Source of the DNA: an uncultured virus (IMG/VR IMGVR_UViG_3300046675_000098)
Taxonomy: Duplodnaviria; Heunggongvirae; Uroviricota; Caudoviricetes
IMG/VR virus record: IMGVR_UViG_3300046675_000098
Direction: 5' to 3' (one strand)
Length of the DNA: 57,369 nt
Part shown: positions 1 through 57,369 of the stretch, piece by piece
Position numbering within the stretch: the stretch's first letter is position 1
Layout: each line of letters opens with the position of its first letter
Notes under the pieces: generated by a model
Told to the model about the DNA's origin: nothing
The model's input: the letters and a program-made list of their open reading frames with translations, nothing else
The model's database searches: none
Program-made: the position numbers and the translations under genes

Positions 1-175
1 TCTGGCGGTAGGTGAACCCGGCATCAGAATCATGACGCTGAAGGCACCAGTACTCGTGGGCCACGAGGTGACCGATGCCGCCGAGCACCTCCCGCAGGCC
101 GCACTCCCGGTGCATGGGCTGACGGTCAAGGTCGTAAGCCCCCACGAATAGCTCGCCACACAGCACGCAGTTCAT
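1..175 (-). CDS. partial hypothetical protein (Cys/His-rich, truncated by window edge)
   Basis: ATG at 175-173 overlaps the stop of the neighbouring ORF; reads MNCVLCGELFVGAYDLDRQPMHRECG... open to the window edge. Confidence 0.55.
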   Translation of the reverse strand, partial: MNCVLCGELFVGAYDLDRQPMHRECGLREVLGGIGHLVAHEYWCLQRHDSDAGFTYRQ

Positions 176-438
176 CGTGTGAACTCCGTGCCCCGGTCGT
201 CCTCATCGAACAGCGTCGGCATCGACTCGATCAGCCTGGCACCCTCCAAGCGACCGAGCACCCGTCCCACCTCGATGGCGTTGGCGAACCAGCCCACCAT
301 CGTGCCCTCTTCCAGGCCGTACGGTCCCGTGCCACCGACCACGAACCCGGCGAAGATGCGACAGAACTCTGAGGCCCACACTCGGGCATCAATGGTGCTG
401 TGAAGATCAGGTGCTCCAGCTTGCGGCTCGTCCTTCAA
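172..438 (-). CDS. hypothetical protein
   Basis: 88-aa ORF tiling between neighbours on the coding strand. Confidence 0.55.
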   Translation of the reverse strand: MKDEPQAGAPDLHSTIDARVWASEFCRIFAGFVVGGTGPYGLEEGTMVGWFANAIEVGRVLGRLEGARLIESMPTLFDEDDRGTEFTR

Positions 439-892
439 CGGGTGCCCTTCCTACTCGTCGGGTCAGTTCACGTGACAGCAGAGCGGCGCCCCGCTCCATG
501 TTGTTCGACAGCACCGTCAACATCTTCACCCGTGCGTGGATGACGTCGTAGCGTGACTGCGCCGCCAACACCTCCGGGTCCAGATCCTTCTCCGCTCGCA
601 GCACCGTGACCTTGGCACCAGGGTCCCCTGACGTCATGAACATCGCCGTCAGCACCTTGATCTCAGTCTCGATGGTGGCCTCCTCGATCTCAGCCTCGAC
701 GCGACGCACGTCGATGAAGTTGGCCCACGCGATGTAGGCAGCGAAGATCTCCATGAGCCGCTGGCTGCCAAGGTCCGGGAGGTTGAGGGGGATCTGAGGG
801 ACGCCTCGCTCAGGCCTTCCGGGCAAGGGCACGCCGTCGTAGCTTGGCGTCGGCCTTGATGACAGGCGTTTGAGCGGCCTCGTGTTTGTCAT
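407..892 (-). CDS. conserved phage coiled-coil protein, possible recombination mediator (UvsY-like)
   Basis: helical acidic/basic ORF ending LLSRELTRR, downstream of RecA/resolvase/exonuclease; start MTNTRP at 892; function is inferred from context. Confidence 0.55.
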   Translation of the reverse strand: MTNTRPLKRLSSRPTPSYDGVPLPGRPERGVPQIPLNLPDLGSQRLMEIFAAYIAWANFIDVRRVEAEIEEATIETEIKVLTAMFMTSGDPGAKVTVLRAEKDLDPEVLAAQSRYDVIHARVKMLTVLSNNMERGAALLSRELTRRVGRAPVEGRAASWST

Positions 893-1874
893 GGTTCCGT
901 ATCTTCCAACATGTGTTGCGGTACTTGCAACCACGGCACGTGGACACCTGCTCGTCGGTGGCCCACGCTGGCCGTGGTGGAGGGCGCAGCGTTTCGAGCG
1001 CCTTGGTCACCAGGTGAGCACCTTCCAAGGCCCGCTCCACCAGACGGTCGTTGAGCTTGACCCGGAACTCCTTGACGTCCTGGTTGGGCTTCCACTCGTA
1101 GAGGAAGATCATCTCCGTGGGCACCGGTACCTCAGCCACCCCGAGCGAGGCCATGTACAGGTACAGCGCGCCCTGGCGCACGTGCACAGGGAAGGGCCGC
1201 TGGATGTCCATCCAGATCTTGTCCAGCGTCTCGTTGTTGAGGTAACGCTCGTACAACTCGGGCGCGTCGAAGCGGAGGCTGTTGATCCCGATGGACTTCA
1301 CCTCCAGCAGACGGAAGGGCTCGCTGTCATCGAACCAGAGCCCACCGTCAGCGTGACCCCCGAGATGGAGGTGCGGTGCGGTGAGTGGTACCTCCTTGTA
1401 CCGAAGGAACTCAACAACAGCACCGCAGTAGAAGCACTCCTTCGGTGCGCGGTCCCACCAACGGCACTGACACTGACGGCACTCGAACACGCCGTAGAGC
1501 ACACCCATCTCCCACAACCACGTCTGCCACTTGCGGTGGATGGTGTGGCCCTCGATCCACACGTTCTCCAACCGGAAGCTGGGGCTGGCGCTCTTGGTGC
1601 CGTCGATGGGGATACCAGCCAGCCGGTAGTAGTCAGCCCGGTAGCACCAGTCCGGCTTGCACATCTCCGAGGGGTGCAACAAAGTCTGGTCCCGCTCTTC
1701 GTCGGGGATCACAGCCTGTCTGAGCACGTGTTTCTTGAGGTCGTCCAGGATGATGTTGCGGTTGCCCACCGACAGGTCCCGCATCTCCCGGAGCACCCGG
1801 TGAGAGATGCTACGTTCAACCGGACGACCCTCGCTCATGTCCATTCCATCTGTCGAGGACCCACGCCGCGGCAC
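810..1874 (-). CDS. Cas4-like PD-(D/E)XK exonuclease
   Basis: HPSEMC, GHADG...LLEVKS, QxxLY motifs, C-terminal CxxCxxxxxC (4Fe-4S-type cysteines) and an internal Zn-ribbon. Confidence 0.85.
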   Translation of the reverse strand: MPRRGSSTDGMDMSEGRPVERSISHRVLREMRDLSVGNRNIILDDLKKHVLRQAVIPDEERDQTLLHPSEMCKPDWCYRADYYRLAGIPIDGTKSASPSFRLENVWIEGHTIHRKWQTWLWEMGVLYGVFECRQCQCRWWDRAPKECFYCGAVVEFLRYKEVPLTAPHLHLGGHADGGLWFDDSEPFRLLEVKSIGINSLRFDAPELYERYLNNETLDKIWMDIQRPFPVHVRQGALYLYMASLGVAEVPVPTEMIFLYEWKPNQDVKEFRVKLNDRLVERALEGAHLVTKALETLRPPPRPAWATDEQVSTCRGCKYRNTCWKIRNHDKHEAAQTPVIKADAKLRRRALARKA

Positions 1875-1880
1875 GGAAGC

Positions 1881-2195
1881 TCATGCAATGCGAGGGTCGT
1901 CATCGAAGTAGTCCTCCTCGCGCAGCACCACGTACCGGCGTGTTCCACCCTTCTCCTTGAACTCGATGCAGAAGACGGGTGTCCGGTTGTCGATGAGAGC
2001 ATTGTGCTCTAGCTGACGCAACTCGGCCAGCTTGAGGACGAAGGACTTGTGGGAGGTCCACTTGGCTTCGATCAATCTTCCCAGGGAGCGCACGTCGTGT
2101 TTCCGTACCCATCCGTTGCCCGATCCAGGCGAGCGGGTACCGCCTGTGAGGTTGGCGAGCCGTGACTCCTGCTTCTCCCACGGCTTACGAGGCAA
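1881..2195 (-). CDS. Holliday junction resolvase, PD-(D/E)XK type
   Basis: E...SGNG...KHDV...IEAK motif pattern, next to RecA. Confidence 0.75.
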   Translation of the reverse strand: MPRKPWEKQESRLANLTGGTRSPGSGNGWVRKHDVRSLGRLIEAKWTSHKSFVLKLAELRQLEHNALIDNRTPVFCIEFKEKGGTRRYVVLREEDYFDDDPRIA

Positions 2196-3255
2196 CGCGC
2201 TTCAGCGTACGCTTCTTGGCTGGCATGGGGCGCACGTTGTCAGTGTCAGTGCGCCCGAGCAGCCGGTGTCGTACCTCACCATCGAGCGCTGACACCAGGG
2301 CAGGCTCGTTCTCGATCGCAGCGAACAGAGCCTCCTTGCCCCGCCAGGAGCGACCGGCGTACTTGTAGACGCTGGAACGCTGCTCAATGATGTCCAGGTC
2401 CAAGGCGATGTTGCCGACCTGCTTGCCGAGGTCGTAGCTCCCGGCCCGATGGTTGGGGGTGTCCTCCCAGTAGAAGTCCATGGCTGCGGAGCGCTGCGGG
2501 GGACTCGTCTTGTTCTTGCTGATGCGGACCTTGAACCCGAGCCCCGTGCGGTGCTTGTCGGTGCCCAGCCACTCGTCGCGACGCACCTCCATGCGGACCA
2601 TGTAGAAGAACTCCTTGGCCCGACCGTACGGCGTGACTCGGTTGTCGCCGTAGGTGTAGCCCACCTTCTCCCGCCACTGGCTGATGATGATCCCGAGGCA
2701 GGCCCGGTCTGGTGTGGTGAGGCTGCGGCGCTGGGCGCTGCTCGACTTCCGCATGAACTTGCCCGTGATGCGGGCACCGAGGGCCACCTGGACCTGGTCC
2801 ATGGCCTTCTCGTCCTCCTCAGTGGGAGTGAGGCTGGAGAGACTGTCGATGACGACAGCGTCAACCAGGCGGTCATCGATCATCTCGATGGCGATTTGGA
2901 AGGCGTCCTCCATGACCTGGGTGGAGGCCACGATCATGCGGTTCATGTCAACGCCGCAGGTGATGGCCCACGGCACGACGAAGGGCTCGCTCGCTATCCA
3001 CAGGCAGTGGAAATCCCTGTTGATAACTTGGTTGGCGGCGATGGTCTTGAGAGCGATTACCGATTTACCGTTGGATGGTTCACCCTCGATGGAGCACCAG
3101 CAGTTCATGGGAAAGCCGCCGCCCAGCGCCAGGTCCAGGGACAACGACCCTGTCGTGATGCGTGGGATCTCGTGGCCGATCATGTCAGAGCCGAGCAGGA
3201 GGGTGCCCTCACCCAGGTTCTTGTTCACGCGTGCTACCACGCTGGTGATGGACAT
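2185..3255 (-). CDS. recA: RecA-like recombinase
   Basis: TGSLSLDLALGGG, Walker A GEPSNGKS, Walker B VVIDSL, KNKT motif. Confidence 0.93.
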   Translation of the reverse strand: MSITSVVARVNKNLGEGTLLLGSDMIGHEIPRITTGSLSLDLALGGGFPMNCWCSIEGEPSNGKSVIALKTIAANQVINRDFHCLWIASEPFVVPWAITCGVDMNRMIVASTQVMEDAFQIAIEMIDDRLVDAVVIDSLSSLTPTEEDEKAMDQVQVALGARITGKFMRKSSSAQRRSLTTPDRACLGIIISQWREKVGYTYGDNRVTPYGRAKEFFYMVRMEVRRDEWLGTDKHRTGLGFKVRISKNKTSPPQRSAAMDFYWEDTPNHRAGSYDLGKQVGNIALDLDIIEQRSSVYKYAGRSWRGKEALFAAIENEPALVSALDGEVRHRLLGRTDTDNVRPMPAKKRTLKRVAS

Positions 3256-3290
3256 GTACGGAGACTAGACCACCTACAAGTGATCGTGGG

Positions 3291-3752
3291 TCATGCGCTG
3301 TGAGCGAACTCGCCTTGCTCCCACAGGCCGTTCCACCCGCAGTCGGTGCACATGGGTGCCGCCTCGCGCTGACCCTCGAAGCGACGGAACAGCACACCGT
3401 CACACCGAGGGCAGTGCTGCGCTTCCTTCTGTCCCTTACCGCCGCGCCAGAACGCAGCGAGCGTCAGGAAGTTGTCCGGGTTGATGGCACCCCTCGGGAT
3501 GCGAGATGTGTCAACAGGAGGGGGTGGCACCGGAGCCCACGGATCACGGTGGCCCGGGGTCCCGATACCGAGCGCTGCCAGTTGCTCCTGGGTGTTGTCG
3601 TAGGCAGGCGGCGCGCCCTGCTGTTGATAGTACGCCTGGGGCGGGGGCTGAGCCTGCGGGTAGTAGTACGGGCTGCCCTGAGCCGGGGGCTGCGGTGCCC
3701 GCCCAGCCAGGCCACCGAAGTGACGCTGGTACCAACTCGCACTGTCACTCAT
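3291..3752 (-). CDS. hypothetical protein with Gln/Pro-rich N-terminus and C-terminal Zn ribbon
   Basis: CPRC...CTDCG. Confidence 0.7.
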   Translation of the reverse strand: MSDSASWYQRHFGGLAGRAPQPPAQGSPYYYPQAQPPPQAYYQQQGAPPAYDNTQEQLAALGIGTPGHRDPWAPVPPPPVDTSRIPRGAINPDNFLTLAAFWRGGKGQKEAQHCPRCDGVLFRRFEGQREAAPMCTDCGWNGLWEQGEFAHSA

Positions 3753-4050
3753 ACCGCATCCACCCCTCCAACATCGTGATCACAGCCATAGCGTAGGTGG
3801 TCAACCACGCAGTGCGCTCATCGTGACCATCCACGAGCGCCAACACCTGGGCAGCATCCTCGGCTGCGCTCGTGAGCAGAGTCAACAGAGCCTCGTCGGA
3901 GGCCAGCCGCTCCATACGGGCCTCGGAGTCCAGCTTCTCAGCCGTCCGTACCTCCGGGGACGCATCGATGAGCCCGAACATGTGACACAGCAGGTCAGAC
4001 GACACCGGCCATGCCATGTCCAGGAGGAACCGGCGCCGCAGCGCGGTCAT
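3745..4050 (-). CDS. hypothetical protein
   Basis: ATG at 4050 coupled to the polymerase stop (TGATG); MTALRRRFLLD... Confidence 0.6.
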   Translation of the reverse strand: MTALRRRFLLDMAWPVSSDLLCHMFGLIDASPEVRTAEKLDSEARMERLASDEALLTLLTSAAEDAAQVLALVDGHDERTAWLTTYAMAVITMLEGWMRYE

Positions 4051-6065
4051 CACTTCGCTTCGTTCCAGGCTCTCGCTATTCCGCACGACACCACCAGGGG
4101 TACATCGATGATCGGCCGGTTCCCCCGCATGATACCGCCCATCGCCTGCACCATGATGTCCCGGCATTCCTCAGCCTTGTCCTCAGGAGCCACGGCAATA
4201 AGCTCGTCGTGAACAGTCAACAGCAACTTGAACGGCTGGCCAGGCAGGGCTTGGAAGGCCCGGTCCACCCGGAGCATGGCGATCTTCATGATCTCTGCCG
4301 CAGTACCCTGGATGCGATGGTTCCATGCCTGGCGCTCAGCCCGGGTCCTCAACTCGTTGTCGCTGAAGGCGTACAGATCAGGAAGCCGCCGCCGTCGCCC
4401 CAGTAGAGTGGTGACGTAGGGAGGGGTTCTCTTGGGGTCCTTGCGGTCCCCCCTCCGGTCGGCTTCCAAGAGAACCGCCCTGCGCCACGGCTTGATGGTG
4501 GCGAAGCGGGCGTAGTACTTGTCCATGAACACCCGAGCTACGTCCTCCGGGATGCCTGCGGCCATGAGTCGGCCCAGGCCAGCGCCGTAGGAGATGGCGA
4601 AGTTGATGGTCTTGCCCGCTGTGTTGCGCTCCTCGTGACTCAACTTGCTGGCTGGCTTGCCGAGGATGAACGCTGCCGTCTCAGCGTGGATGTCGAGCCC
4701 TTCGAGGAAGATGCCCATCATCACCGGGTCCTGGAGGAAGTGCGCGAAGACCCGTAGCTCGATCTGGTCGTAGTCACACACCACCAGGAGGCAACCTGGC
4801 GGGGCGATGAACATCTCACGAATGTTCGCCCCGCTGCCCTCCCGAGGGATGTTCTGGAGGTTTGGCTCCGTGGAACTCAGACGACCCGTGACCGTGCGGT
4901 GCTGCGTCAACTGAGTGTGGATGTACGTGATCCCGTCCGTCGCAGTGGCAGCCCTCGCCTTGAGCCCGATGATGTAGGTGGAGTGGAGCTTCTTGAGTTC
5001 AGCGTGATGCAGGAAGCAGTCGCACAGGTCGTTGTTGGGCGCGTACTCCTCCATCGTGTACTGATCGAGTACCGGAGTGTGCGTCTTCGGCGTGTACTTG
5101 AGCGGCTTGAGCCCCTGCCCCTTCGGCTTGTCACCGAACAACAGGTCCCGCTTCTTGTTGGTGTTGGTCAACTCGAAGGGCTCACCCGTGATGGTCCAGG
5201 CCCGCTCCTCCCACTGCTCGATCTCCTCGGCCAGGTACTTCTCGACCTGGTCCAGCTTTGTTAGATCAACAGCGATGCCGTTGGTCTGCGTACGCATCAA
5301 CGTGGGGTAGAGATCCATCTCCAGCTTGAGCAGGGACAGGAGATCTTCGCGCTCCATCCGAGCCCGGGTCTCCTTCCAGTACAGCCAGAGCAGGTAGGCA
5401 TCCTTGGCCAGGTACCGAGCCACGTCATCGATGGGCTCCGTCTGGATCGTCTTGCCGAGCTTGGGGTAGTACGTCTTGCGCCGCACCTTGTCCGTGATGC
5501 GGAGCCAGTCGAGGATGACCTCCTTCAACTCGTAGTTGCGCCGGTTCTCATCACAGATGTGCGTCATGATCATCGGGTCCTCGTAGGGACCAGTTGGTAC
5601 CGCACCGCCGTAGTACTTGGCGATGGTCATGAGATCGAACCGTGCGTTCCAGGCCACCTTGATCTGGTCCCCGAACAACAGCGGCTCCAGTTCCTTGAAG
5701 ACGACGGCCGGGTCTAGCTGTGGTGGTGGAGGCGCGTAGACAGGCGGCACCTTGCGGACGACCTTGGCCTGAGAGAGCTTGCCACTCAGGAGGACGCGCC
5801 GGTTCTCCTCAGGCGGGAGCACCTTCTCCTCGGTGCCTGGCGTGAGCATGCGCCCTCGCTGGTGGCCCATTGGTACCAAGTACACCTGCCCGTAGCTGGC
5901 GAGGCCGATCCAGGTGACCCAGTTCGAGAAGACATCGAGCCCGTTCGTCTCGACGTCAAAGGAGAAGGCGGGCTGCTCACCCAGCATGGAGACGGCGTAC
6001 TTCAGTTCACTACGGGTGGTGATCAGATGCGGGAGTATCACTGACACTGACACATCGTGCCACAA
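4050..6065 (-). CDS. polA: DNA polymerase family A (3'-5' exonuclease plus polymerase, no 5'-3' exonuclease)
   Basis: ExoI FDVET, TGRLSSTEPNLQNIP, motif A DYDQIELR, motif B KTINFAISYG, motif C VHDEL; true start may be GTG near 6047. Confidence 0.95.
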   Translation of the reverse strand: MWHDVSVSVILPHLITTRSELKYAVSMLGEQPAFSFDVETNGLDVFSNWVTWIGLASYGQVYLVPMGHQRGRMLTPGTEEKVLPPEENRRVLLSGKLSQAKVVRKVPPVYAPPPPQLDPAVVFKELEPLLFGDQIKVAWNARFDLMTIAKYYGGAVPTGPYEDPMIMTHICDENRRNYELKEVILDWLRITDKVRRKTYYPKLGKTIQTEPIDDVARYLAKDAYLLWLYWKETRARMEREDLLSLLKLEMDLYPTLMRTQTNGIAVDLTKLDQVEKYLAEEIEQWEERAWTITGEPFELTNTNKKRDLLFGDKPKGQGLKPLKYTPKTHTPVLDQYTMEEYAPNNDLCDCFLHHAELKKLHSTYIIGLKARAATATDGITYIHTQLTQHRTVTGRLSSTEPNLQNIPREGSGANIREMFIAPPGCLLVVCDYDQIELRVFAHFLQDPVMMGIFLEGLDIHAETAAFILGKPASKLSHEERNTAGKTINFAISYGAGLGRLMAAGIPEDVARVFMDKYYARFATIKPWRRAVLLEADRRGDRKDPKRTPPYVTTLLGRRRRLPDLYAFSDNELRTRAERQAWNHRIQGTAAEIMKIAMLRVDRAFQALPGQPFKLLLTVHDELIAVAPEDKAEECRDIMVQAMGGIMRGNRPIIDVPLVVSCGIARAWNEAK

Positions 6066-6071
6066 CGAGAA

Positions 6072-6112
6072 GAGGGTGGTGATCAGCCCCCCAAAGTCCG
6101 ATCACCACCCTC
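6072..6112 (-). terminator. hairpin between ssb and polA
   Basis: 13-bp perfect inverted repeat GAGGGTGGTGATC/GATCACCACCCTC followed by TTCTCGTT on the minus strand. Confidence 0.6.
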
Positions 6113-6132
6113 ATTCCCTGTGCCCGAGGTAC

Positions 6133-6169
6133 AGCTTGTAGCCCTAACGGTAACTTGTCAAGCTGTCAA
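6133..6169 (-). promoter_or_regulatory. putative sigma70-type promoter
   Basis: two tandem TTGACA on the minus strand (6164-6169, 6156-6161); TTGACA-N17-CAAGCT. Confidence 0.4.
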
Positions 6170-6966
6170 GACCCCCAGGACTTCTCGCTGGTGTCCTCAC
6201 CGGTCATCTCGGCGGCGACTTCCTCCAGTTCACGGCGGGTATTCATGGTGATGATCTCAGCCGTGTAGCTCTTCTCCTTGAGCTTGGCTAGCTGGGCGTC
6301 ATCGAGCGGTGGCGTGCTCCAGTCCTCCAAGAGGTCCCGACCCCGGACGGGGTTCACCATGGTCGTCTTCTGCTGCCGCTGGGAGGCCTCGCTCATGCTC
6401 ACGGCGAAGTACAACTCCCGCTTGTCGAGCGGGCCGATCTTGGGGTCGGTGTGGTAGGTCTTCAACTGCTGACTCAACTTGACGCCGCAGTCCCACGTCT
6501 TGTTCTGCGCCACGCCGTCGTCACTGAGGACGGCGAGGTTGAACGCCGTCACCGCACCGGGCTTGTCCCCGATGTCACAGAGAGGGCACTCCTTCCCCAC
6601 GGACTGGAAGCACACGTAGGCCCGCTTGCCGATACCCACGCGATCGATCCAGTGACGCCGGAAGCTGGCGTACGGGGTGGCCTCCAAGATCTTGACGATC
6701 TGAGTGTCCTTCGTGGGCCGGAACGCCTGGGCGTACTGGCTTGTTGAGTCAATGGTCTCCTGGCTGGCTCCCCAGCCACTGCGGATCGCTCCATCACTGT
6801 CTAGATCAGGAGGCCCGCCACCGTTGCTACCCGACCCCATGGTGGGGCGCTCGTCGTAGTCGTACTCGGGGTCCGCAGCACGTGGTGTTGCTGCGGGACG
6901 CTTGGACACTGGCGCACTCGGCTTCGCCGGGGCGCGCTTCATGACGCGCTTCGCTGGCTCTGGCAT
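6166..6966 (-). CDS. single-stranded DNA-binding protein (gp32-like)
   Basis: H-W...C...CPLC Zn motif, acidic C-terminus, position directly upstream of the polymerase. Confidence 0.7.
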   Translation of the reverse strand: MPEPAKRVMKRAPAKPSAPVSKRPAATPRAADPEYDYDERPTMGSGSNGGGPPDLDSDGAIRSGWGASQETIDSTSQYAQAFRPTKDTQIVKILEATPYASFRRHWIDRVGIGKRAYVCFQSVGKECPLCDIGDKPGAVTAFNLAVLSDDGVAQNKTWDCGVKLSQQLKTYHTDPKIGPLDKRELYFAVSMSEASQRQQKTTMVNPVRGRDLLEDWSTPPLDDAQLAKLKEKSYTAEIITMNTRRELEEVAAEMTGEDTSEKSWGS

Positions 6967-6967
6967 G

Positions 6968-7015
6968 GTGTTCCTTTGGTGTGTTCCGGTCTAGGTGTTC
7001 CTGCTGGTGTGTTTC
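6968..7015 (-). repeat. four GGAACAC-type direct repeats with 13-14 nt period in the ssb leader
   Basis: plus-strand GTGTTCC at 6968, 6981 and 6995; GTGTTTC at 7009. Confidence 0.7.
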
Positions 7016-7452
7016 TGTAGTGCCAAGAAGGCCTGTACGAGCTTCGCCGTGAACCGAGGTCCAGGTGGAAGCCCGTCGAGGATGTGTTCCTCTCTGGCAA
7101 TCCGCACCATAGCCTCCACCTGCGGCCGGGTCCAGAGCCTGTCCCCCACATGTTTGAGGGTGCTGGTCTTCGGCTTGGTGGACCGGAACGTGGCCGGGGG
7201 GATGACCTCCCGCCGCTCCCACGTTCGGATGGTACGGACACTGCGGTGCAGCGCTAGAGCAACGTGGCGGATGGTGAAGAACTCCGTTGACACACCATTG
7301 TGCATGAGCATCCGAGGGTGATCGTCCCACTCCTCCAAGGGCTGCGGGCCAGCAGGAGCCTTGGCCTCCTGTTGACGCAGCAAAGGCACCCGCTTGCCGG
7401 GGAAGTCCCTCAGATCCTCGAAGAGCTTGTCAACCCTGTCGTCACTCATCAT
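6991..7452 (-). CDS. MerR/excisionase-like helix-turn-helix DNA-binding protein
   Basis: FTIRHVALALHRSVRTIRTWERREVIP. Confidence 0.8.
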   Translation of the reverse strand: MMSDDRVDKLFEDLRDFPGKRVPLLRQQEAKAPAGPQPLEEWDDHPRMLMHNGVSTEFFTIRHVALALHRSVRTIRTWERREVIPPATFRSTKPKTSTLKHVGDRLWTRPQVEAMVRIAREEHILDGLPPGPRFTAKLVQAFLALQKHTSRNT

Positions 7453-7458
7453 CCTCGT

Positions 7459-7911
7459 TCACAGCTTGACCCGCTGTGGCACGAAGGCGTACGTCTCGCT
7501 CACCACGTACAGCGACTCCAGGTCGGCATCGCTGATCTTGCCGGTGAAGTTGAGGCCGAGGATCTTGTCCTCGTCCAGCGCCACGATGGTCTGCGTGCAC
7601 TGGTTGTAGAGCTTGCGGGCCGTCAGGTACTCCTCGGCCGCTTCGATGTCGAGCGTGCGGGACACCCGGCGCTCTGCCTTGATGCCCTTGATGCGACCCT
7701 CGACCGGATCATCAGGCCAGTTGATCCAGTAGTGCCCAGCCTCGTCCCGAGTGCCGGACTCCTCCAGGATGGCGAGCAGTTCCTGACGCCGGTCTTCCTT
7801 GTCCTTGCCGAACTGCTTGACGGCGTCGTCAGCGTGCAGCCAGTGCTTCGCCGCGATGCGAGGGTCGAGCTTCACTCGCCGGGTGCTGCGCTTCAGCGTC
7901 TTCGTAGGCAT
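7459..7911 (-). CDS. conserved phage protein (Gam-like helical, tentative)
   Basis: start MPTKTLK at 7911 lies 6 nt after an extended -10 TGTTATAAT. Confidence 0.65.
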   Translation of the reverse strand: MPTKTLKRSTRRVKLDPRIAAKHWLHADDAVKQFGKDKEDRRQELLAILEESGTRDEAGHYWINWPDDPVEGRIKGIKAERRVSRTLDIEAAEEYLTARKLYNQCTQTIVALDEDKILGLNFTGKISDADLESLYVVSETYAFVPQRVKL

Positions 7912-7997
7912 GGTCACATTATAACATGGCTTGACCATTCACCAATGAGTCATACGAACTATGTTCCCCAGGTCAGAGGCCATCCTAGTGTGACGGC
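7912..7997. promoter_or_regulatory. divergent leaderless promoters
   Basis: minus strand: TG-T-TATAAT-N6-ATG(7911); plus strand: TAGTGT(7986-7991)-N6-ATG(7998). Confidence 0.6.
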
Positions 7998-10997
7998 ATG
8001 ATCAGGAGACTAGTCACAGTCGCCCTGCTCGCCATGGGGTTGGCGATGGTACCACTTGCCACCTCAGCGAGCGCGGCGCCACCATCCGTACCCGTTGGGT
8101 TCAAGGCCATCCAGTACGACGCTGGCATGTTCGAGTACGACCTCACGAACTTCATCGAGATCCCCGGGACCAACACCCTCATAGCCACCGGCAAGTCCGG
8201 CCGCATGACCCGTGTTGACATAACGGGTGACGGCATGGACCCCAGTGACGCCAACGTCACAGTGTTCCCTCAGGGCATGCCGACCTACTACCAGGGTGAC
8301 CGTGGACTCCTGGGCATCACCCTGGCGAGCGACTACGCCACGTCCAAGCACGTGTTCCTGCTGTGGGACTACTGCCAACAGCAGCCTGGTCACCCGGTGG
8401 CGTCAGACGACCAGCAGTGCATCCCCGATGGAGGCCTACCCACTGGTCGGCTCTCCCGCATGACGCTGACCGGCACCGCCACTGCTCCCACCGGGCTCGA
8501 CTTCACCAGCGAAGTCGTGCTGATGGACAACCTGCCCTCGTGGTCACCCACACCTGGCGCGCCGTGCACCGACAGCCACACCATCGGCTCCGTCATCTCA
8601 GACGGCGGGGGTGGTCTGTTCGTCGGCAACGGCGACGGCTCCGGCTACTGCGGTGTCGGGGATGCCGCGTCACTAGCCGCGCAGGACATCTTCTCGCCCC
8701 GAGGCAAGATCTTCCACATCAACGAAGACGGCACGCCCGTCGCCAACAACCCGTTCCTCACCGCCAAGATCGACGGTACCAACGACTACCCGATCCGGGA
8801 TGAGTATTGGGCGCAGCGGGTGTACGCCTACGGCTTCCGCAACCCGTTCCGCTTCTCGACGGCCCAACTCGATAGCCACGTTCCTGAGTTGGTCGTGGGT
8901 GACGTGGGCTGGAACACCACCGAAGAGGTGGACACCGTCACCGCTTTCGACGGCACCACCACTGGCGAGAACTTCGGGTGGCCCTGCCTGGAAGGCACTG
9001 GACCTGGCCCCTTCGCTGGCAACGCCAAGTGCGGTACCAACCTCGTAGCACCTAGTACCACGTGGGATCACAACAACCAGCAGTCAGCCGTCGTCGGCGG
9101 CGTAGTCGCACCGCGAGGGTGGGGCAGCCAAGCATTCATCTTCGGGGACTACGCCCGTGGTGACCTGTTCATCGGTGATCACTCCCATCCGTTTGGCGCG
9201 CTGGGCCAGTGGGGCTCGATCACCAGCATCCAGAAGTGCTTCCCCAACTCGGGCAGCATCGATGGTGACGTGTGCGTGTCCGACATCGGCAAGCCTGGTA
9301 CCGGCCCCGGCAAGATCACCCGCATCCATGCCACCGGTACCACCAACGCCAACCCGACCGTCAGCATCTCGGGCGCTCCACTCATCGGCCAAGCCCCAGT
9401 GAACGTGCAGTGGGCCACGCCCAACGCCATCGACCCGGACGGCAACATCGCCTCGTACTCGTGGAGCTTCGGGGACGGCACGCCACCGCTGACTGGTACC
9501 GGGCAGCCCACCGGCCTGAGCCACGTGTACACAACGCCAGGCTCCTACGTCGCCGTGCTCACGGTCACCGACAACGGCAACGCCACCGCCTCGGCTACAC
9601 AGACGGTAACGGTTGGCAACAACCCACCGGTCCTGACGGTGACCGGCCCGCCGAACAACACCTTCTTCAAGATCGGTGATCCGATCCACGTCATCGCATC
9701 AGCGACCGACAAGGACGGTGACGTGGTGGGCATCACGTACCAGCCGGTCATCCACCACTGCCCCACGCCTGGTGACTGCCACGTGCACCCCCAGGCCATC
9801 CAGGACAGCCCGAACCTGACGTTCCCGAGCCATGGTGACGACAGCCCGGACTACTACCTGGAAGTGGTGGTGCGAGCCACGGACGCTCGTGGTGCCGTGG
9901 TGCAGCAGTCGGTGAACTACCTCCTGTCGGCTGCCACGCCGCCTGAGGTGCCGCCTGTCGAGCCGCCGATCGTGCCGCCCACTCAGACGCTCAGGTTCAA
10001 TCCTCAGCCGCCTCAGCGGCTCGTGGACACCCGTACCGAATCCGCACCGATGCAAGCCGGTGCGGTCGAGTCGGTCAACCTCGGTGGCCACAAGGCAGCG
10101 ATGCTGACGGTCACCGCCACCCAGCCAGTAGCACCGGGCTACCTCACGGTGTACCCATGTGGTACCAACCCTGGCACCTCCACGGTGAACTACGACACCG
10201 GGCAGAACGTCAGCAACGTGGCCATCGTGAGCATCCCCGCCGATGGGTGGGTGTGCTTCGTGAGCAACCAGCAGACGGACATGGTGGTGGACCTGTCGGG
10301 GTACTTCGACCCGACCGGCCTGGGCTACCAGCCCATCAACCCGGTGCGGGTGTTCGACTCCCGGCCCAACGCCTTCGCGGCAGGGCATCAGATCGTGTTC
10401 AACCAGGCCGGAGTGCCTGAGGGCACCGCCGCCATGATGATGAACCTCACGGTGACGGAACCTCAGGCCGCTGGCTACCTACGGGCCTACCCCTGTGCCG
10501 CCGAGGACGGCACGTCCAACGTGAACTACGCAGCGGGCCAGACGATCGCCAACTTCGCGGCGGTGCAGTCACCGGGAGGCACGTTCTGCTTCCGGAGCTA
10601 CGCCAACACACAGGTGGTCGATGACCTGGCCGGGTACTTCCTCAACCAGGGCGGCAACAACCTCACGTCGGTCACCCCGACACGGCTGTTCGACACCCGC
10701 TCATCCGAGGGCTTCACCCGCCTGGCCGCAGGTCAGGAGCTTGCGGTGAACCTGGGCCTACCCACCGGCTCGACGGCTGCGGTGCTCAACATCACCGTCG
10801 CTGACCCGAGCGCCGATGGCTACGTGCAGGTGTACCCCTGCGGGGTGAACCCCACCACCAGTTCAGTCAACTACGTAGCCCACCAGGTGAGCGCCGCCAA
10901 CATGACGGTGGTCAAGATCCCGGCGAACGGTCAGGTGTGCTTCAAGAGCTTCGCCAACACCGATCTGATCGTTGACCTGTCAGGGTGGTTCAAGTAG
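7998..10997 (+). CDS. secreted glucose/sorbosone (PQQ-type) dehydrogenase-like beta-propeller with PKD/Ig domains and three C-terminal surface repeats
   Basis: signal peptide MIRRLVTVALLAMG...ASA; DRGLLGITL, GDG, RGKIFHI..DG...NPF, YAYGFRNPFRF, VGDVGW..EEVD, NFGWP; PKD motif DPDG..SYSWSFGDG; 3x PxRxxDTR...GYL.VYPC...VNY...DLxGYF. Confidence 0.88.
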   Translation: MIRRLVTVALLAMGLAMVPLATSASAAPPSVPVGFKAIQYDAGMFEYDLTNFIEIPGTNTLIATGKSGRMTRVDITGDGMDPSDANVTVFPQGMPTYYQGDRGLLGITLASDYATSKHVFLLWDYCQQQPGHPVASDDQQCIPDGGLPTGRLSRMTLTGTATAPTGLDFTSEVVLMDNLPSWSPTPGAPCTDSHTIGSVISDGGGGLFVGNGDGSGYCGVGDAASLAAQDIFSPRGKIFHINEDGTPVANNPFLTAKIDGTNDYPIRDEYWAQRVYAYGFRNPFRFSTAQLDSHVPELVVGDVGWNTTEEVDTVTAFDGTTTGENFGWPCLEGTGPGPFAGNAKCGTNLVAPSTTWDHNNQQSAVVGGVVAPRGWGSQAFIFGDYARGDLFIGDHSHPFGALGQWGSITSIQKCFPNSGSIDGDVCVSDIGKPGTGPGKITRIHATGTTNANPTVSISGAPLIGQAPVNVQWATPNAIDPDGNIASYSWSFGDGTPPLTGTGQPTGLSHVYTTPGSYVAVLTVTDNGNATASATQTVTVGNNPPVLTVTGPPNNTFFKIGDPIHVIASATDKDGDVVGITYQPVIHHCPTPGDCHVHPQAIQDSPNLTFPSHGDDSPDYYLEVVVRATDARGAVVQQSVNYLLSAATPPEVPPVEPPIVPPTQTLRFNPQPPQRLVDTRTESAPMQAGAVESVNLGGHKAAMLTVTATQPVAPGYLTVYPCGTNPGTSTVNYDTGQNVSNVAIVSIPADGWVCFVSNQQTDMVVDLSGYFDPTGLGYQPINPVRVFDSRPNAFAAGHQIVFNQAGVPEGTAAMMMNLTVTEPQAAGYLRAYPCAAEDGTSNVNYAAGQTIANFAAVQSPGGTFCFRSYANTQVVDDLAGYFLNQGGNNLTSVTPTRLFDTRSSEGFTRLAAGQELAVNLGLPTGSTAAVLNITVADPSADGYVQVYPCGVNPTTSSVNYVAHQVSAANMTVVKIPANGQVCFKSFANTDLIVDLSGWFK

Positions 10998-11032
10998 GAT
11001 CACCCGCAGGTGAGTGGTCAACTGTTGCGGTA

Positions 11033-11060
11033 GAAGAGCCCCCCGGAAGGGGGGCTCTTC
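11033..11060. terminator. hairpin between convergent genes (likely bidirectional terminator)
   Basis: GAAGAGCCCCCC-GGAA-GGGGGGCTCTTC. Confidence 0.8.
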
Positions 11061-11065
11061 ACATT

Positions 11066-11353
11066 TCAGGCGACGTCCTCGCCGCTTTCCAGCGCCTTCT
11101 TGTCGTCCTCGGTCGCGTAGGGCTGGCCCGTGATGGGGTCCAGTTCCCCCGCTGCCACACCCGCGGCCTGCTCGTTGAGAGCAGCGGTGGCTTCCTCCCC
11201 CGTAGGGGTCTCCTCGCCCTCGTGCTCCACGATCTTGGTCCCGTTCATGGGATCGTTCCACGGGTAGATGGGCACACCTGCGGGATACACGGCCCGGACA
11301 CCGTCCGGCTCGTACTCCTCTTCGGTGGCGGGCTCAGTCTCGATGTCTGACAT
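11066..11353 (-). CDS. small acidic hypothetical protein
   Basis: AAGGAAGGA ribosome-binding site upstream; Glu/Asp-rich 95 aa. Confidence 0.7.
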   Translation of the reverse strand: MSDIETEPATEEEYEPDGVRAVYPAGVPIYPWNDPMNGTKIVEHEGEETPTGEEATAALNEQAAGVAAGELDPITGQPYATEDDKKALESGEDVA

Positions 11354-11393
11354 GGGATGTCCTTCCTTGGGGTGGACCTGCGTCGCGCAGATA

Positions 11394-12971
11394 CTACGCC
11401 GCCTCCAGGAACGACCGTAGGCTCCCCAGTGTCAGTGTCAGTGCACCCTTGGCATCGATGTGCTGGCCGTCGATCCAGGCCTCGCTCACCATGCGCTTCT
11501 GAGTCAACATCTCTAGCTGCCGTTCCTCGATGGTGTTCTTGCCCAACATGGTGAGCACGTTGACCTGGCCCCACTGGCTGGACGTGCGGTCGATACGGGC
11601 CACACGCTGGGCAAACGCACCCGCCGACCACGGCAGATCATAGGAGATGAGGTAGTTCACCTGGGGCAGGTCGATGCCGTACTGACCGGCGTCCGACGAC
11701 AGCAGAACCCTCGTCTGGTGCTGGAACCGGTCCAGGCTCTCGGCGCGCTGACGGGCGCTCATGTCCCCGATCAGGAAGGTGCTGTGGATGCCGTGGTGAG
11801 CCAACGCCTTGGCAATCATCCGCAGCATGGGCTTGAAGTAGGCGAACAGCACCACCCGGTTGCTCCGGTCCTCCGTCAGGATCTCCTCGATCAACTCGAC
11901 CGCCGTGTCCAGCTTAGTTGAGTCAACTACTCCGTCCAACCACCCCTCGGCCTTGAGCCATGATGCGTACTTGGAACCTGTAGAAGTGTCGGTGTCATCG
12001 AAGTCGTCAGCACTCATCGCCAGGAGGCCCGGGTGATCACAGAGGAGACGCATGCAGGTCAGGCGGCTCATGATCTCGCCCTTACCCTTGCCGCCAGCCT
12101 CTTTCTCGGCGCGACCATACGCGGCCAGTACGTTCCACCCGCCCATGCCACCGGCAGCGATAATGGCGTCGATGACGTCCAGGATGTCGGTGCGGATGAA
12201 GTCGTAGAGGTCCATGACCTGCTTCGACAACTGAACCGGTACCTCCATGCTGTTGATCCGTGGGAGGTACGCCTCGACATCCTTGCGGGAACGCCGGAAC
12301 ATGACCGGCTCCATTGCGCGCTGGAGTACATCCATGTTGCGGTACTTGGTTGGCCGTCCGAAGTGGTCGCGCACGATGAAGGTGCGATCGAACTTGGGGA
12401 ACGAGGGAAGCACGGTGCGGTCAACGAACTCCATGATCGAGAACAGTTCCTCGGGACGGTTCTCGATCGGCTGGCCCGTCAGTGCGAAGCGGTAGGGACT
12501 GTGCTGCGACCACGCCTTGAGGACCCGGGACCGCTTGGCCCGGAATGACTTGATCATCGTGGCCTCGTCAGCGATGACGAACTGGGGCACCGGTATCCAG
12601 TGCCGGATCATCTCCAGGTCGTTGCGGAGGACGTCGTAGTTAGCCACGTTGTACCGGAATCGAAAGCTGTTCTGGTACTGAAAGCGCCGCTGAGCACGGT
12701 CCCCGTCGATGACCTGCACGTTGGGTCCCACGTGCTTTCGTATCTCACCCATCCACTGGAACTTGATGGAGTTGGGGCAGAGGACGAACCCGGACGTGAC
12801 CTCTCCCTGCGCTGCCAGTAGTTCAACTGCGGCCAGGGCCGTAACGGTCTTGCCTGCGCCCATCGTGAGGGCAAGGAGTTGGTTGCCCCTCTCGACCATG
12901 CGTGCGAGGGCTTCCGTCTGATAAGGGCGCGGCTCAAGGTTCAGAGACCATAGAGTCGAGTCCGCTTCCAT
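11394..12971 (-). CDS. SNF2/DEAD-like superfamily 2 helicase
   Basis: PYQ, MGAGKT, DEAT, LTGQP, GIDL, QRVARIDR; start MEADS at 12971. Confidence 0.9.
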   Translation of the reverse strand: MEADSTLWSLNLEPRPYQTEALARMVERGNQLLALTMGAGKTVTALAAVELLAAQGEVTSGFVLCPNSIKFQWMGEIRKHVGPNVQVIDGDRAQRRFQYQNSFRFRYNVANYDVLRNDLEMIRHWIPVPQFVIADEATMIKSFRAKRSRVLKAWSQHSPYRFALTGQPIENRPEELFSIMEFVDRTVLPSFPKFDRTFIVRDHFGRPTKYRNMDVLQRAMEPVMFRRSRKDVEAYLPRINSMEVPVQLSKQVMDLYDFIRTDILDVIDAIIAAGGMGGWNVLAAYGRAEKEAGGKGKGEIMSRLTCMRLLCDHPGLLAMSADDFDDTDTSTGSKYASWLKAEGWLDGVVDSTKLDTAVELIEEILTEDRSNRVVLFAYFKPMLRMIAKALAHHGIHSTFLIGDMSARQRAESLDRFQHQTRVLLSSDAGQYGIDLPQVNYLISYDLPWSAGAFAQRVARIDRTSSQWGQVNVLTMLGKNTIEERQLEMLTQKRMVSEAWIDGQHIDAKGALTLTLGSLRSFLEAA

Positions 12972-13867
12972 GCGTCGATGATCTCCTGGTCTGTCGAGTA
13001 GTCGCCGGGGTCCTTGACACGTCCCTCGTAGCGCCATGGTACTGCGCCGACGCGCTTCCGTAGTTGGAATAGAACCCTGTCAGTGGCCTTGGCCCCGGCT
13101 GGGTCGATCGCCGGGTTGTCGAGCGCCACGATGACCTCGGTGCAGTTGCGAGCCAGGATCTCGATCTGCTTGTTGGACACCTCGGCACCGAAGCTGGCTA
13201 CTGCCTCGATGCCGCACTGCCTGAGCCGTACCGCATCCAGTGGTGACTCAACTAACACCAGGCGGTCCCCCTCCACCAGGTGCATCCCGAACAGGGTCTC
13301 GGACTTCACCATGCCCTTGGGGTAGTTGAACACCGCTCCCTTCTGGCGCTGCTGCCAGCCGAGCAGCTTGCCCCGAGGCGTACGGATGGGGAGTATCCAG
13401 CACCGGTTGACCTTGTCGTAGCGCACGCCGAAGAGCGCCGCCATGTCGGCCGAGAGCTTGCGGAAGGCCAGCAGTGCCGCTGGCATGGGTGGGAACTGGT
13501 TGTACTGCCACTCCAAGATGCGCCGGTCATCAATGGCGTCGCGCTTGGCCTTGCCCAGGGCGCTGACCCCCGAGGCCAGTGACACGGCCTTGGCCTCCGT
13601 CACGATGTCCTGATCGACCGGCCCACCCGTGAGGTAGCTGGCGAGGACTTCGAGCGAGGGCACCCGCCAGTCACAGGAGTAGCAGTGGCCGACCAGCTTG
13701 GCCTGGTTGAAGTAGAAGGACGGCTTGCGGTCCTCAGAGCCCGTCCGTTCGGCGTGCGCTGGGCACCACGCCTGGATCTCGGCCCCGGCTACGCGGTTGA
13801 TGCGGAGTCCGATGCCCTCCAGGTAGGGGGTCAGATCAATAAGGGGAGTAGGTGTCGATGTCGTCAT
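12941..13867 (-). CDS. dnaG: DNA primase (CHC2 Zn finger plus TOPRIM)
   Basis: CPAH...CYSC, VESPLD, ALDN..D.AG, KDPG. Confidence 0.88.
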   Translation of the reverse strand: MTTSTPTPLIDLTPYLEGIGLRINRVAGAEIQAWCPAHAERTGSEDRKPSFYFNQAKLVGHCYSCDWRVPSLEVLASYLTGGPVDQDIVTEAKAVSLASGVSALGKAKRDAIDDRRILEWQYNQFPPMPAALLAFRKLSADMAALFGVRYDKVNRCWILPIRTPRGKLLGWQQRQKGAVFNYPKGMVKSETLFGMHLVEGDRLVLVESPLDAVRLRQCGIEAVASFGAEVSNKQIEILARNCTEVIVALDNPAIDPAGAKATDRVLFQLRKRVGAVPWRYEGRVKDPGDYSTDQEIIDAWKRTRLYGL

Positions 13868-15107
13868 AGTCTGCGTGGTCCTCCTCACCCACGACGACCT
13901 CCTCAACTAGCCCCGTCTCCAGGTTCCATGTGATGTCGAACTCCGAGCCTTGGGGGCCGCTGCGGTTGCCGTGGATTCGCATGGTTGCGATCGTTGGTTT
14001 GTCTTCTGTTGCCTCAACACCGATCAGCACCGATGCGTCCTGGCCGAACGCTGATGTGTAGCCGATGCCGTAAAGGCTGGTTCTGCCCTTCGACGTCTTG
14101 CCGTACAACTGCTGGGTCGAGCCCACTACGGCGATCTTCTGTCCCTTGGCCAGGCGCTTGAGCCCCCGGCTGATGTTGGTCAGCGGCTTGGTGTCAGTGC
14201 CGCCGATCTCCCCGGTGATGTCATCGGTCATGAGATATACACCATCGATGAACAGCACCGCTGGCTTCACGTCTTGCACTAGCGCCTGGAGGCTGGTCAC
14301 AGTAGAGTGCCCCGCCGCATCCTCGACGCCGACGAAGTTGGGCAGCGTCTCCCGGAGGTTCAACTGCCGCCGCATGGATAGCTCATGGGCAGGCGTGAGC
14401 CCCATCTTGTCGCGCACCATGGTGTAGGGCAGCTTGCCCCACAGTGTGGCCAGACGTTCAGTCAACTCATCGTTGGACATCTCGAACGTCACGAACGCCA
14501 CCGGGTAGCCAGCAGCATGCACGTTCGATGCCATGTGGAGCATGGTCCACGTCTTGCGGCTCTTGGCCAGACCCGAGAGCACGATGAACTGCTCCGGCCT
14601 GATACCACCTGTTGCTGAATCGAGCGACGGGATGCCGTAGCTGATGGACGGTGTCCCGGTGCCGTTCATCCACTCCGGGAAGCTGCGCTGGATCTTGTTC
14701 ACGAAGTTGACGTGCTTGACGCCCGACGTCTCGAAGTGGGCCTGGAGCACCGCCGTGCTCATGACCTGGAAGGCCTGGCCCCCTCGGTCTGGCCCTTCTT
14801 CGTTCAGCGTCGTCACGATCTCCTGCGCGGCATTGACCGCCAGTGCGTCGCGCCGACGCTGCGCCAACCCCTCGATCATGACGCTCAGGGGCTGCCCGTA
14901 GTCATCGATGGGGTAGCTGGGGTAGCTCGACCACAAGATGTCAGCCGTGGGGCAGACGTGGTGGGTCTGGTAGTGCTTGAGGGTCCAGTCCCAGATCTGC
15001 TGGTCCCGTTCCTCGGTGAAGAAGTCCCGCCTGACCCCGGCCTCGATCGCCTCACCCAGGTTCCCCGTGGTGAACACGGTGGAGAGCAGCCCGTTGCCGT
15101 AGTCCAT
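13836..15107 (-). CDS. dnaB: DnaB-like replicative helicase
   Basis: Walker A GLAKSRKT, FEMS, FIDGVYLM, ISRGLKRLA; start MDYGN coupled to the upstream stop. Confidence 0.85.
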   Translation of the reverse strand: MDYGNGLLSTVFTTGNLGEAIEAGVRRDFFTEERDQQIWDWTLKHYQTHHVCPTADILWSSYPSYPIDDYGQPLSVMIEGLAQRRRDALAVNAAQEIVTTLNEEGPDRGGQAFQVMSTAVLQAHFETSGVKHVNFVNKIQRSFPEWMNGTGTPSISYGIPSLDSATGGIRPEQFIVLSGLAKSRKTWTMLHMASNVHAAGYPVAFVTFEMSNDELTERLATLWGKLPYTMVRDKMGLTPAHELSMRRQLNLRETLPNFVGVEDAAGHSTVTSLQALVQDVKPAVLFIDGVYLMTDDITGEIGGTDTKPLTNISRGLKRLAKGQKIAVVGSTQQLYGKTSKGRTSLYGIGYTSAFGQDASVLIGVEATEDKPTIATMRIHGNRSGPQGSEFDITWNLETGLVEEVVVGEEDHADYDDIDTYSPY

Positions 15108-15385
15108 CAGAGCGGGCGCCAGACCAGGTAGGTGGTCAGCCTGTCGATAAGACGGTCTGAGTGGTGCCACTTCGGGTCCAGGCTGTTGACCGGCGCCCCC
15201 GTGAAGTCCGCTCTGTTCAGCAGACGCCCGAGACGCCTCTCCACACAGCCGATGCAGAGCATGCCCCCGTTGCGTTTCATGCCGATCGCTTCCCACAGAT
15301 CGTTGTGCAGGTTGTAGTACTCGCACGGGCCATCGAAGGGCACGGTGTCAACGCCGCAGTCTCGACAGTCGAAGCGCACCGCCAT
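15107..15385 (-). CDS. small Zn-finger protein
   Basis: CRDCG...LCIGCVERRLGR; TGATG coupling at both ends. Confidence 0.75.
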   Translation of the reverse strand: MAVRFDCRDCGVDTVPFDGPCEYYNLHNDLWEAIGMKRNGGMLCIGCVERRLGRLLNRADFTGAPVNSLDPKWHHSDRLIDRLTTYLVWRPL

Positions 15386-15807
15386 CAGAACTCCCCATCG
15401 AACTGGATCTGTTGACCCAACTGGCCGTAGTACAGCAGGCGCTCCGGGTCGGTGTCGATCACCCGGTGGATACCGTTGCGCCTCCACACCAGGGAGCGCT
15501 GGAACTGCACCAGATCGAAGTAGTGGACACCCGCTACCTCCACGTCGAAGTCGTTGAACCACTTGGCTGCTAGCTCAGCCACTTCCTCGCTGATGTAGGT
15601 GATGACCTCAACTGGTACCGAGTTGTAGCTGTAGCGCATGATGGTCTTCACGGTGGTGATGCCCCACTCCCACCCGGCAGCATCATCTGGTACCCATACC
15701 CGCTTGATGCCCTTGCGGTGGTACTGGCCGGTAACACGAGCCAGACAGTCCTCCAGTACCAACATGATCCTGGGCTTGTCCCAGGTGCCGAGATCACCAT
15801 CTTCCAT
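15385..15807 (-). CDS. conserved hypothetical protein (HAD-like fold possible)
   Basis: start MEDGDL; tiles within the replication operon. Confidence 0.65.
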   Translation of the reverse strand: MEDGDLGTWDKPRIMLVLEDCLARVTGQYHRKGIKRVWVPDDAAGWEWGITTVKTIMRYSYNSVPVEVITYISEEVAELAAKWFNDFDVEVAGVHYFDLVQFQRSLVWRRNGIHRVIDTDPERLLYYGQLGQQIQFDGEF

Positions 15808-16390
15808 GATCCGGCTCCAGTGGAGAGACGCGACGATCGATTCCGACGAGAGTGATGTACGTGAACTCATGAAGGAAGGACTCCAACGTGGCTGAGATGG
15901 GGACAGAGACGTTCATGGTGATGATCGTGGGCTTGGCCTCGTCCATGCGGTAGCGCAGGAAGGGCTCGATGATCTCCGGTGCCTCAGGAGTGCGGCCCAG
16001 ATCGTCCAGCACCACACAGGCAGCGCGCTGGAGGTAACTCAACGTGTCCAGGTCTTCCTCAGTGGGGTACCTCACGCGCAGCATGCGAGCCAGGTCACCA
16101 TCACGCACGAAGGCCGTCGAGAAGCCCTTGTCGTGGAGGTAGTTCAACATGGACGCAGCAAGCATCGTCTTGCCGGTGCCCGTCTCACCCACCAAGGCGA
16201 GACCGTGACCCCGCAGCGCCGTGTCGGTCGAGTCGATGAGGTAGCGACGGAACCCAGCGACCCACCCCTTGGCGATGTGCCACTCCTCGGGGTAGTCACG
16301 AGCGCCCACCTGAGCCCATACGGCTGGTGTGCAGGTTCCGAACCTTGCAGGAACAGGCCAGATCTTGTGTGCGTATGTCAGGTCGTACAC
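15794..16390 (-). CDS. DnaC/IstB-like AAA+ helicase loader
   Basis: GETGTGKT, VVLDDLG, TIITMN. Confidence 0.85.
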   Translation of the reverse strand: MYDLTYAHKIWPVPARFGTCTPAVWAQVGARDYPEEWHIAKGWVAGFRRYLIDSTDTALRGHGLALVGETGTGKTMLAASMLNYLHDKGFSTAFVRDGDLARMLRVRYPTEEDLDTLSYLQRAACVVLDDLGRTPEAPEIIEPFLRYRMDEAKPTIITMNVSVPISATLESFLHEFTYITLVGIDRRVSPLEPDHGRW

Positions 16391-16415
16391 CAGGCCTCCC
16401 TCCGGGGCCGAGAGA

Positions 16416-16934
16416 CTAGCTCACCTGGTCGTCTTCGCCAGTGATGTCGTCAGTGTCAGTGGCGTCCCCAGGCGAACGGCCCTGGAAGCGACGGTTATCC
16501 ACAACGATGTCCCCAGACATACGCACAGCCTGTCCCGCCCGCCGTCCTTCCATGGCCCGCTCTGCTGAGCGAAGGTACGAGCCGCGACGACGGAAGTACG
16601 CGTCCCAGCACGCGTTGTCCGGCCCGAGGTTGAGCGATGGGCTCTCGGAGCGGAAGAACATGAACGACGCCTTGATCACCTCCTCGCTGTGGGTGCCGAG
16701 GATGAACGTGATGTTCTTGTTCATGCGTGGTCGGTTGCTCCATCGTGGGACCGACAGCGGGATGGTGTCGCACTCCCGCCAGAACGTCTCTGCGATGCGA
16801 GTGACCAGACCAGAGTGTTGGGGAGCCCCGGGCTCACGCTTGGGCTTGGTCGAGTCCTCTCCCAGAGCGGGCTCGCTCCATGCACCTCGATCCCACGGGT
16901 CACCCTGTTGTCGCTTGGAGGGCTTCTTGGGCAC
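16416..16934 (-). CDS. putative replication initiator or loader partner
   Basis: first gene of the replication operon, directly upstream of the DnaC-like gene; TACCCT-N6-GTG leaderless start; function inferred from position only. Confidence 0.5.
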   Translation of the reverse strand: MPKKPSKRQQGDPWDRGAWSEPALGEDSTKPKREPGAPQHSGLVTRIAETFWRECDTIPLSVPRWSNRPRMNKNITFILGTHSEEVIKASFMFFRSESPSLNLGPDNACWDAYFRRRGSYLRSAERAMEGRRAGQAVRMSGDIVVDNRRFQGRSPGDATDTDDITGEDDQVS

Positions 16935-16957
16935 GGTGACAGGGTACCGAACATGCA

Positions 16958-16994
16958 GGAGGGGGCGGGGCCTCCTCAGACACCCGCCCCCTCC
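16958..16994. repeat. 12-bp inverted repeat upstream of the replication operon
   Basis: GGAGGGGGCGGG...CCCGCCCCCTCC. Confidence 0.7.
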
Positions 16995-17029
16995 ACCTCC
17001 TTGCCTTCACACGAGGAGGGACTGGCATC

Positions 17030-17058
17030 TTGACAGGCTCCCGAGACAGGTGCAACAT
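17030..17058 (+). promoter_or_regulatory. putative plus-strand promoter facing into the non-coding island
   Basis: TTGACA(17030-17035)-N17-CAACAT(17053-17058). Confidence 0.45.
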
Positions 17059-17269
17059 CCTGACCCGTAACTGCCTACTCTCCCGGAGGACCCAGGGCCA
17101 ACATCAGTCCTAGTCGGTTGGTACCAAGTCGGGCCGGAGCAAGCCATGGGTGGACACCTAGTAGTAATAAAGCAATAGAACCTCTTCCTAGTACTCATAC
17201 TGAAACAAGCATCGCCAGCCCGGCCCTTCCTCTCCCTCCCACTCAGGGCAGGCCTGCTCCTCGCCGGGA

Positions 17270-17412
17270 ACAGGAACCTTCGAGTGTGGACAGAGAGGGA
17301 GCCTCGACCGACCGCTCAGGTCTGTAGTTGTAGTGCGGCTCCCTCCAGGGGGCGCCGAACAGGACGGCACCCACACAGGAACGCCTCAACAGGAACACTC
17401 ACACAGGAACAC
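17270..17412 (+). repeat. ACAGGA(A)C direct repeats
   Basis: copies at 17270, 17359, 17375, 17389 and 17403 (last four spaced 16, 14 and 14 nt). Confidence 0.8.
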
Positions 17413-17441
17413 GCTGGAGTAGTAGGGGTCTTCTCAGCAAG

Positions 17442-17470
17442 GGCCAGGGGTCACACCCTGGCCTTTTGTT
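17442..17470 (+). terminator. intrinsic terminator
   Basis: GGCCAGGG-GTCACA-CCCTGGCC-TTTTGTT. Confidence 0.75.
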
Positions 17471-17491
17471 GTAGGCCACTGACACTGACAG

Positions 17492-18391
17492 CTACCGGGT
17501 GATACTGGATCTACGGAGGGTCTTGACGTTCTGGCTCACGAAGAGGACGTCCTCGGTACGGCGCGAGTTGCTATCACCTGCGTAGCCGTTGGGTGCTTTC
17601 CAGTGCACGACGTCCCAACCGGCGTCCAGCAGGGGCTCGTACTCGTCTTTGTAGCCAGCTAGTACCACCTTGGCATGGCGCCGTTGGTGCAGGCACCAGT
17701 CGATCACGGCCTTGTTCAGGGGCTCGTCCTCGGCGTAGAGACCCTTGGCCCGCCGTGTGGTGGTCGTGGTGGCGTAGGGCGGGTCCAGGAAGACACCCAC
17801 GGTGCTGCGCTTCCAGCGGTTGATGATGGCCGGGGTGCAGGCCCGCTCCCAGGCTTCCATCCCACCGGTCCAGTCACCCCGGAGGAACTGCACGGTACTG
17901 ATGCGCGCTGCTACCGCAGCGATACGTTCATCGGTCAGGCCGACCGCCCAGGCGCCCTTGAGGGAACGATCGATGTGGGGGCGCTGCCGTGCAGGCTTCC
18001 AGCCGTAACCCTTGCCGATCCACGAACTGATGCCCTGCCACCACCATGCTGCTAGCTCAGGATCGCAGTAACGAGGGTCGTCCAGCTTCTCGTTGAGCAC
18101 CGTGCGGGCATCGAGGAGGGCAGCGTGGCGAGCATGGATGTCCTTCTCGAACTGCGGTCCACCCAGGTAGCTGGCCACGACTTCCCAGTCGGTCTGCAAC
18201 GCCCGCCAGAAGTTGAGCAACAGACCATCAAGATCTACAGCGATCTCGTTCTTGGGCGCGCTGGGTCGGGCCAGTAGTACCGCGAGGCTCCCAGCGAAGG
18301 GCTCGATGTACAGGTCTGGCGCGCCAAGGTGCCGCCACACTGCTGTGGCGGCACCGGTCTTACCCCCGAAGTACGGGAACAACGTGTTCAT
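17492..18391 (-). CDS. orphan DNA adenine methyltransferase (Dam/D12 class)
   Basis: PYFGGK, EPFAGS, FLDPPY motifs. Confidence 0.9.
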   Translation of the reverse strand: MNTLFPYFGGKTGAATAVWRHLGAPDLYIEPFAGSLAVLLARPSAPKNEIAVDLDGLLLNFWRALQTDWEVVASYLGGPQFEKDIHARHAALLDARTVLNEKLDDPRYCDPELAAWWWQGISSWIGKGYGWKPARQRPHIDRSLKGAWAVGLTDERIAAVAARISTVQFLRGDWTGGMEAWERACTPAIINRWKRSTVGVFLDPPYATTTTTRRAKGLYAEDEPLNKAVIDWCLHQRRHAKVVLAGYKDEYEPLLDAGWDVVHWKAPNGYAGDSNSRRTEDVLFVSQNVKTLRRSSITR

Positions 18392-18395
18392 GGTC

Positions 18396-18602
18396 TCATT
18401 GTGACAGAGCCTCCGTGATGCGTTCCTTGTGCGGGTTGCAGGCCACGTCCATTAGCTCGCCATCGAAGACCACGGCCCACGCTGCCTGCCTCGTGGGGTG
18501 CGAGGGGATGGGGTCCTTGACAAAGTCCGGCATCGAGCACGTCATGTTGACGTAGTCCTCCCCGAACCACTCATTGATGTTCACGAAGACGATGTCATCC
18601 AT
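18396..18602 (-). CDS. small hypothetical protein
   Basis: TACCAT-N6-ATG leaderless start; precedes the methyltransferase. Confidence 0.55.
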   Translation of the reverse strand: MDDIVFVNINEWFGEDYVNMTCSMPDFVKDPIPSHPTRQAAWAVVFDGELMDVACNPHKERITEALSQ

Positions 18603-18630
18603 GTGTACATGGTACCGCTCATGTACACAT
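18601..18630. promoter_or_regulatory. perfect 11-bp inverted repeat overlapping a -10 element (operator-like)
   Basis: ATGTGTACATG-GTACCGCT-CATGTACACAT. Confidence 0.6.
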
Positions 18631-18986
18631 CAGTCATACCAGCCCTGGATGAACCTAAGGGCCACACTCTTGTGGAGGAGGATGGTCCCACGGATCTTGG
18701 TAGGACGCCCATGGGCATCAACACGCACATAGGGCACCTGGTTCTTCGTGCGACCAACGATCCTGTCTCGGGTGGTTCCGCTGTTCTTCTCCCCGACCCA
18801 CATCACGATCTGTTCGAGGCACACCCAGTCCGAGTCTGTGCTCACCATCCCGTAGTGATCGTCTCTATCGTTTCCGTTCTGGAACAGTTGCCTTCGGGTA
18901 ACTCGCTGACCAGGTGGTATAGAGGGGCCAGAGGGCAACGGTGGATCACCGGGCCAACCTGACTGGATCACGTGGAGGTCCACCAC
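18630..18986 (-). CDS. hypothetical basic protein
   Basis: 118-aa ORF tiling on the coding strand. Confidence 0.55.
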   Translation of the reverse strand: MVDLHVIQSGWPGDPPLPSGPSIPPGQRVTRRQLFQNGNDRDDHYGMVSTDSDWVCLEQIVMWVGEKNSGTTRDRIVGRTKNQVPYVRVDAHGRPTKIRGTILLHKSVALRFIQGWYD

Positions 18987-19306
18987 GCTTTCTGCTCGTT
19001 GAGCACGTACCGGAGACGAGACGTGATGTCGTCAGCCGTACTCCACGCTTCACGCAGAAGATCGGTCTCCACCATGTCCTCGATGGACATCTGCGCGCAC
19101 GCCGCCAGGAGGGCCACAAGCGGGATCGGTGCTGGAGCTACCTCCCCCGCTTCGATGCGCTGCACAGCGTCAGCCACGAAGGCCGCAGTTTGGGTACCCA
19201 GGCGACGACGATGCGGTTCAGACAAGTACTCACACACCCGCAGGATGTACGCCTGCGGGGTCTCATCGTCACGGGGTTCGGGAGCGTCCTCTCTTGTTGT
19301 TGTCAC
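18968..19306 (-). CDS. hypothetical protein
   Basis: GTGA overlap with the upstream stop. Confidence 0.6.
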   Translation of the reverse strand: MTTTREDAPEPRDDETPQAYILRVCEYLSEPHRRRLGTQTAAFVADAVQRIEAGEVAPAPIPLVALLAACAQMSIEDMVETDLLREAWSTADDITSRLRYVLNEQKAWWTST

Positions 19307-19884
19307 AACTTGATGGACTCCGGCTTCCAGGACCGGCGCTTGATGCTGCCTCCCGTCTTGGTACCCCTACCCGACTTGCCCCGGATCGTGGCCCCCGACC
19401 GATACCCCTTCTTTTGATAGGGAGCAACGATCGTGACCGTGCCCAACACACTGTCCAGCTTGTCAGGAAGTTGCAGAGCTATCTTCTTGAGGCCCCTCTT
19501 CATGCCCTTCTCAGCAGTCGGTGACTGAGCGTTACCATCAAGCTCAGCCACCAGGTTGGCCGAGGCAGATGTCAACTGCCCCCGGTACCAGACGTCTGGG
19601 TCGGCCCACGGGTGGATCTTCGGGTCCAACCGCATGCAGACGTAGGACTTGGACACACCTCGACGGCCAAGCTCCACGATGCCATTGGTGCTAGCTGTCG
19701 CGGTCATGCCGTTGGCAACCGTGCAGTGGTGCACATCGAGACAGATTGCCTCGATACGGTTCCTGTACGTGTAGTGGAAGCTGATCTTGACCCCATCAGG
19801 GATGTCAACGTACTCATTGGTGTCGTACGGGTGGACGGTGGACTGCGGCGTACGCACCAGGCGGCGCCGAGGCTGCTCAGGCAT
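19303..19884 (-). CDS. hypothetical basic protein (candidate DNA-binding)
   Basis: AAGGGAG ribosome-binding site, own promoter, Lys/Arg-rich C-terminus. Confidence 0.65.
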   Translation of the reverse strand: MPEQPRRRLVRTPQSTVHPYDTNEYVDIPDGVKISFHYTYRNRIEAICLDVHHCTVANGMTATASTNGIVELGRRGVSKSYVCMRLDPKIHPWADPDVWYRGQLTSASANLVAELDGNAQSPTAEKGMKRGLKKIALQLPDKLDSVLGTVTIVAPYQKKGYRSGATIRGKSGRGTKTGGSIKRRSWKPESIKL

Positions 19885-19928
19885 GCCATGCTCCCTTCTG
19901 ATTCGGTGTCCTCACACCTGGGCCGAGC

Positions 19929-19965
19929 AGCGTACCGCGTTCTGGGACGGCCGTCAGTGTCAGTG
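19929..19965 (-). promoter_or_regulatory. promoter whose -35 overlaps a 13-mer motif copy
   Basis: CTGACG(19957-19952)-N17-TACGCT(19934-19929); motif at 19953-19965. Confidence 0.55.
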
Positions 19966-19992
19966 GTTCGTAGGGCACTGTACCTGAGAAAC

Positions 19993-20028
19993 GAGGCACC
20001 CCCTGGGTCCGAGCCCAGGGGGTGCCTC
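19993..20028 (-). terminator. intrinsic terminator
   Basis: 15-bp perfect stem GAGGCACCCCCTGGG/CCCAGGGGGTGCCTC followed by GTTTCT on the minus strand. Confidence 0.75.
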
Positions 20029-20050
20029 TTCGCCCGCTACAACAGGGACT

Positions 20051-20935
20051 CTACTGCGCGATGAAGGCCAGCGCATCAGCCTCGGGGATCATGCGGGTGA
20101 CCACGGCGTGGTTGAAGTGGACGACCACCAACACACCCTGGCCATCACCGTTGGTAAGGGCCACCGTCTCCGGGGGCCGCAGCTTGGACTCGATGACCTC
20201 GATCAACTCCTTCTTGCTCGCACCCTTGGAGTCGATGCCCTGCGAGCGAGCAACGGCGCCAAGCTCAGCCATCGTCATCTTCGCCAGTTCGGCAGGGGTG
20301 TAGACCACCACCTCGTCAGCCTCGGGCTCACCCTCCTCAAGTTCCTCGACCGCCTCGATGATCTCGTCCACCGTGGCTGACGCCGCGGCCTTCTTTGCGG
20401 CCTTCTTGACGGGTCCCGGCGCCTTCGCCGCCGCCGCTTTCTTGGTGGCCGATTTGGCAGGCACCGGCTCCGGCTCCGGCTCGACTTCGCCTTCGTCCTC
20501 ACCCTCCAGCGTGATCTTGTACATCTGACCGTTCAACTGGAACACCGGGGTGTCTCCGTCGATGGCCGTCTCCATGAAACGCTGAAGGTCATCGTCGGGG
20601 TTGTCGTCGTCCAGCAGCACGAGCAGCGTTGCATCTTCGCTCTCAGCCACGCGCTCCTGGATGCGCTCCAGCATCGAGCCGAAGACGTCATCGGTGGCGA
20701 TGGTCTCCTGAGCGCCGTCCACCGTGGTACCAGTGGCGGTGTAGATCTCGAACCAGATCTCGTTGGCCGTCAGCCACTTGACGATGGCGTTGTCCGTGGC
20801 CGTGGGCTCGTCCTTGCCCTCCATGATCGTCCAGAAGTCCACGTCCTCCTGGGTGGCTTTGTCCCGCAGATCCTTGAGGGCTGCGGTGATCTCCTTCACT
20901 GGGCCGGTACCGTTCCCGGCTATCGCGTACAACAT
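20051..20935 (-). CDS. acidic protein with Lys/Ala-rich histone-like linker and HeH/Rho-N-like domain
   Basis: PAKSATKKAAAAKAPGPVKKAAKKA; LAKMTMAELGAVARSQGID..GASKKELIEVI. Confidence 0.7.
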   Translation of the reverse strand: MLYAIAGNGTGPVKEITAALKDLRDKATQEDVDFWTIMEGKDEPTATDNAIVKWLTANEIWFEIYTATGTTVDGAQETIATDDVFGSMLERIQERVAESEDATLLVLLDDDNPDDDLQRFMETAIDGDTPVFQLNGQMYKITLEGEDEGEVEPEPEPVPAKSATKKAAAAKAPGPVKKAAKKAAASATVDEIIEAVEELEEGEPEADEVVVYTPAELAKMTMAELGAVARSQGIDSKGASKKELIEVIESKLRPPETVALTNGDGQGVLVVVHFNHAVVTRMIPEADALAFIAQ

Positions 20936-20980
20936 GCCGTCTCCTGTTCCATGTCTCTTGGTCCATGCACAAAGTGGGTG

Positions 20981-21244
20981 CTACCTGCGGATGGTCCGCG
21001 TCACCGACGCCACCTTAATCCAGTCCCGGATGTGCCCTAGCACCTGGTCCAAGCGGTACCAGATGTGAGCAAACCCGGCTGCTGCTGGCCCCCATGCTGC
21101 TGACTCACCAGCCCACCAGCATCCCAGACAGCCCAGGCCGATGGCCAGCACCATGAAGAACCAGTCCGGGGCCATGATGAGGTCGTGAACCGGGCGGATC
21201 ACAACGAAGACACCCAGGCCTACCAGCACAAACGTCAGTACCAT
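20981..21244 (-). CDS. small membrane protein (holin-like)
   Basis: two or three hydrophobic segments, basic C-terminus, located at the end of the tail operon. Confidence 0.5.
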   Translation of the reverse strand: MVLTFVLVGLGVFVVIRPVHDLIMAPDWFFMVLAIGLGCLGCWWAGESAAWGPAAAGFAHIWYRLDQVLGHIRDWIKVASVTRTIRR

Positions 21245-21256
21245 AGGTTCGGTACC

Positions 21257-22534
21257 CTACGGCATGACGCGTGAACCCCAGTCCTCCAAGGGGTGCTTCG
21301 TGTCGTTGGCGTTCAGCACGTCCCAGTGAGTGTTGAGCGTCTGCCCCGAGGGCACCCAGTCGCTCACCATGGCAGGCAGGGTGACCTGGCCTTCCTTGTA
21401 CTCACCGAAGAGCCTCGCCGCCGTGATGTGCCGGTTGGTGTAGTAGAAGCTGTAGCTCTGGGCCACCTGGCCCTGCCAGGTGAAGTCCCCGGGCATGCCG
21501 GTGAGGCTAGCGCCGTCCCAGTAGTCGTTGAGGGCGTAGGAGTCCTCCAGCAGGCACATGTCCAGATCGAAGGCGCCGTCCGACTCGAAGTGTGGTACCA
21601 CAGCCACCACGTCATCCATGGGCTGGAAGATGCAGTCGATGCGGCTCCACGTGCTGTACAGGAACCATTCATCACCCACATGGCGCGCCCACTGCGTGGC
21701 CACGGTGTTGTAGCCCGTGTCGAGCGCCACGAGCGCGATGTTGATCTTGAGCCCGGTGACCGACCGGACGTAGCACGACAGTCGCCACGCACTCTGGTTG
21801 GGGATGGGGATCGACTCGAACTTCTTGCCGGTCGTGCGCCCGAAGAACCGACCGTCGAGCGCCCCGGCCACACGGGTAAGGGTGCCGTCTGAGCGCCAGC
21901 CGAAGTTGCCGGTGTCCTCGAAAGACGGATTGGGCATCCAGTTGACCCGCTGTGGTACCAGATAGATGTGCTGAGTGCGGGCCGACTGCCAGTCGAGCGA
22001 GCCCGGGGCCTGCACCGTGGGCTCAGGATTGATGGGCGTGGCAACGCCGCCCGTGACCGAGTAGTCGAACAGGTGGTGGGTGGCGTTGGTGATCTTGGCC
22101 CCTGGTGCCACGACGTTGCCGAAGGGACCGTCATCGATCAGCACCCACGGCCGCGTCACCCCCGCTACCGCTGTGCCGTCATCGATATACCAGACGGCAG
22201 CGTCTACGTAGACCGCCCGGTCATTGGTACCAATCGGGATCGGCACCCAGTCGGCGGTGTAGCTCACCGTGTGGATGCCAGGCCGGTTGGTGGCGTCCAG
22301 GATGGCGTCACCCAACGTCTGCGCTGTGGGACGAGCGTAGGTGGGGCTCCCGCCGACTGTTGCCGTCGAGATCTCCTGGAAGCCGATGGCAGCGATGAGC
22401 CCGACGATGTCGTTGGGCGTGCTGACACTCACATCAACCGAGTGCGCGAGCAACGCCATCGTCATGGTCTTCCCGGCGAAGCTGTAGCCCCCGGCGATTT
22501 GCGTCAGCATGAACGGGTTGTAGGTGACGGTCAC
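21257..22534 (-). CDS. minor tail protein with carbohydrate-binding-like domain
   Basis: GTG at 22534 overlaps the upstream TGA; NWMPNPSFE motif, YWDG...WQG....S. Confidence 0.7.
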   Translation of the reverse strand: MTVTYNPFMLTQIAGGYSFAGKTMTMALLAHSVDVSVSTPNDIVGLIAAIGFQEISTATVGGSPTYARPTAQTLGDAILDATNRPGIHTVSYTADWVPIPIGTNDRAVYVDAAVWYIDDGTAVAGVTRPWVLIDDGPFGNVVAPGAKITNATHHLFDYSVTGGVATPINPEPTVQAPGSLDWQSARTQHIYLVPQRVNWMPNPSFEDTGNFGWRSDGTLTRVAGALDGRFFGRTTGKKFESIPIPNQSAWRLSCYVRSVTGLKINIALVALDTGYNTVATQWARHVGDEWFLYSTWSRIDCIFQPMDDVVAVVPHFESDGAFDLDMCLLEDSYALNDYWDGASLTGMPGDFTWQGQVAQSYSFYYTNRHITAARLFGEYKEGQVTLPAMVSDWVPSGQTLNTHWDVLNANDTKHPLEDWGSRVMP

Positions 22535-22980
22535 AGTGGTGCTCCCTCGAACGTCGCAAGGGCGCTGAGTCCCACTGACACTGACGCGCCCACCGACGTG
22601 ATCTGAGCGACCTGAGCGGAGGCTATGTGTCTCCCCTGGAGCGCCGTGGCTGCATGCCACCAGATGGCCGGGAAGACGTACAGGTCCCCGGTGAACTGTT
22701 GCTGGAAGGCATAGCGTTGCCAGGCGGTACTATCGGTGAGCAGACCCCCGGCGCCCGGGTTGTACGTCTGCCGGTAGGCACCCTTGTTGTCGTAGGTGAC
22801 GAAGGAGCCCACCACCGTGGCGTTGGGAGCGCCCAGCAGGTGGCAGCACTGGAACTGGAACTCCCAGACCTCGCCGTTATGCACAGGGATGCCGAAGTGC
22901 TGCCAGTCGGTCTCCTTGGCCCCGTCGAAGCCGCCGTCAGCGGTGAGGCCACAGACCACGGTCATGTCTACATAGGGCAT
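22531..22980 (-). CDS. minor tail protein (CBM-like)
   Basis: TGATG coupling; beta-rich sequence. Confidence 0.6.
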   Translation of the reverse strand: MPYVDMTVVCGLTADGGFDGAKETDWQHFGIPVHNGEVWEFQFQCCHLLGAPNATVVGSFVTYDNKGAYRQTYNPGAGGLLTDSTAWQRYAFQQQFTGDLYVFPAIWWHAATALQGRHIASAQVAQITSVGASVSVGLSALATFEGAPL

Positions 22981-25900
22981 CAGACCACCTCCCAGCGAGC
23001 CAGCACGAGTCCCGGTGAGTAGGTGAGGTTAGAGAGGCGCTGCGTGACCGAAACGATGTAGTTCCGCTGGAGCGCCACGTAGACGATGTCGTTCACGGCG
23101 ATGTCAGTGTCAGTGGTGATCCGACACAGTTCACCGTTGTCGTTGTTGAGGTAACCACTGGCAATCGTCAACCGGTTCTTCATCACCCAGAAGGGCTGCA
23201 TCCCGGTGTAGTCGGCTGTGCTCGGGGTCAGTATGGCCGAGATGCTGAAGTGACCGGCCACCGTGGACTTCCACACCCCCGAGGTGGCAGGGATAGCGAC
23301 AGACTGCGCGATCCGCCAGAACGGGTAGGTGGCGTACGAGTATGTCGGGGTCGTGGTCGTGTAGAAGTCCTGGCTAGACGGGCACCAGATGCGGATCTCA
23401 CACACCTGACCCGCCAACACACTGGCGTTGGTGAGATGCGCGAGGATGGGATGGATGCCATCCGCCGTCGAGCGACTGTGCTCCACGCCGCCGATGAACA
23501 ACGCGATGATCGTGCCCGCCAGCACCGGAGTATTCGCCGCGATACCACCGATGAACATCACGTTGAACTCAGCCAGCGTTACGTTGCTGGCGGGTTGCCA
23601 ACCGATACCATCTCCGGCCACGTTGGTCCACGCCACGCCCGAAGGTGCGAAGACATCCGCTGGCCAGGAGGTACGGTTCCATCCAGCAGGCAACGTAATC
23701 GTGCCGCCTGGTGAGCTACTGGCGGCTGCCACGTGCGAACCCAGCATCTTGTTGGTAGCCGTCGCCCCTGCCGCGATCGCACCCGCATCGACCCACGCCG
23801 TGCCGGTACCACCGGTCGGCGCTGACCGCTGCGTATTGATATTGACGACGTCCCTGGTGGTCAGGTACGTACCGGTACCACCTGGTGGACCGAAGAACTG
23901 CCCGACCCACGACACTCGGGTGCTGTCGTAGAGATACAGCATCTCGTAGCTCTGCGCCGGGTTCCACGGCCGGTCCGGTATGTTCGACTGCGCCCGACCG
24001 GTGATCATGGGCACCGTGGAGCGCAACGTCGTGAGGTCAGGCGGTGCGATGGCCGGAGAGCCATCAGCCACCTGCCACTTAGGGTTGTAACCCGAGATGG
24101 GTCCCAGGGCACCCATCGTGGCCGGGATGGTCAACGTCGCTATACCAGCGACCCAGAACAGCCCCGGGTGTCCACCCACTGTCTGGTACTCTAGATGCCA
24201 GGTGGTACCGTCCTGTAGCTGTACGTAGTCACCGGACTTCCACGCCACCGGAGGATGCACGTTGCTGATGCTGGGGCCACCAGTGTTGAGCGCCGCGATG
24301 TTGGCAGGGGGCAACGCACCCATGGGGAACATCCAGGCCGGAGCCCCGGCGTTGACATAGCCCAGCGTGGGACGCGTCACTGTGCCTGGCCCTGCTACCC
24401 ACGCGGTGCCGTTCCAGTGCGTCGTCTCGGCGTTCGGCAAGGTGTACATGTCACCAGCCCACCAGCCCGCCGTGTTGACCGGGTAGTAGTTGGGCACGAC
24501 CCCAGCCACCACCGGAGGTACCGCCGCGAGGAGCCCAGCGAAGGTCTGCGGGTAGAAGCTGACAGGCCCGGTGATGTTGCTCACCGCCCCGTAGAGCCCC
24601 GGGAAGATGGTCACCAGGATCTCGATGATCTCCATGACACCACGGCCCATCTCGGGCGGCAGTTGCGGCAGTGTGAGAGTGGTGGCAAAGCCCGTGGAGT
24701 TGTACGTGCCCGCGTACTTGCGAAGCTGGAGGTAGGTGTACAGGTCATTGGGCGGGTGCGTGGGGCCGATGGGGTTCGTCATGTCCAGCACGTGAGGATT
24801 CGTGTACGGCAGCCAGTGGCCCACGCCGTTGACGAACTCAGCGTCATCAGGCGAGAGCACTGCGTTGTAGCCCTGGATCACGATGGCCTGGTAGTTACTG
24901 GCGGCGTAGATCATCTCCTGGAGCCCCAGGAGCGTCCCTCGCATGCCCTCAAGCTCCCACAACCGCCCTACCAGCGAGCGGTACCGGGCTCCCCCCAGGG
25001 CAGACTCCGGGGGGAGCCCGAGGTTGGCCCCCACTTGTTGAGTGAACTGTAGCGGAGCCAGGTCGTTGTCGTAGATGTTCAGGATGCCGTCGAGCAGTGT
25101 CCGGTTGTAGTCGGCGTCGTAGCCCAGCACGGCCAGGAAGCGCCGCAGTTGCCCGTTCTGCCCGTCCCCTGCGGCCTGATTGTCCACCCCCTGATAGAAA
25201 GGCGGGATCATGCCGAACAGCTTGTCGGCATGACCGTACATCTTTGGTACCAGCACCTTCTCAGTAGCAGCAGCCATCCAGAGCGCAGGCTGTGGGTACG
25301 GCTGGCTGGTGACGTTGACGAAGAGCGTGTAATAGTACCAACGGCCCTCGGTGAGGGGCTTGTCCCACGCCTGTTGATTGAACTGAGCGGTCACCGGGAG
25401 CGCCAGGTTGTCCGGATTGTAGAACACGGGCTCGCCGTCGAGGGGCGTGGTGGGGTAGCCGAAGCCACCCCGCACCAGTACCATCTCGCCCCGGTTGGGC
25501 ACCGAGGCAGGCACCTGGATACGCATTAGCACAGCGTCGTACCCGTACGGCGTGCCGGTGAGCGTGGTGCCCTTGACGACGTCGAAGACGTAGTCCTGCG
25601 GGCCGTAGCGCAGCGGTGACTGGATGCCCGCCGTGATCGAGTCGGGCCATGGCGTGGCCCAGTACGTCCGCATGTCGTTGTAGACCTGATAATGCGCGCT
25701 CAGGTCGTTACTCACGAAGCCGAAGGACTGCTCCCGCGTACCACCCGAGGGCCGGTCGATCACGGTGAACCACAGGATCGGCCCCATGCGTGACCGGATG
25801 CTGGCCATGCAACCACCCGGCATGATGGTGGCGAAGACGTTGTGCGCCCGGTTGGACTGCTCAGCCTGGCTGATGGGTACCGACCGTGGCGCACCGGTCT

Positions 25901-28280
25901 CGGTGGTCCAGAGCTTGAGGTTCCGGCCCGGTGCGTAGTTGTCCAGGATGGTGAGCACGGCCTGTGCCGACACCAGGTTCATACCGGGCCAGCCACCCAG
26001 GTCGGTACAGGGCAGGTCCGTATCAAGGTACGGATGCCAGGCCACCGCGTCACAGTTGGCGTAGACGCCAAGCTGACCCCAGCGCTCGAAGGTGCTGAGC
26101 GCTCCCTTGCCGGGAGGGTTCGGTGTGCCCAGCGTCTGGAACACCGTGTCTGCTGTTGACAAACCACCAGTGATGACCGTCATGCCCGGTACGGCAGCCT
26201 TGATGGCCGGATACACCGCCGCCATCATGTTGGCGAAGGCCACCCGGTAGTTGGCGTCAGTCACCGAAGCCACGTTCCAGAACGTCGCCAGGTTCGGCTC
26301 GTTCCAGATCTCTACCTGGTGCACGCCGAGGCTCCAGAGGTGCACACAGGCCGTAGCACACCAGTTGGCGAAGGTCGTGTTGCTAGTTGGTGGCGTCTTG
26401 TCGTTGGTCGAGCCGTTCATCCACTGCGGCAGGATGTACAGCACCGGCAGGGGCGTGATCCCCTTGCTCAGGTCAGCCAAGATCCACTTGTCAGCCACCG
26501 AGTAGTTGAACGTGCCCGCCGTGGGGCTGATCTGTGACACCGGGTAGTCACTGCGGTGCCAACCCACGCCGAGGTCTTGCATGAGGCTCGACTGTTGACT
26601 GATCAACAGGTCACTGGCGTAGGCACCCTGCTCCTGGGGCGTGGAGAACCCGGAGTTCACCTTGCCCTGGGAGAGGCTGAACCCCGCCGAACGAAGGACA
26701 TCGCCCCCGGTGTTGCGCCGCAGTGTGAACGGCTGCCACCCACTGGTGGGAGCAGCAGGCGCAGCAGGAGGAGCCACCTGGCCAGCAAGCGTCCCCGAGC
26801 CAGCGCCAAGCCCTGCTGACGAGCCCGCCAGTGCCACCATTGTGCTGAGCGCGCCAGTGACCGTGCCGACGCCGTCTGACTGACCTGAGAGGGCCACTGG
26901 ACCCGCAGGGGACACGTTGATGCTGTCCACGAACATGTCCGGGCCGACCGAACCACCGCACGAGACGTTAAGCGCCCAGAGGTCCGTGGAGAAGGCGTAC
27001 GTCGTGGAGGCGAAGGCGTTCCAGGTGCGCCCGTTCGGGCTCGTCTCCCAGAACAGCGTGGTACCAGAGTGCCGGATGCGGAGCCACGCGTGAGCCACCG
27101 GATCGTAGGGCACGCTGTTGAGATCAGCACCAGGTGACGTGGTGGCGATCAGGTTGAGGCCGTAGACGATGAAGCTGATGACCTGAGCACGGCTAGGGGT
27201 CTGGAGATCGAAGTGGGACTCCCGTCCCACTGCGGGTGTGGACGGCGTCCACTTGCAGTAGATGCTGCTGTTCTGGATGGTGTAGAAGGGGTTGGCGAAG
27301 TCCGTGCCCAGTGTGTAGAAGCTGCCCGTGCACTGGATGCCCACCCGCTGGTTGGCGCTGTCGTAGTAGGTACCGGGAGCGCCGCTGGTTGATACCCACT
27401 TGACCCGGTCCAGCGTGGTATCGAAGCTGTCGATGAGTTGACTGAACGGCAGGTACCGAGAGTTGAGGACCCGCACCGACTGGCGGTAGTTGAGCAACGG
27501 GGCTGTCGGCTGGGTCGGCGCTTGGCTGAGCACCCGTACCAACTGCCGAAAGTTCTCGACCGGTGACGTAGTCCCTAGAAGACCCACCCGAATCGAGTGT
27601 CGAGCATCACGCACGATGTCGGTGGCCGGACCCGCACCTTGGAGGCCCACCCGAGCCGACTGCCGAGCATCAGCCGCCGCCGAGAGCGGAGTTAGCGTCT
27701 GCGAGCCACGGAAGCTCTCACCGCCGCCCATGGCCACATACATGTCGTCGTAGAGCGTCGTGGTGCTGGTCGAGCCGTTGATTTGTACCGTGTCGAACAC
27801 GGTCTTGGTACCCGCCTGCTTCGTGTCCTGAGCGGTGAGTGCCAGACGTTGGGTGCCGTTGAGGTTGATGGTGACGACACCCACGGTGTCACTGAGCACT
27901 GCCTGGACTTCGACGTAGTACCAGGTGTTGATGGCGATGAGGCCAGTGGCCGTCGTGCCGATGACCGTGCCTGCGGAGTTGCCACGGCGCACCTGGATGG
28001 AGCCGTCAGTGAGCACAGTGAACGTGAGGTGCGCCGTGGCCCCGGTGTCCGAGTAGAGGCCGAGCAACTGACGAGGCGCCGACAGACTCGACACCTGCCA
28101 GGCGAAGCCGAGCGTGATGGTGGCCGACTCCAGCGTGGACGGGACCCGATACTGGTTGAAGCCTTGGAGGTTGAGATTCTGGGCGCAGTTTCCTGTGCGC
28201 CCCGCCACGATCGACCAGGGTGCCGAGTTGACACTCCAGTTGAAGAAGCTCTCGAACGGCTCCAGCAGCGCTGTTGTCAC
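22980..28280 (-). CDS. large baseplate wedge/tail protein: LamG-like, clan GH-A glycoside hydrolase, P2 gpI-like and repeat domains
   Basis: IWNEPN and TETG catalytic motifs; IPPFYQ..D...LRRFLAVLG...RGTLLGL wedge-type segment. Confidence 0.8.
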   Translation of the reverse strand: MTTALLEPFESFFNWSVNSAPWSIVAGRTGNCAQNLNLQGFNQYRVPSTLESATITLGFAWQVSSLSAPRQLLGLYSDTGATAHLTFTVLTDGSIQVRRGNSAGTVIGTTATGLIAINTWYYVEVQAVLSDTVGVVTINLNGTQRLALTAQDTKQAGTKTVFDTVQINGSTSTTTLYDDMYVAMGGGESFRGSQTLTPLSAAADARQSARVGLQGAGPATDIVRDARHSIRVGLLGTTSPVENFRQLVRVLSQAPTQPTAPLLNYRQSVRVLNSRYLPFSQLIDSFDTTLDRVKWVSTSGAPGTYYDSANQRVGIQCTGSFYTLGTDFANPFYTIQNSSIYCKWTPSTPAVGRESHFDLQTPSRAQVISFIVYGLNLIATTSPGADLNSVPYDPVAHAWLRIRHSGTTLFWETSPNGRTWNAFASTTYAFSTDLWALNVSCGGSVGPDMFVDSINVSPAGPVALSGQSDGVGTVTGALSTMVALAGSSAGLGAGSGTLAGQVAPPAAPAAPTSGWQPFTLRRNTGGDVLRSAGFSLSQGKVNSGFSTPQEQGAYASDLLISQQSSLMQDLGVGWHRSDYPVSQISPTAGTFNYSVADKWILADLSKGITPLPVLYILPQWMNGSTNDKTPPTSNTTFANWCATACVHLWSLGVHQVEIWNEPNLATFWNVASVTDANYRVAFANMMAAVYPAIKAAVPGMTVITGGLSTADTVFQTLGTPNPPGKGALSTFERWGQLGVYANCDAVAWHPYLDTDLPCTDLGGWPGMNLVSAQAVLTILDNYAPGRNLKLWTTETGAPRSVPISQAEQSNRAHNVFATIMPGGCMASIRSRMGPILWFTVIDRPSGGTREQSFGFVSNDLSAHYQVYNDMRTYWATPWPDSITAGIQSPLRYGPQDYVFDVVKGTTLTGTPYGYDAVLMRIQVPASVPNRGEMVLVRGGFGYPTTPLDGEPVFYNPDNLALPVTAQFNQQAWDKPLTEGRWYYYTLFVNVTSQPYPQPALWMAAATEKVLVPKMYGHADKLFGMIPPFYQGVDNQAAGDGQNGQLRRFLAVLGYDADYNRTLLDGILNIYDNDLAPLQFTQQVGANLGLPPESALGGARYRSLVGRLWELEGMRGTLLGLQEMIYAASNYQAIVIQGYNAVLSPDDAEFVNGVGHWLPYTNPHVLDMTNPIGPTHPPNDLYTYLQLRKYAGTYNSTGFATTLTLPQLPPEMGRGVMEIIEILVTIFPGLYGAVSNITGPVSFYPQTFAGLLAAVPPVVAGVVPNYYPVNTAGWWAGDMYTLPNAETTHWNGTAWVAGPGTVTRPTLGYVNAGAPAWMFPMGALPPANIAALNTGGPSISNVHPPVAWKSGDYVQLQDGTTWHLEYQTVGGHPGLFWVAGIATLTIPATMGALGPISGYNPKWQVADGSPAIAPPDLTTLRSTVPMITGRAQSNIPDRPWNPAQSYEMLYLYDSTRVSWVGQFFGPPGGTGTYLTTRDVVNINTQRSAPTGGTGTAWVDAGAIAAGATATNKMLGSHVAAASSSPGGTITLPAGWNRTSWPADVFAPSGVAWTNVAGDGIGWQPASNVTLAEFNVMFIGGIAANTPVLAGTIIALFIGGVEHSRSTADGIHPILAHLTNASVLAGQVCEIRIWCPSSQDFYTTTTPTYSYATYPFWRIAQSVAIPATSGVWKSTVAGHFSISAILTPSTADYTGMQPFWVMKNRLTIASGYLNNDNGELCRITTDTDIAVNDIVYVALQRNYIVSVTQRLSNLTYSPGLVLARWEVV

Positions 28281-29278
28281 ACCACTTCAACCCCTGATTG
28301 AAGCGCGTTGACGTTGGCGATCGTCCAGGCCGCTGACGTCTCCGGGTCGGTGGGCAGCATGTACTGGAACGCAACGTAAGTCGTAGCGAGCGTCAGTGCG
28401 GCAGTCTTGTTGTCAGCCGCACGTCGGTTCACGATCCTGACCTGACGAAGGTTCACCGCGTCAGTCTTGGCCAGGTACGCCGAATGGCACACACCTACTA
28501 TCGTCCCTGTTGAGTGAACAAGATCCGTGAGTGTGTACATGTCCTGATGACCTGACACCGAATCAGCCACGTAGTCAGTGGTGTCAGGAACACCCACCTC
28601 GTCAACCAGCAGATAGTTGTTCACGGAATCAGCATCCGAACCAACCCACTGATTGGCGTTGCCGTTGCCGTTCGGGTACAGCGTCTCGATCACGATGTCA
28701 CCAAGGAACGTGTCCCCAGTGCCGGACATGAGGTAGAGGTCATCGAAGTACGGAGTGGTGGCTGAGCCAACCCTGAGCGATATGGAATCGAACGTGGTCT
28801 TGGTCCCATTGTTCTTGGTATCCAGGTTCGATAGCGGACCAATGACCGTCACACCGTTCACCCGCACGATCGCGGTGCCTACGGTGTCGGACAACTTGGC
28901 CTGAAGCTCGACGTAGTACCAGACGCCAATGTTGAGGAGACCGGCCACGCTGGAACCGAGGATAGCGAAGCCAGCGCTGCTGCTACGGCCCACGTCGATG
29001 GAGCCGGTTGACGTGAGCCGCAACGAGACGTGGGCCGTGGCCGTGGCGTCGGAAGTCAAGGCGAAGAAGTCACTCGTTGACGCTGGCAGCGAACCGAACT
29101 TAACAGCAAACCCAACGGTGAAGGTGTCCGCTTCCTGAGCGGCGGGGACCGTGTAGTAGCTGTTGTTGATGGTCCCGGCGAACTGGAAGCAGTTGCCGTT
29201 GCGCCCAGCGCCGATGGTGGGGATGTAGGCGGTCCAACACGTCAGGTCTTCACAGCCGTCGAGCAGAATCAATGCCAT
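28277..29278 (-). CDS. LamG/concanavalin-like tail protein (paralog 2)
   Basis: WYYVELQ...VRVNG...FDDLYL. Confidence 0.75.
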   Translation of the reverse strand: MALILLDGCEDLTCWTAYIPTIGAGRNGNCFQFAGTINNSYYTVPAAQEADTFTVGFAVKFGSLPASTSDFFALTSDATATAHVSLRLTSTGSIDVGRSSSAGFAILGSSVAGLLNIGVWYYVELQAKLSDTVGTAIVRVNGVTVIGPLSNLDTKNNGTKTTFDSISLRVGSATTPYFDDLYLMSGTGDTFLGDIVIETLYPNGNGNANQWVGSDADSVNNYLLVDEVGVPDTTDYVADSVSGHQDMYTLTDLVHSTGTIVGVCHSAYLAKTDAVNLRQVRIVNRRAADNKTAALTLATTYVAFQYMLPTDPETSAAWTIANVNALQSGVEVV

Positions 29279-30262
29279 CTAGCTCACCTCCACACCACTC
29301 TGGAGCGAGTCCAGGTTCGAGTACGTCCATGCCGCGCCGGTCTCAGGATCTGTTGTCAAGCACCAGTGGTATGCCGCCAACGTGGGCTGCAACGTCTGCG
29401 TGACCTTGGTATCCGAGTTGCGACGGTTCACTTGCTTGAACGATGTCAGGTTCGTGGAGGTACCAACGACCGACTGATGACACACCCCCAGAACCAAGCC
29501 CGTCCGGAGCGTGGGGTTGCCCGTGGCGTACATGTCCTGCTGCCCGCTGGTGGAGCCACCTGTGTAGTCACTGATGCTAGGAGGATTCTCGGACACGAGC
29601 AGGTAGTTGTTTGTTGAGTCACCATCACTGCCCACCCAGGCGTTGGCGTTGCCGTTGCCGTTCGGGTACAGCGTCTCCACTAGGCAGTCACCGAGGAACG
29701 AGTCCCCCGTGCCGGTCATCAGGTAGAGATCATCGAAGCTGATAGTCAGGCCGCTACCGTTGCCCAGCTTGATCGTGTCAGTCGTCGTCTTGGTACCAGC
29801 GGCCTTGGTATCAAGGCCCGTCAGTGGTCCGAGCACCGTCACGCCGTTGACCCGTATCGTGCCCGTGCCGAGGGTGTCGTGCATCCTCGTTTGCAACTCG
29901 ACGTAGTACCACGTGTTCACGGCAGCGATCACGCCCACCCCAGTGGTACCGAGCGTGTTCCCGCCCCGAGTGAACGTCAACGACCCGTTGGCGTTCAACC
30001 GGACCGACTGATGAAACGTCACCCCAGCGTCTGAGTAGAGGCTGACAACGTCAACGGTCCCGCTAAACGCCGAAATCTTAAATGCCACGCCCAACGTGAC
30101 AGTGTCAGACTCCTGGGCCGAGGGGATAGTGAAGCTCATGCTGGCCGAGATACTAGGAGTGCTCACTCCGTTAGCGGTTCGACCAGCACCGATCGTCCAC
30201 CCCCCCAAGCCGACGACCCAGGCGAACAGATCCTCGAAGCCGTCTACCAGGATGAGTGACAT
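29279..30262 (-). CDS. LamG/concanavalin-like tail protein (paralog 1)
   Basis: full-length similarity to 28277..29278. Confidence 0.75.
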   Translation of the reverse strand: MSLILVDGFEDLFAWVVGLGGWTIGAGRTANGVSTPSISASMSFTIPSAQESDTVTLGVAFKISAFSGTVDVVSLYSDAGVTFHQSVRLNANGSLTFTRGGNTLGTTGVGVIAAVNTWYYVELQTRMHDTLGTGTIRVNGVTVLGPLTGLDTKAAGTKTTTDTIKLGNGSGLTISFDDLYLMTGTGDSFLGDCLVETLYPNGNGNANAWVGSDGDSTNNYLLVSENPPSISDYTGGSTSGQQDMYATGNPTLRTGLVLGVCHQSVVGTSTNLTSFKQVNRRNSDTKVTQTLQPTLAAYHWCLTTDPETGAAWTYSNLDSLQSGVEVS

Positions 30263-31806
30263 CAGACAAGACCTCCTGAGCCCGTGACGGTGATGTGCCC
30301 CGCCGCAGCGTCAGACACAGGGATGCGCGTCGGCCCCGCCTGAATGTCCTGCACGGCGGCGGTACCGATGGGGTTACCGGGCACGCTGTCATCGAGTGGT
30401 ACCAACGTGGTCAACTCGATCCAGTCCACACCAGACACGTTGAGCGCCGCGTGGTACACCTCACCCCGGCTCACCAGAGCCCCGAAGTCGATCTCGGGGT
30501 TGTCGAAGGAGAAGACGTTGATGATGGCCTGTGTCACGGCGTTCACCACCGTCAACTGGCCGTACTGCGGGAGCACATGCACCGTCAGGGCCACCCGCAC
30601 GTAGGTGTAGATGTAGTCCGTGGTACTAAATGGGTGCATCTCCAGGGTCACACCCACCAGCGAGCGATCCTGGAGATACTGGGACACCGCCAGCATCAGG
30701 TCAGCGTTCGGGTAGCCACCACCTACGGGAGCTACGTACACCTTGATCTGGGAGTAGAACTCCCCCGTCGCCACAGCCTTGCCCACACCCGGCACCTGGA
30801 AGCACAGATCGGCGTAGTCCTGGAGCGTGATGGCGCGGTCCCGGAGCTTGGAGGCCCGCGGGATGCCGTGACGCATCGAGTCGATGCTCTCGTTGTCGGC
30901 GCCGTTCTGGAAGGCCGTGAAGTTGTTCACTGACACTGACGGAACAGGCGGCGTGATGAGCGTGATGGCCCCCGGTGCCACGTTGCCTCGGGCTCCCTGG
31001 CCGTAGCGGTACGTCACATGCAACTCAGCGCCGACCGGAGGGATGCGCCCCGCCACGTTGTCACCGAAGACGATGTGCACGAAGCCCCGGTCATCCGCAT
31101 ACGTTGTGTAAACACTGGCGTCAGGGTCAGTGTCAGTGAGGTTGTCCACGTAGGTCCACGTCTGGAGCAACGGGATCGGCTCCGTGCCCAGCGGCTCCAG
31201 TTGATCCGTCTCCCGCACCCGCAACACCATGGAGCGGTGGATGACACCCTGGTAGGCCATCACGTACTCCTGGAGCGGAGCACCGTTGGACAGGGCCAGT
31301 AGTTCGTCACTGACGGTGCGCCCCTCCTGAGCACCGGCCGTCGCCGTCAGCACAGGAGGTGTGGAACTGCTGTTCAGGTAGGCGTCACCGATCGTCTCGA
31401 AGCTCACCGCCACCGTGGTCTGACCCACCGCCGTCTGCACCACCGTGCCACCCGGGACAGTCACCGCGCCAGCGGTGGAGGCAGAGTCCAGGGTGAACGT
31501 GACGATGCCCGTAGCCGCCTGCTGGCTGATGGGGACGTACCCCAGCATGTCAGCAATACCTAGTACCGATTGGCGCCGGACAGCAGTAGCCAAGAACGGC
31601 TCAGCGGCGACACGGTCGATGTAGTAGTTGAGCACGTCGCCTACGTAGGCCCACAACTCCAAGAGCATCGTGCCGAAGTCGGCGGGCTCCCCCACCGTCT
31701 TCCACTCGGGGAGCATGCCTCCTGCCGCCGACACTAGGAACATCCGGATCGACTCATAGTCCCGGTTCGTGTAGTCCAACTCCACCGACGTGGTGCTGTT
31801 GCTCAT
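30262..31806 (-). CDS. baseplate J-like wedge protein
   Basis: DYTNRDYES, YYIDRVA.E, FGD...GRIP, RAITLQDY. Confidence 0.9.
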   Translation of the reverse strand: MSNSTTSVELDYTNRDYESIRMFLVSAAGGMLPEWKTVGEPADFGTMLLELWAYVGDVLNYYIDRVAAEPFLATAVRRQSVLGIADMLGYVPISQQAATGIVTFTLDSASTAGAVTVPGGTVVQTAVGQTTVAVSFETIGDAYLNSSSTPPVLTATAGAQEGRTVSDELLALSNGAPLQEYVMAYQGVIHRSMVLRVRETDQLEPLGTEPIPLLQTWTYVDNLTDTDPDASVYTTYADDRGFVHIVFGDNVAGRIPPVGAELHVTYRYGQGARGNVAPGAITLITPPVPSVSVNNFTAFQNGADNESIDSMRHGIPRASKLRDRAITLQDYADLCFQVPGVGKAVATGEFYSQIKVYVAPVGGGYPNADLMLAVSQYLQDRSLVGVTLEMHPFSTTDYIYTYVRVALTVHVLPQYGQLTVVNAVTQAIINVFSFDNPEIDFGALVSRGEVYHAALNVSGVDWIELTTLVPLDDSVPGNPIGTAAVQDIQAGPTRIPVSDAAAGHITVTGSGGLV

Positions 31807-32195
31807 AGCGTGCTCTCCTGACTGATGAACGCCAACGTGGGCATCCTGAGCACGCGCACCTCATCCTGCGGCCCAGCACGGTAGGACACATCGACCGTCA
31901 ACTGCCCGGAGGCGTTCCGGTCGATAGAGAAGCCCACGGTCTGCATCGTGACCCGAGGCGCCCACTGCTGGATCTTCTCCATCACCTGACGAGCCGCGTC
32001 AGAGCGCACCAGTTCCTCAGCCGGGTCAAAGAGGGCGGCGCGCATGTTGGCACCATAGATGGGCCGCATGATCCGCTCGGCGTTGTTGGTCATCAGCACA
32101 TCGACCAACTGGGCCTGCACCAGTTCGGGGTACGACTCGGTCGTGGCCACGTGACCGTTGAGGTCGAGGTGGAAGGGGAACGAGAGAGCTTTCAT
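31803..32195 (-). CDS. gp25/GPW-like baseplate wedge (sheath initiator)
   Basis: LSFPF, ERIMRP.YG, W.PRV. Confidence 0.88.
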   Translation of the reverse strand: MKALSFPFHLDLNGHVATTESYPELVQAQLVDVLMTNNAERIMRPIYGANMRAALFDPAEELVRSDAARQVMEKIQQWAPRVTMQTVGFSIDRNASGQLTVDVSYRAGPQDEVRVLRMPTLAFISQESTL

Positions 32196-32196
32196 G

Positions 32197-33342
32197 TCAC
32201 CTCCACGTCGAGATCCATGTGCCATCCCCTGCGGGGATCAAGGTGGGCAGCCCCTTGGAAGAGCCGATCCAGAACGGTATCTCGGAGTACCAGTTGGAAG
32301 CACGGAACGCCGGTCGGCCCAGGGTCATGGTGGTCGTGAACCGGTTGGCCCCTACCGAATGCTGCACCGTCTTGACGTACCACAGCCCGTCATACTCCGG
32401 CACTGATGACTCAGCCAGCCGGTTGCCAGTGTTGACCTGGAGGATGGTGGCGGGCTCGATGGTGGCGTCTCCCGCCGACGTGATGTCAGCGACCTGGTTC
32501 CACTGGGGGTAGTAGAACCCCTGCTGAAGATCCGTGGCCTCGTTCATCGAGCGCGCTGGCATGTCGGTGGCGAACCGCTGTGGGATCGGCCCGATGCGTC
32601 CCGTAGCAGGCACGTACACCGCTTGCCCGCCCTCCAGGTAGGACATGGCGGGAGTGCGGTAGGTGGGATCGATGGTGGACAGGCTCACCGGCTGGAAGCT
32701 GAAGATCGACCCCTGGCTGGAGTCACTGTCGTCCTGGATGGGTAGCTGCGAGCGCAACTGGAGGAAGTGGGACGGCAACTGCCGGAAGCCGATGTCGTTG
32801 TAGTCGATGAGCCGCACCACTCCCCGTTGAGTCACCACGTGGGCACCGATGCGATCAGCCAGAGCTAGTATCGCCTCCCAGTCCGTCTCGGATGTCTGCG
32901 CCAGTGAACGCCACGAAGACTGGGTGCTCTTCGTCTCGTCGGAGAAACCCAGATTGTTGTCGGCCACAACCCGGGCGATGGCCTGCGAGATCGTGGAGTT
33001 GGAGAAGAAGCGCGGCTGGTTGCCCTTCATCACCATGGACGGCCCCAGCGTCACGATCTCCTGCTCGGTGGCGTACTGCGTGCCGGTGTAGGTCCGCTGC
33101 GGGTTGATCTCAGCCACGTAACCCAGGAACGTCTGCATCGAGCCTGGCGAGCCGTAGGTGAAGCTGCACCGGGAGCCCAGCATGGACGAGAAGTCCTGGA
33201 TTCGGCTGTGCACGAAGATGCTGGCCTTCTCATGCTCGTTCTCGGCCTTAGTGACGCTGACGTGACGCACCTGCGGTGTCTGTGCTCCCTCCACCCAGAG
33301 GTCACGGAAGGCCGTGAGGTTGCTGTCGAGGCGCGTCGTCAT
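32197..33342 (-). CDS. baseplate hub (phage late control D / VgrG-like)
   Basis: Q..ETDW...LA.RIG, G.WYV..V.H. Confidence 0.8.
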   Translation of the reverse strand: MTTRLDSNLTAFRDLWVEGAQTPQVRHVSVTKAENEHEKASIFVHSRIQDFSSMLGSRCSFTYGSPGSMQTFLGYVAEINPQRTYTGTQYATEQEIVTLGPSMVMKGNQPRFFSNSTISQAIARVVADNNLGFSDETKSTQSSWRSLAQTSETDWEAILALADRIGAHVVTQRGVVRLIDYNDIGFRQLPSHFLQLRSQLPIQDDSDSSQGSIFSFQPVSLSTIDPTYRTPAMSYLEGGQAVYVPATGRIGPIPQRFATDMPARSMNEATDLQQGFYYPQWNQVADITSAGDATIEPATILQVNTGNRLAESSVPEYDGLWYVKTVQHSVGANRFTTTMTLGRPAFRASNWYSEIPFWIGSSKGLPTLIPAGDGTWISTWR

Positions 33343-33611
33343 TGCGGCACCCGCAGTGAGTCACCAGGCCAGGAGTCGAGGGGGTAGAACCACTGAGGGT
33401 TGGCGTCAGCCACCCTCCACCAGCGATCCGGGTCCTTGTACGCCTGTTGTGCCAACAGAGTCATGTTGTCACCCTCACGCATCATCGCGAGGCTGTAAGG
33501 GCTGGTGAGGGACGTCATCGTGTTGAGGTACACGGTCTGCTTGTTGCCGCGACTCGACGCCACCCACATCATGTCGCCTTCGAGGTACCGGGAACCAGCG
33601 AGGATGCTCAT
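33339..33611 (-). CDS. LysM/tail-X-like baseplate protein
   Basis: GD....LA...Y.DP..WW.VADANP; start MSILAGSRY. Confidence 0.8.
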   Translation of the reverse strand: MSILAGSRYLEGDMMWVASSRGNKQTVYLNTMTSLTSPYSLAMMREGDNMTLLAQQAYKDPDRWWRVADANPQWFYPLDSWPGDSLRVPQ

Positions 33612-35332
33612 GTGCTCCCCTTGATCGGTCCAGGACGCATGATGTACGAGAACGGGCCGTAGCCGTTGCCACCGAAGATCTCTCTGGTGGTGTACGTACG
33701 GATTCGCACGTTCACATTGTTGTTCGCCGTAGCAGCTTCGATGACTGACCACTGCCACTGCCACATGTCAGCGTGGTCATTGACGAAGGAGACGATCATC
33801 GCTGCGTGCCCCGTGTCGTCGGGACCGTGGGTACCCTTCGACCGAATGAGAACGTCTCCCACATTGGGGCCGTACCACTTCTTGCTACCGATCTCCTTCT
33901 TGGCCTTATTACGAGTGTCCTCATCGAAGAGGTAGTAGTTGAAGTACTCGGCGTCCACGATGGTGCCCGTAGGCGACCCACCTGTGAGCAGTTGCCGAGG
34001 CTGCCACAGATCCGTGTGTGCCTTCGCCGCGTTGATGAAGTCCTCAGACACCGTGGGGAAACCACGGTCCAACTTCAGCATGTCGCACCAGCCGGTGAGC
34101 ACGTGGTAGGACCGGTAGACCAAGGTGGAACAGTCGAACCCCCCTGGCTGATGGTCAAGATGATCTGGTGAGTTAGCAGCATTCTCGCGCATGTCGAACT
34201 TGTCGTTGCCAGCGTTGGCGTTACGCAGAGGTAGGCTGTAGGGCACGGCCTTCTTGCTACCCGAGGGCGTGGTGGTCCACGACGAGGCCCAGTCCACTGC
34301 CAGCCGCCGACCGTCATAGTTGTACTGGTCGGCCGCAGCTTTCGAGGCCACAGTGAACGTCGAGGTGGCATCGCTGAACAGCGCCGCATTGGCTTGCGAG
34401 TCAGCCAACGCCTTCTGTGTGGCCGGGTCGTAGGGAGTGGCATCGAACTGTTGCCCGGTATAGGTGATCAGGAGCGTGAGCGACAACGTCATGCGCGTGG
34501 GAGTCATGCGATGACTGAACTTCTGGAACAGAGCACTGGCGCTCTGGATCGTGCCCTGGAACATCAGGTTCGGGCTCATAATAAAAGCGAGCCGCATCGA
34601 CGTGTCCACCATGAGGGACTGAGAGGACTTGAGGTAGTCAGCCGTGACCTGCGCGTTGATCTTGGGGTCCGTGGACGCCTGCGTAGCCAGGTACTTCTGC
34701 TGGAGCATGTCGATGTCGGTGTGAGTGAACGGCATCTGTCCCGCCAGCATGTCGAACACGGCCAGGTCGAGCAGCACGCCCGGATGGTTCTTGTACATCA
34801 TCACCTCCTCGCCCCGGTCGAAGAACAGTTCGATCGACACCGTCGTGGTGGTGAAGGCCGGAGTAGACGCGCTGGTCGGATCACTCGTATCGAGGGTCTT
34901 GAGCCCAGCCGTGTCGGCGTAGCTCAAGTACTGCCGCTGGATCTCGGCCGGGTTGAACATGAAGAACAACCGGGTGTTGCGCGCCTTGTCCGCAGCACTC
35001 AGGTTGGGCAGGTTGAAGTCAACGGCATCGAGACGGCGAGCGTAGCCCCGCAGGATCTTGCTGCCGTCCATGTAGCCAGGCATGGTGCCGGTGTTGCCCA
35101 CACCGATGAACGGTGGGTTCTGGTACTGGCTGACGAGATCAGCCGGTCCCTTGATGGCATCCCAGTCGTTGCGCTCATACAGCGCCACCTCAGTGCCATG
35201 GAGGTCCAGGTCCGGGATGGTTGGCACCCACGCCGCGTTGTCCTTCGGCGTACCCGTCCAGCCGTAGGGCTGCCCACCACCGATGGTGTAGGACGGGCTG
35301 CGTTGCCCAGGGAGGGGCCAGGAGACAGCCAT
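33608..35332 (-). CDS. tube initiator/baseplate protein fused to an NlpC/P60 peptidase
   Basis: FMFNP.EI N-terminal domain; GFDCSTLV and GHAAM catalytic Cys/His. Confidence 0.75.
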   Translation of the reverse strand: MAVSWPLPGQRSPSYTIGGGQPYGWTGTPKDNAAWVPTIPDLDLHGTEVALYERNDWDAIKGPADLVSQYQNPPFIGVGNTGTMPGYMDGSKILRGYARRLDAVDFNLPNLSAADKARNTRLFFMFNPAEIQRQYLSYADTAGLKTLDTSDPTSASTPAFTTTTVSIELFFDRGEEVMMYKNHPGVLLDLAVFDMLAGQMPFTHTDIDMLQQKYLATQASTDPKINAQVTADYLKSSQSLMVDTSMRLAFIMSPNLMFQGTIQSASALFQKFSHRMTPTRMTLSLTLLITYTGQQFDATPYDPATQKALADSQANAALFSDATSTFTVASKAAADQYNYDGRRLAVDWASSWTTTPSGSKKAVPYSLPLRNANAGNDKFDMRENAANSPDHLDHQPGGFDCSTLVYRSYHVLTGWCDMLKLDRGFPTVSEDFINAAKAHTDLWQPRQLLTGGSPTGTIVDAEYFNYYLFDEDTRNKAKKEIGSKKWYGPNVGDVLIRSKGTHGPDDTGHAAMIVSFVNDHADMWQWQWSVIEAATANNNVNVRIRTYTTREIFGGNGYGPFSYIMRPGPIKGST

Positions 35333-37980
35333 CAGCGCCTCGTCATCTGCATGCGTCGAATCTGGGGTTCTAGCTTGGCGGCGATCTGCTTAGTCAACGC
35401 GTTGACATCCACACCGTTGCTACCGTTCACGGCGATGGCGAAGTGGTTCGTGACGTTGAGAGGCTGGTTCAGCGAGGCGTAACTGTTACTGGCGCCCCCG
35501 CCACCACCCATGGCGGCACCGATGTCCCCGATGTAGCCGAGGCTCTTGGCGGCGTCACGCGCCTCCGTGAGGGCACTCGGGTCCACGTGGTTCAGAGGGT
35601 TACCGTCGCTGACCCACGGGTTGAGCGTGTTCCCCGACGACTGATACACCATGTAGGCCATCTGAGCGGCGACCCAGGGATCGGTCATGGCTGAGTGGTC
35701 GGTGGTACCAGCGATCTTCTTGAGCCAGGGGTCTCGCTGCGTACCCAACTGCCCACCCGGTCCGTTCAAGAAGTTGACCTGCCACATGCCCCAGGAGTCA
35801 TCCTTGGGGCCAAGGGCATGCGCCGTGGGGTCGTAGTGCGACTCCCGAGACGGGATGGCACCCATGTCCACCAGATCCTCGCCTCGGAACCCCGCTGCGT
35901 AGAGCAGCTTCACAGCATCGGTGATCGACACCTTGCCACCCGTCAACGTGACCGAAGGGGCGGTACCACCAGTACCCCCATCGGTACCAGTACCAGTACC
36001 AGTGCCCGTACCTCCGCTCGGTGTGGGGGTGGTACCATTTCGATGGGCAGCGTAGTACCGGGCAGCAACAGTGTTGAGCGAATCAGTAGTAGCCGCAGCG
36101 CTCTCTTGCCTAAACGCCGCCAGAGCCTCGGTCTCAGTGCTGGTCACGTCACCGATCATCGTGCCCGCCACCTGCACGTGCCACGGCTCACCGAAGGTCT
36201 TGCCGGTATCGAGCCCGAACTTCTTGGCGTTGGCGTTGAGCCAACCCAGTTGCGAGGCAGGGCCGACGTCTGCGGCCTGGCCCCGACCATGGCGGCTCTT
36301 ACCCGGTGGCGCGATGTTGGCCTTGCCACTGTCCCACAACCGCTGCTGGGTACGGGCGTCCCGGAAGCCTGAGGTGATCTGGAGGTTGGGGTTCGCTGCC
36401 ATCATGGCGCCCATACGACTCCGCAGGTCAGGATTCAGTTGACTCATCCCTGGATCTCCCACAGGGGCATCGCTTACGAGATCCGTCCCTGCGCCAAGAA
36501 CTTGAGAGGCAGCACCTATGAAGTTGCCGCTCAGCAGGTCACCGATCCCGGCACTGACCCGGCCCTTGAGTCCGGTGGGCACCTTGGACAGCACCTTGTA
36601 GATGTCGTTCAGGTGGTTGTCCATGCTCTGCTGGAGAGCGATCATGGCTCGGTCGGTACCAAGTTGACTGATCATGGAGTCAGCCTGGTTGGCGTAGAAG
36701 TTCATGTCCCGCTTGCCCTCAGCGGTCTGGTTCAACTGCTCGTTGCGGGCCACGCTGTCGCCACGACCGATGGCCTTGTTCTGGTCCGGTGTGCCCTCGA
36801 AGAGCTTCTGCCCGGTGGGGTCGAATGCCGCCTGGCCGATGGCGTAGTCGAAGAAGTCGCTGATCTGCTGGCCGTCCCAGCCCAGCAGGCTCAGGTTGTA
36901 GTTCATGGTCGAGCCCGGTGCTCGGGCCGCTTCCAGTTCCTCTCGGGTGTAGGGCTGCCCCCGCTTGGTACCAACGCGACGGGCTTGCAGCACCTTGAGG
37001 ATGCCCTGGTAGTACTGGAAGGCTGACTGAGAGCCACCGCCCTTGGGCTGCATCCACGCGGCTGCTCCGAAGAACAACTGGCCCCGACGCTGGCCCTCGA
37101 CGTTGCTCTGGAGCGCCGTCACCCGCTGCGCTGCCTGCATGGCACTGGTGCCAGGCAGTAGCCCTTGCAACTGTTGGCCGCTTCGTACGTCAGCCGCACC
37201 GATCTGGCCCGCTATCCCCTGGCCCCCGAACACACCGCCCTGGGTAGCGAACAGGTTCATGGCCTGAGCTACCTCAGGAGCGCTACCCATGAGGGGCATG
37301 CTCCGGGCGAAGCCCCGGGCCTGCTGCACACTGCTGGTCCCTGTTGACAGACCAGTGCGAGACAGCCACATGTCCGTCTGCCCGCCCGTGGACAGGCCCC
37401 GGGCGAAGCGGTTGTTCATGGCGTCGAGACCCTTGGTAACGGCCCCCGCCACCGCCTGGGAGATCATCATGGCGATAGCCGCAGGCGGGAAAGCAGCAGC
37501 GGCACCAGCCGCCATGCCACCAGCCTCTACACCAGCAGCGGCCTCACCGGCTCCACCACTGCTGCCCATGAAGCTCTTCATCATCGAGCCCAGGCCGCTG
37601 CCGCTACCACTGCCACTGGCGCCCGTGAAGGTGTGCATGCCACCAGGGACACCACCGGAGACACCACCCGCGTTGCCCCGGGCTCCCCGTACCTTGGCTA
37701 GCTCAGCGTTGAGCTTGACCAGTTCATTGGTCCAGGACTTGGTATCGCGGGCCATGTCCCGGAACGAGGCCCGCAGGTTCCCGATCTCCGTGCGGACGTT
37801 GCCAAGCTCCCGCTTGAAATCCTGGAGGCCACCGATGTCGAACTTGAGGCCCGCTGAGGCAGCACTGGTCTGGCCCTTCGCCCGCCGTCCACCGAACATC
37901 GAGCCCATGCGGCTGCCCGAAGGGCTGCCACCGGGTCCCGAAGCTGCGGACGGTTCGATGTTGTCGTTAGGAGGAGCCAT
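35332..37980 (-). CDS. tape measure protein with M15 peptidase and lytic transglycosylase domains
   Basis: Gly/Ala-rich helical region; SGFR..Q..APPGKSRHG.G.AAD..EPWH; ES.YDP.A..DDSWG.WQVN. Confidence 0.85.
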   Translation of the reverse strand: MAPPNDNIEPSAASGPGGSPSGSRMGSMFGGRRAKGQTSAASAGLKFDIGGLQDFKRELGNVRTEIGNLRASFRDMARDTKSWTNELVKLNAELAKVRGARGNAGGVSGGVPGGMHTFTGASGSGSGSGLGSMMKSFMGSSGGAGEAAAGVEAGGMAAGAAAAFPPAAIAMMISQAVAGAVTKGLDAMNNRFARGLSTGGQTDMWLSRTGLSTGTSSVQQARGFARSMPLMGSAPEVAQAMNLFATQGGVFGGQGIAGQIGAADVRSGQQLQGLLPGTSAMQAAQRVTALQSNVEGQRRGQLFFGAAAWMQPKGGGSQSAFQYYQGILKVLQARRVGTKRGQPYTREELEAARAPGSTMNYNLSLLGWDGQQISDFFDYAIGQAAFDPTGQKLFEGTPDQNKAIGRGDSVARNEQLNQTAEGKRDMNFYANQADSMISQLGTDRAMIALQQSMDNHLNDIYKVLSKVPTGLKGRVSAGIGDLLSGNFIGAASQVLGAGTDLVSDAPVGDPGMSQLNPDLRSRMGAMMAANPNLQITSGFRDARTQQRLWDSGKANIAPPGKSRHGRGQAADVGPASQLGWLNANAKKFGLDTGKTFGEPWHVQVAGTMIGDVTSTETEALAAFRQESAAATTDSLNTVAARYYAAHRNGTTPTPSGGTGTGTGTGTDGGTGGTAPSVTLTGGKVSITDAVKLLYAAGFRGEDLVDMGAIPSRESHYDPTAHALGPKDDSWGMWQVNFLNGPGGQLGTQRDPWLKKIAGTTDHSAMTDPWVAAQMAYMVYQSSGNTLNPWVSDGNPLNHVDPSALTEARDAAKSLGYIGDIGAAMGGGGGASNSYASLNQPLNVTNHFAIAVNGSNGVDVNALTKQIAAKLEPQIRRMQMTRR

Positions 37981-38182
37981 TGATGTCCATGTAGTTCAGC
38001 GAGTTCATTCTCCAACGGATGAGAGCGACCCAGTAGTGGCGCTCCCGGTGGCACATGTTCTTGACCTCGGTCAGAGGCCAGCCTCGGTAGTGCTGACAGA
38101 TACCGTCGTACTCGACGTAGAGCAGAGCAAGGTTGGGCCTATAGAAGATCGGCCCACGACGGCGTGAACAGACTCTCCGCAC
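37967..38182 (-). CDS. small tail-assembly chaperone partner (start uncertain)
   Basis: YRGWPLTEVKNM..RER..W segment between chaperone and tape measure. Confidence 0.5.
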   Translation of the reverse strand: MRRVCSRRRGPIFYRPNLALLYVEYDGICQHYRGWPLTEVKNMCHRERHYWVALIRWRMNSLNYMDINGSS

Positions 38183-38954
38183 CGCACGCCGTACAGGGCA
38201 ACTTCACCTCCTCGAAGTACGGTCCTGGCTGCTTGGCTGTGATGTCACGGATGAGCCCCCGACGATCAGCGGCACCGAGATCACGAGCGAACCGCATGGG
38301 GTCCACCAGTGGCTTGCCGTTGACGGTGTCGATGACCCGGCTGAAGATGATCGTGTTCTCTTCAGGCATCGATGTGTTGGGCCGCTTGGTCGCCTCAGCC
38401 TGATCGGCGCCGGTCACGAGCCGGAACTCGATCCGGTCACCGTTGCGGCAGGTGTACTCGTAGGTGACCCGGGTGGGCTCATCCAGCTTGCGGACAGGAA
38501 CGTCCTCGCTCAGGGAGAAGAAGACCTCATTGCCTGCGCCGCACGTCTGGCACGTCACCGGAGTGGTGCGCTCATCGCCGTAGGTGACGCGCAAGACGTT
38601 GAGGAACAGCATCTCCTTCTCCCCGACGAGCAGGAGATCGAGCACGCCAAGACGTTCCGACACCCCCATCTTCTCCAGGTCGAACTGACCGACCTGGACC
38701 ACGCCGAAGGTGAGCACTGCGTTGATGTACTGCGTAGCCGATGACGCCCCCATCATGCGAGCGATGGCCTCTTCGTCGGCACCGGTCAGTTCCTTGACCC
38801 GTGCCTCGCCCTCCCACCTGCCGACACTCGGGTCGTACACACCCCGGAACAGGGCGACCGTTGTGTCAACAGGCTCGGACATGAGAGGCTGCTCACCCCG
38901 CATGATCTCCTTGGCCTTGGAGAGATCACTCTCACTAGGCGCGAACGACGACAT
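38139..38954 (-). CDS. tail assembly chaperone / baseplate hub assembly protein
   Basis: ELTGADEE, LR.TYG, two CxxC motifs; located between tube and tape measure. Confidence 0.75.
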   Translation of the reverse strand: MSSFAPSESDLSKAKEIMRGEQPLMSEPVDTTVALFRGVYDPSVGRWEGEARVKELTGADEEAIARMMGASSATQYINAVLTFGVVQVGQFDLEKMGVSERLGVLDLLLVGEKEMLFLNVLRVTYGDERTTPVTCQTCGAGNEVFFSLSEDVPVRKLDEPTRVTYEYTCRNGDRIEFRLVTGADQAEATKRPNTSMPEENTIIFSRVIDTVNGKPLVDPMRFARDLGAADRRGLIRDITAKQPGPYFEEVKLPCTACGAESLFTPSWADLL

Positions 38955-38964
38955 CAGCTACCTC

Positions 38965-39522
38965 CTACGCCGTGATGGCGTCCTGGTTCCAGAACACCTC
39001 GAAGCCCTCGTGGTGCATGGTCATCTGAGAGATGAGCACGCTGTTGCCAGCGGCGTCGAGATCGTTGAAGGCCACCGACCCGACCCAGCAGTTGTAGAAC
39101 TTGAACGCCAGCCTGGCGCCATGGATGGCGTCGTTCGGCGCCCCTGACTCCGGGCCGGACGTGACCGGGTGATCGAGCACGCGCACCGTGGTGATGAAGC
39201 GGAACTGCTCTCCCGATCCAAGCCCTCCTGGGTCACCCCAGTTGAGGTTGAACATCTTCTTGGCCAGGTTCCACATGCCCGGGCGCGTGAACGCCACCCC
39301 CTGGATGAGAGTGAGCGGACCGAAGTCGGTGTTAGCTGGCAGCTTGTGGTAGTTGGTGTTCCAACCACCTTCGCGGTAGTTGGTCACCTCCGTGGTCATG
39401 TTGATGCCCGCCACGTTGGTGAATCCCATCTGCGCGAAACCCGAGATGGGGGGTTGGTCGATGATCACGGAGAACTTGAAGTTCCGCATCGGGTCATCTT
39501 GAGGCCGAAGACCAATCGTCAT
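38965..39522 (-). CDS. tail tube protein (T4 gp19-like)
   Basis: DPMRNFKF, YREGG, LDA.GN, HEGF. Confidence 0.9.
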   Translation of the reverse strand: MTIGLRPQDDPMRNFKFSVIIDQPPISGFAQMGFTNVAGINMTTEVTNYREGGWNTNYHKLPANTDFGPLTLIQGVAFTRPGMWNLAKKMFNLNWGDPGGLGSGEQFRFITTVRVLDHPVTSGPESGAPNDAIHGARLAFKFYNCWVGSVAFNDLDAAGNSVLISQMTMHHEGFEVFWNQDAITA

Positions 39523-39539
39523 GTTGATTCAACTCCCTT

Positions 39540-41150
39540 CTAGATCGTGATGGCTTCGGATACGATGGACGAACCCGAATCGAACTGGCTGACGCGGATG
39601 ACGACGAACTCCGCAGGGAACTGGAGCGCTAGGCCCACCTCCATGCGAACCTCGCCGGACTGGATGACCTGCGGGTTGTTGAGCGTGTCATCACAGTGCA
39701 CGAAGTACGCGTCGCTGGCGCTGTTGCCAGCGAGACCACCGGACTCCCACACCGGCTGGAGCAGGTTGATGACGGCATTGCGGAGTGACGACCACAAGCG
39801 CTGGTCGTTGTTCTCGAAGACCGCCCACTGAGTGGAGCGCTTGATGGACTCCTCGATGTAGATGAGGGTCCTTCGGTCGCTCACGTAGCGGTCGGGGCCG
39901 TAGAGCTTCCGAGTGCGGGCACCCATGACACAGATGCCACTACCTGGTACCGGCCGGATCACGTTGATGTTCTGGCTGTTCAACGTGCCCTGGTCGGTCT
40001 CGGTGAACCGAAGCTCAGGGGCTACAGCGGTTGACAGCACCGCAGGGGTGCCCGCAGGAGCCCGCCACGGCCCGACTGTGGCGTCCACCCGGGCGATCAT
40101 GCCGATGACAGAGCCCGAGGGAGGCACGGTGATCGTGGCCCCGGCCCTCGACGGGTCCGGCACCGTGATCCAGGGGCCGTACAACGCCGTGTAGGAGTCG
40201 GCGGCGCCCAGTTGCCCCGCCAGGGCGATGATGTCGGCCTTGTAGTCGCCACCCGTCGCCAGAGCCAGGGGCTTGCCGTCCCACACCACGAAGCAGTTGT
40301 TGCGGCCGTTGGCGTTGAGCGCCGCCGCTGCTGCTCCCGGTGCCGGGATGATCGTGACACCCGCCGCCGTCACGAAGGGCTGGAAGCCGACGATGAGCGG
40401 GCTGTCGATGACCCGCATGGCGTCGATGACAGCCTGAGTGGTCAGGTCACCGGCAGCCGGGGTGCCGGGGTCCACGCCTGCTGCCAACTGGTAGGACCCA
40501 GCCGCAGGATCGACGTTGGTTCCCATCACCACGTTGATGTAGCGGGACCCGGCCAGCGGATCATTGATCGCCGCCAGCACCGGACGGGTACCAGGGACGC
40601 CGGTCATCGAGAGGTTGGAGAACGTCTCCAACAGGGTGCTGTCAGAGAACCGGCTCACCGTCAACGAGAAGATCAGCTTCGGTGGCGTGGATGCGTCGAG
40701 CGTCTGCTGCGCTACCCGCACCACGAGATCGTTGCCCCACTTGCCAGCACCGTCAGCATTGCACGTGAACGAGCTTCCGGCAGTCGGCGTAGTCACATCC
40801 GCGACCGCCTTGGTGGCGACCACACCACGCGCATTGGTGGCCGCGGGACACACCCGCACGATCCAGCACTGGCGCCCACCGTTCTGGTAATAGTTGTAGA
40901 CGGCGTGCGGGAGGTACGACATCAGGGTGCTGTCCACACCCGGGGCGGTGCCGTCGTGCACGGTGATGGTGTCGAAACCACCGAACTGCTGCACGTAGTC
41001 CGACCACGATGCGATGGGCGTGGCAACGAGAAGCGGCCCCTTGGCGGCAACGCCAGCGAAGACGCCGACCGCCGTGGCACTTCCGGCTTGGGTTGGTTGG
41101 TTCTGTAGCTGCTCTACCAGGTAAACGCCTGGGCGTCGAGTGTCACTCAC
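39540..41150 (-). CDS. tail sheath protein
   Basis: RPGVY, PPSG, W.APAG, GART, VFENND..LW, PAEFV. Confidence 0.95.
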   Translation of the reverse strand: MSDTRRPGVYLVEQLQNQPTQAGSATAVGVFAGVAAKGPLLVATPIASWSDYVQQFGGFDTITVHDGTAPGVDSTLMSYLPHAVYNYYQNGGRQCWIVRVCPAATNARGVVATKAVADVTTPTAGSSFTCNADGAGKWGNDLVVRVAQQTLDASTPPKLIFSLTVSRFSDSTLLETFSNLSMTGVPGTRPVLAAINDPLAGSRYINVVMGTNVDPAAGSYQLAAGVDPGTPAAGDLTTQAVIDAMRVIDSPLIVGFQPFVTAAGVTIIPAPGAAAAALNANGRNNCFVVWDGKPLALATGGDYKADIIALAGQLGAADSYTALYGPWITVPDPSRAGATITVPPSGSVIGMIARVDATVGPWRAPAGTPAVLSTAVAPELRFTETDQGTLNSQNINVIRPVPGSGICVMGARTRKLYGPDRYVSDRRTLIYIEESIKRSTQWAVFENNDQRLWSSLRNAVINLLQPVWESGGLAGNSASDAYFVHCDDTLNNPQVIQSGEVRMEVGLALQFPAEFVVIRVSQFDSGSSIVSEAITI

Positions 41151-41219
41151 GAGATGTCTCCTGTGTTAGGTGTGTTACGTCAGGTTGAGTCATCAAGTGG
41201 TCCGTGCCTTCAGGCGGGC

Positions 41220-42035
41220 TCATCGTTCAGCAATGCTCTCCCACCACTCTGTGGGAGGGTGTGTCGTAGTGGACGGCGGCGTGTTAGCAGAGCCGGTCAC
41301 CCACATGCCGGAAACAGTCTCCTGCATCCGGTACAAGAGCTTCTGGATGTAGGGCTGAAGCTCAAGATCTTCGAGGCGGTCCTGCGGAATGTCGGTCTGG
41401 ATGGACAGGGTGATGATCTTGCGGAAGATGCGCCGGGAAGCGCCCTCCTGCGTAGCAACATCAGCCTGCGCCCAGTCCAAGAACTCCAGGCGCCGGTACA
41501 CCTGATCAGCGGGCACCAGGAGCCACTTGGGCCGTGGCCCGATGACGTCTCGGATCATGCGCGCCGTCAGCATGCGATCGTGCACCGCATTGTTGGTCCA
41601 CAGACCCACCTGGTAGTAGAGCCGGTAGGTGATGTAGTGGGCGCGACGGAAGAACAGGCCCGGGTACTGGTCCGCATCGATGCTGGGTGACGTCGAAGGG
41701 TCGTAGAGCCCCATCCTGACGAACGACCCCTCGTCCTCGATCTGCTCCGAGTCGGGGAACAGGTCGTACTCGCTGGTGTGCAGATCGTAGGCAGGCTCCA
41801 CGCCGATCAGGTCGATCGTGGCGAAGGGGTAGGTGGTGGCATGGGCGGCGTCGGGGTAGCGGTACCAGACCCGGATGGTGTCATCGACACCCGTGCTCTT
41901 GGGGAGCTTGATCGCCCCCTCCAGGTAGGCCTTGAGCGCTTCCTCCTCGGCCAGGATGAACCCCAGGTGCTCGGGATACTCCGGGGGTGGCTGCGGAGGC
42001 TGACGAGGCCTCGTGCGGGGTGTCTGCGGCGCCAT
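41220..42035 (-). CDS. tail terminator/completion protein
   Basis: position before sheath; YP...YPFATIDL, YQV. Confidence 0.65.
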   Translation of the reverse strand: MAPQTPRTRPRQPPQPPPEYPEHLGFILAEEEALKAYLEGAIKLPKSTGVDDTIRVWYRYPDAAHATTYPFATIDLIGVEPAYDLHTSEYDLFPDSEQIEDEGSFVRMGLYDPSTSPSIDADQYPGLFFRRAHYITYRLYYQVGLWTNNAVHDRMLTARMIRDVIGPRPKWLLVPADQVYRRLEFLDWAQADVATQEGASRRIFRKIITLSIQTDIPQDRLEDLELQPYIQKLLYRMQETVSGMWVTGSANTPPSTTTHPPTEWWESIAER

Positions 42036-42400
42036 CAGTAGCCGTGCCTCTGGAAGGCCTCACGCATGGACCAGCCCATGTCCACCACCGCCGACTGGAG
42101 CCCCATGCGGATCAGCGGCGCCGGAGGGTGGTCCTTGGTGCCGTACTCAGCCTCGAAGGCCTGCTGGCGCAGAGCCTCGTCCCGCACGCCGAACTGGATG
42201 TTGCCCTTGGGGTCGGCCCACATGTCGATGGCGCTGGCCATGGTCGCCCAGCGGGGATGCGCCGCCGCTGCGTCTCGCATCCTGTCTCGCTGGGCATTGG
42301 CCGCACCCCACGTGACTTCCTCGACCAAGTCCTCCGCGTCCTGGAGAACGGCTTCGATGACGGCCACGATGTCATCGCCACCTGACACGGCCTCAGCCAT
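42035..42400 (-). CDS. neck/tail completion protein
   Basis: EYGT..PP.P motif; start MAEAV after a GGAGG ribosome-binding site. Confidence 0.65.
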   Translation of the reverse strand: MAEAVSGGDDIVAVIEAVLQDAEDLVEEVTWGAANAQRDRMRDAAAAHPRWATMASAIDMWADPKGNIQFGVRDEALRQQAFEAEYGTKDHPPAPLIRMGLQSAVVDMGWSMREAFQRHGY

Positions 42401-42490
42401 GTGGTGTCCTCCTGGTCTAGGCAACTGGGTCGGGGCCAGCATGGCGATCCGACGCCAGCACCGTACCAGGCTGCTGACTCAGCGGTTGAG

Positions 42491-43015
42491 TTACGCAGGC
42501 GCCGGGAAGATCGGCGGCGGGAAGTCCCAGATGTACTCGTCCTCGGGGTAGGTCTCCGTGCACGTGATGCCCGCGATGGTGTCCTCCCGGATGCGGCCCC
42601 GGATCTGGAAGTTGTTCACCTCGAAGTAGCGCCCGTCGTAGTACACGATGTCGTTGAGCCGGTCATCGAACCACTTGGCGCCGATGAGCCCCCGGTCCCA
42701 GATCCGGTGGCCGTGCGCCTCCTGGAGCCCGATGCCTACCTCGGTGATGGCACGAGCCCACACGGAGAAGCGCAAGGTGACGACGTTGCGGCGTCCCTCG
42801 GGGAGGTACTGCTCCGGCGCCTCGCCCTGGTCGATCCACAACGTGGGGACGTTGATGCCCCGCTTGTAGACGCGCCCGCCCTCGTCGTACACATGGTCGT
42901 ACTGAGATGAGTCAGCATCGAACTCGAACCAGATGACGTTCTCACCGATCTTGTTGTGGTAGCGCGCCATCTCCCGCTGGATGTGGTTCGACTCACGACG
43001 GCTATCCAGAGCCAT
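42491..43015 (-). CDS. head-to-tail stopper/closure protein
   Basis: D.VYDEG, L.D...YDG..F.V; position in neck module. Confidence 0.65.
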   Translation of the reverse strand: MALDSRRESNHIQREMARYHNKIGENVIWFEFDADSSQYDHVYDEGGRVYKRGINVPTLWIDQGEAPEQYLPEGRRNVVTLRFSVWARAITEVGIGLQEAHGHRIWDRGLIGAKWFDDRLNDIVYYDGRYFEVNNFQIRGRIREDTIAGITCTETYPEDEYIWDFPPPIFPAPA

Positions 43016-43451
43016 GGAAGCTCTCCCCTCGGCTCTTGAGCTTGCCGAACTCCTTGATCTCGTTGGCCACGAGCGGGAGGATCTGCTGCTCGTGCACCTT
43101 CTCGTTGAGGGGTTCGGCCTTCACACGAGCCTCGCCGCGCTGCTCAGGTTGCTCGCCACCCGTCTTCTTGCGCCAGGCGTTCCCCATGTCCGTCAGTTCC
43201 TCGGAGTGGGGTGGTGAGCCCGCCGCCTCGTGCATGCGTCCGGCGATGCCCTTGCCCCGAAACTCCTTCTTCACGAAGATCGTGCCGATCTTGCCCGAGG
43301 GCTGGATGTCCATGAACCCGGCTGGGCGGCGGCGCTGGGTCCCCGTGAACGCCGCCGCCTCGGTGCCGAAGTCGGTCCCCATGGTGTAGATGTGGAACGT
43401 CGAACCAGGCATGTCCTCGGCTCGGAACTGCGGCTGGCCTGCGGACTCCAT
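43002..43451 (-). CDS. GNAT-like acetyltransferase
   Basis: acetyl-CoA motif A IFVKKEFRGKGIA; TGATG coupling. Confidence 0.65.
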   Translation of the reverse strand: MESAGQPQFRAEDMPGSTFHIYTMGTDFGTEAAAFTGTQRRRPAGFMDIQPSGKIGTIFVKKEFRGKGIAGRMHEAAGSPPHSEELTDMGNAWRKKTGGEQPEQRGEARVKAEPLNEKVHEQQILPLVANEIKEFGKLKSRGESFHGSG

Positions 43452-44245
43452 CAGCCGCTCTGACCGAAGGAGGTCCAACCGCCGTAGGCCAGGCTGGGCG
43501 GCTCGGGCATCGACACGACTGTGGCGTCATCTGATTCGAGCGTGCCGTCCGGGATGGGCAGCAGGATGCGCTGCGGCAGCCGGGGATCATCCACCTCACG
43601 CTCCCGGATGAGTGGTACCAGACGGTTGGTCAGGTAGGCCACCCGGCGCAGCGTGAACTGCTCGAACTTGCCGAGGCCCACACCGATCAGGGCTGCCTCG
43701 TCCTTGTACTGCTGCGTCCAGAATCCAGCCATCTCCCACATCTGCTGGAAGCGCTGATGGGCCGGGATCATCATGCCCTCGGGTGTTGACACATCAATGT
43801 CGGTGGCGAACTCAGCCAGGAGTGACCACATGGCCATGCTCACCGCTCCCGTGGCGATGACGTCACACTCGACGGCCGAGTAGTCCGCAACGTCCACCTC
43901 ACGGTCGTAGCCGTGCTGGTTACTGACCACGCCCGACGCGTACAGCAGGTCGTCGGGCATGAACCACTCGTAGTAGTACCCCGAGATGCCGATACCGTCA
44001 GTGAAGGTGCTCGGGTCCTTGAGCTTGATGAGTCCGTTGCGCCCGTCGATGGTGTAGGCGACACCGCCTGTGTTGTCCACCACCGTGCCGTCGCTCTGCC
44101 ACACCTGCACTGACGCCGGGTCCACGTTGGGGTGCGGACACCGGATGGTGTAGATGGGCGTGGCCGTGTAGGGCACCTCGAAGTACTGCGGGAAGTCACG
44201 CAGCTTCATGCGAGCCTTGGCCGCGATCTCAGCCGGTGTACACAT
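43451..44245 (-). CDS. head-to-tail adaptor
   Basis: LRD, DIDVSTPEG..IP..QRF, LRRV...TNRLVP...E.DD. Confidence 0.7.
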   Translation of the reverse strand: MCTPAEIAAKARMKLRDFPQYFEVPYTATPIYTIRCPHPNVDPASVQVWQSDGTVVDNTGGVAYTIDGRNGLIKLKDPSTFTDGIGISGYYYEWFMPDDLLYASGVVSNQHGYDREVDVADYSAVECDVIATGAVSMAMWSLLAEFATDIDVSTPEGMMIPAHQRFQQMWEMAGFWTQQYKDEAALIGVGLGKFEQFTLRRVAYLTNRLVPLIREREVDDPRLPQRILLPIPDGTLESDDATVVSMPEPPSLAYGGWTSFGQSG

Positions 44246-44423
44246 GCTCGACGTCCTTCCGTTCTCGGGCTTCCTGGAACGCCTGGCGAATCATATCCAC
44301 CACAGCGTCCTCGTCGCTGGGATCGAGAATCACCGACAGGAGCACCGGGCCGTAGAGAACTGTCAGCTTCATGCCCCCTGTCTCTGTTGTCTCAGCATGA
44401 ATCTGCATGGGGTGCTCCTTCAT
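44229..44423 (-). CDS. small hypothetical protein
   Basis: ATGA overlap with the upstream stop. Confidence 0.5.
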   Translation of the reverse strand: MKEHPMQIHAETTETGGMKLTVLYGPVLLSVILDPSDEDAVVDMIRQAFQEARERKDVEHVYTG

Positions 44424-47113
44424 GGGTTCAGCGCTTGCCATCGGTTCCCGTCCCAGATCTTGGTATCTGTCTCCCATCGCGTGCCGTTCCACACTTCGAT
44501 CGGTGGTGCACCCACCTCCTGCATTTCCCAGGTTCCATTTCTGAACACGAAGACGCCTCCCGCGAACGTGACGATCGAGAGCGTGCCACCCTGAGCGGTA
44601 CTGATCCCCACTGAAGCGCCAGCAAGTGCCACCGCTCGTACCAGAATCCCGCTGACGGTACTGGTGCCATCAGAGCGCCCCGCCATCTGCACGGTCCCAT
44701 ACATGGCCCCGGTGACCGTTGACGAACCATCTGAACGTCCTGCCAGAGCCAGAGCCCGCACAAGGTTCCCTGAAGCAGTACCCGCGCCATCGGACTGGCC
44801 TGCCAGAGGCCGCAGCACAGACAGGGAACCAGTAGCACCGCCTACACCACCACTGGTACCAGATAGGAACTTGGCGCCCTGCGTCATGTCCCCTAGCGCC
44901 TGACTGGTGCCATCGCTCCGTCCGGCCAGGGCACGAGCGACAGGCATCCCCGAAGCTAGACCAGTGCTGGTACCGTCACTTTGAGCGCCCAAAGCCCGCT
45001 GGACGGGCATTCCGGTGGCTGAGCCGGTGCTGGAGCCGTCGCTCTGGCCTGCCAGTGCCCGCTGGACGTCCAAACGGGAGGCGGAAGCTGCTCCCACACC
45101 TGCCGAGGTCCCTGCGAGCGCCAGAGCGGTCCCCAGAGCGCTCGTGGTACCGCCTACACCGGCCGAAGTACCAGCGAGGCCTCGGGCCACGTTGGTAGTG
45201 GGCGCCGTAGCACTACCAACTCCATCAGACTGGCCAGCGAGGGCGTAGGCCACGTTCATCGCGCCGGAAGCGCCACTCGTACCATCAGACCGGCCCGCCA
45301 GTTGTACGACACCGCCAGCCAGCGTCCCTGCTGCTGCCGTGGACACCCCATCAGATCGCCCAGCCAGCGCACGAGCCACCGCCATGGTCGGTGTCGTGAT
45401 GCTCCCGACTCCCGCAGACGAGCCCGCCATAGCAACCGCAGCGTTCAGCAGGCCCGATGCCGCACTCGTACCGTCTGATTGTCCAGCGAGAGCTACCGGA
45501 CCACCGACGTGCCCAGCGATCCACTTGGCGTTGAGGTAGTTGAGGAGATTGGTCTGGTCGGTCGAGGTGAGCGCCGTGTTGTAGACGATCACGTCGCCGT
45601 ACTGGCCGGTGAACGGCGACCCCCACGACGGCGGCTCGTTGCCGATAGTGATGTCCTGCACGGTGAAGTTGCCGTTGGAGTCGGTCGGGTTCAACGTGGA
45701 TGGGACCCCATCCACGAACACCTGAATAGTTGAACCGTTACATACCGTCATGGCGACATGCCAAGCATTGATGGGCAGGTCGAATCCACTCTTGACGCCG
45801 TTGCGACTACACGACGGGAACGTGATCCCCAGGCCTGCGTCAGCCTCCTTGGAGAACAGCGCCATGTTCCCAGACCGGTTCCAGTCGCTGTCAGTTGTGA
45901 CGCCCGCGCTCAGGGCTCGGATGTACTGCGGGTCGGCGGTGCGGTTGAACACGATGACAGCGGTGAGCGTCGGTCCAGCGACGATGTTGGTACTACCGTC
46001 GTACACCAGACGCTCAGTGGTGTTACCACCCAAGGCCAGAGTGGAATGGCCGTTCTGGTTGGCCCCGACTGTGATCGTGCCACTGTCAGGGAACGCGACC
46101 ATGGTGTGCCCAGCGCCGGACTTGTCAGTGATCGACGTGACGTTGCTACCGGAGGTGACGAGCGAGTCGGACGGGTCCCACCAGCCAATGCACCCAGCGA
46201 TCTGTGTGGGGTCGAAGACAGAAGCAGCCTTGATCTCCAGACCACTCGCCATGTAGTTGGAGGCGGTATCCAGCCCGGTCCACGTGAAGGTGGACGAGCC
46301 ACCCCCGTTGATGTAGGCGGTACGTGCCTCGACACCCCATGCTGGGTGCACTTCGTTGAGGCCGGTGAACCCAGTCGGCAGCGTCGAGACGACCACCGAG
46401 TTGTCGGCGTGGATCACCGAGAAAACGAGCGACGAGGCTGCCGGTGCCGCGCCGAGCGTGCAGACGAAGGTTGTGGGACCGGCAGATTGGCGAGCCGTCG
46501 TTCCGCTCGTTGCTCCGATCGGTGAGGACGCTTGGCCGTTGACCTCGGTGACGTCAGCCCAGAGGAAGCCGTCCGTAGTGGTGGTGATGGTCCCACCATC
46601 AGCCGTAACGGCAAAGTGAACGGTGCCCGACCCGGGCGCAGAACCCATGGGACAAGTCCAGATCTCGACCTGCTCCATGTATTGACCGTTGGTGGTGACC
46701 GGAGCACGGGTACAGGTGGCCTGTTTGGTCCACGTCCCCTTGCCTGTCGTTCCGAACGTGTCGGACATGGCCACCGTGAGGCCCGAACCGCCGATGCCGT
46801 CATAGCGAGCATTTGCTATCAGTTTCACGACGAGGATCGAGCCAGCCGCAGGTGTGAACGCCGTTGACGTAGCCGCCATCGTGATGGTGCCGCCACTCGG
46901 TCCGGCCTGGAACGTCCCGCGATCCGTGGGTGTGAGAGCACTGACAACAGACGCAGGAGGCAGACCAGAGTTGACGGTCCGCGACGGGAGGCCAGCCCCC
47001 AAGGTGAACTCTAGATTCTCCAACCCATATGTCGTGGCCTCTGTGGCCACACCACTGAAGACTTGCGAACCCAGTGGCAGGGCGTTACCCGGAGTGGTGG
47101 CGTATCCGGGCAT
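44420..47113 (-). CDS. virion fibre/decoration protein: LamG-like domain plus ~15 Ala/Gly/Ser repeats
   Basis: WWDP.D...DKSG.G LamG start; tandem (A)LAGxSDGxS units. Confidence 0.75.
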   Translation of the reverse strand: MPGYATTPGNALPLGSQVFSGVATEATTYGLENLEFTLGAGLPSRTVNSGLPPASVVSALTPTDRGTFQAGPSGGTITMAATSTAFTPAAGSILVVKLIANARYDGIGGSGLTVAMSDTFGTTGKGTWTKQATCTRAPVTTNGQYMEQVEIWTCPMGSAPGSGTVHFAVTADGGTITTTTDGFLWADVTEVNGQASSPIGATSGTTARQSAGPTTFVCTLGAAPAASSLVFSVIHADNSVVVSTLPTGFTGLNEVHPAWGVEARTAYINGGGSSTFTWTGLDTASNYMASGLEIKAASVFDPTQIAGCIGWWDPSDSLVTSGSNVTSITDKSGAGHTMVAFPDSGTITVGANQNGHSTLALGGNTTERLVYDGSTNIVAGPTLTAVIVFNRTADPQYIRALSAGVTTDSDWNRSGNMALFSKEADAGLGITFPSCSRNGVKSGFDLPINAWHVAMTVCNGSTIQVFVDGVPSTLNPTDSNGNFTVQDITIGNEPPSWGSPFTGQYGDVIVYNTALTSTDQTNLLNYLNAKWIAGHVGGPVALAGQSDGTSAASGLLNAAVAMAGSSAGVGSITTPTMAVARALAGRSDGVSTAAAGTLAGGVVQLAGRSDGTSGASGAMNVAYALAGQSDGVGSATAPTTNVARGLAGTSAGVGGTTSALGTALALAGTSAGVGAASASRLDVQRALAGQSDGSSTGSATGMPVQRALGAQSDGTSTGLASGMPVARALAGRSDGTSQALGDMTQGAKFLSGTSGGVGGATGSLSVLRPLAGQSDGAGTASGNLVRALALAGRSDGSSTVTGAMYGTVQMAGRSDGTSTVSGILVRAVALAGASVGISTAQGGTLSIVTFAGGVFVFRNGTWEMQEVGAPPIEVWNGTRWETDTKIWDGNRWQALNP

Positions 47114-47116
47114 AGG

Positions 47117-47551
47117 TTACTCGTCGTAGACGAAGTACCCCGAGAACGTCGAAGTCGAAGCGCCAATGTTCCACACCACCAACTCAGCCGGACCGGAGGG
47201 CACGATTAACCCGGTCGGGAACGACCAGATGATGCCCGCACCGATAGTGGCCGGTATGCCGAAGCGTCTGAAGTAGTTGGCGGGCACGGTGGGTTTGGTG
47301 GACGCCGCCACCTGGCCGGTGCACGAGGCCGCACCAGACGACGTGTCTTCCGCTTGTGGTGTCAGCGTGGTCGGCGTGAGCGAGATAGCAGCAGGACGAC
47401 CAAGGCCAACGTCCGTGGCGGCGGCGGTACCACCTGACATGTACACACCGATTTCCCAGATACGCATGTCCTTGGCTGCCGTCGTACGCATCCAGGCCAG
47501 CGCTGAGTTCGAGACACCGACGACGTTCCAAGCAAGTCCGAAGCGAGACAT
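47117..47551 (-). CDS. hypothetical virion protein
   Basis: start MSRFGL at 47551, TGATG coupling. Confidence 0.65.
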   Translation of the reverse strand: MSRFGLAWNVVGVSNSALAWMRTTAAKDMRIWEIGVYMSGGTAAATDVGLGRPAAISLTPTTLTPQAEDTSSGAASCTGQVAASTKPTVPANYFRRFGIPATIGAGIIWSFPTGLIVPSGPAELVVWNIGASTSTFSGYFVYDE

Positions 47552-47847
47552 CAGGGCACCACCTCGTAGATAGCGTTGAACTCGGCGTCGGTGTAGGTGA
47601 CCATCAGGTCGTTCTCGTTGCATACGACCCAGTTGTCGATCGGCACAGTCAGATCGCCCGAGGTCTGAACGCCATCGAGAGTCTGGACACCGATGATGAA
47701 CTCGGTGTGGTCGCTGTCGGAGGCGAAGGACCAACGCACGTCGATGGGGACGGTGGCCGTCGCCATCCAGGTGTTCATCTCATCAGCGTTCGTGCCAGTC
47801 CATTGCAGAGCCTCGACCACGATCGGCTTCCGGCTGTACTGCGCCAT
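47551..47847 (-). CDS. conserved phage protein (YxxKPxVxEAxQW family)
   Basis: YSRKPIVVEALQWTG...F...YE. Confidence 0.7.
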   Translation of the reverse strand: MAQYSRKPIVVEALQWTGTNADEMNTWMATATVPIDVRWSFASDSDHTEFIIGVQTLDGVQTSGDLTVPIDNWVVCNENDLMVTYTDAEFNAIYEVVP

Positions 47848-48248
47848 CAGTCCTCGGTCAGAACAAGCTGCCCCGCGGCGAAGCTCGGCGTGTCACCGTT
47901 GAGCACCGGCTTGGGGGTGGTCAACGTGCCCCACATGAGTTGGGTACCACCTGGCACCGTCGTAGCGAAGGCCACAATGGTGCCCCAGTCAGCAGTGGCC
48001 TGGGCGAAGGTGATGACGGCATTGTTGGACACCGACCCCGCCGCAGGTGTCCCCCACTTGCCCTTGGAGTCCACCGGTACGTAGCTACCGCCTGTGACCT
48101 CAGTGCCCGTGGTCGAGTCGGTGGGTGCAACGGTGAACAGCTTGACCGGCACCGTGGCGAGCGCGGTCGTGGTGACGAGGGTGGTCGCCTGGCCAGTAGC
48201 CATCTTGAGGACATCGATTTCCCAGGCGTCGGACTTGGAACCTGCCAT
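47847..48248 (-). CDS. fibre-associated structural protein
   Basis: L.T..P.D...EV.GGSY...ITF..AT..WGTI motif pattern. Confidence 0.7.
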   Translation of the reverse strand: MAGSKSDAWEIDVLKMATGQATTLVTTTALATVPVKLFTVAPTDSTTGTEVTGGSYVPVDSKGKWGTPAAGSVSNNAVITFAQATADWGTIVAFATTVPGGTQLMWGTLTTPKPVLNGDTPSFAAGQLVLTED

Positions 48249-48257
48249 GACTCACTC

Positions 48258-48482
48258 CTAAGGCTTGACCCAGATCATCCCCACAGTGGGGGCGACGGGT
48301 TCGGTTGCTGACACAACAACACCGCCAGCCGGACCAGGAGGACCAGCCGGACCTTCGGGACCGACAGGACCCGTCTCACCTTCGATGACGGGGGAGACGA
48401 TGACCGGCGCTCCTGCGCCCCCAGGAACGATCACCTGCGGCGCACTGGTGCCCTGCACGTTGATGCGGACGGGGCTAGGCAT
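48258..48482 (-). CDS. short collagen-like structural protein
   Basis: G-X-Y run GETGPVGPEGPAGPPGPAG. Confidence 0.65.
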   Translation of the reverse strand: MPSPVRINVQGTSAPQVIVPGGAGAPVIVSPVIEGETGPVGPEGPAGPPGPAGGVVVSATEPVAPTVGMIWVKP

Positions 48483-49143
48483 AGGGGATCACGTGCCAGT
48501 TGCTCGGCGGGTAGAGATCCGGCTGCGTCACCTGCGTGTCCACCGTGGCCTTGCCCGTCAGCCAGGTACGGGTGGTCCACGCGTCCACCAGGAGCGGGTC
48601 CTCCCACTGCTTGGTCTGGAGATCCCAGAGGTAGTGCCCGGGCCAGATCGTGCCCCCAGTGAGCGTGACCATGGTCCCCGGCCCCAGGTTGCTGAAGTCG
48701 TCCAGGAACTCGGTAGTGATGGTGAAGGTCATCACGTACCGGTACCCGGGCCACGTGGGTGGCCACCAGTAACCGTAGTAGTACCAACCCTCGGCGCGCA
48801 CCTGAGACGTCCACTGGGTCATCACCCAGGTGAGCCCGAGAGTGTCGGTGGGCTTCACATCGGTCCAGCAGACGCCGTCGAAGTAGAACTGGAACTCAGC
48901 GGTGTCCCCGGCTACCCAGTGCAGGTCGTACTCATCCGGGGTCTGGCTGGTCGAGCCAGTGCTGGCAGCGTTTGTACCTGTTCCCGAACCATTACTACCA
49001 CTGACACTGACACCGGGCAGGAACGTGCTCGGGGGCACAAAGTCAGTGGCGTAGGGGCTGATCTCAGGACCCTCTCCCCAGATCTGCACGCTCTGGCTGA
49101 TCGGGGAGGGCGTGTCATTGAAGGTCTGCTGCTGGCTCGGCAC
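48475..49143 (-). CDS. structural protein (BppU/Ig-like)
   Basis: DL...GDT..F, WDLQ, T.L.G...V...VT. Confidence 0.6.
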   Translation of the reverse strand: MPSQQQTFNDTPSPISQSVQIWGEGPEISPYATDFVPPSTFLPGVSVSGSNGSGTGTNAASTGSTSQTPDEYDLHWVAGDTAEFQFYFDGVCWTDVKPTDTLGLTWVMTQWTSQVRAEGWYYYGYWWPPTWPGYRYVMTFTITTEFLDDFSNLGPGTMVTLTGGTIWPGHYLWDLQTKQWEDPLLVDAWTTRTWLTGKATVDTQVTQPDLYPPSNWHVIPYA

Positions 49144-49151
49144 AGGTCACC

Positions 49152-50690
49152 TCACGTCTTGATGTACAGGTACATGCCCATGAAGGGAGGACGGATGTCG
49201 ATCGGAACTCCTCCTCCCACCGTGTTCTCGGTGATGGGGTGCGAGTGGGGTGCACCACCGCTGTCGATGGTGACGGGGTGCGTGTGCGTAGCAGCAGGCG
49301 TGAGAACGTGATCGTGCTGTGAAGACGTCGGCATGAGTGAGATGTTGGTGACACCCTGACCGAGGATGTTGAGGTTCGCGCCAGTGCTCGGCGGCATGGT
49401 GATGTCCTGGTTACCCAGAGCGAACCCCTCGACACCTGTTCCTTGTGGCACCTTCGTGAGGTACGCAGTGTTGGGCGCTGTCGTCGGATGCGTGTGCCCC
49501 AGGTCCCTGACATCATGCACGTGCTGGCCGTCCGTCTGGGTGGAGTGCCCGTGGGCTCCTGCGGGCGCCGTCGAGGCCGTATGGATGTGGGCGCCACCGG
49601 CATCGGTCGTGGGGCTCGCCAGGTGGTGGTGCGGAGGCATGTTGTCCACGGTCAACGTCACCTGGCTCGACGCGTTGCCGTCCTTCACCCCCGGCGTACC
49701 CCAACCGAAGAAGCAGTTGGTAGCGTTCGGTAGCACCATGTTGACCCCGGAACGCCACGACGGGAACATGTTCCAGAGCCCACCCGCCGCCGCCTGGGTG
49801 ACCGTCTGGCCGTTCATGAGCAGCCAGCCCACGGGAGGCGTGGGCATCATGCCGGTCATCGTCATGCCGGTGGGGATGACGTTCGTGGACAACTGGGTCC
49901 ACGCCCCCGCCTGGAAGACCCACACGGTACCAGTGGTGGTGTTCTTGTAGAGGTCTCCTGGTGACTCACTACCGGTAGGAGTGGGGTCGTAGAATCCATG
50001 ACCGAAGTTGTGGGCGGTGATGTCCCCGCCGATGGTGACATTCCCCGTCGCGGTGAGGACGCTCACCAGGAGGTTGGCGACGTCGAGCGTGCTGGTCAGC
50101 TTGAGCTTGCCCGCCGCCGTGCGCTCCAGCGCAGTGTCGTTGAGCCACTGCATCTTGCCGTAGGGATCGATCGAGAAGAGATTCCGAAGCGCCTGCCCAG
50201 CCGTGGGGTCCTGGTTACTCAACAGCATCCCGCCGTTGAGGATGGCCGTGGCGAAGCGCTGCGGGATCATGATGCGCTTGTCGGTCACCTGCGCCTGCCC
50301 GGGCGGTGTGGACCCAGGCAGGATCAGGATCGAGGCGAAGATGCACACGGTGCCGTCGTAGTACGGGAAGACCGGGTTCGGGCTCGGGGTGCCACCGATG
50401 ATGATGACGCCACCGGCCGAGTTACCAGCGATCAGGTCGAAGCGGGGATTGTTGGTGGAGACAGTCAGAGAGACCTGCCCGCTCCCCGTCGCGACCTGAC
50501 CGTTGACCACCCACACGCCCTGCGCCACGTTGACCGTGGACGAGCCCGTGACCGCTACATCGCAGCCCGAGATCACGCCATAGCGCAGGTTGCCCAGGAG
50601 GTTGAAGTCCAGGGCATCAGGCTCGGCCATGTCGAGGTTGGCCCCGACATCAGGCGAGTTGAGGACGATGTACCCGGCCCGCGGCGGCAT
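49152..50690 (-). CDS. fibre protein with tail-collar domain and HxH metal-binding needle
   Basis: P.GWLLMNGQ collar motif; eight HxH motifs; PP....YIK C-terminus. Confidence 0.8.
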   Translation of the reverse strand: MPPRAGYIVLNSPDVGANLDMAEPDALDFNLLGNLRYGVISGCDVAVTGSSTVNVAQGVWVVNGQVATGSGQVSLTVSTNNPRFDLIAGNSAGGVIIIGGTPSPNPVFPYYDGTVCIFASILILPGSTPPGQAQVTDKRIMIPQRFATAILNGGMLLSNQDPTAGQALRNLFSIDPYGKMQWLNDTALERTAAGKLKLTSTLDVANLLVSVLTATGNVTIGGDITAHNFGHGFYDPTPTGSESPGDLYKNTTTGTVWVFQAGAWTQLSTNVIPTGMTMTGMMPTPPVGWLLMNGQTVTQAAAGGLWNMFPSWRSGVNMVLPNATNCFFGWGTPGVKDGNASSQVTLTVDNMPPHHHLASPTTDAGGAHIHTASTAPAGAHGHSTQTDGQHVHDVRDLGHTHPTTAPNTAYLTKVPQGTGVEGFALGNQDITMPPSTGANLNILGQGVTNISLMPTSSQHDHVLTPAATHTHPVTIDSGGAPHSHPITENTVGGGVPIDIRPPFMGMYLYIKT

Positions 50691-50691
50691 G

Positions 50692-51255
50692 TCAGAGGAG
50701 AGCTTCCAGGTGAGGCAACAGCGTGGCCCGGTTCTTCCCGGCTACCTCAGCGTCGATCAGCGCCTGCACCTGATCGGGGTTGTTCTCAGCGAACTCGATG
50801 ACCTCGGGCACCGTGTGGGCGCCAGGGTCGTAGGCCACCTCCACGTCAGCCTGCTCACTGGGCGGCAGCGCTTCAGCCTGAACCTGGGCCTCAGGCTGCA
50901 CCATCCGGGGCGTACCCGAGAACGGCTTGACCGTGGTGACGTAGGTACCGTTGGCCAGCGGTGGCGTCCCCGCACCAGACACGGTGCAGGTGATGGTCTG
51001 GTTGGTACCAGCCGCACCTGCCGGGAAGGTGACGACCGTGGATGCCCCCGTCGTCGGGTTGCACACGCCCGAAGCACTGGCCGTCCAGGCGTAGTCGGCC
51101 GGGTTCGTGGTACCACGAGGCCCCGTGGTGGTCACGGTGTACTGCAAGCCGTTGTTGGCGTTCTGCTGGGCCTTGGCGCCCGCAGGCGAGGACTGAACGA
51201 CTCCCGGAGAGTCGGTGTACATCGTGTTGGGACCGTGGACGGTCACCATGCTCAT
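50692..51255 (-). CDS. Ig-like protein with small C-terminal helical domain
   Basis: YDP..HTV.EV...E..GKNR.TLL. Confidence 0.6.
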   Translation of the reverse strand: MSMVTVHGPNTMYTDSPGVVQSSPAGAKAQQNANNGLQYTVTTTGPRGTTNPADYAWTASASGVCNPTTGASTVVTFPAGAAGTNQTITCTVSGAGTPPLANGTYVTTVKPFSGTPRMVQPEAQVQAEALPPSEQADVEVAYDPGAHTVPEVIEFAENNPDQVQALIDAEVAGKNRATLLPHLEALL

Positions 51256-51259
51256 TGGG

Positions 51260-51664
51260 CTACCTCCGCGCCATGCGCTCGTTGTAGGGGAAGGGCTGCT
51301 CCATCAGGAAGTCGAGGCGCGCCAGTTCGTAGGCGACAGCCTTCGGCACCTTGTAGCGCACACCAGCCTTGAAGGCCATGTGCACGATCGGCACACCGAG
51401 GGTCATGTCCTCGATGTCGGTGTGCGTGCGGATCACCCAGACCGGAGAGTCTTCCTCCTGCTGCTCCTGGAGAGCCATCGGAAGCTCTTGGACCTCGTCC
51501 ACCACATGCGGCGCACCGAAGAGCCCCGCCATCGTTGACACACCAGGGGTGACCTCGCCACCCTCTTCCGAGACCTCCACCGGCCGCATCTCACTGGCCG
51601 GAAGGTCCGGGTCGTGGATGTCAGTGTCAGTGGCTCCGGGAGCACGTCGTTGTTGGGCCATCAC
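51260..51664 (-). CDS. conserved head-associated hypothetical protein
   Basis: directly downstream of capsid; F.AG..YKVP..VA..L. Confidence 0.65.
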   Translation of the reverse strand: MMAQQRRAPGATDTDIHDPDLPASEMRPVEVSEEGGEVTPGVSTMAGLFGAPHVVDEVQELPMALQEQQEEDSPVWVIRTHTDIEDMTLGVPIVHMAFKAGVRYKVPKAVAYELARLDFLMEQPFPYNERMARR

Positions 51665-51683
51665 ATCTCCTGTTCCGTGGAAA

Positions 51684-51705
51684 GAGGGGGCCGAGTGGCC
51701 CCCTC
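51684..51705 (-). terminator. terminator after major capsid gene
   Basis: GAGGGGGCC-GAGT-GGCCCCCTC followed by TTT on the minus strand. Confidence 0.7.
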
Positions 51706-51737
51706 CGTCCTGTCACTTGACGGCGGGCGCCGCCAGA

Positions 51738-53045
51738 TCAGTTGGTCTGGATGCGGACGACGGCGGAATCGGTGATCGTGCCGAAGCCCCAGATCCCGTA
51801 CCAGGCCAGTGCATGCTCACGGCCGAAGTCGAGCACGCCGCCGTCCCGAAGCTCCACGGGGAGGCTGATGGCATGACCGAAGGCGTTGTCCCCGATCATC
51901 AACCCCTCGAAGATGTTGTCGGGGTTGGTGGTGGTACCACCGCCAGGCCAGTACTCGCCCCATCCGGGCATCACGTTGGCGCCGGGACCGACTGACTCGT
52001 AGCCACCGGTCTGCGGCTGGGTGATGTCCGTGGTGGACGACACTGTCGTGTCCGACGCGACGTCGGTACGCCAGTAGGCAGCCGCCACCGAGGGATCGAG
52101 CGCCAACGTGGGCGGCATCTGGCCAGCAGCCAGCGGAACACCGATCTGCGTGGTCTCGATGAAGACCACATCGTTCAGGCGCCCGATCTCGCCCAGCATG
52201 AAGTTGCCCGGGGCCGCGTACTTCGTGACCTCGATGAACTCCGGGGTGTCACGGAGACGACGGCTCTGGTGCGGGTGCACCAACATCACGTAGGTCTCCC
52301 CGAGGCGGGGGATGTTCTTCGACGCCATCATCTCGACGGCGTCCTTCACCGTCGCCATGGTGAGGTAGAAGTACGGCGCACCCGTAGCGGCCACTGACAC
52401 TGACGTGCCTACGGTGCCGGGGTTGTAGATGCCGTAGCCGACGTTGATGGCCGTGGTCGAGGTGTCGTAGCCGTACACCGCCGACGACGAGCGCTGGAGT
52501 GCCGTGCGGGCCTGCGTGTCGATGTACAGCGCCATGTTGCGCCCGAGGAGCCGCGAGGCCGAGGCCATCACGTCATCGAAGCTGGCGTTGAGCAGCAGTT
52601 CCGTCACCGAGACGGCAAAGCCCTGCTCAGCCACTTTTATTTGGTACTGCTGCGCGCTGAGAGCGTAGGTCCGCATGCGGACACCCTCGACCAGGGGACC
52701 GGCAGGGATCGGCAGGTTGTTGTAACGCATGAAGTTGACGGTCAGTCCAGGCATGATGCCCAGTTCCGTCTTCTTGACCGCGAACTGCTCGAATCTCAGG
52801 ACCGGCATGGCCTGAAAGAGGATCTCCTTCGACCAGATGACCTGGATCGCTGGACCCATCATGGACGAGGCCGTGGTGGGGGCGACGGAGTAGCCGCCAC
52901 TCCCATCAGGACCAGCAGCCATGTTGTAGCCAGCGGCGTTGCCGTAGACGCTGTACTGGGCGCCGCCAGCGACTTGGTTGGTACCGGTGACCGCGGACCC
53001 GGTGGGGAACGGGCTACCGATCGGGGCTGGTGTTGCGTTGGCCAT
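51738..53045 (-). CDS. major capsid protein (N4-gp56 family-like)
   Basis: WSKEILFQAMP.LRFEQFA, HPHQ..LR, GEIG....V.FIET, DFGR...AWY. Confidence 0.9.
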   Translation of the reverse strand: MANATPAPIGSPFPTGSAVTGTNQVAGGAQYSVYGNAAGYNMAAGPDGSGGYSVAPTTASSMMGPAIQVIWSKEILFQAMPVLRFEQFAVKKTELGIMPGLTVNFMRYNNLPIPAGPLVEGVRMRTYALSAQQYQIKVAEQGFAVSVTELLLNASFDDVMASASRLLGRNMALYIDTQARTALQRSSSAVYGYDTSTTAINVGYGIYNPGTVGTSVSVAATGAPYFYLTMATVKDAVEMMASKNIPRLGETYVMLVHPHQSRRLRDTPEFIEVTKYAAPGNFMLGEIGRLNDVVFIETTQIGVPLAAGQMPPTLALDPSVAAAYWRTDVASDTTVSSTTDITQPQTGGYESVGPGANVMPGWGEYWPGGGTTTNPDNIFEGLMIGDNAFGHAISLPVELRDGGVLDFGREHALAWYGIWGFGTITDSAVVRIQTN

Positions 53046-53085
53046 TACTGCTCACTTCCCTTCCAGATGGAAGACGTTGTTGTGT

Positions 53086-53943
53086 CTACTGGGCCTGGCG
53101 CTGGTTGAGGCCTTGGGCTCCTGCTCGGGAAGCGATCCCCAGTAGTTGGTCGCGATAAATAGCGAACGTCTTGTTGTCCATCTGACGGATTTCATCCGCC
53201 GAAAGGGTCTGTGTAGCCATCTGTTGTTCCATTGGCCCCACTGGCGGCGCTCCGGTGGGGGCCACTCCCCGGATCGGTCCTCGTTGCTGTGTCACCGCTG
53301 CTTGGAGATTCTGCACGATGGTAGCCGTGCGCTGCTTCATGATCTCGATGGCGTTGTCGATCTCAGCCGGGTTGGAGCCGATGATCAGGTCCCGAAGCTC
53401 GGGCAAGATCCACTCCTGCTCCTGCTCGATGCGGTCACGCCGGTAGTCCTGGAGTTGTGTGAACTGGCGCTCCTGCGCGAAGATGGCCAGGTCACGCTCC
53501 CGCTGGGACTCGATGTCAGCCAGGCGGGTGTTCCACTCCTGGTCCTTCTTCTCCAGGAGTTGACGCACGTCCAAGGCCTCTTCAGCCTTGGCCTGGGCCT
53601 CGGCGGCAAGGCGCTCCTGCTCCTGCTGCGCCTGCGCCTCACGGGCCTCACGGTCCTGGCGAAGCTGATCTAGCTCCCTCTCCATCTCGGTCATCCGGCC
53701 GTAGAGCTTGTCCTTCTCCTCGGTGCGAATCGCCCCGACCTCTTCCTCGGTGAAGAACCGCTGCCCCTGCGGGCCAGGCTGACCCTGCCCACCAGGGCCG
53801 TTGTTGATGACAACATGCGGTACCTGTCCACCGCTCTGCTGCATGGCTAGAAGGTCTGCCTGGGTCATGGGTGGGGTGCGCGGGTCAGCGCCCGTGATGA
53901 ACCCGTTGCCGGTGTCGCCGGAATGCGTTGCTTGGTCACTCAT
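53086..53943 (-). CDS. capsid scaffolding protein
   Basis: coiled-coil, R.EEK.KLY; located between portal and capsid. Confidence 0.8.
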   Translation of the reverse strand: MSDQATHSGDTGNGFITGADPRTPPMTQADLLAMQQSGGQVPHVVINNGPGGQGQPGPQGQRFFTEEEVGAIRTEEKDKLYGRMTEMERELDQLRQDREAREAQAQQEQERLAAEAQAKAEEALDVRQLLEKKDQEWNTRLADIESQRERDLAIFAQERQFTQLQDYRRDRIEQEQEWILPELRDLIIGSNPAEIDNAIEIMKQRTATIVQNLQAAVTQQRGPIRGVAPTGAPPVGPMEQQMATQTLSADEIRQMDNKTFAIYRDQLLGIASRAGAQGLNQRQAQ

Positions 53944-53970
53944 AGGGTCTCGTTCTCCATGTTGTCACAC

Positions 53971-55626
53971 TTACTGCTGGGTCGTGTCGTTCTGGTCGTA
54001 GTCCATGACCTGCGGCGGCATCACCTGGTAGGCCCGTTGCATCATCTCTTGAGCTAGTGCTGGGTCAACAGGGGCACCAGGCGCCATGCCACCATCCGGT
54101 AGCAGAATGGGCTGCCCATCGGGCGTCATGCCGGTCGAAGCCATCTGGAACTGCGACACCTGCAAGCGGATCAGGTCGAGAGCGCCCTGCTCCTTCAGGT
54201 CCTCCATCATCTCCTCGAAGATCTCTCGCAGCTTCTGATCGGGGTACTGCTCGCCCAGGTCACGCAGGGCGCCCTTGCGGGACTCCAGGCTCATCGCCAT
54301 GAGGGCCTGGATCTCGTTGATCTTGAGCAGCCGGTCCATGGGCATGGGGTCCGGCCAGAAGATCTCGGTGCGGTAGGTGACCGGGTCGAAGGGGTCCAAC
54401 TGCATCAGTTGGTCCGGGTCCGGGATCACCCCAGCTAGGGAGGGGTTGTACTGGAGGCTGTCGGGCTCGAACAGCGCGATGTACTTCAGGGCTAGCTCGT
54501 TGACCGTCTTGAAGCCCGACGTGTACTGCGTCCGCTTCTGGTGGTAGCGGTGCATCATCGACGCGTATTGCATCTGAAGCGCCACGCCCGAGGTGTTGCT
54601 AACTGGTGTCTGTTGACCCAACGCCCCCTCGGGGACACCGGTCATCTCGTGCATCGAGCGCTTGAGCAGTTCCATGTAGCCCAGCGGCCCCGCGAAGTTG
54701 GTGTCCAACTCCAGGTTCTCGATCTTGGCGTCCTTGTTCCCGATGGACCAGACCTTCTTCGGCCCCTTCTCCAGGTTCGACGCCTTGGCCCCGATGATCA
54801 CCGTGACGGGGCTCGCGTGATAGTTGATCACGTCGGAGATGTTCGTGGCCCGCTCGTTGTACTCCCGGTTGATGGCGATGATGTCGTTGCAGTCACCGAG
54901 ACCCCACGGTGATGACGCAACAGGCACGTTCGGGATGTGCACGATGGGGATGGTGCCCAGGCTGTTCTCACGGCGGTCGATCAACTCGTCGTTGACGTAC
55001 TCCTCGATCGACTCGTCGGTGACAAGCTCGACGTAGGTGTACACCTGTCGGGTGCCGTCCTGAGCCGTGCCCCAGAACTTGTACTTGAGCTTGAAGCGCT
55101 GGATGCGGGACCGATCATGGGCGTGGAACTCCGGGAAGCAGAACGCCGGGTTCAACGGCAGGATGCGGACCTTGCCCGGGTGGATCATCCCTGTTGGGTC
55201 AACCCAAGCCTCTTCGTAGGCCACCTTGATGAACACGTCACCGGAAACGCCACCCAACTGGCCGATCTCCCACAGGAGCTTGGCTTTGTTGTTGTCGATC
55301 TCCCACACCCGCTTGAGCAGCGGCGGGATGACCAGGCTGGTGGCCTCAGGGGAGTGGAACTCCACACCACGGCCGAAGGTGAAGTTGTTGATGTAGTCGC
55401 TGAACGCCTTGATGTAGTTGAAGGTGAGTTGGGGCTCACCAATCTCCCGCTTGTACGCCCAGTGATGGCCCAGGTACCAGGCCCAGTTCATCGCATAACG
55501 ATTTAGTCGAGGGCCGTGGACCTCGAACTCCTCGTCTGCTAACTCAACAAGGCCCAGCGGGCTGATGGCGATGGTCAGGTCACTGGCTGCGGCCCGGTAG
55601 CTCGGCGGGTAGAAGTTGACTGACAT
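53971..55626 (-). CDS. portal protein (SPP1 gp6-like)
   Basis: SPLGLVELADEEFEVHGPRLNRY, IP.VHIPN, SGVAL. Confidence 0.9.
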   Translation of the reverse strand: MSVNFYPPSYRAAASDLTIAISPLGLVELADEEFEVHGPRLNRYAMNWAWYLGHHWAYKREIGEPQLTFNYIKAFSDYINNFTFGRGVEFHSPEATSLVIPPLLKRVWEIDNNKAKLLWEIGQLGGVSGDVFIKVAYEEAWVDPTGMIHPGKVRILPLNPAFCFPEFHAHDRSRIQRFKLKYKFWGTAQDGTRQVYTYVELVTDESIEEYVNDELIDRRENSLGTIPIVHIPNVPVASSPWGLGDCNDIIAINREYNERATNISDVINYHASPVTVIIGAKASNLEKGPKKVWSIGNKDAKIENLELDTNFAGPLGYMELLKRSMHEMTGVPEGALGQQTPVSNTSGVALQMQYASMMHRYHQKRTQYTSGFKTVNELALKYIALFEPDSLQYNPSLAGVIPDPDQLMQLDPFDPVTYRTEIFWPDPMPMDRLLKINEIQALMAMSLESRKGALRDLGEQYPDQKLREIFEEMMEDLKEQGALDLIRLQVSQFQMASTGMTPDGQPILLPDGGMAPGAPVDPALAQEMMQRAYQVMPPQVMDYDQNDTTQQ

Positions 55627-56975
55627 CAGAAGTCGATCTTCATACGCTTGGCCGCATCAGAGCGGCGATCCGGTACCGCACCTTCAGACGAGCGGGAGAA
55701 ATCGAAGCTCGGTGTCAGCTTGCCCGTGAACTGGTCCTCACGGAGCAACGATGGTGCGTCGTGATACTTGCCAGCAGCATCCTGGACCGAGGCCGTCAGT
55801 GGCTCAGGGTCCTTCGTGGCCCGCTCGTGGGACCACACGTTGGACTGGAGGTCCCCCGGCAGCATCCGGTGCTTGAACGCCACACGAGTGGAGAGCATCT
55901 TGTCCACGTCGTACTGGCCAGCCTTCTTGTGCAGGGTCTCAGGCATGCCCTTGGCTGAGAGATCCCACGCGTCACTGGTGTAGGACCCAGCGTAGGCAGC
56001 CCGTACCGCCGTGGGGATCTGCTCCTGGCCTACTGACAGCCCCTCGTTGAAGTTGGGCACCTTCTCCATGCCCTCGGTCTTGGCGGGCAGCGGGTCGGAC
56101 GAGGTACCAGGCCGACCCAGCGAGATGGCGGCGCGCTCCTTGGACAGAGGCAACCCGATACCGGGCGACTCCCGGCCCAGGCGCTCCAGTGTTGACTCAC
56201 GGGCCTTCACACCGGGGAAGCGGCTCTCCCGCTCCCGCACGGCGCGCCCCACGTTGGTGGCCGTGGTCAGGTTGGGCGTCGAAGGCTGGTTGGCGTTGCC
56301 CATGGACCACGGCGTGCGAGGGCTGGTCTGGGCCACAGCGCGGGTCATCGACGCCATGGAGGAGTCAGTCTGCGCCGCCGCCGTCTCGATGCCCGGAACA
56401 GCCTGGCCGGGGGTGACATGACCAGTCTCCTCGTCCCGGCCGCTGTACCACGGCGACGTAGGTGCTGCGGCCATCAGCTTGGTCAGGTGCGCCATGTGGC
56501 GCGCACCCTGGCCGTAGTCGTCCCCGGCTGGGGTCTGGTGAGGCACATCGATGGGGTGGGAGGCTCGGGTCTCAGCGAAGTTCTGGATGGCGTTGACCTT
56601 GCGCTGATGGGCTGACACGGCACCCGTGGGGCTCGCCTCGATCCCCGGCAGGAAGCCACCCCCACTGGAAGCCAGCGGTGGTGCTACCCCGGCAGCGTGG
56701 GCGATCTCAGACACCGGCTTCTCGAACTGCTGGGTCTGGAACAACTGGCCCTGGTTCGGGTCGCCCTTGCCCGAGGGCATGAGACCATGCGCTACCAAGG
56801 TGGCCTCACGCGCAGGCTGGCGCAGAGGCACGTTGGGTGCCGGACGGCCAGACTTGCGGCCCGCCATGGGGCTGAACCCGCCTGTGGAGTGCGCCGGACC
56901 CATGGGGATGGCGCCCTCGGTCCGCTCCGGGGCTGCTCCCGAGAAGGAGTCCACCCGATTCCGTGCGATGACCAT
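55626..56975 (-). CDS. hypothetical protein with conserved-looking C-terminal domain
   Basis: TGATG coupling at both ends; WY, SP..PW, K..NF, D.W, LQ...W motifs. Confidence 0.65.
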   Translation of the reverse strand: MVIARNRVDSFSGAAPERTEGAIPMGPAHSTGGFSPMAGRKSGRPAPNVPLRQPAREATLVAHGLMPSGKGDPNQGQLFQTQQFEKPVSEIAHAAGVAPPLASSGGGFLPGIEASPTGAVSAHQRKVNAIQNFAETRASHPIDVPHQTPAGDDYGQGARHMAHLTKLMAAAPTSPWYSGRDEETGHVTPGQAVPGIETAAAQTDSSMASMTRAVAQTSPRTPWSMGNANQPSTPNLTTATNVGRAVRERESRFPGVKARESTLERLGRESPGIGLPLSKERAAISLGRPGTSSDPLPAKTEGMEKVPNFNEGLSVGQEQIPTAVRAAYAGSYTSDAWDLSAKGMPETLHKKAGQYDVDKMLSTRVAFKHRMLPGDLQSNVWSHERATKDPEPLTASVQDAAGKYHDAPSLLREDQFTGKLTPSFDFSRSSEGAVPDRRSDAAKRMKIDF

Positions 56976-57286
56976 CAGCTACCTCCCGCAGTGGGGCTCG
57001 CCCGTCGCCGCTTGTTGTTGACGTAGCTCAGCGCTGACGGCGCCAGGCCGGGAGGCATGTTGATGCCCATCATGTCGTCAGCCCGCTTCATGACCTCCGG
57101 CTTCATCTTGGCCCAGAGGAGTCGGTAGTTCTCCGGCTTCTCTTTGTCCTTCTTCAGCCGGATGTCATGGGGCGGGATGACGATGGGTCGGCCTGGTGAG
57201 AGGCCACCAAAGACGCGTTCGTGCACCGTTTGGGTGCTCGGCAGACGGGTTCCTACCGTCTGCATGCGCTGCGGTGGCCAAGGCAT
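56975..57286 (-). CDS. hypothetical protein
   Basis: TGATG coupling at both ends. Confidence 0.6.
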   Translation of the reverse strand: MPWPPQRMQTVGTRLPSTQTVHERVFGGLSPGRPIVIPPHDIRLKKDKEKPENYRLLWAKMKPEVMKRADDMMGINMPPGLAPSALSYVNNKRRRASPTAGGS

Positions 57287-57369
57287 CAGTCGTTGACGAC
57301 GGCGCGGTTGGGGCGCCGCTTGAGACCTTCGCTCTCCCGCTCGAAGCCGTAGCCGGTGCCGAAGGCCTG
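57286..57369 (-). CDS. 3' end of a gene entering from outside the window
   Basis: reads ...QAFGTGYGFERESEGLKRRPNRAVVND*; TGA overlaps the next ATG. Confidence 0.55.
   Translation of the reverse strand, partial: QAFGTGYGFERESEGLKRRPNRAVVND

What the first reader, a model, noticed from the sequence alone, without database searches (positions are those of the whole stretch)
1465..52404. Dispersed exact 13-mer CACTGACACTGAC written into genes on both strands
Seen: 14 exact copies by manual scan. Forward copies start at 1465, 6039, 17477, 22573, 30928, 48999 and 52392; reverse copies at 2239, 11431, 16449, 19953, 23103, 31126 and 51620. A given 13-mer is expected well under 0.01 times in 57 kb. 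The motif is a hexamer direct repeat (CACTGA x2 + C). Twelve copies lie in or at the start of CDSs and are read in different frames: TDTD (RecA, baseplate J), VSVS (capsid, PolA start), LTLTL (SNF2) and CQC (exonuclease). Protein selection therefore cannot explain it. Copies often sit as oppositely oriented neighbours (1465/2239, 22573/23103, 30928/31126). I found none between 31.1 and 49.0 kb. Established: cluster A mycobacteriophage stoperators are also 13 bp but are mostly intergenic and oriented with transcription; matS, SlmA and Noc sites are intragenic DNA-organising sites. Inference: this is a DNA-level binding site for a phage or host protein acting in genome organisation, segregation, self-marking/protection or repression. 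It may be an undescribed system.
Basis: partly seen in the sequence, partly recalled or inferred. Interest (0 to 1): 0.88.

Follow-up and report, generated by a model that had tools for sequence, protein, structure and literature searches.

The report
Phage-private dispersed 13-base DNA word
An uncultured soil phage of actinobacteria keeps dozens of letter-perfect copies of one 13-base DNA word, even inside genes, most likely as docking sites for a protein of its own that is still unidentified.

Summary
All 14 exact copies of CACTGACACTGAC sit at the stated places (7+/7-; 0.02 expected).

The window is part of a ~119-kb myovirus genome. I pieced it together from two overlapping public contigs that are 99.99-100% identical to the window; it carries 37 exact copies.

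- **Selection acts on the DNA.** All 11 TDTD peptides use the rare ACT codon, and a synonymous-codon shuffle removes the coding copies.
- **Sites arise by point substitution**, not insertion.
- **Sister phages carry a graded variant**, CAYTGACAYTGAC, with lineage-specific C or T. Relatives with 60-64% portal identity have none.
- **No host enrichment found.** The most any of 401 actinobacterial genomes holds is 3 copies.
- **Placement is biased.** Genome-wide the word is about tenfold denser between genes than inside them, and 41 of 60 orientable sites point with transcription.
- **No -10 box follows it**, and no extra folding surrounds it.

Best reading: a dispersed site for a sequence-specific protein encoded by the phage. 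It resembles the stoperators of cluster A mycobacteriophages but is not shown to belong to that family. No repressor homologue or lysogeny gene was found, and orientation is only 70% uniform.

Nick sites, a host sigma-4/WhiA-type reader and a DNA-modification mark remain open. The binder is unknown.

The parts
1465..1477 (+). exact CACTGACACTGAC; antisense, mid-gene in the Cas4-like exonuclease ORF 810-1874 (read as QCQ)
2239..2251 (-). exact copy; sense, at 94% of the RecA ORF 2185-3255 (TDTD); G007 has CATTGACATTGAC at the matching place
6039..6051 (+). exact copy; antisense, within the first 27 nt of the longest PolA ORF 4050-6065
11431..11443 (-). exact copy; sense, at 97% of the SNF2 ORF 11394-13037 (LTLT); G007 has a 12-of-13 near-site here
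16449..16461 (-). exact copy; sense, at 91% of ORF 16416-16934 (TDTD)
17477..17489 (+). exact copy; intergenic, 2 nt after the stop of the D12 methyltransferase gene 17492-18391, antisense; similarity to a variant-strain contig (run X24) breaks exactly at its edge
19953..19965 (-). exact copy; intergenic, sense; 29 nt after a terminator-like hairpin and 68 nt before the start of ORF 19303-19884
22573..22585 (+). exact copy; antisense, at 5% of ORF 21257-22660 (VSVS)
23103..23115 (-). exact copy; sense, at 97% of the 1766-aa ORF 22980-28280 (TDTD)
30928..30940 (+). exact copy; antisense, mid baseplate-J ORF 30262-31806 (SVSV)
31126..31138 (-). exact copy; sense, mid baseplate-J ORF (TDTD); the same-length stretch in G007 differs by substitutions only
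48999..49011 (+). exact copy; antisense, at 20% of ORF 48475-49143 (VSVS)
51620..51632 (-). exact copy; sense, at 8% of ORF 51260-51664, just downstream of the capsid gene
52392..52404 (+). exact copy; antisense, mid major-capsid ORF 51738-53045 (SVSV)
20051..20935 (-). candidate reader only, not shown to bind: 294-aa protein with a lysine/alanine-rich tract and a weak SAP/Rho_N-like helix-extended-helix stretch; homologue in motif-bearing G007 (46%), none in motif-less G009/G010

Best explanation
The word is a cis-acting recognition site, about 15 bp long in full (S-CAYTGACAYTGAC-R, i.e. 2 1/3 tandem CAYTGA hexamers). It is kept by selection on the DNA itself and read by a sequence-specific protein that this phage clade encodes.

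At the two Y positions this phage has C/C, closer relatives mostly T/C, and the most distant motif-bearing relatives mostly T/T.

The sites sit mainly between genes and at gene ends, and mostly point with transcription. So the likeliest job is coupled to transcription. A bound protein would act as a polar roadblock or insulator at the ends of transcription units, and as a brake on stray or antisense transcription. Close head-to-head pairs would act as two-way barriers. That is how the stoperators of cluster A mycobacteriophages work.

Shown: the sites, their selection at DNA level, their privacy to the phage, their lineage-specific variants, and their placement and orientation bias.

Inferred: that a phage protein binds them, and what binding does.
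For: 1. **Enrichment.** 14 copies in the window against 0.02 expected; 37 in the composite 119,242-bp genome.
2. **Selection on the DNA.** 11 of 11 TDTD, 3 of 3 SVSV and 2 of 2 QCQ peptides in the proteome are spelled with the word, although ACT is only 10.5% of Thr codons. In 200 synonymous-codon shuffles the count falls from 37 to a mean of 16.8 (maximum 19), which is essentially the non-coding copies.
3. **Origin by substitution.** At composite-genome position 57532 (just past the window's end), G007 has GTCGGTGTCGGTG (ACC GAC ACC GAC), the same length. Flanks share nothing beyond S at -1 (A in 0 of 67) and R at +13 (64 of 67).
4. **Variation between lineages.**
   - G007 (118 kb, portal 79%): 16 CATTGACACTGAC, 10 CATTGACATTGAC, 2 CC-type, 2 CT-type.
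   - G015 (83%): 5 TC and 1 CC.
   - G013 (70%): 7 TT, 1 TC, 1 CT.
   - G009 and G010 (60-64%): none; G011 has a single 1-mismatch match.
   - Several orthologous places keep a site but with the lineage's own letters: 2239, and composite positions 62240, 84667, 75489, 106264 and 110601.
5. **Private to the phage.** Of 401 genomes of one actinobacterial class, 76 have any copy and none has more than 3. The phage has 37 in 0.12 Mb.
6. **Placement.** Intergenic / gene-terminal / internal = 16/10/11, against 9.7/19.5/70.8% of the genome (P = 4e-12). G007 gives 13/9/8 (P = 1e-8). Several sites lie 1-3 nt after a stop codon.
7. **Orientation.** 41 sense to 19 antisense among 60 orientable sites in the two genomes (P = 0.006).
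8. **Close pairs.** All six pairs up to 65 bp apart, at distinct loci in four lineages, are head-to-head in the same sense (+ then -), with spacers of 4-50 nt. A plain hairpin would not care about that order.
9. **Match to published stoperators.** They are 13-14 bp, asymmetric, 20-30 per genome, mainly intergenic, oriented with transcription, and their motif co-varies with the repressor (passages of PMC6550527 and PMC3029335).
Against: - **No binder identified.** Pfam, PHROGs and NCBIfam scans of about 165 ORFs found no L5-gp71-like repressor. They gave only generic candidates: ribbon-helix-helix, a weak winged helix, zinc ribbons, basic proteins.
- **No lysogeny genes.** No integrase or partition gene was found, so there is no prophage to silence.
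- **Orientation is only about 70% uniform**, and 11 of 37 sites are deep inside genes.
- **The all-or-none exactness looks more like an enzyme site than a typical operator set.** The composite genome has 37 perfect copies, 1 independent one-mismatch copy, and 5 two-mismatch copies, which is about chance.
- **Placement at gene ends could simply be where a 13-mer costs least.**
- **Gene positions come from my own GC3-based ORF picking**, so distances to start codons are approximate.
- **No expression or binding data exist.** No RNA run is listed, and only assembled contigs were available.
Confidence: 0.45

Rival explanations
1. Recognition site of a phage nicking or cutting enzyme. Virion DNA would carry localized single-strand interruptions at the word, as in T5, phiKMV-like phages and Pseudomonas phage tf.
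For: Exact, asymmetric, phage-private word with almost no near-variants. Sister phages use a slightly different word at partly the same places. The tf paper describes the same traits for its nick sites: 14 sites, only 17 sequences within one substitution, TACTGTGAC in tf against TACTATGAC in relatives, and proposed co-evolution of nickase and sites (passages of PMC3517423).
Against: In T5, phiKMV-like phages and tf, all sites lie on one strand. Here there are 15 + and 22 -. Head-to-head pairs 17-63 bp apart would amount to staggered double-strand breaks. No nuclease or ligase candidate tied to the motif was found: the PHROG 'endonuclease VII' hit of 20051-20935 falls on a SAP/HeH-like stretch with no catalytic motif. 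Nicks could not be tested because only contigs, not raw reads, were on offer.
Confidence: 0.17
2. Docking site for a host factor that reads -35-type DNA: sigma-A region 4 in RNA polymerase, or WhiA, possibly steered by the phage's two WhiB-like proteins. The word would act as a polymerase landing pad or trap rather than a promoter.
For: The word is two tandem -35-like hexamers, YTGACA-YTGACR; the T/T variant reads TTGACA-TTGACR. The composite genome encodes two WhiB-family proteins. WhiB proteins bind sigma-A region 4. WhiA reads GACAC with a sigma-4-like domain, on either strand and at variable spacing (passages of PMC10243135). GACAC lies at the centre of the C/C and T/C variants.
Against: A host reader should have sites in host genomes, yet none of the 401 genomes searched holds more than 3 copies. 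That argument is weak if the host's own sites are short and degenerate. The T/T variant lacks GACAC. The C/T preference differs by phage lineage, which fits a phage reader better. No -10 element follows at any fixed distance. One WhiB gene also occurs in the motif-less relatives G009 and G010.
Confidence: 0.1
3. Target of a sequence-specific DNA modification, a self-mark. The writer could be the TGT/DpdA-like enzyme or another phage enzyme, and the mark would be read by a phage or host system.
For: The composite genome encodes a 452-aa protein matching PHROG 887, 'queuine tRNA-ribosyltransferase' (E 5e-27). From recall, not from a call: phage DpdA enzymes of this family put 7-deazaguanines into DNA at set motifs. 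Exactness and privacy suit an enzyme site.
Against: The TGT-like gene is also present in the motif-less G009 and G010. It has no Pfam, NCBIfam or PDB sequence match. The D12 methyltransferase next to site 17477 is absent from G007. A modification target explains tolerance of sites, not why sites are created at a cost to coding.
Confidence: 0.08
4. Recombination sites or microhomologies at which gene cassettes are exchanged, inverted or moved between related phages.
For: - The five-gene cassette 17492-19884 is bracketed by 17477(+) and 19953(-). It is mostly missing from G007, which has a pair enclosing about 290 bp at the same locus.
- A 71-aa gene outside the window is bracketed exactly by a pair.
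- In G015, that gene and the methyltransferase lie side by side, separated by a pair.
- One variant-strain contig loses similarity exactly at 17477.
Against: Tested and not supported. Synteny with G007 is broken at 15 of 22 junctions that bear a site and at 93 of 145 that do not (Fisher P = 0.81). No recombinase family was found in any scan. Sites arise in place by substitution. Identical 13-mers would attract occasional recombination whatever their function.
Confidence: 0.07
5. An RNA-level signal (CACUGACACUGAC) for processing, 3'-end formation or long-range pairing of sense and antisense copies.
For: Sense bias of 41:19. Sites sit right after stop codons. Orientation alternates in the window (P = 0.004), so many neighbours could pair within one long transcript.
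Against: A third of the copies are antisense and equally exact. Windows around sites fold no better than class-matched controls: -33.0 against -33.9 kcal/mol, P = 0.2; in G007 they fold slightly worse. Alternation is weak genome-wide (P = 0.05). In the early region, six sense copies in a row have no partner. Close pairs have a fixed order, which a hairpin does not need.
Confidence: 0.04

Closest known systems
Stoperators/operators of cluster A mycobacteriophages (L5 gp71, Bxb1 gp69; also reported for Streptomyces phage R4 relatives)
   Same: Both are 13-bp asymmetric words, at 24-34 copies per genome there and 37 here. Both are spread over the whole genome, enriched between genes and mostly oriented with transcription, with a consensus that differs between related phages (passages of PMC6550527, PMC3029335 and PMC10276819). 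Read in reverse, the T/T variant shares TGTCAA with the L5 consensus GGTGGMTGTCAAG. That is only six letters and may be chance.
   Different: No gp71-like repressor, integrase or partition gene was found, so the phage looks lytic. Orientation is about 70% uniform, not near-uniform. 21 of 37 copies overlap ORFs. In this phage the copies are letter-perfect, whereas published stoperator lists allow up to two deviations. The word is a tandem hexamer. No copy overlaps a recognisable early promoter; in the early region five copies lie roughly 15-80 nt upstream of one (read by eye). Binding is untested.
Localized single-strand interruption (nick) sites of T5, phiKMV-like phages and Pseudomonas phage tf
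   Same: Both are short, exact, asymmetric, phage-private consensus words with very few near-variants. Sister phages carry a slightly different word at similar places, and the function is unknown even where nicks are proven (passages of PMC3517423).
   Different: Those sites are all on one strand and number 4-14 per genome. Here both strands carry sites, there are 37, and some form close opposed pairs. Nicks could not be tested.
Other dispersed phage regulatory words: P1 C1 operators, phiC31 conserved inverted repeats, cluster O 17-bp repeats, cluster K start-associated sequences (all recalled from memory, not checked in a call)
   Same: One short word repeated 15-35 times across a phage genome, read by or presumed to be read by one phage regulator.
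   Different: As I recall them, those are tied to promoters or start codons, or are palindromes. This word is a direct hexamer repeat with no fixed distance to promoters or starts.
PafBC-dependent promoters of actinobacteria (-26 element tGTCgg-N10-tANNNT)
   Same: Read in reverse, the word contains TGTCAG, close to the -26 element, in an actinobacterial setting (passages of PMC8635444).
   Different: The obligatory -10 box at fixed spacing is absent on both sides of the word. The word is far longer than the element.

Membership tests
Cluster A-type stoperator system | 13-14 bp site without dyad symmetry | tested here: met
   13-bp core, 15 bp with the S/R flanks; a direct hexamer repeat, not a palindrome
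Cluster A-type stoperator system | 20-35 copies spread over the whole genome | tested here: met
   37 in the 119-kb composite genome, 30 in G007
Cluster A-type stoperator system | Sites mainly in short intergenic regions | tested here: inconclusive
   16 of 37 are intergenic against 9.7% of the sequence (P = 4e-12), but 21 of 37 overlap ORFs, 11 of them deep inside
Cluster A-type stoperator system | One orientation relative to transcription | tested here: not met
   41 sense to 19 antisense: a bias (P = 0.006), not a rule
Cluster A-type stoperator system | Cognate HTH immunity repressor encoded by the phage and binding the sites | tested here: inconclusive
   No repressor family beyond a weak Arc-like/RHH and a weak winged helix turned up in the Pfam, PHROGs and NCBIfam scans. 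Binding is not testable with these tools.
Cluster A-type stoperator system | Temperate phage (integrase or partition genes) whose prophage is silenced | tested here: not met
   No integrase, recombinase or ParA family in any scan of about 165 ORFs. The nearest cultured relatives are the BRock group, for which no lysogeny genes are reported (abstract of PMC7453282).
Cluster A-type stoperator system | Motif differs between related phages in step with their divergence | tested here: met
   C/C, T/C and T/T preferences by lineage
Phage nick (single-strand interruption) sites | All sites on one DNA strand | tested here: not met
   15 + and 22 -; the feature is taken from PMC3517423
Phage nick (single-strand interruption) sites | Physical nick in virion DNA at the consensus | not testable with these tools
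   Only assembled contigs of public runs were available, no raw reads
Sigma-A promoter / PafBC promoter | -10 box TANNNT at fixed spacing from the upstream element | tested here: not met
   No informative column outside positions -1 to +13 in 67 aligned sites. TANNNT occurs 13 times in the 60 nt downstream of the sites, without a positional peak.
Host genome-wide signals (Chi, uptake sequences, matS/SlmA/Noc-type sites) | Strong over-representation in the host chromosome | tested here: not met
   At most 3 copies per genome in the 401 actinobacterial genomes searched (76 have any; one of them, G283, is unpublished). The 15-mer scan of all species genomes gave scattered singles. The true host is unknown and may not have been sampled.
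Miniature mobile element / insertion | Shared flanks, target duplications, presence/absence as an insertion | tested here: not met
   Flanks are unrelated. Where alignable, the homologous stretch in G007 has the same length and differs by substitutions.
WhiA-binding site | GACAC core | tested here: inconclusive
   Present in the C/C and T/C variants, absent from the T/T variant that dominates in G013. The core is taken from PMC10243135.

The most novel reading that the evidence does not exclude
The word is not an operator at all. It would be a promoter-independent landing pad made of two tandem -35-type hexamers. With its WhiB-like proteins, the phage would use it to park or redistribute host RNA polymerase (sigma-A region 4), or a sigma-4-like reader, along its own DNA. 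The head-to-head pairs would serve as two-way barriers or loop anchors. That would be a genome-wide 'self' address system for a lytic actinophage, evolving by concerted change of all sites together with their reader.
Probability: 0.1. Interest if true: 0.82.

Novelty: new variant of a known kind. Interest (0 to 1): 0.62.

Why it matters
Dispersed private DNA words are one of the few ways a single protein can address a whole viral genome. The best-studied case, the stoperators, is known from temperate siphoviruses.

Here the same architecture appears in a large, apparently lytic, uncultured myovirus clade from soil. It shows three unusually clean signatures:
- rare codons recruited to write the word inside genes;
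- all-or-none exactness;
- a stepwise change of the word, T/T to T/C to C/C, across sister lineages.

That makes it a natural experiment in the co-evolution of a reader and some 30-40 sites. It also gives a concrete handle for finding a new DNA-binding or DNA-processing protein, because the probe sequence is known exactly.

Tried and rejected
- **Promoter reading.** No -10 box or other conserved column outside the word. Manual check of 13 sense-oriented sites gave only 2 plausible -10 boxes.
- **PafBC -26 element.** Rejected for the same reason.
- **Hairpin or structure reading.** Folding energy around sites equals the controls.
- **Mobile-insert reading.** Substitutions, not insertions.
- **Recombination-boundary reading.** Fisher P = 0.81.
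- **Flank sequences.** BLAST of three loose-end sequences of the variant strain against four phage genomes gave only 9-21-nt matches, best E 0.007.
- **Reads.** No RNA holder is listed. All 24 runs are kept as contigs, so nicks, read ends and expression could not be examined.
- **Binder hunt.**
  - Phyletic profiling over nine relatives left 22 proteins (14 of them non-structural) shared by motif-bearing lineages and missing from G009 and G010.
  - There were no sigma-4, WhiA or gp71-like hits, even at E up to 0.5.
  - The Atlas look-up of the basic zinc protein gave no usable hit.
  - PDB sequence searches of two proteins were empty.
- **Repeat proteins.** No TALE-like tandem-repeat coding region in the window.
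- **Literature.** A full-text search for the four 13-mers found only unrelated primer-like occurrences in 5 papers, so I found no description of this word in that library.
- **Earlier notes of this scan.** Nothing on this genome or on look-alike stretches.
- **Window-level nucleotide search of the cultured-phage collection.** No match.

Full report
**Observation.** Allowing two mismatches adds only five matches. Two are six-base self-overlaps of true sites and three are at chance level. The flanks of the 14 copies share nothing obvious.

**What the window is.**
- It is 63% G+C, and nearly all its genes lie on the minus strand.
- Pfam and PHROGs name a replication/recombination block: Cas4-like exonuclease, Holliday-junction resolvase, RecA, family-A polymerase, SNF2, Toprim primase, DnaB, an IstB-like loader and a D12 adenine methyltransferase. 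They also name a contractile-tail structural block: baseplate J, gp25, tube, sheath, capsid and SPP1-type portal.
- No nucleotide match exists among cultured phages. The nearest are the Streptomyces BRock-group myoviruses, with portal 59% and polymerase about 32% identical.
- The window's own assembly is not held, but two public viral contigs overlap it. Window 1-30707 equals G001 28121-58827 (99.993%). Window 40037-57369 equals G004 1-17333 (100%). G001 1-25309 equals G004 51087-76395 (100%).
- Joined, they give a circular map of 119,242 bp. That agrees with a complete 118-kb relative, G007.
- The rest of the genome encodes terminase, two WhiB-family proteins, several ribbon-helix-helix proteins, Ku, a second SNF2, a DUF3987 protein, SpoVS, an amidase and a TGT-like protein, plus one tRNA-Pro.
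- WhiB and the BRock kinship point to an actinobacterial host. Public runs that hold the phage are soil and rhizosphere metagenomes.

**The word in the whole genome.**
- The composite genome has 37 exact copies (15 +, 22 -). The word is by far the most repeated 13-mer.
- The base before it is G or C in 34 of 37 copies. The base after it is A or G in 36 of 37.
- Over 67 sites of two genomes, position -1 is never A and +13 is a purine in 64 of 67. No other flanking column carries information.
- The unit is therefore about 15 bp: 2 1/3 tandem CAYTGA hexamers. Equivalently it is two -35-like hexamers, YTGACA-YTGACR.
- The copies are all-or-none: 37 perfect, one independent one-mismatch copy, and five two-mismatch copies. 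Motif-less relatives show four and two two-mismatch copies by chance.

**Selection is on the DNA.**
- Every TDTD (11 of 11), SVSV (3 of 3) and QCQ (2 of 2) in the predicted proteome is spelled by the word, though ACT makes up only 10.5% of threonine codons.
- Shuffling synonymous codons within genes 200 times reduces the count from 37 to a mean of 16.8 (maximum 19). That remainder is the copies outside or at the edge of genes.
- Where the homologous stretch of G007 can be aligned, it has the same length and differs by substitutions. At composite-genome position 57532, G007 has ACC GAC ACC GAC where this phage has ACT GAC ACT GAC. So sites are made in place by point changes, at a cost in codon choice. 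They are not inserted.

**Relatives.**
- The exact word occurs 16, 19, 5 and 26 times in G001, G002, G003 and G004, while the reversed control pattern occurs 0 times.
- A portal-protein search found 329 related viral stretches.
- Among those I examined, the word in the form CAYTGACAYTGAC is present down to 70% portal identity and absent below that.
- Usage of the two Y positions is lineage-specific:

| Lineage | Portal identity | Variants counted |
|---|---|---|
| This phage (and G003) | 100% (G003 not known) | C/C only, 37 of 37 here |
| G015 | 83% | 5 T/C, 1 C/C |
| G007 | 79% | 16 T/C, 10 T/T, 2 C/C, 2 C/T |
| G013 | 70% | 7 T/T, 1 T/C, 1 C/T |

- G009 and G010 (60-64%) have none, G011 has only a single 1-mismatch match, and G009 and G010 show no comparable private 13-mer.
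- At least six places are shared between this phage and G007, each with its lineage's own letters: the RecA 3' end, and composite positions 62240, 84667, 75489, 106264 and 110601. Most other sites are not shared.
- That is the pattern expected if all sites track one diverging reader.

**Not a host signal.**
Almost all of the 80 rows shown were single hits in unrelated taxa, and no actinobacterial genome recurred.
- In 401 genomes sampled evenly from one actinobacterial class, 76 have any copy of CAYTGACAYTGAC and none has more than three. One of these genomes, G283, is unpublished.
- The phage has 37 copies in 0.12 Mb. The true host is unknown and may not be among those searched.

**Placement and direction.**
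- Using my own GC3-based ORF calls, sites fall 16 intergenic, 10 in gene termini and 11 internal. The genome is 9.7%, 19.5% and 70.8% in those classes (P = 4e-12). G007 gives 13/9/8 (P = 1e-8).
- Several sites lie 1-3 nt after a stop codon, and two use the word's own TGA as the stop.
- Orientation relative to the local genes is sense in 23 and antisense in 12 sites here, and 18 to 7 in G007. Together that is 41 to 19 (P = 0.006). Seven sites at converging gene ends were left out.
- In the early region outside the window, five sense copies sit between a stop codon and the next copy of a separate promoter-like motif, roughly 15-80 nt upstream of it (distances read by eye).
- Pairs up to 65 bp apart occur at six loci in four lineages. 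All are arranged + then -, with spacers of 4 to 50 nt.

**What it is not.**
- It is not a sigma-A promoter or a PafBC promoter. No -10 box lies at any fixed distance on either side (motif from PMC8635444).
- It is not a structural RNA or DNA element. Windows around sites fold no better than class-matched controls.
- It is not a mobile insert.
- It is not demonstrably a recombination boundary. Some accessory cassettes are neatly bracketed by pairs, and one variant-strain contig breaks exactly at 17477. But junctions with a site are no more often synteny breaks than junctions without one (15 of 22 against 93 of 145, P = 0.81).

**Most likely mechanism.** The features above match the published description of stoperators: 13-14 bp, asymmetric, 20-30 per genome, mostly intergenic, oriented with transcription, with a consensus that changes along with the repressor. 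These are also reported for Streptomyces phages of the R4 type.

I therefore favour a phage-encoded, sequence-specific DNA-binding protein whose bound sites act on transcribing polymerase. They would work as barriers at the ends of units, as two-way insulators where paired, and as suppressors of stray transcription inside long operons.

The steps from 'selected DNA word' to 'bound by a phage protein' to 'polar roadblock' are inference.

**Arguments against family membership.**
- No gp71-like repressor and no lysogeny gene were found.
- Direction is only about 70% uniform.
- The exactness looks more enzyme-like.

For that last reason a nickase reading is kept at 0.17. The tf paper describes very similar sequence statistics for proven nick sites. 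But all known nick systems are single-stranded in distribution, and nicks could not be examined here.

**Candidate readers.** Profiling against nine relatives leaves 22 proteins common to motif-bearing lineages and missing from G009 and G010; 14 of them are non-structural. Those with DNA-binding looks, all in composite-genome coordinates unless stated:
- a 169-aa basic four-cysteine protein (61023-61532);
- a 74-aa zinc ribbon (64101-64325);
- a Cys/His-rich 104-aa protein (69759-70073);
- a basic 137-aa protein (95734-96147);
- a 99-aa early protein flanked by two sites (80721-81020);
- in the window, 20051-20935, with a lysine/alanine-rich tract and a weak SAP/HeH-like stretch;
- two ribbon-helix-helix proteins;
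- a weak winged-helix protein (87526-87915) that has a site 59 nt upstream of its start but is less widely conserved.

None is singled out by the evidence.

**Context within this scan.** Earlier notes describe other uncultured phages with private exact words of unknown reader. I did not test those notes. They suggest the phenomenon recurs, which neither raises nor lowers this case.

**Verdict.** The binder, and therefore the function, remains open.

Noticed in passing
window, 75 GGTACC sites (e.g. 1126, 21594, 51109, 51933); composite genome: The palindrome GGTACC, and especially TGGTACCA, is also over-represented at DNA level. The composite genome has 37 TGGTACCA against 10.5 (sd 1.6, maximum 17) in synonymous-codon shuffles, and 135 GGTACC against 85 (sd 6). 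Some copies lie in early promoter regions. This is a second, independent genome-wide word.
   Followed up: partly
window 11500 (+) and 56190 (-); 17 more copies outside the window (composite 77-108 kb): A promoter-like module recurs 19 times, mostly in the early region. It consists of GGGCCGAATGGCCC (a small hairpin), then TGAGTCAACA, then about 8-10 nt, then TAGACT, TACACT or TATACT, often just before a start codon.
   Followed up: partly
outside the window: L147:18188-19546 (-), composite 98224-99582: A 452-aa protein matches PHROG 887, 'queuine tRNA-ribosyltransferase' (E 5e-27), but has no Pfam, NCBIfam or PDB sequence match. Homologues exist in G007, G009 and G010. It may be a DpdA-like enzyme that puts 7-deazaguanine into phage DNA; that link is recalled, not tested.
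   Followed up: partly
window 7998-10997 (+): This is the only long gene on the plus strand. It encodes a 999-aa protein with a glucose/sorbosone-dehydrogenase beta-propeller and PKD domains. It is conserved in G007 (66%) and absent from G009 and G010, and looks like a moron acquired from a host.
   Followed up: no
window 17368-17412: A 14-bp tandem repeat (CACTCACACAGGAA, 3.2 copies) and a terminator-like hairpin lie in the 540-bp gene-free gap just left of site 17477.
   Followed up: no
window 17477 and 19985 (run X24): A variant strain, about 97-98% identical over the covered parts, loses all similarity exactly at the left edge of site 17477 and again at 19985. It has no cover over 18311-19815. 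So the five-gene methyltransferase cassette is variable between strains.
   Followed up: partly
outside the window: composite 91113-97878: A block of Ku, an AAA_5 ATPase, a 664-aa unknown protein and a DUF3987 protein is shared by the motif-bearing lineages and absent from G009 and G010. From recall: phage Ku suggests linear DNA ends joined by host end-joining, as in mycobacteriophages Corndog and Omega.
   Followed up: no
loci L186, L188, L190, L202, L205, L208, L217, L222 (low-GC portal relatives): Distant relatives with 41-48% G+C carry 11-mers such as CCTTGAGTACC 10-20 times within about 20 kb around the portal gene. Probably a repetitive coding region; not examined.
   Followed up: no
window 22980-28280, 28277-29278, 29279-30262: The 1766-aa protein and the two following 330-aa proteins all match PHROG 2448 (unknown function). 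They look like a paralogous trio next to the baseplate genes.
   Followed up: no
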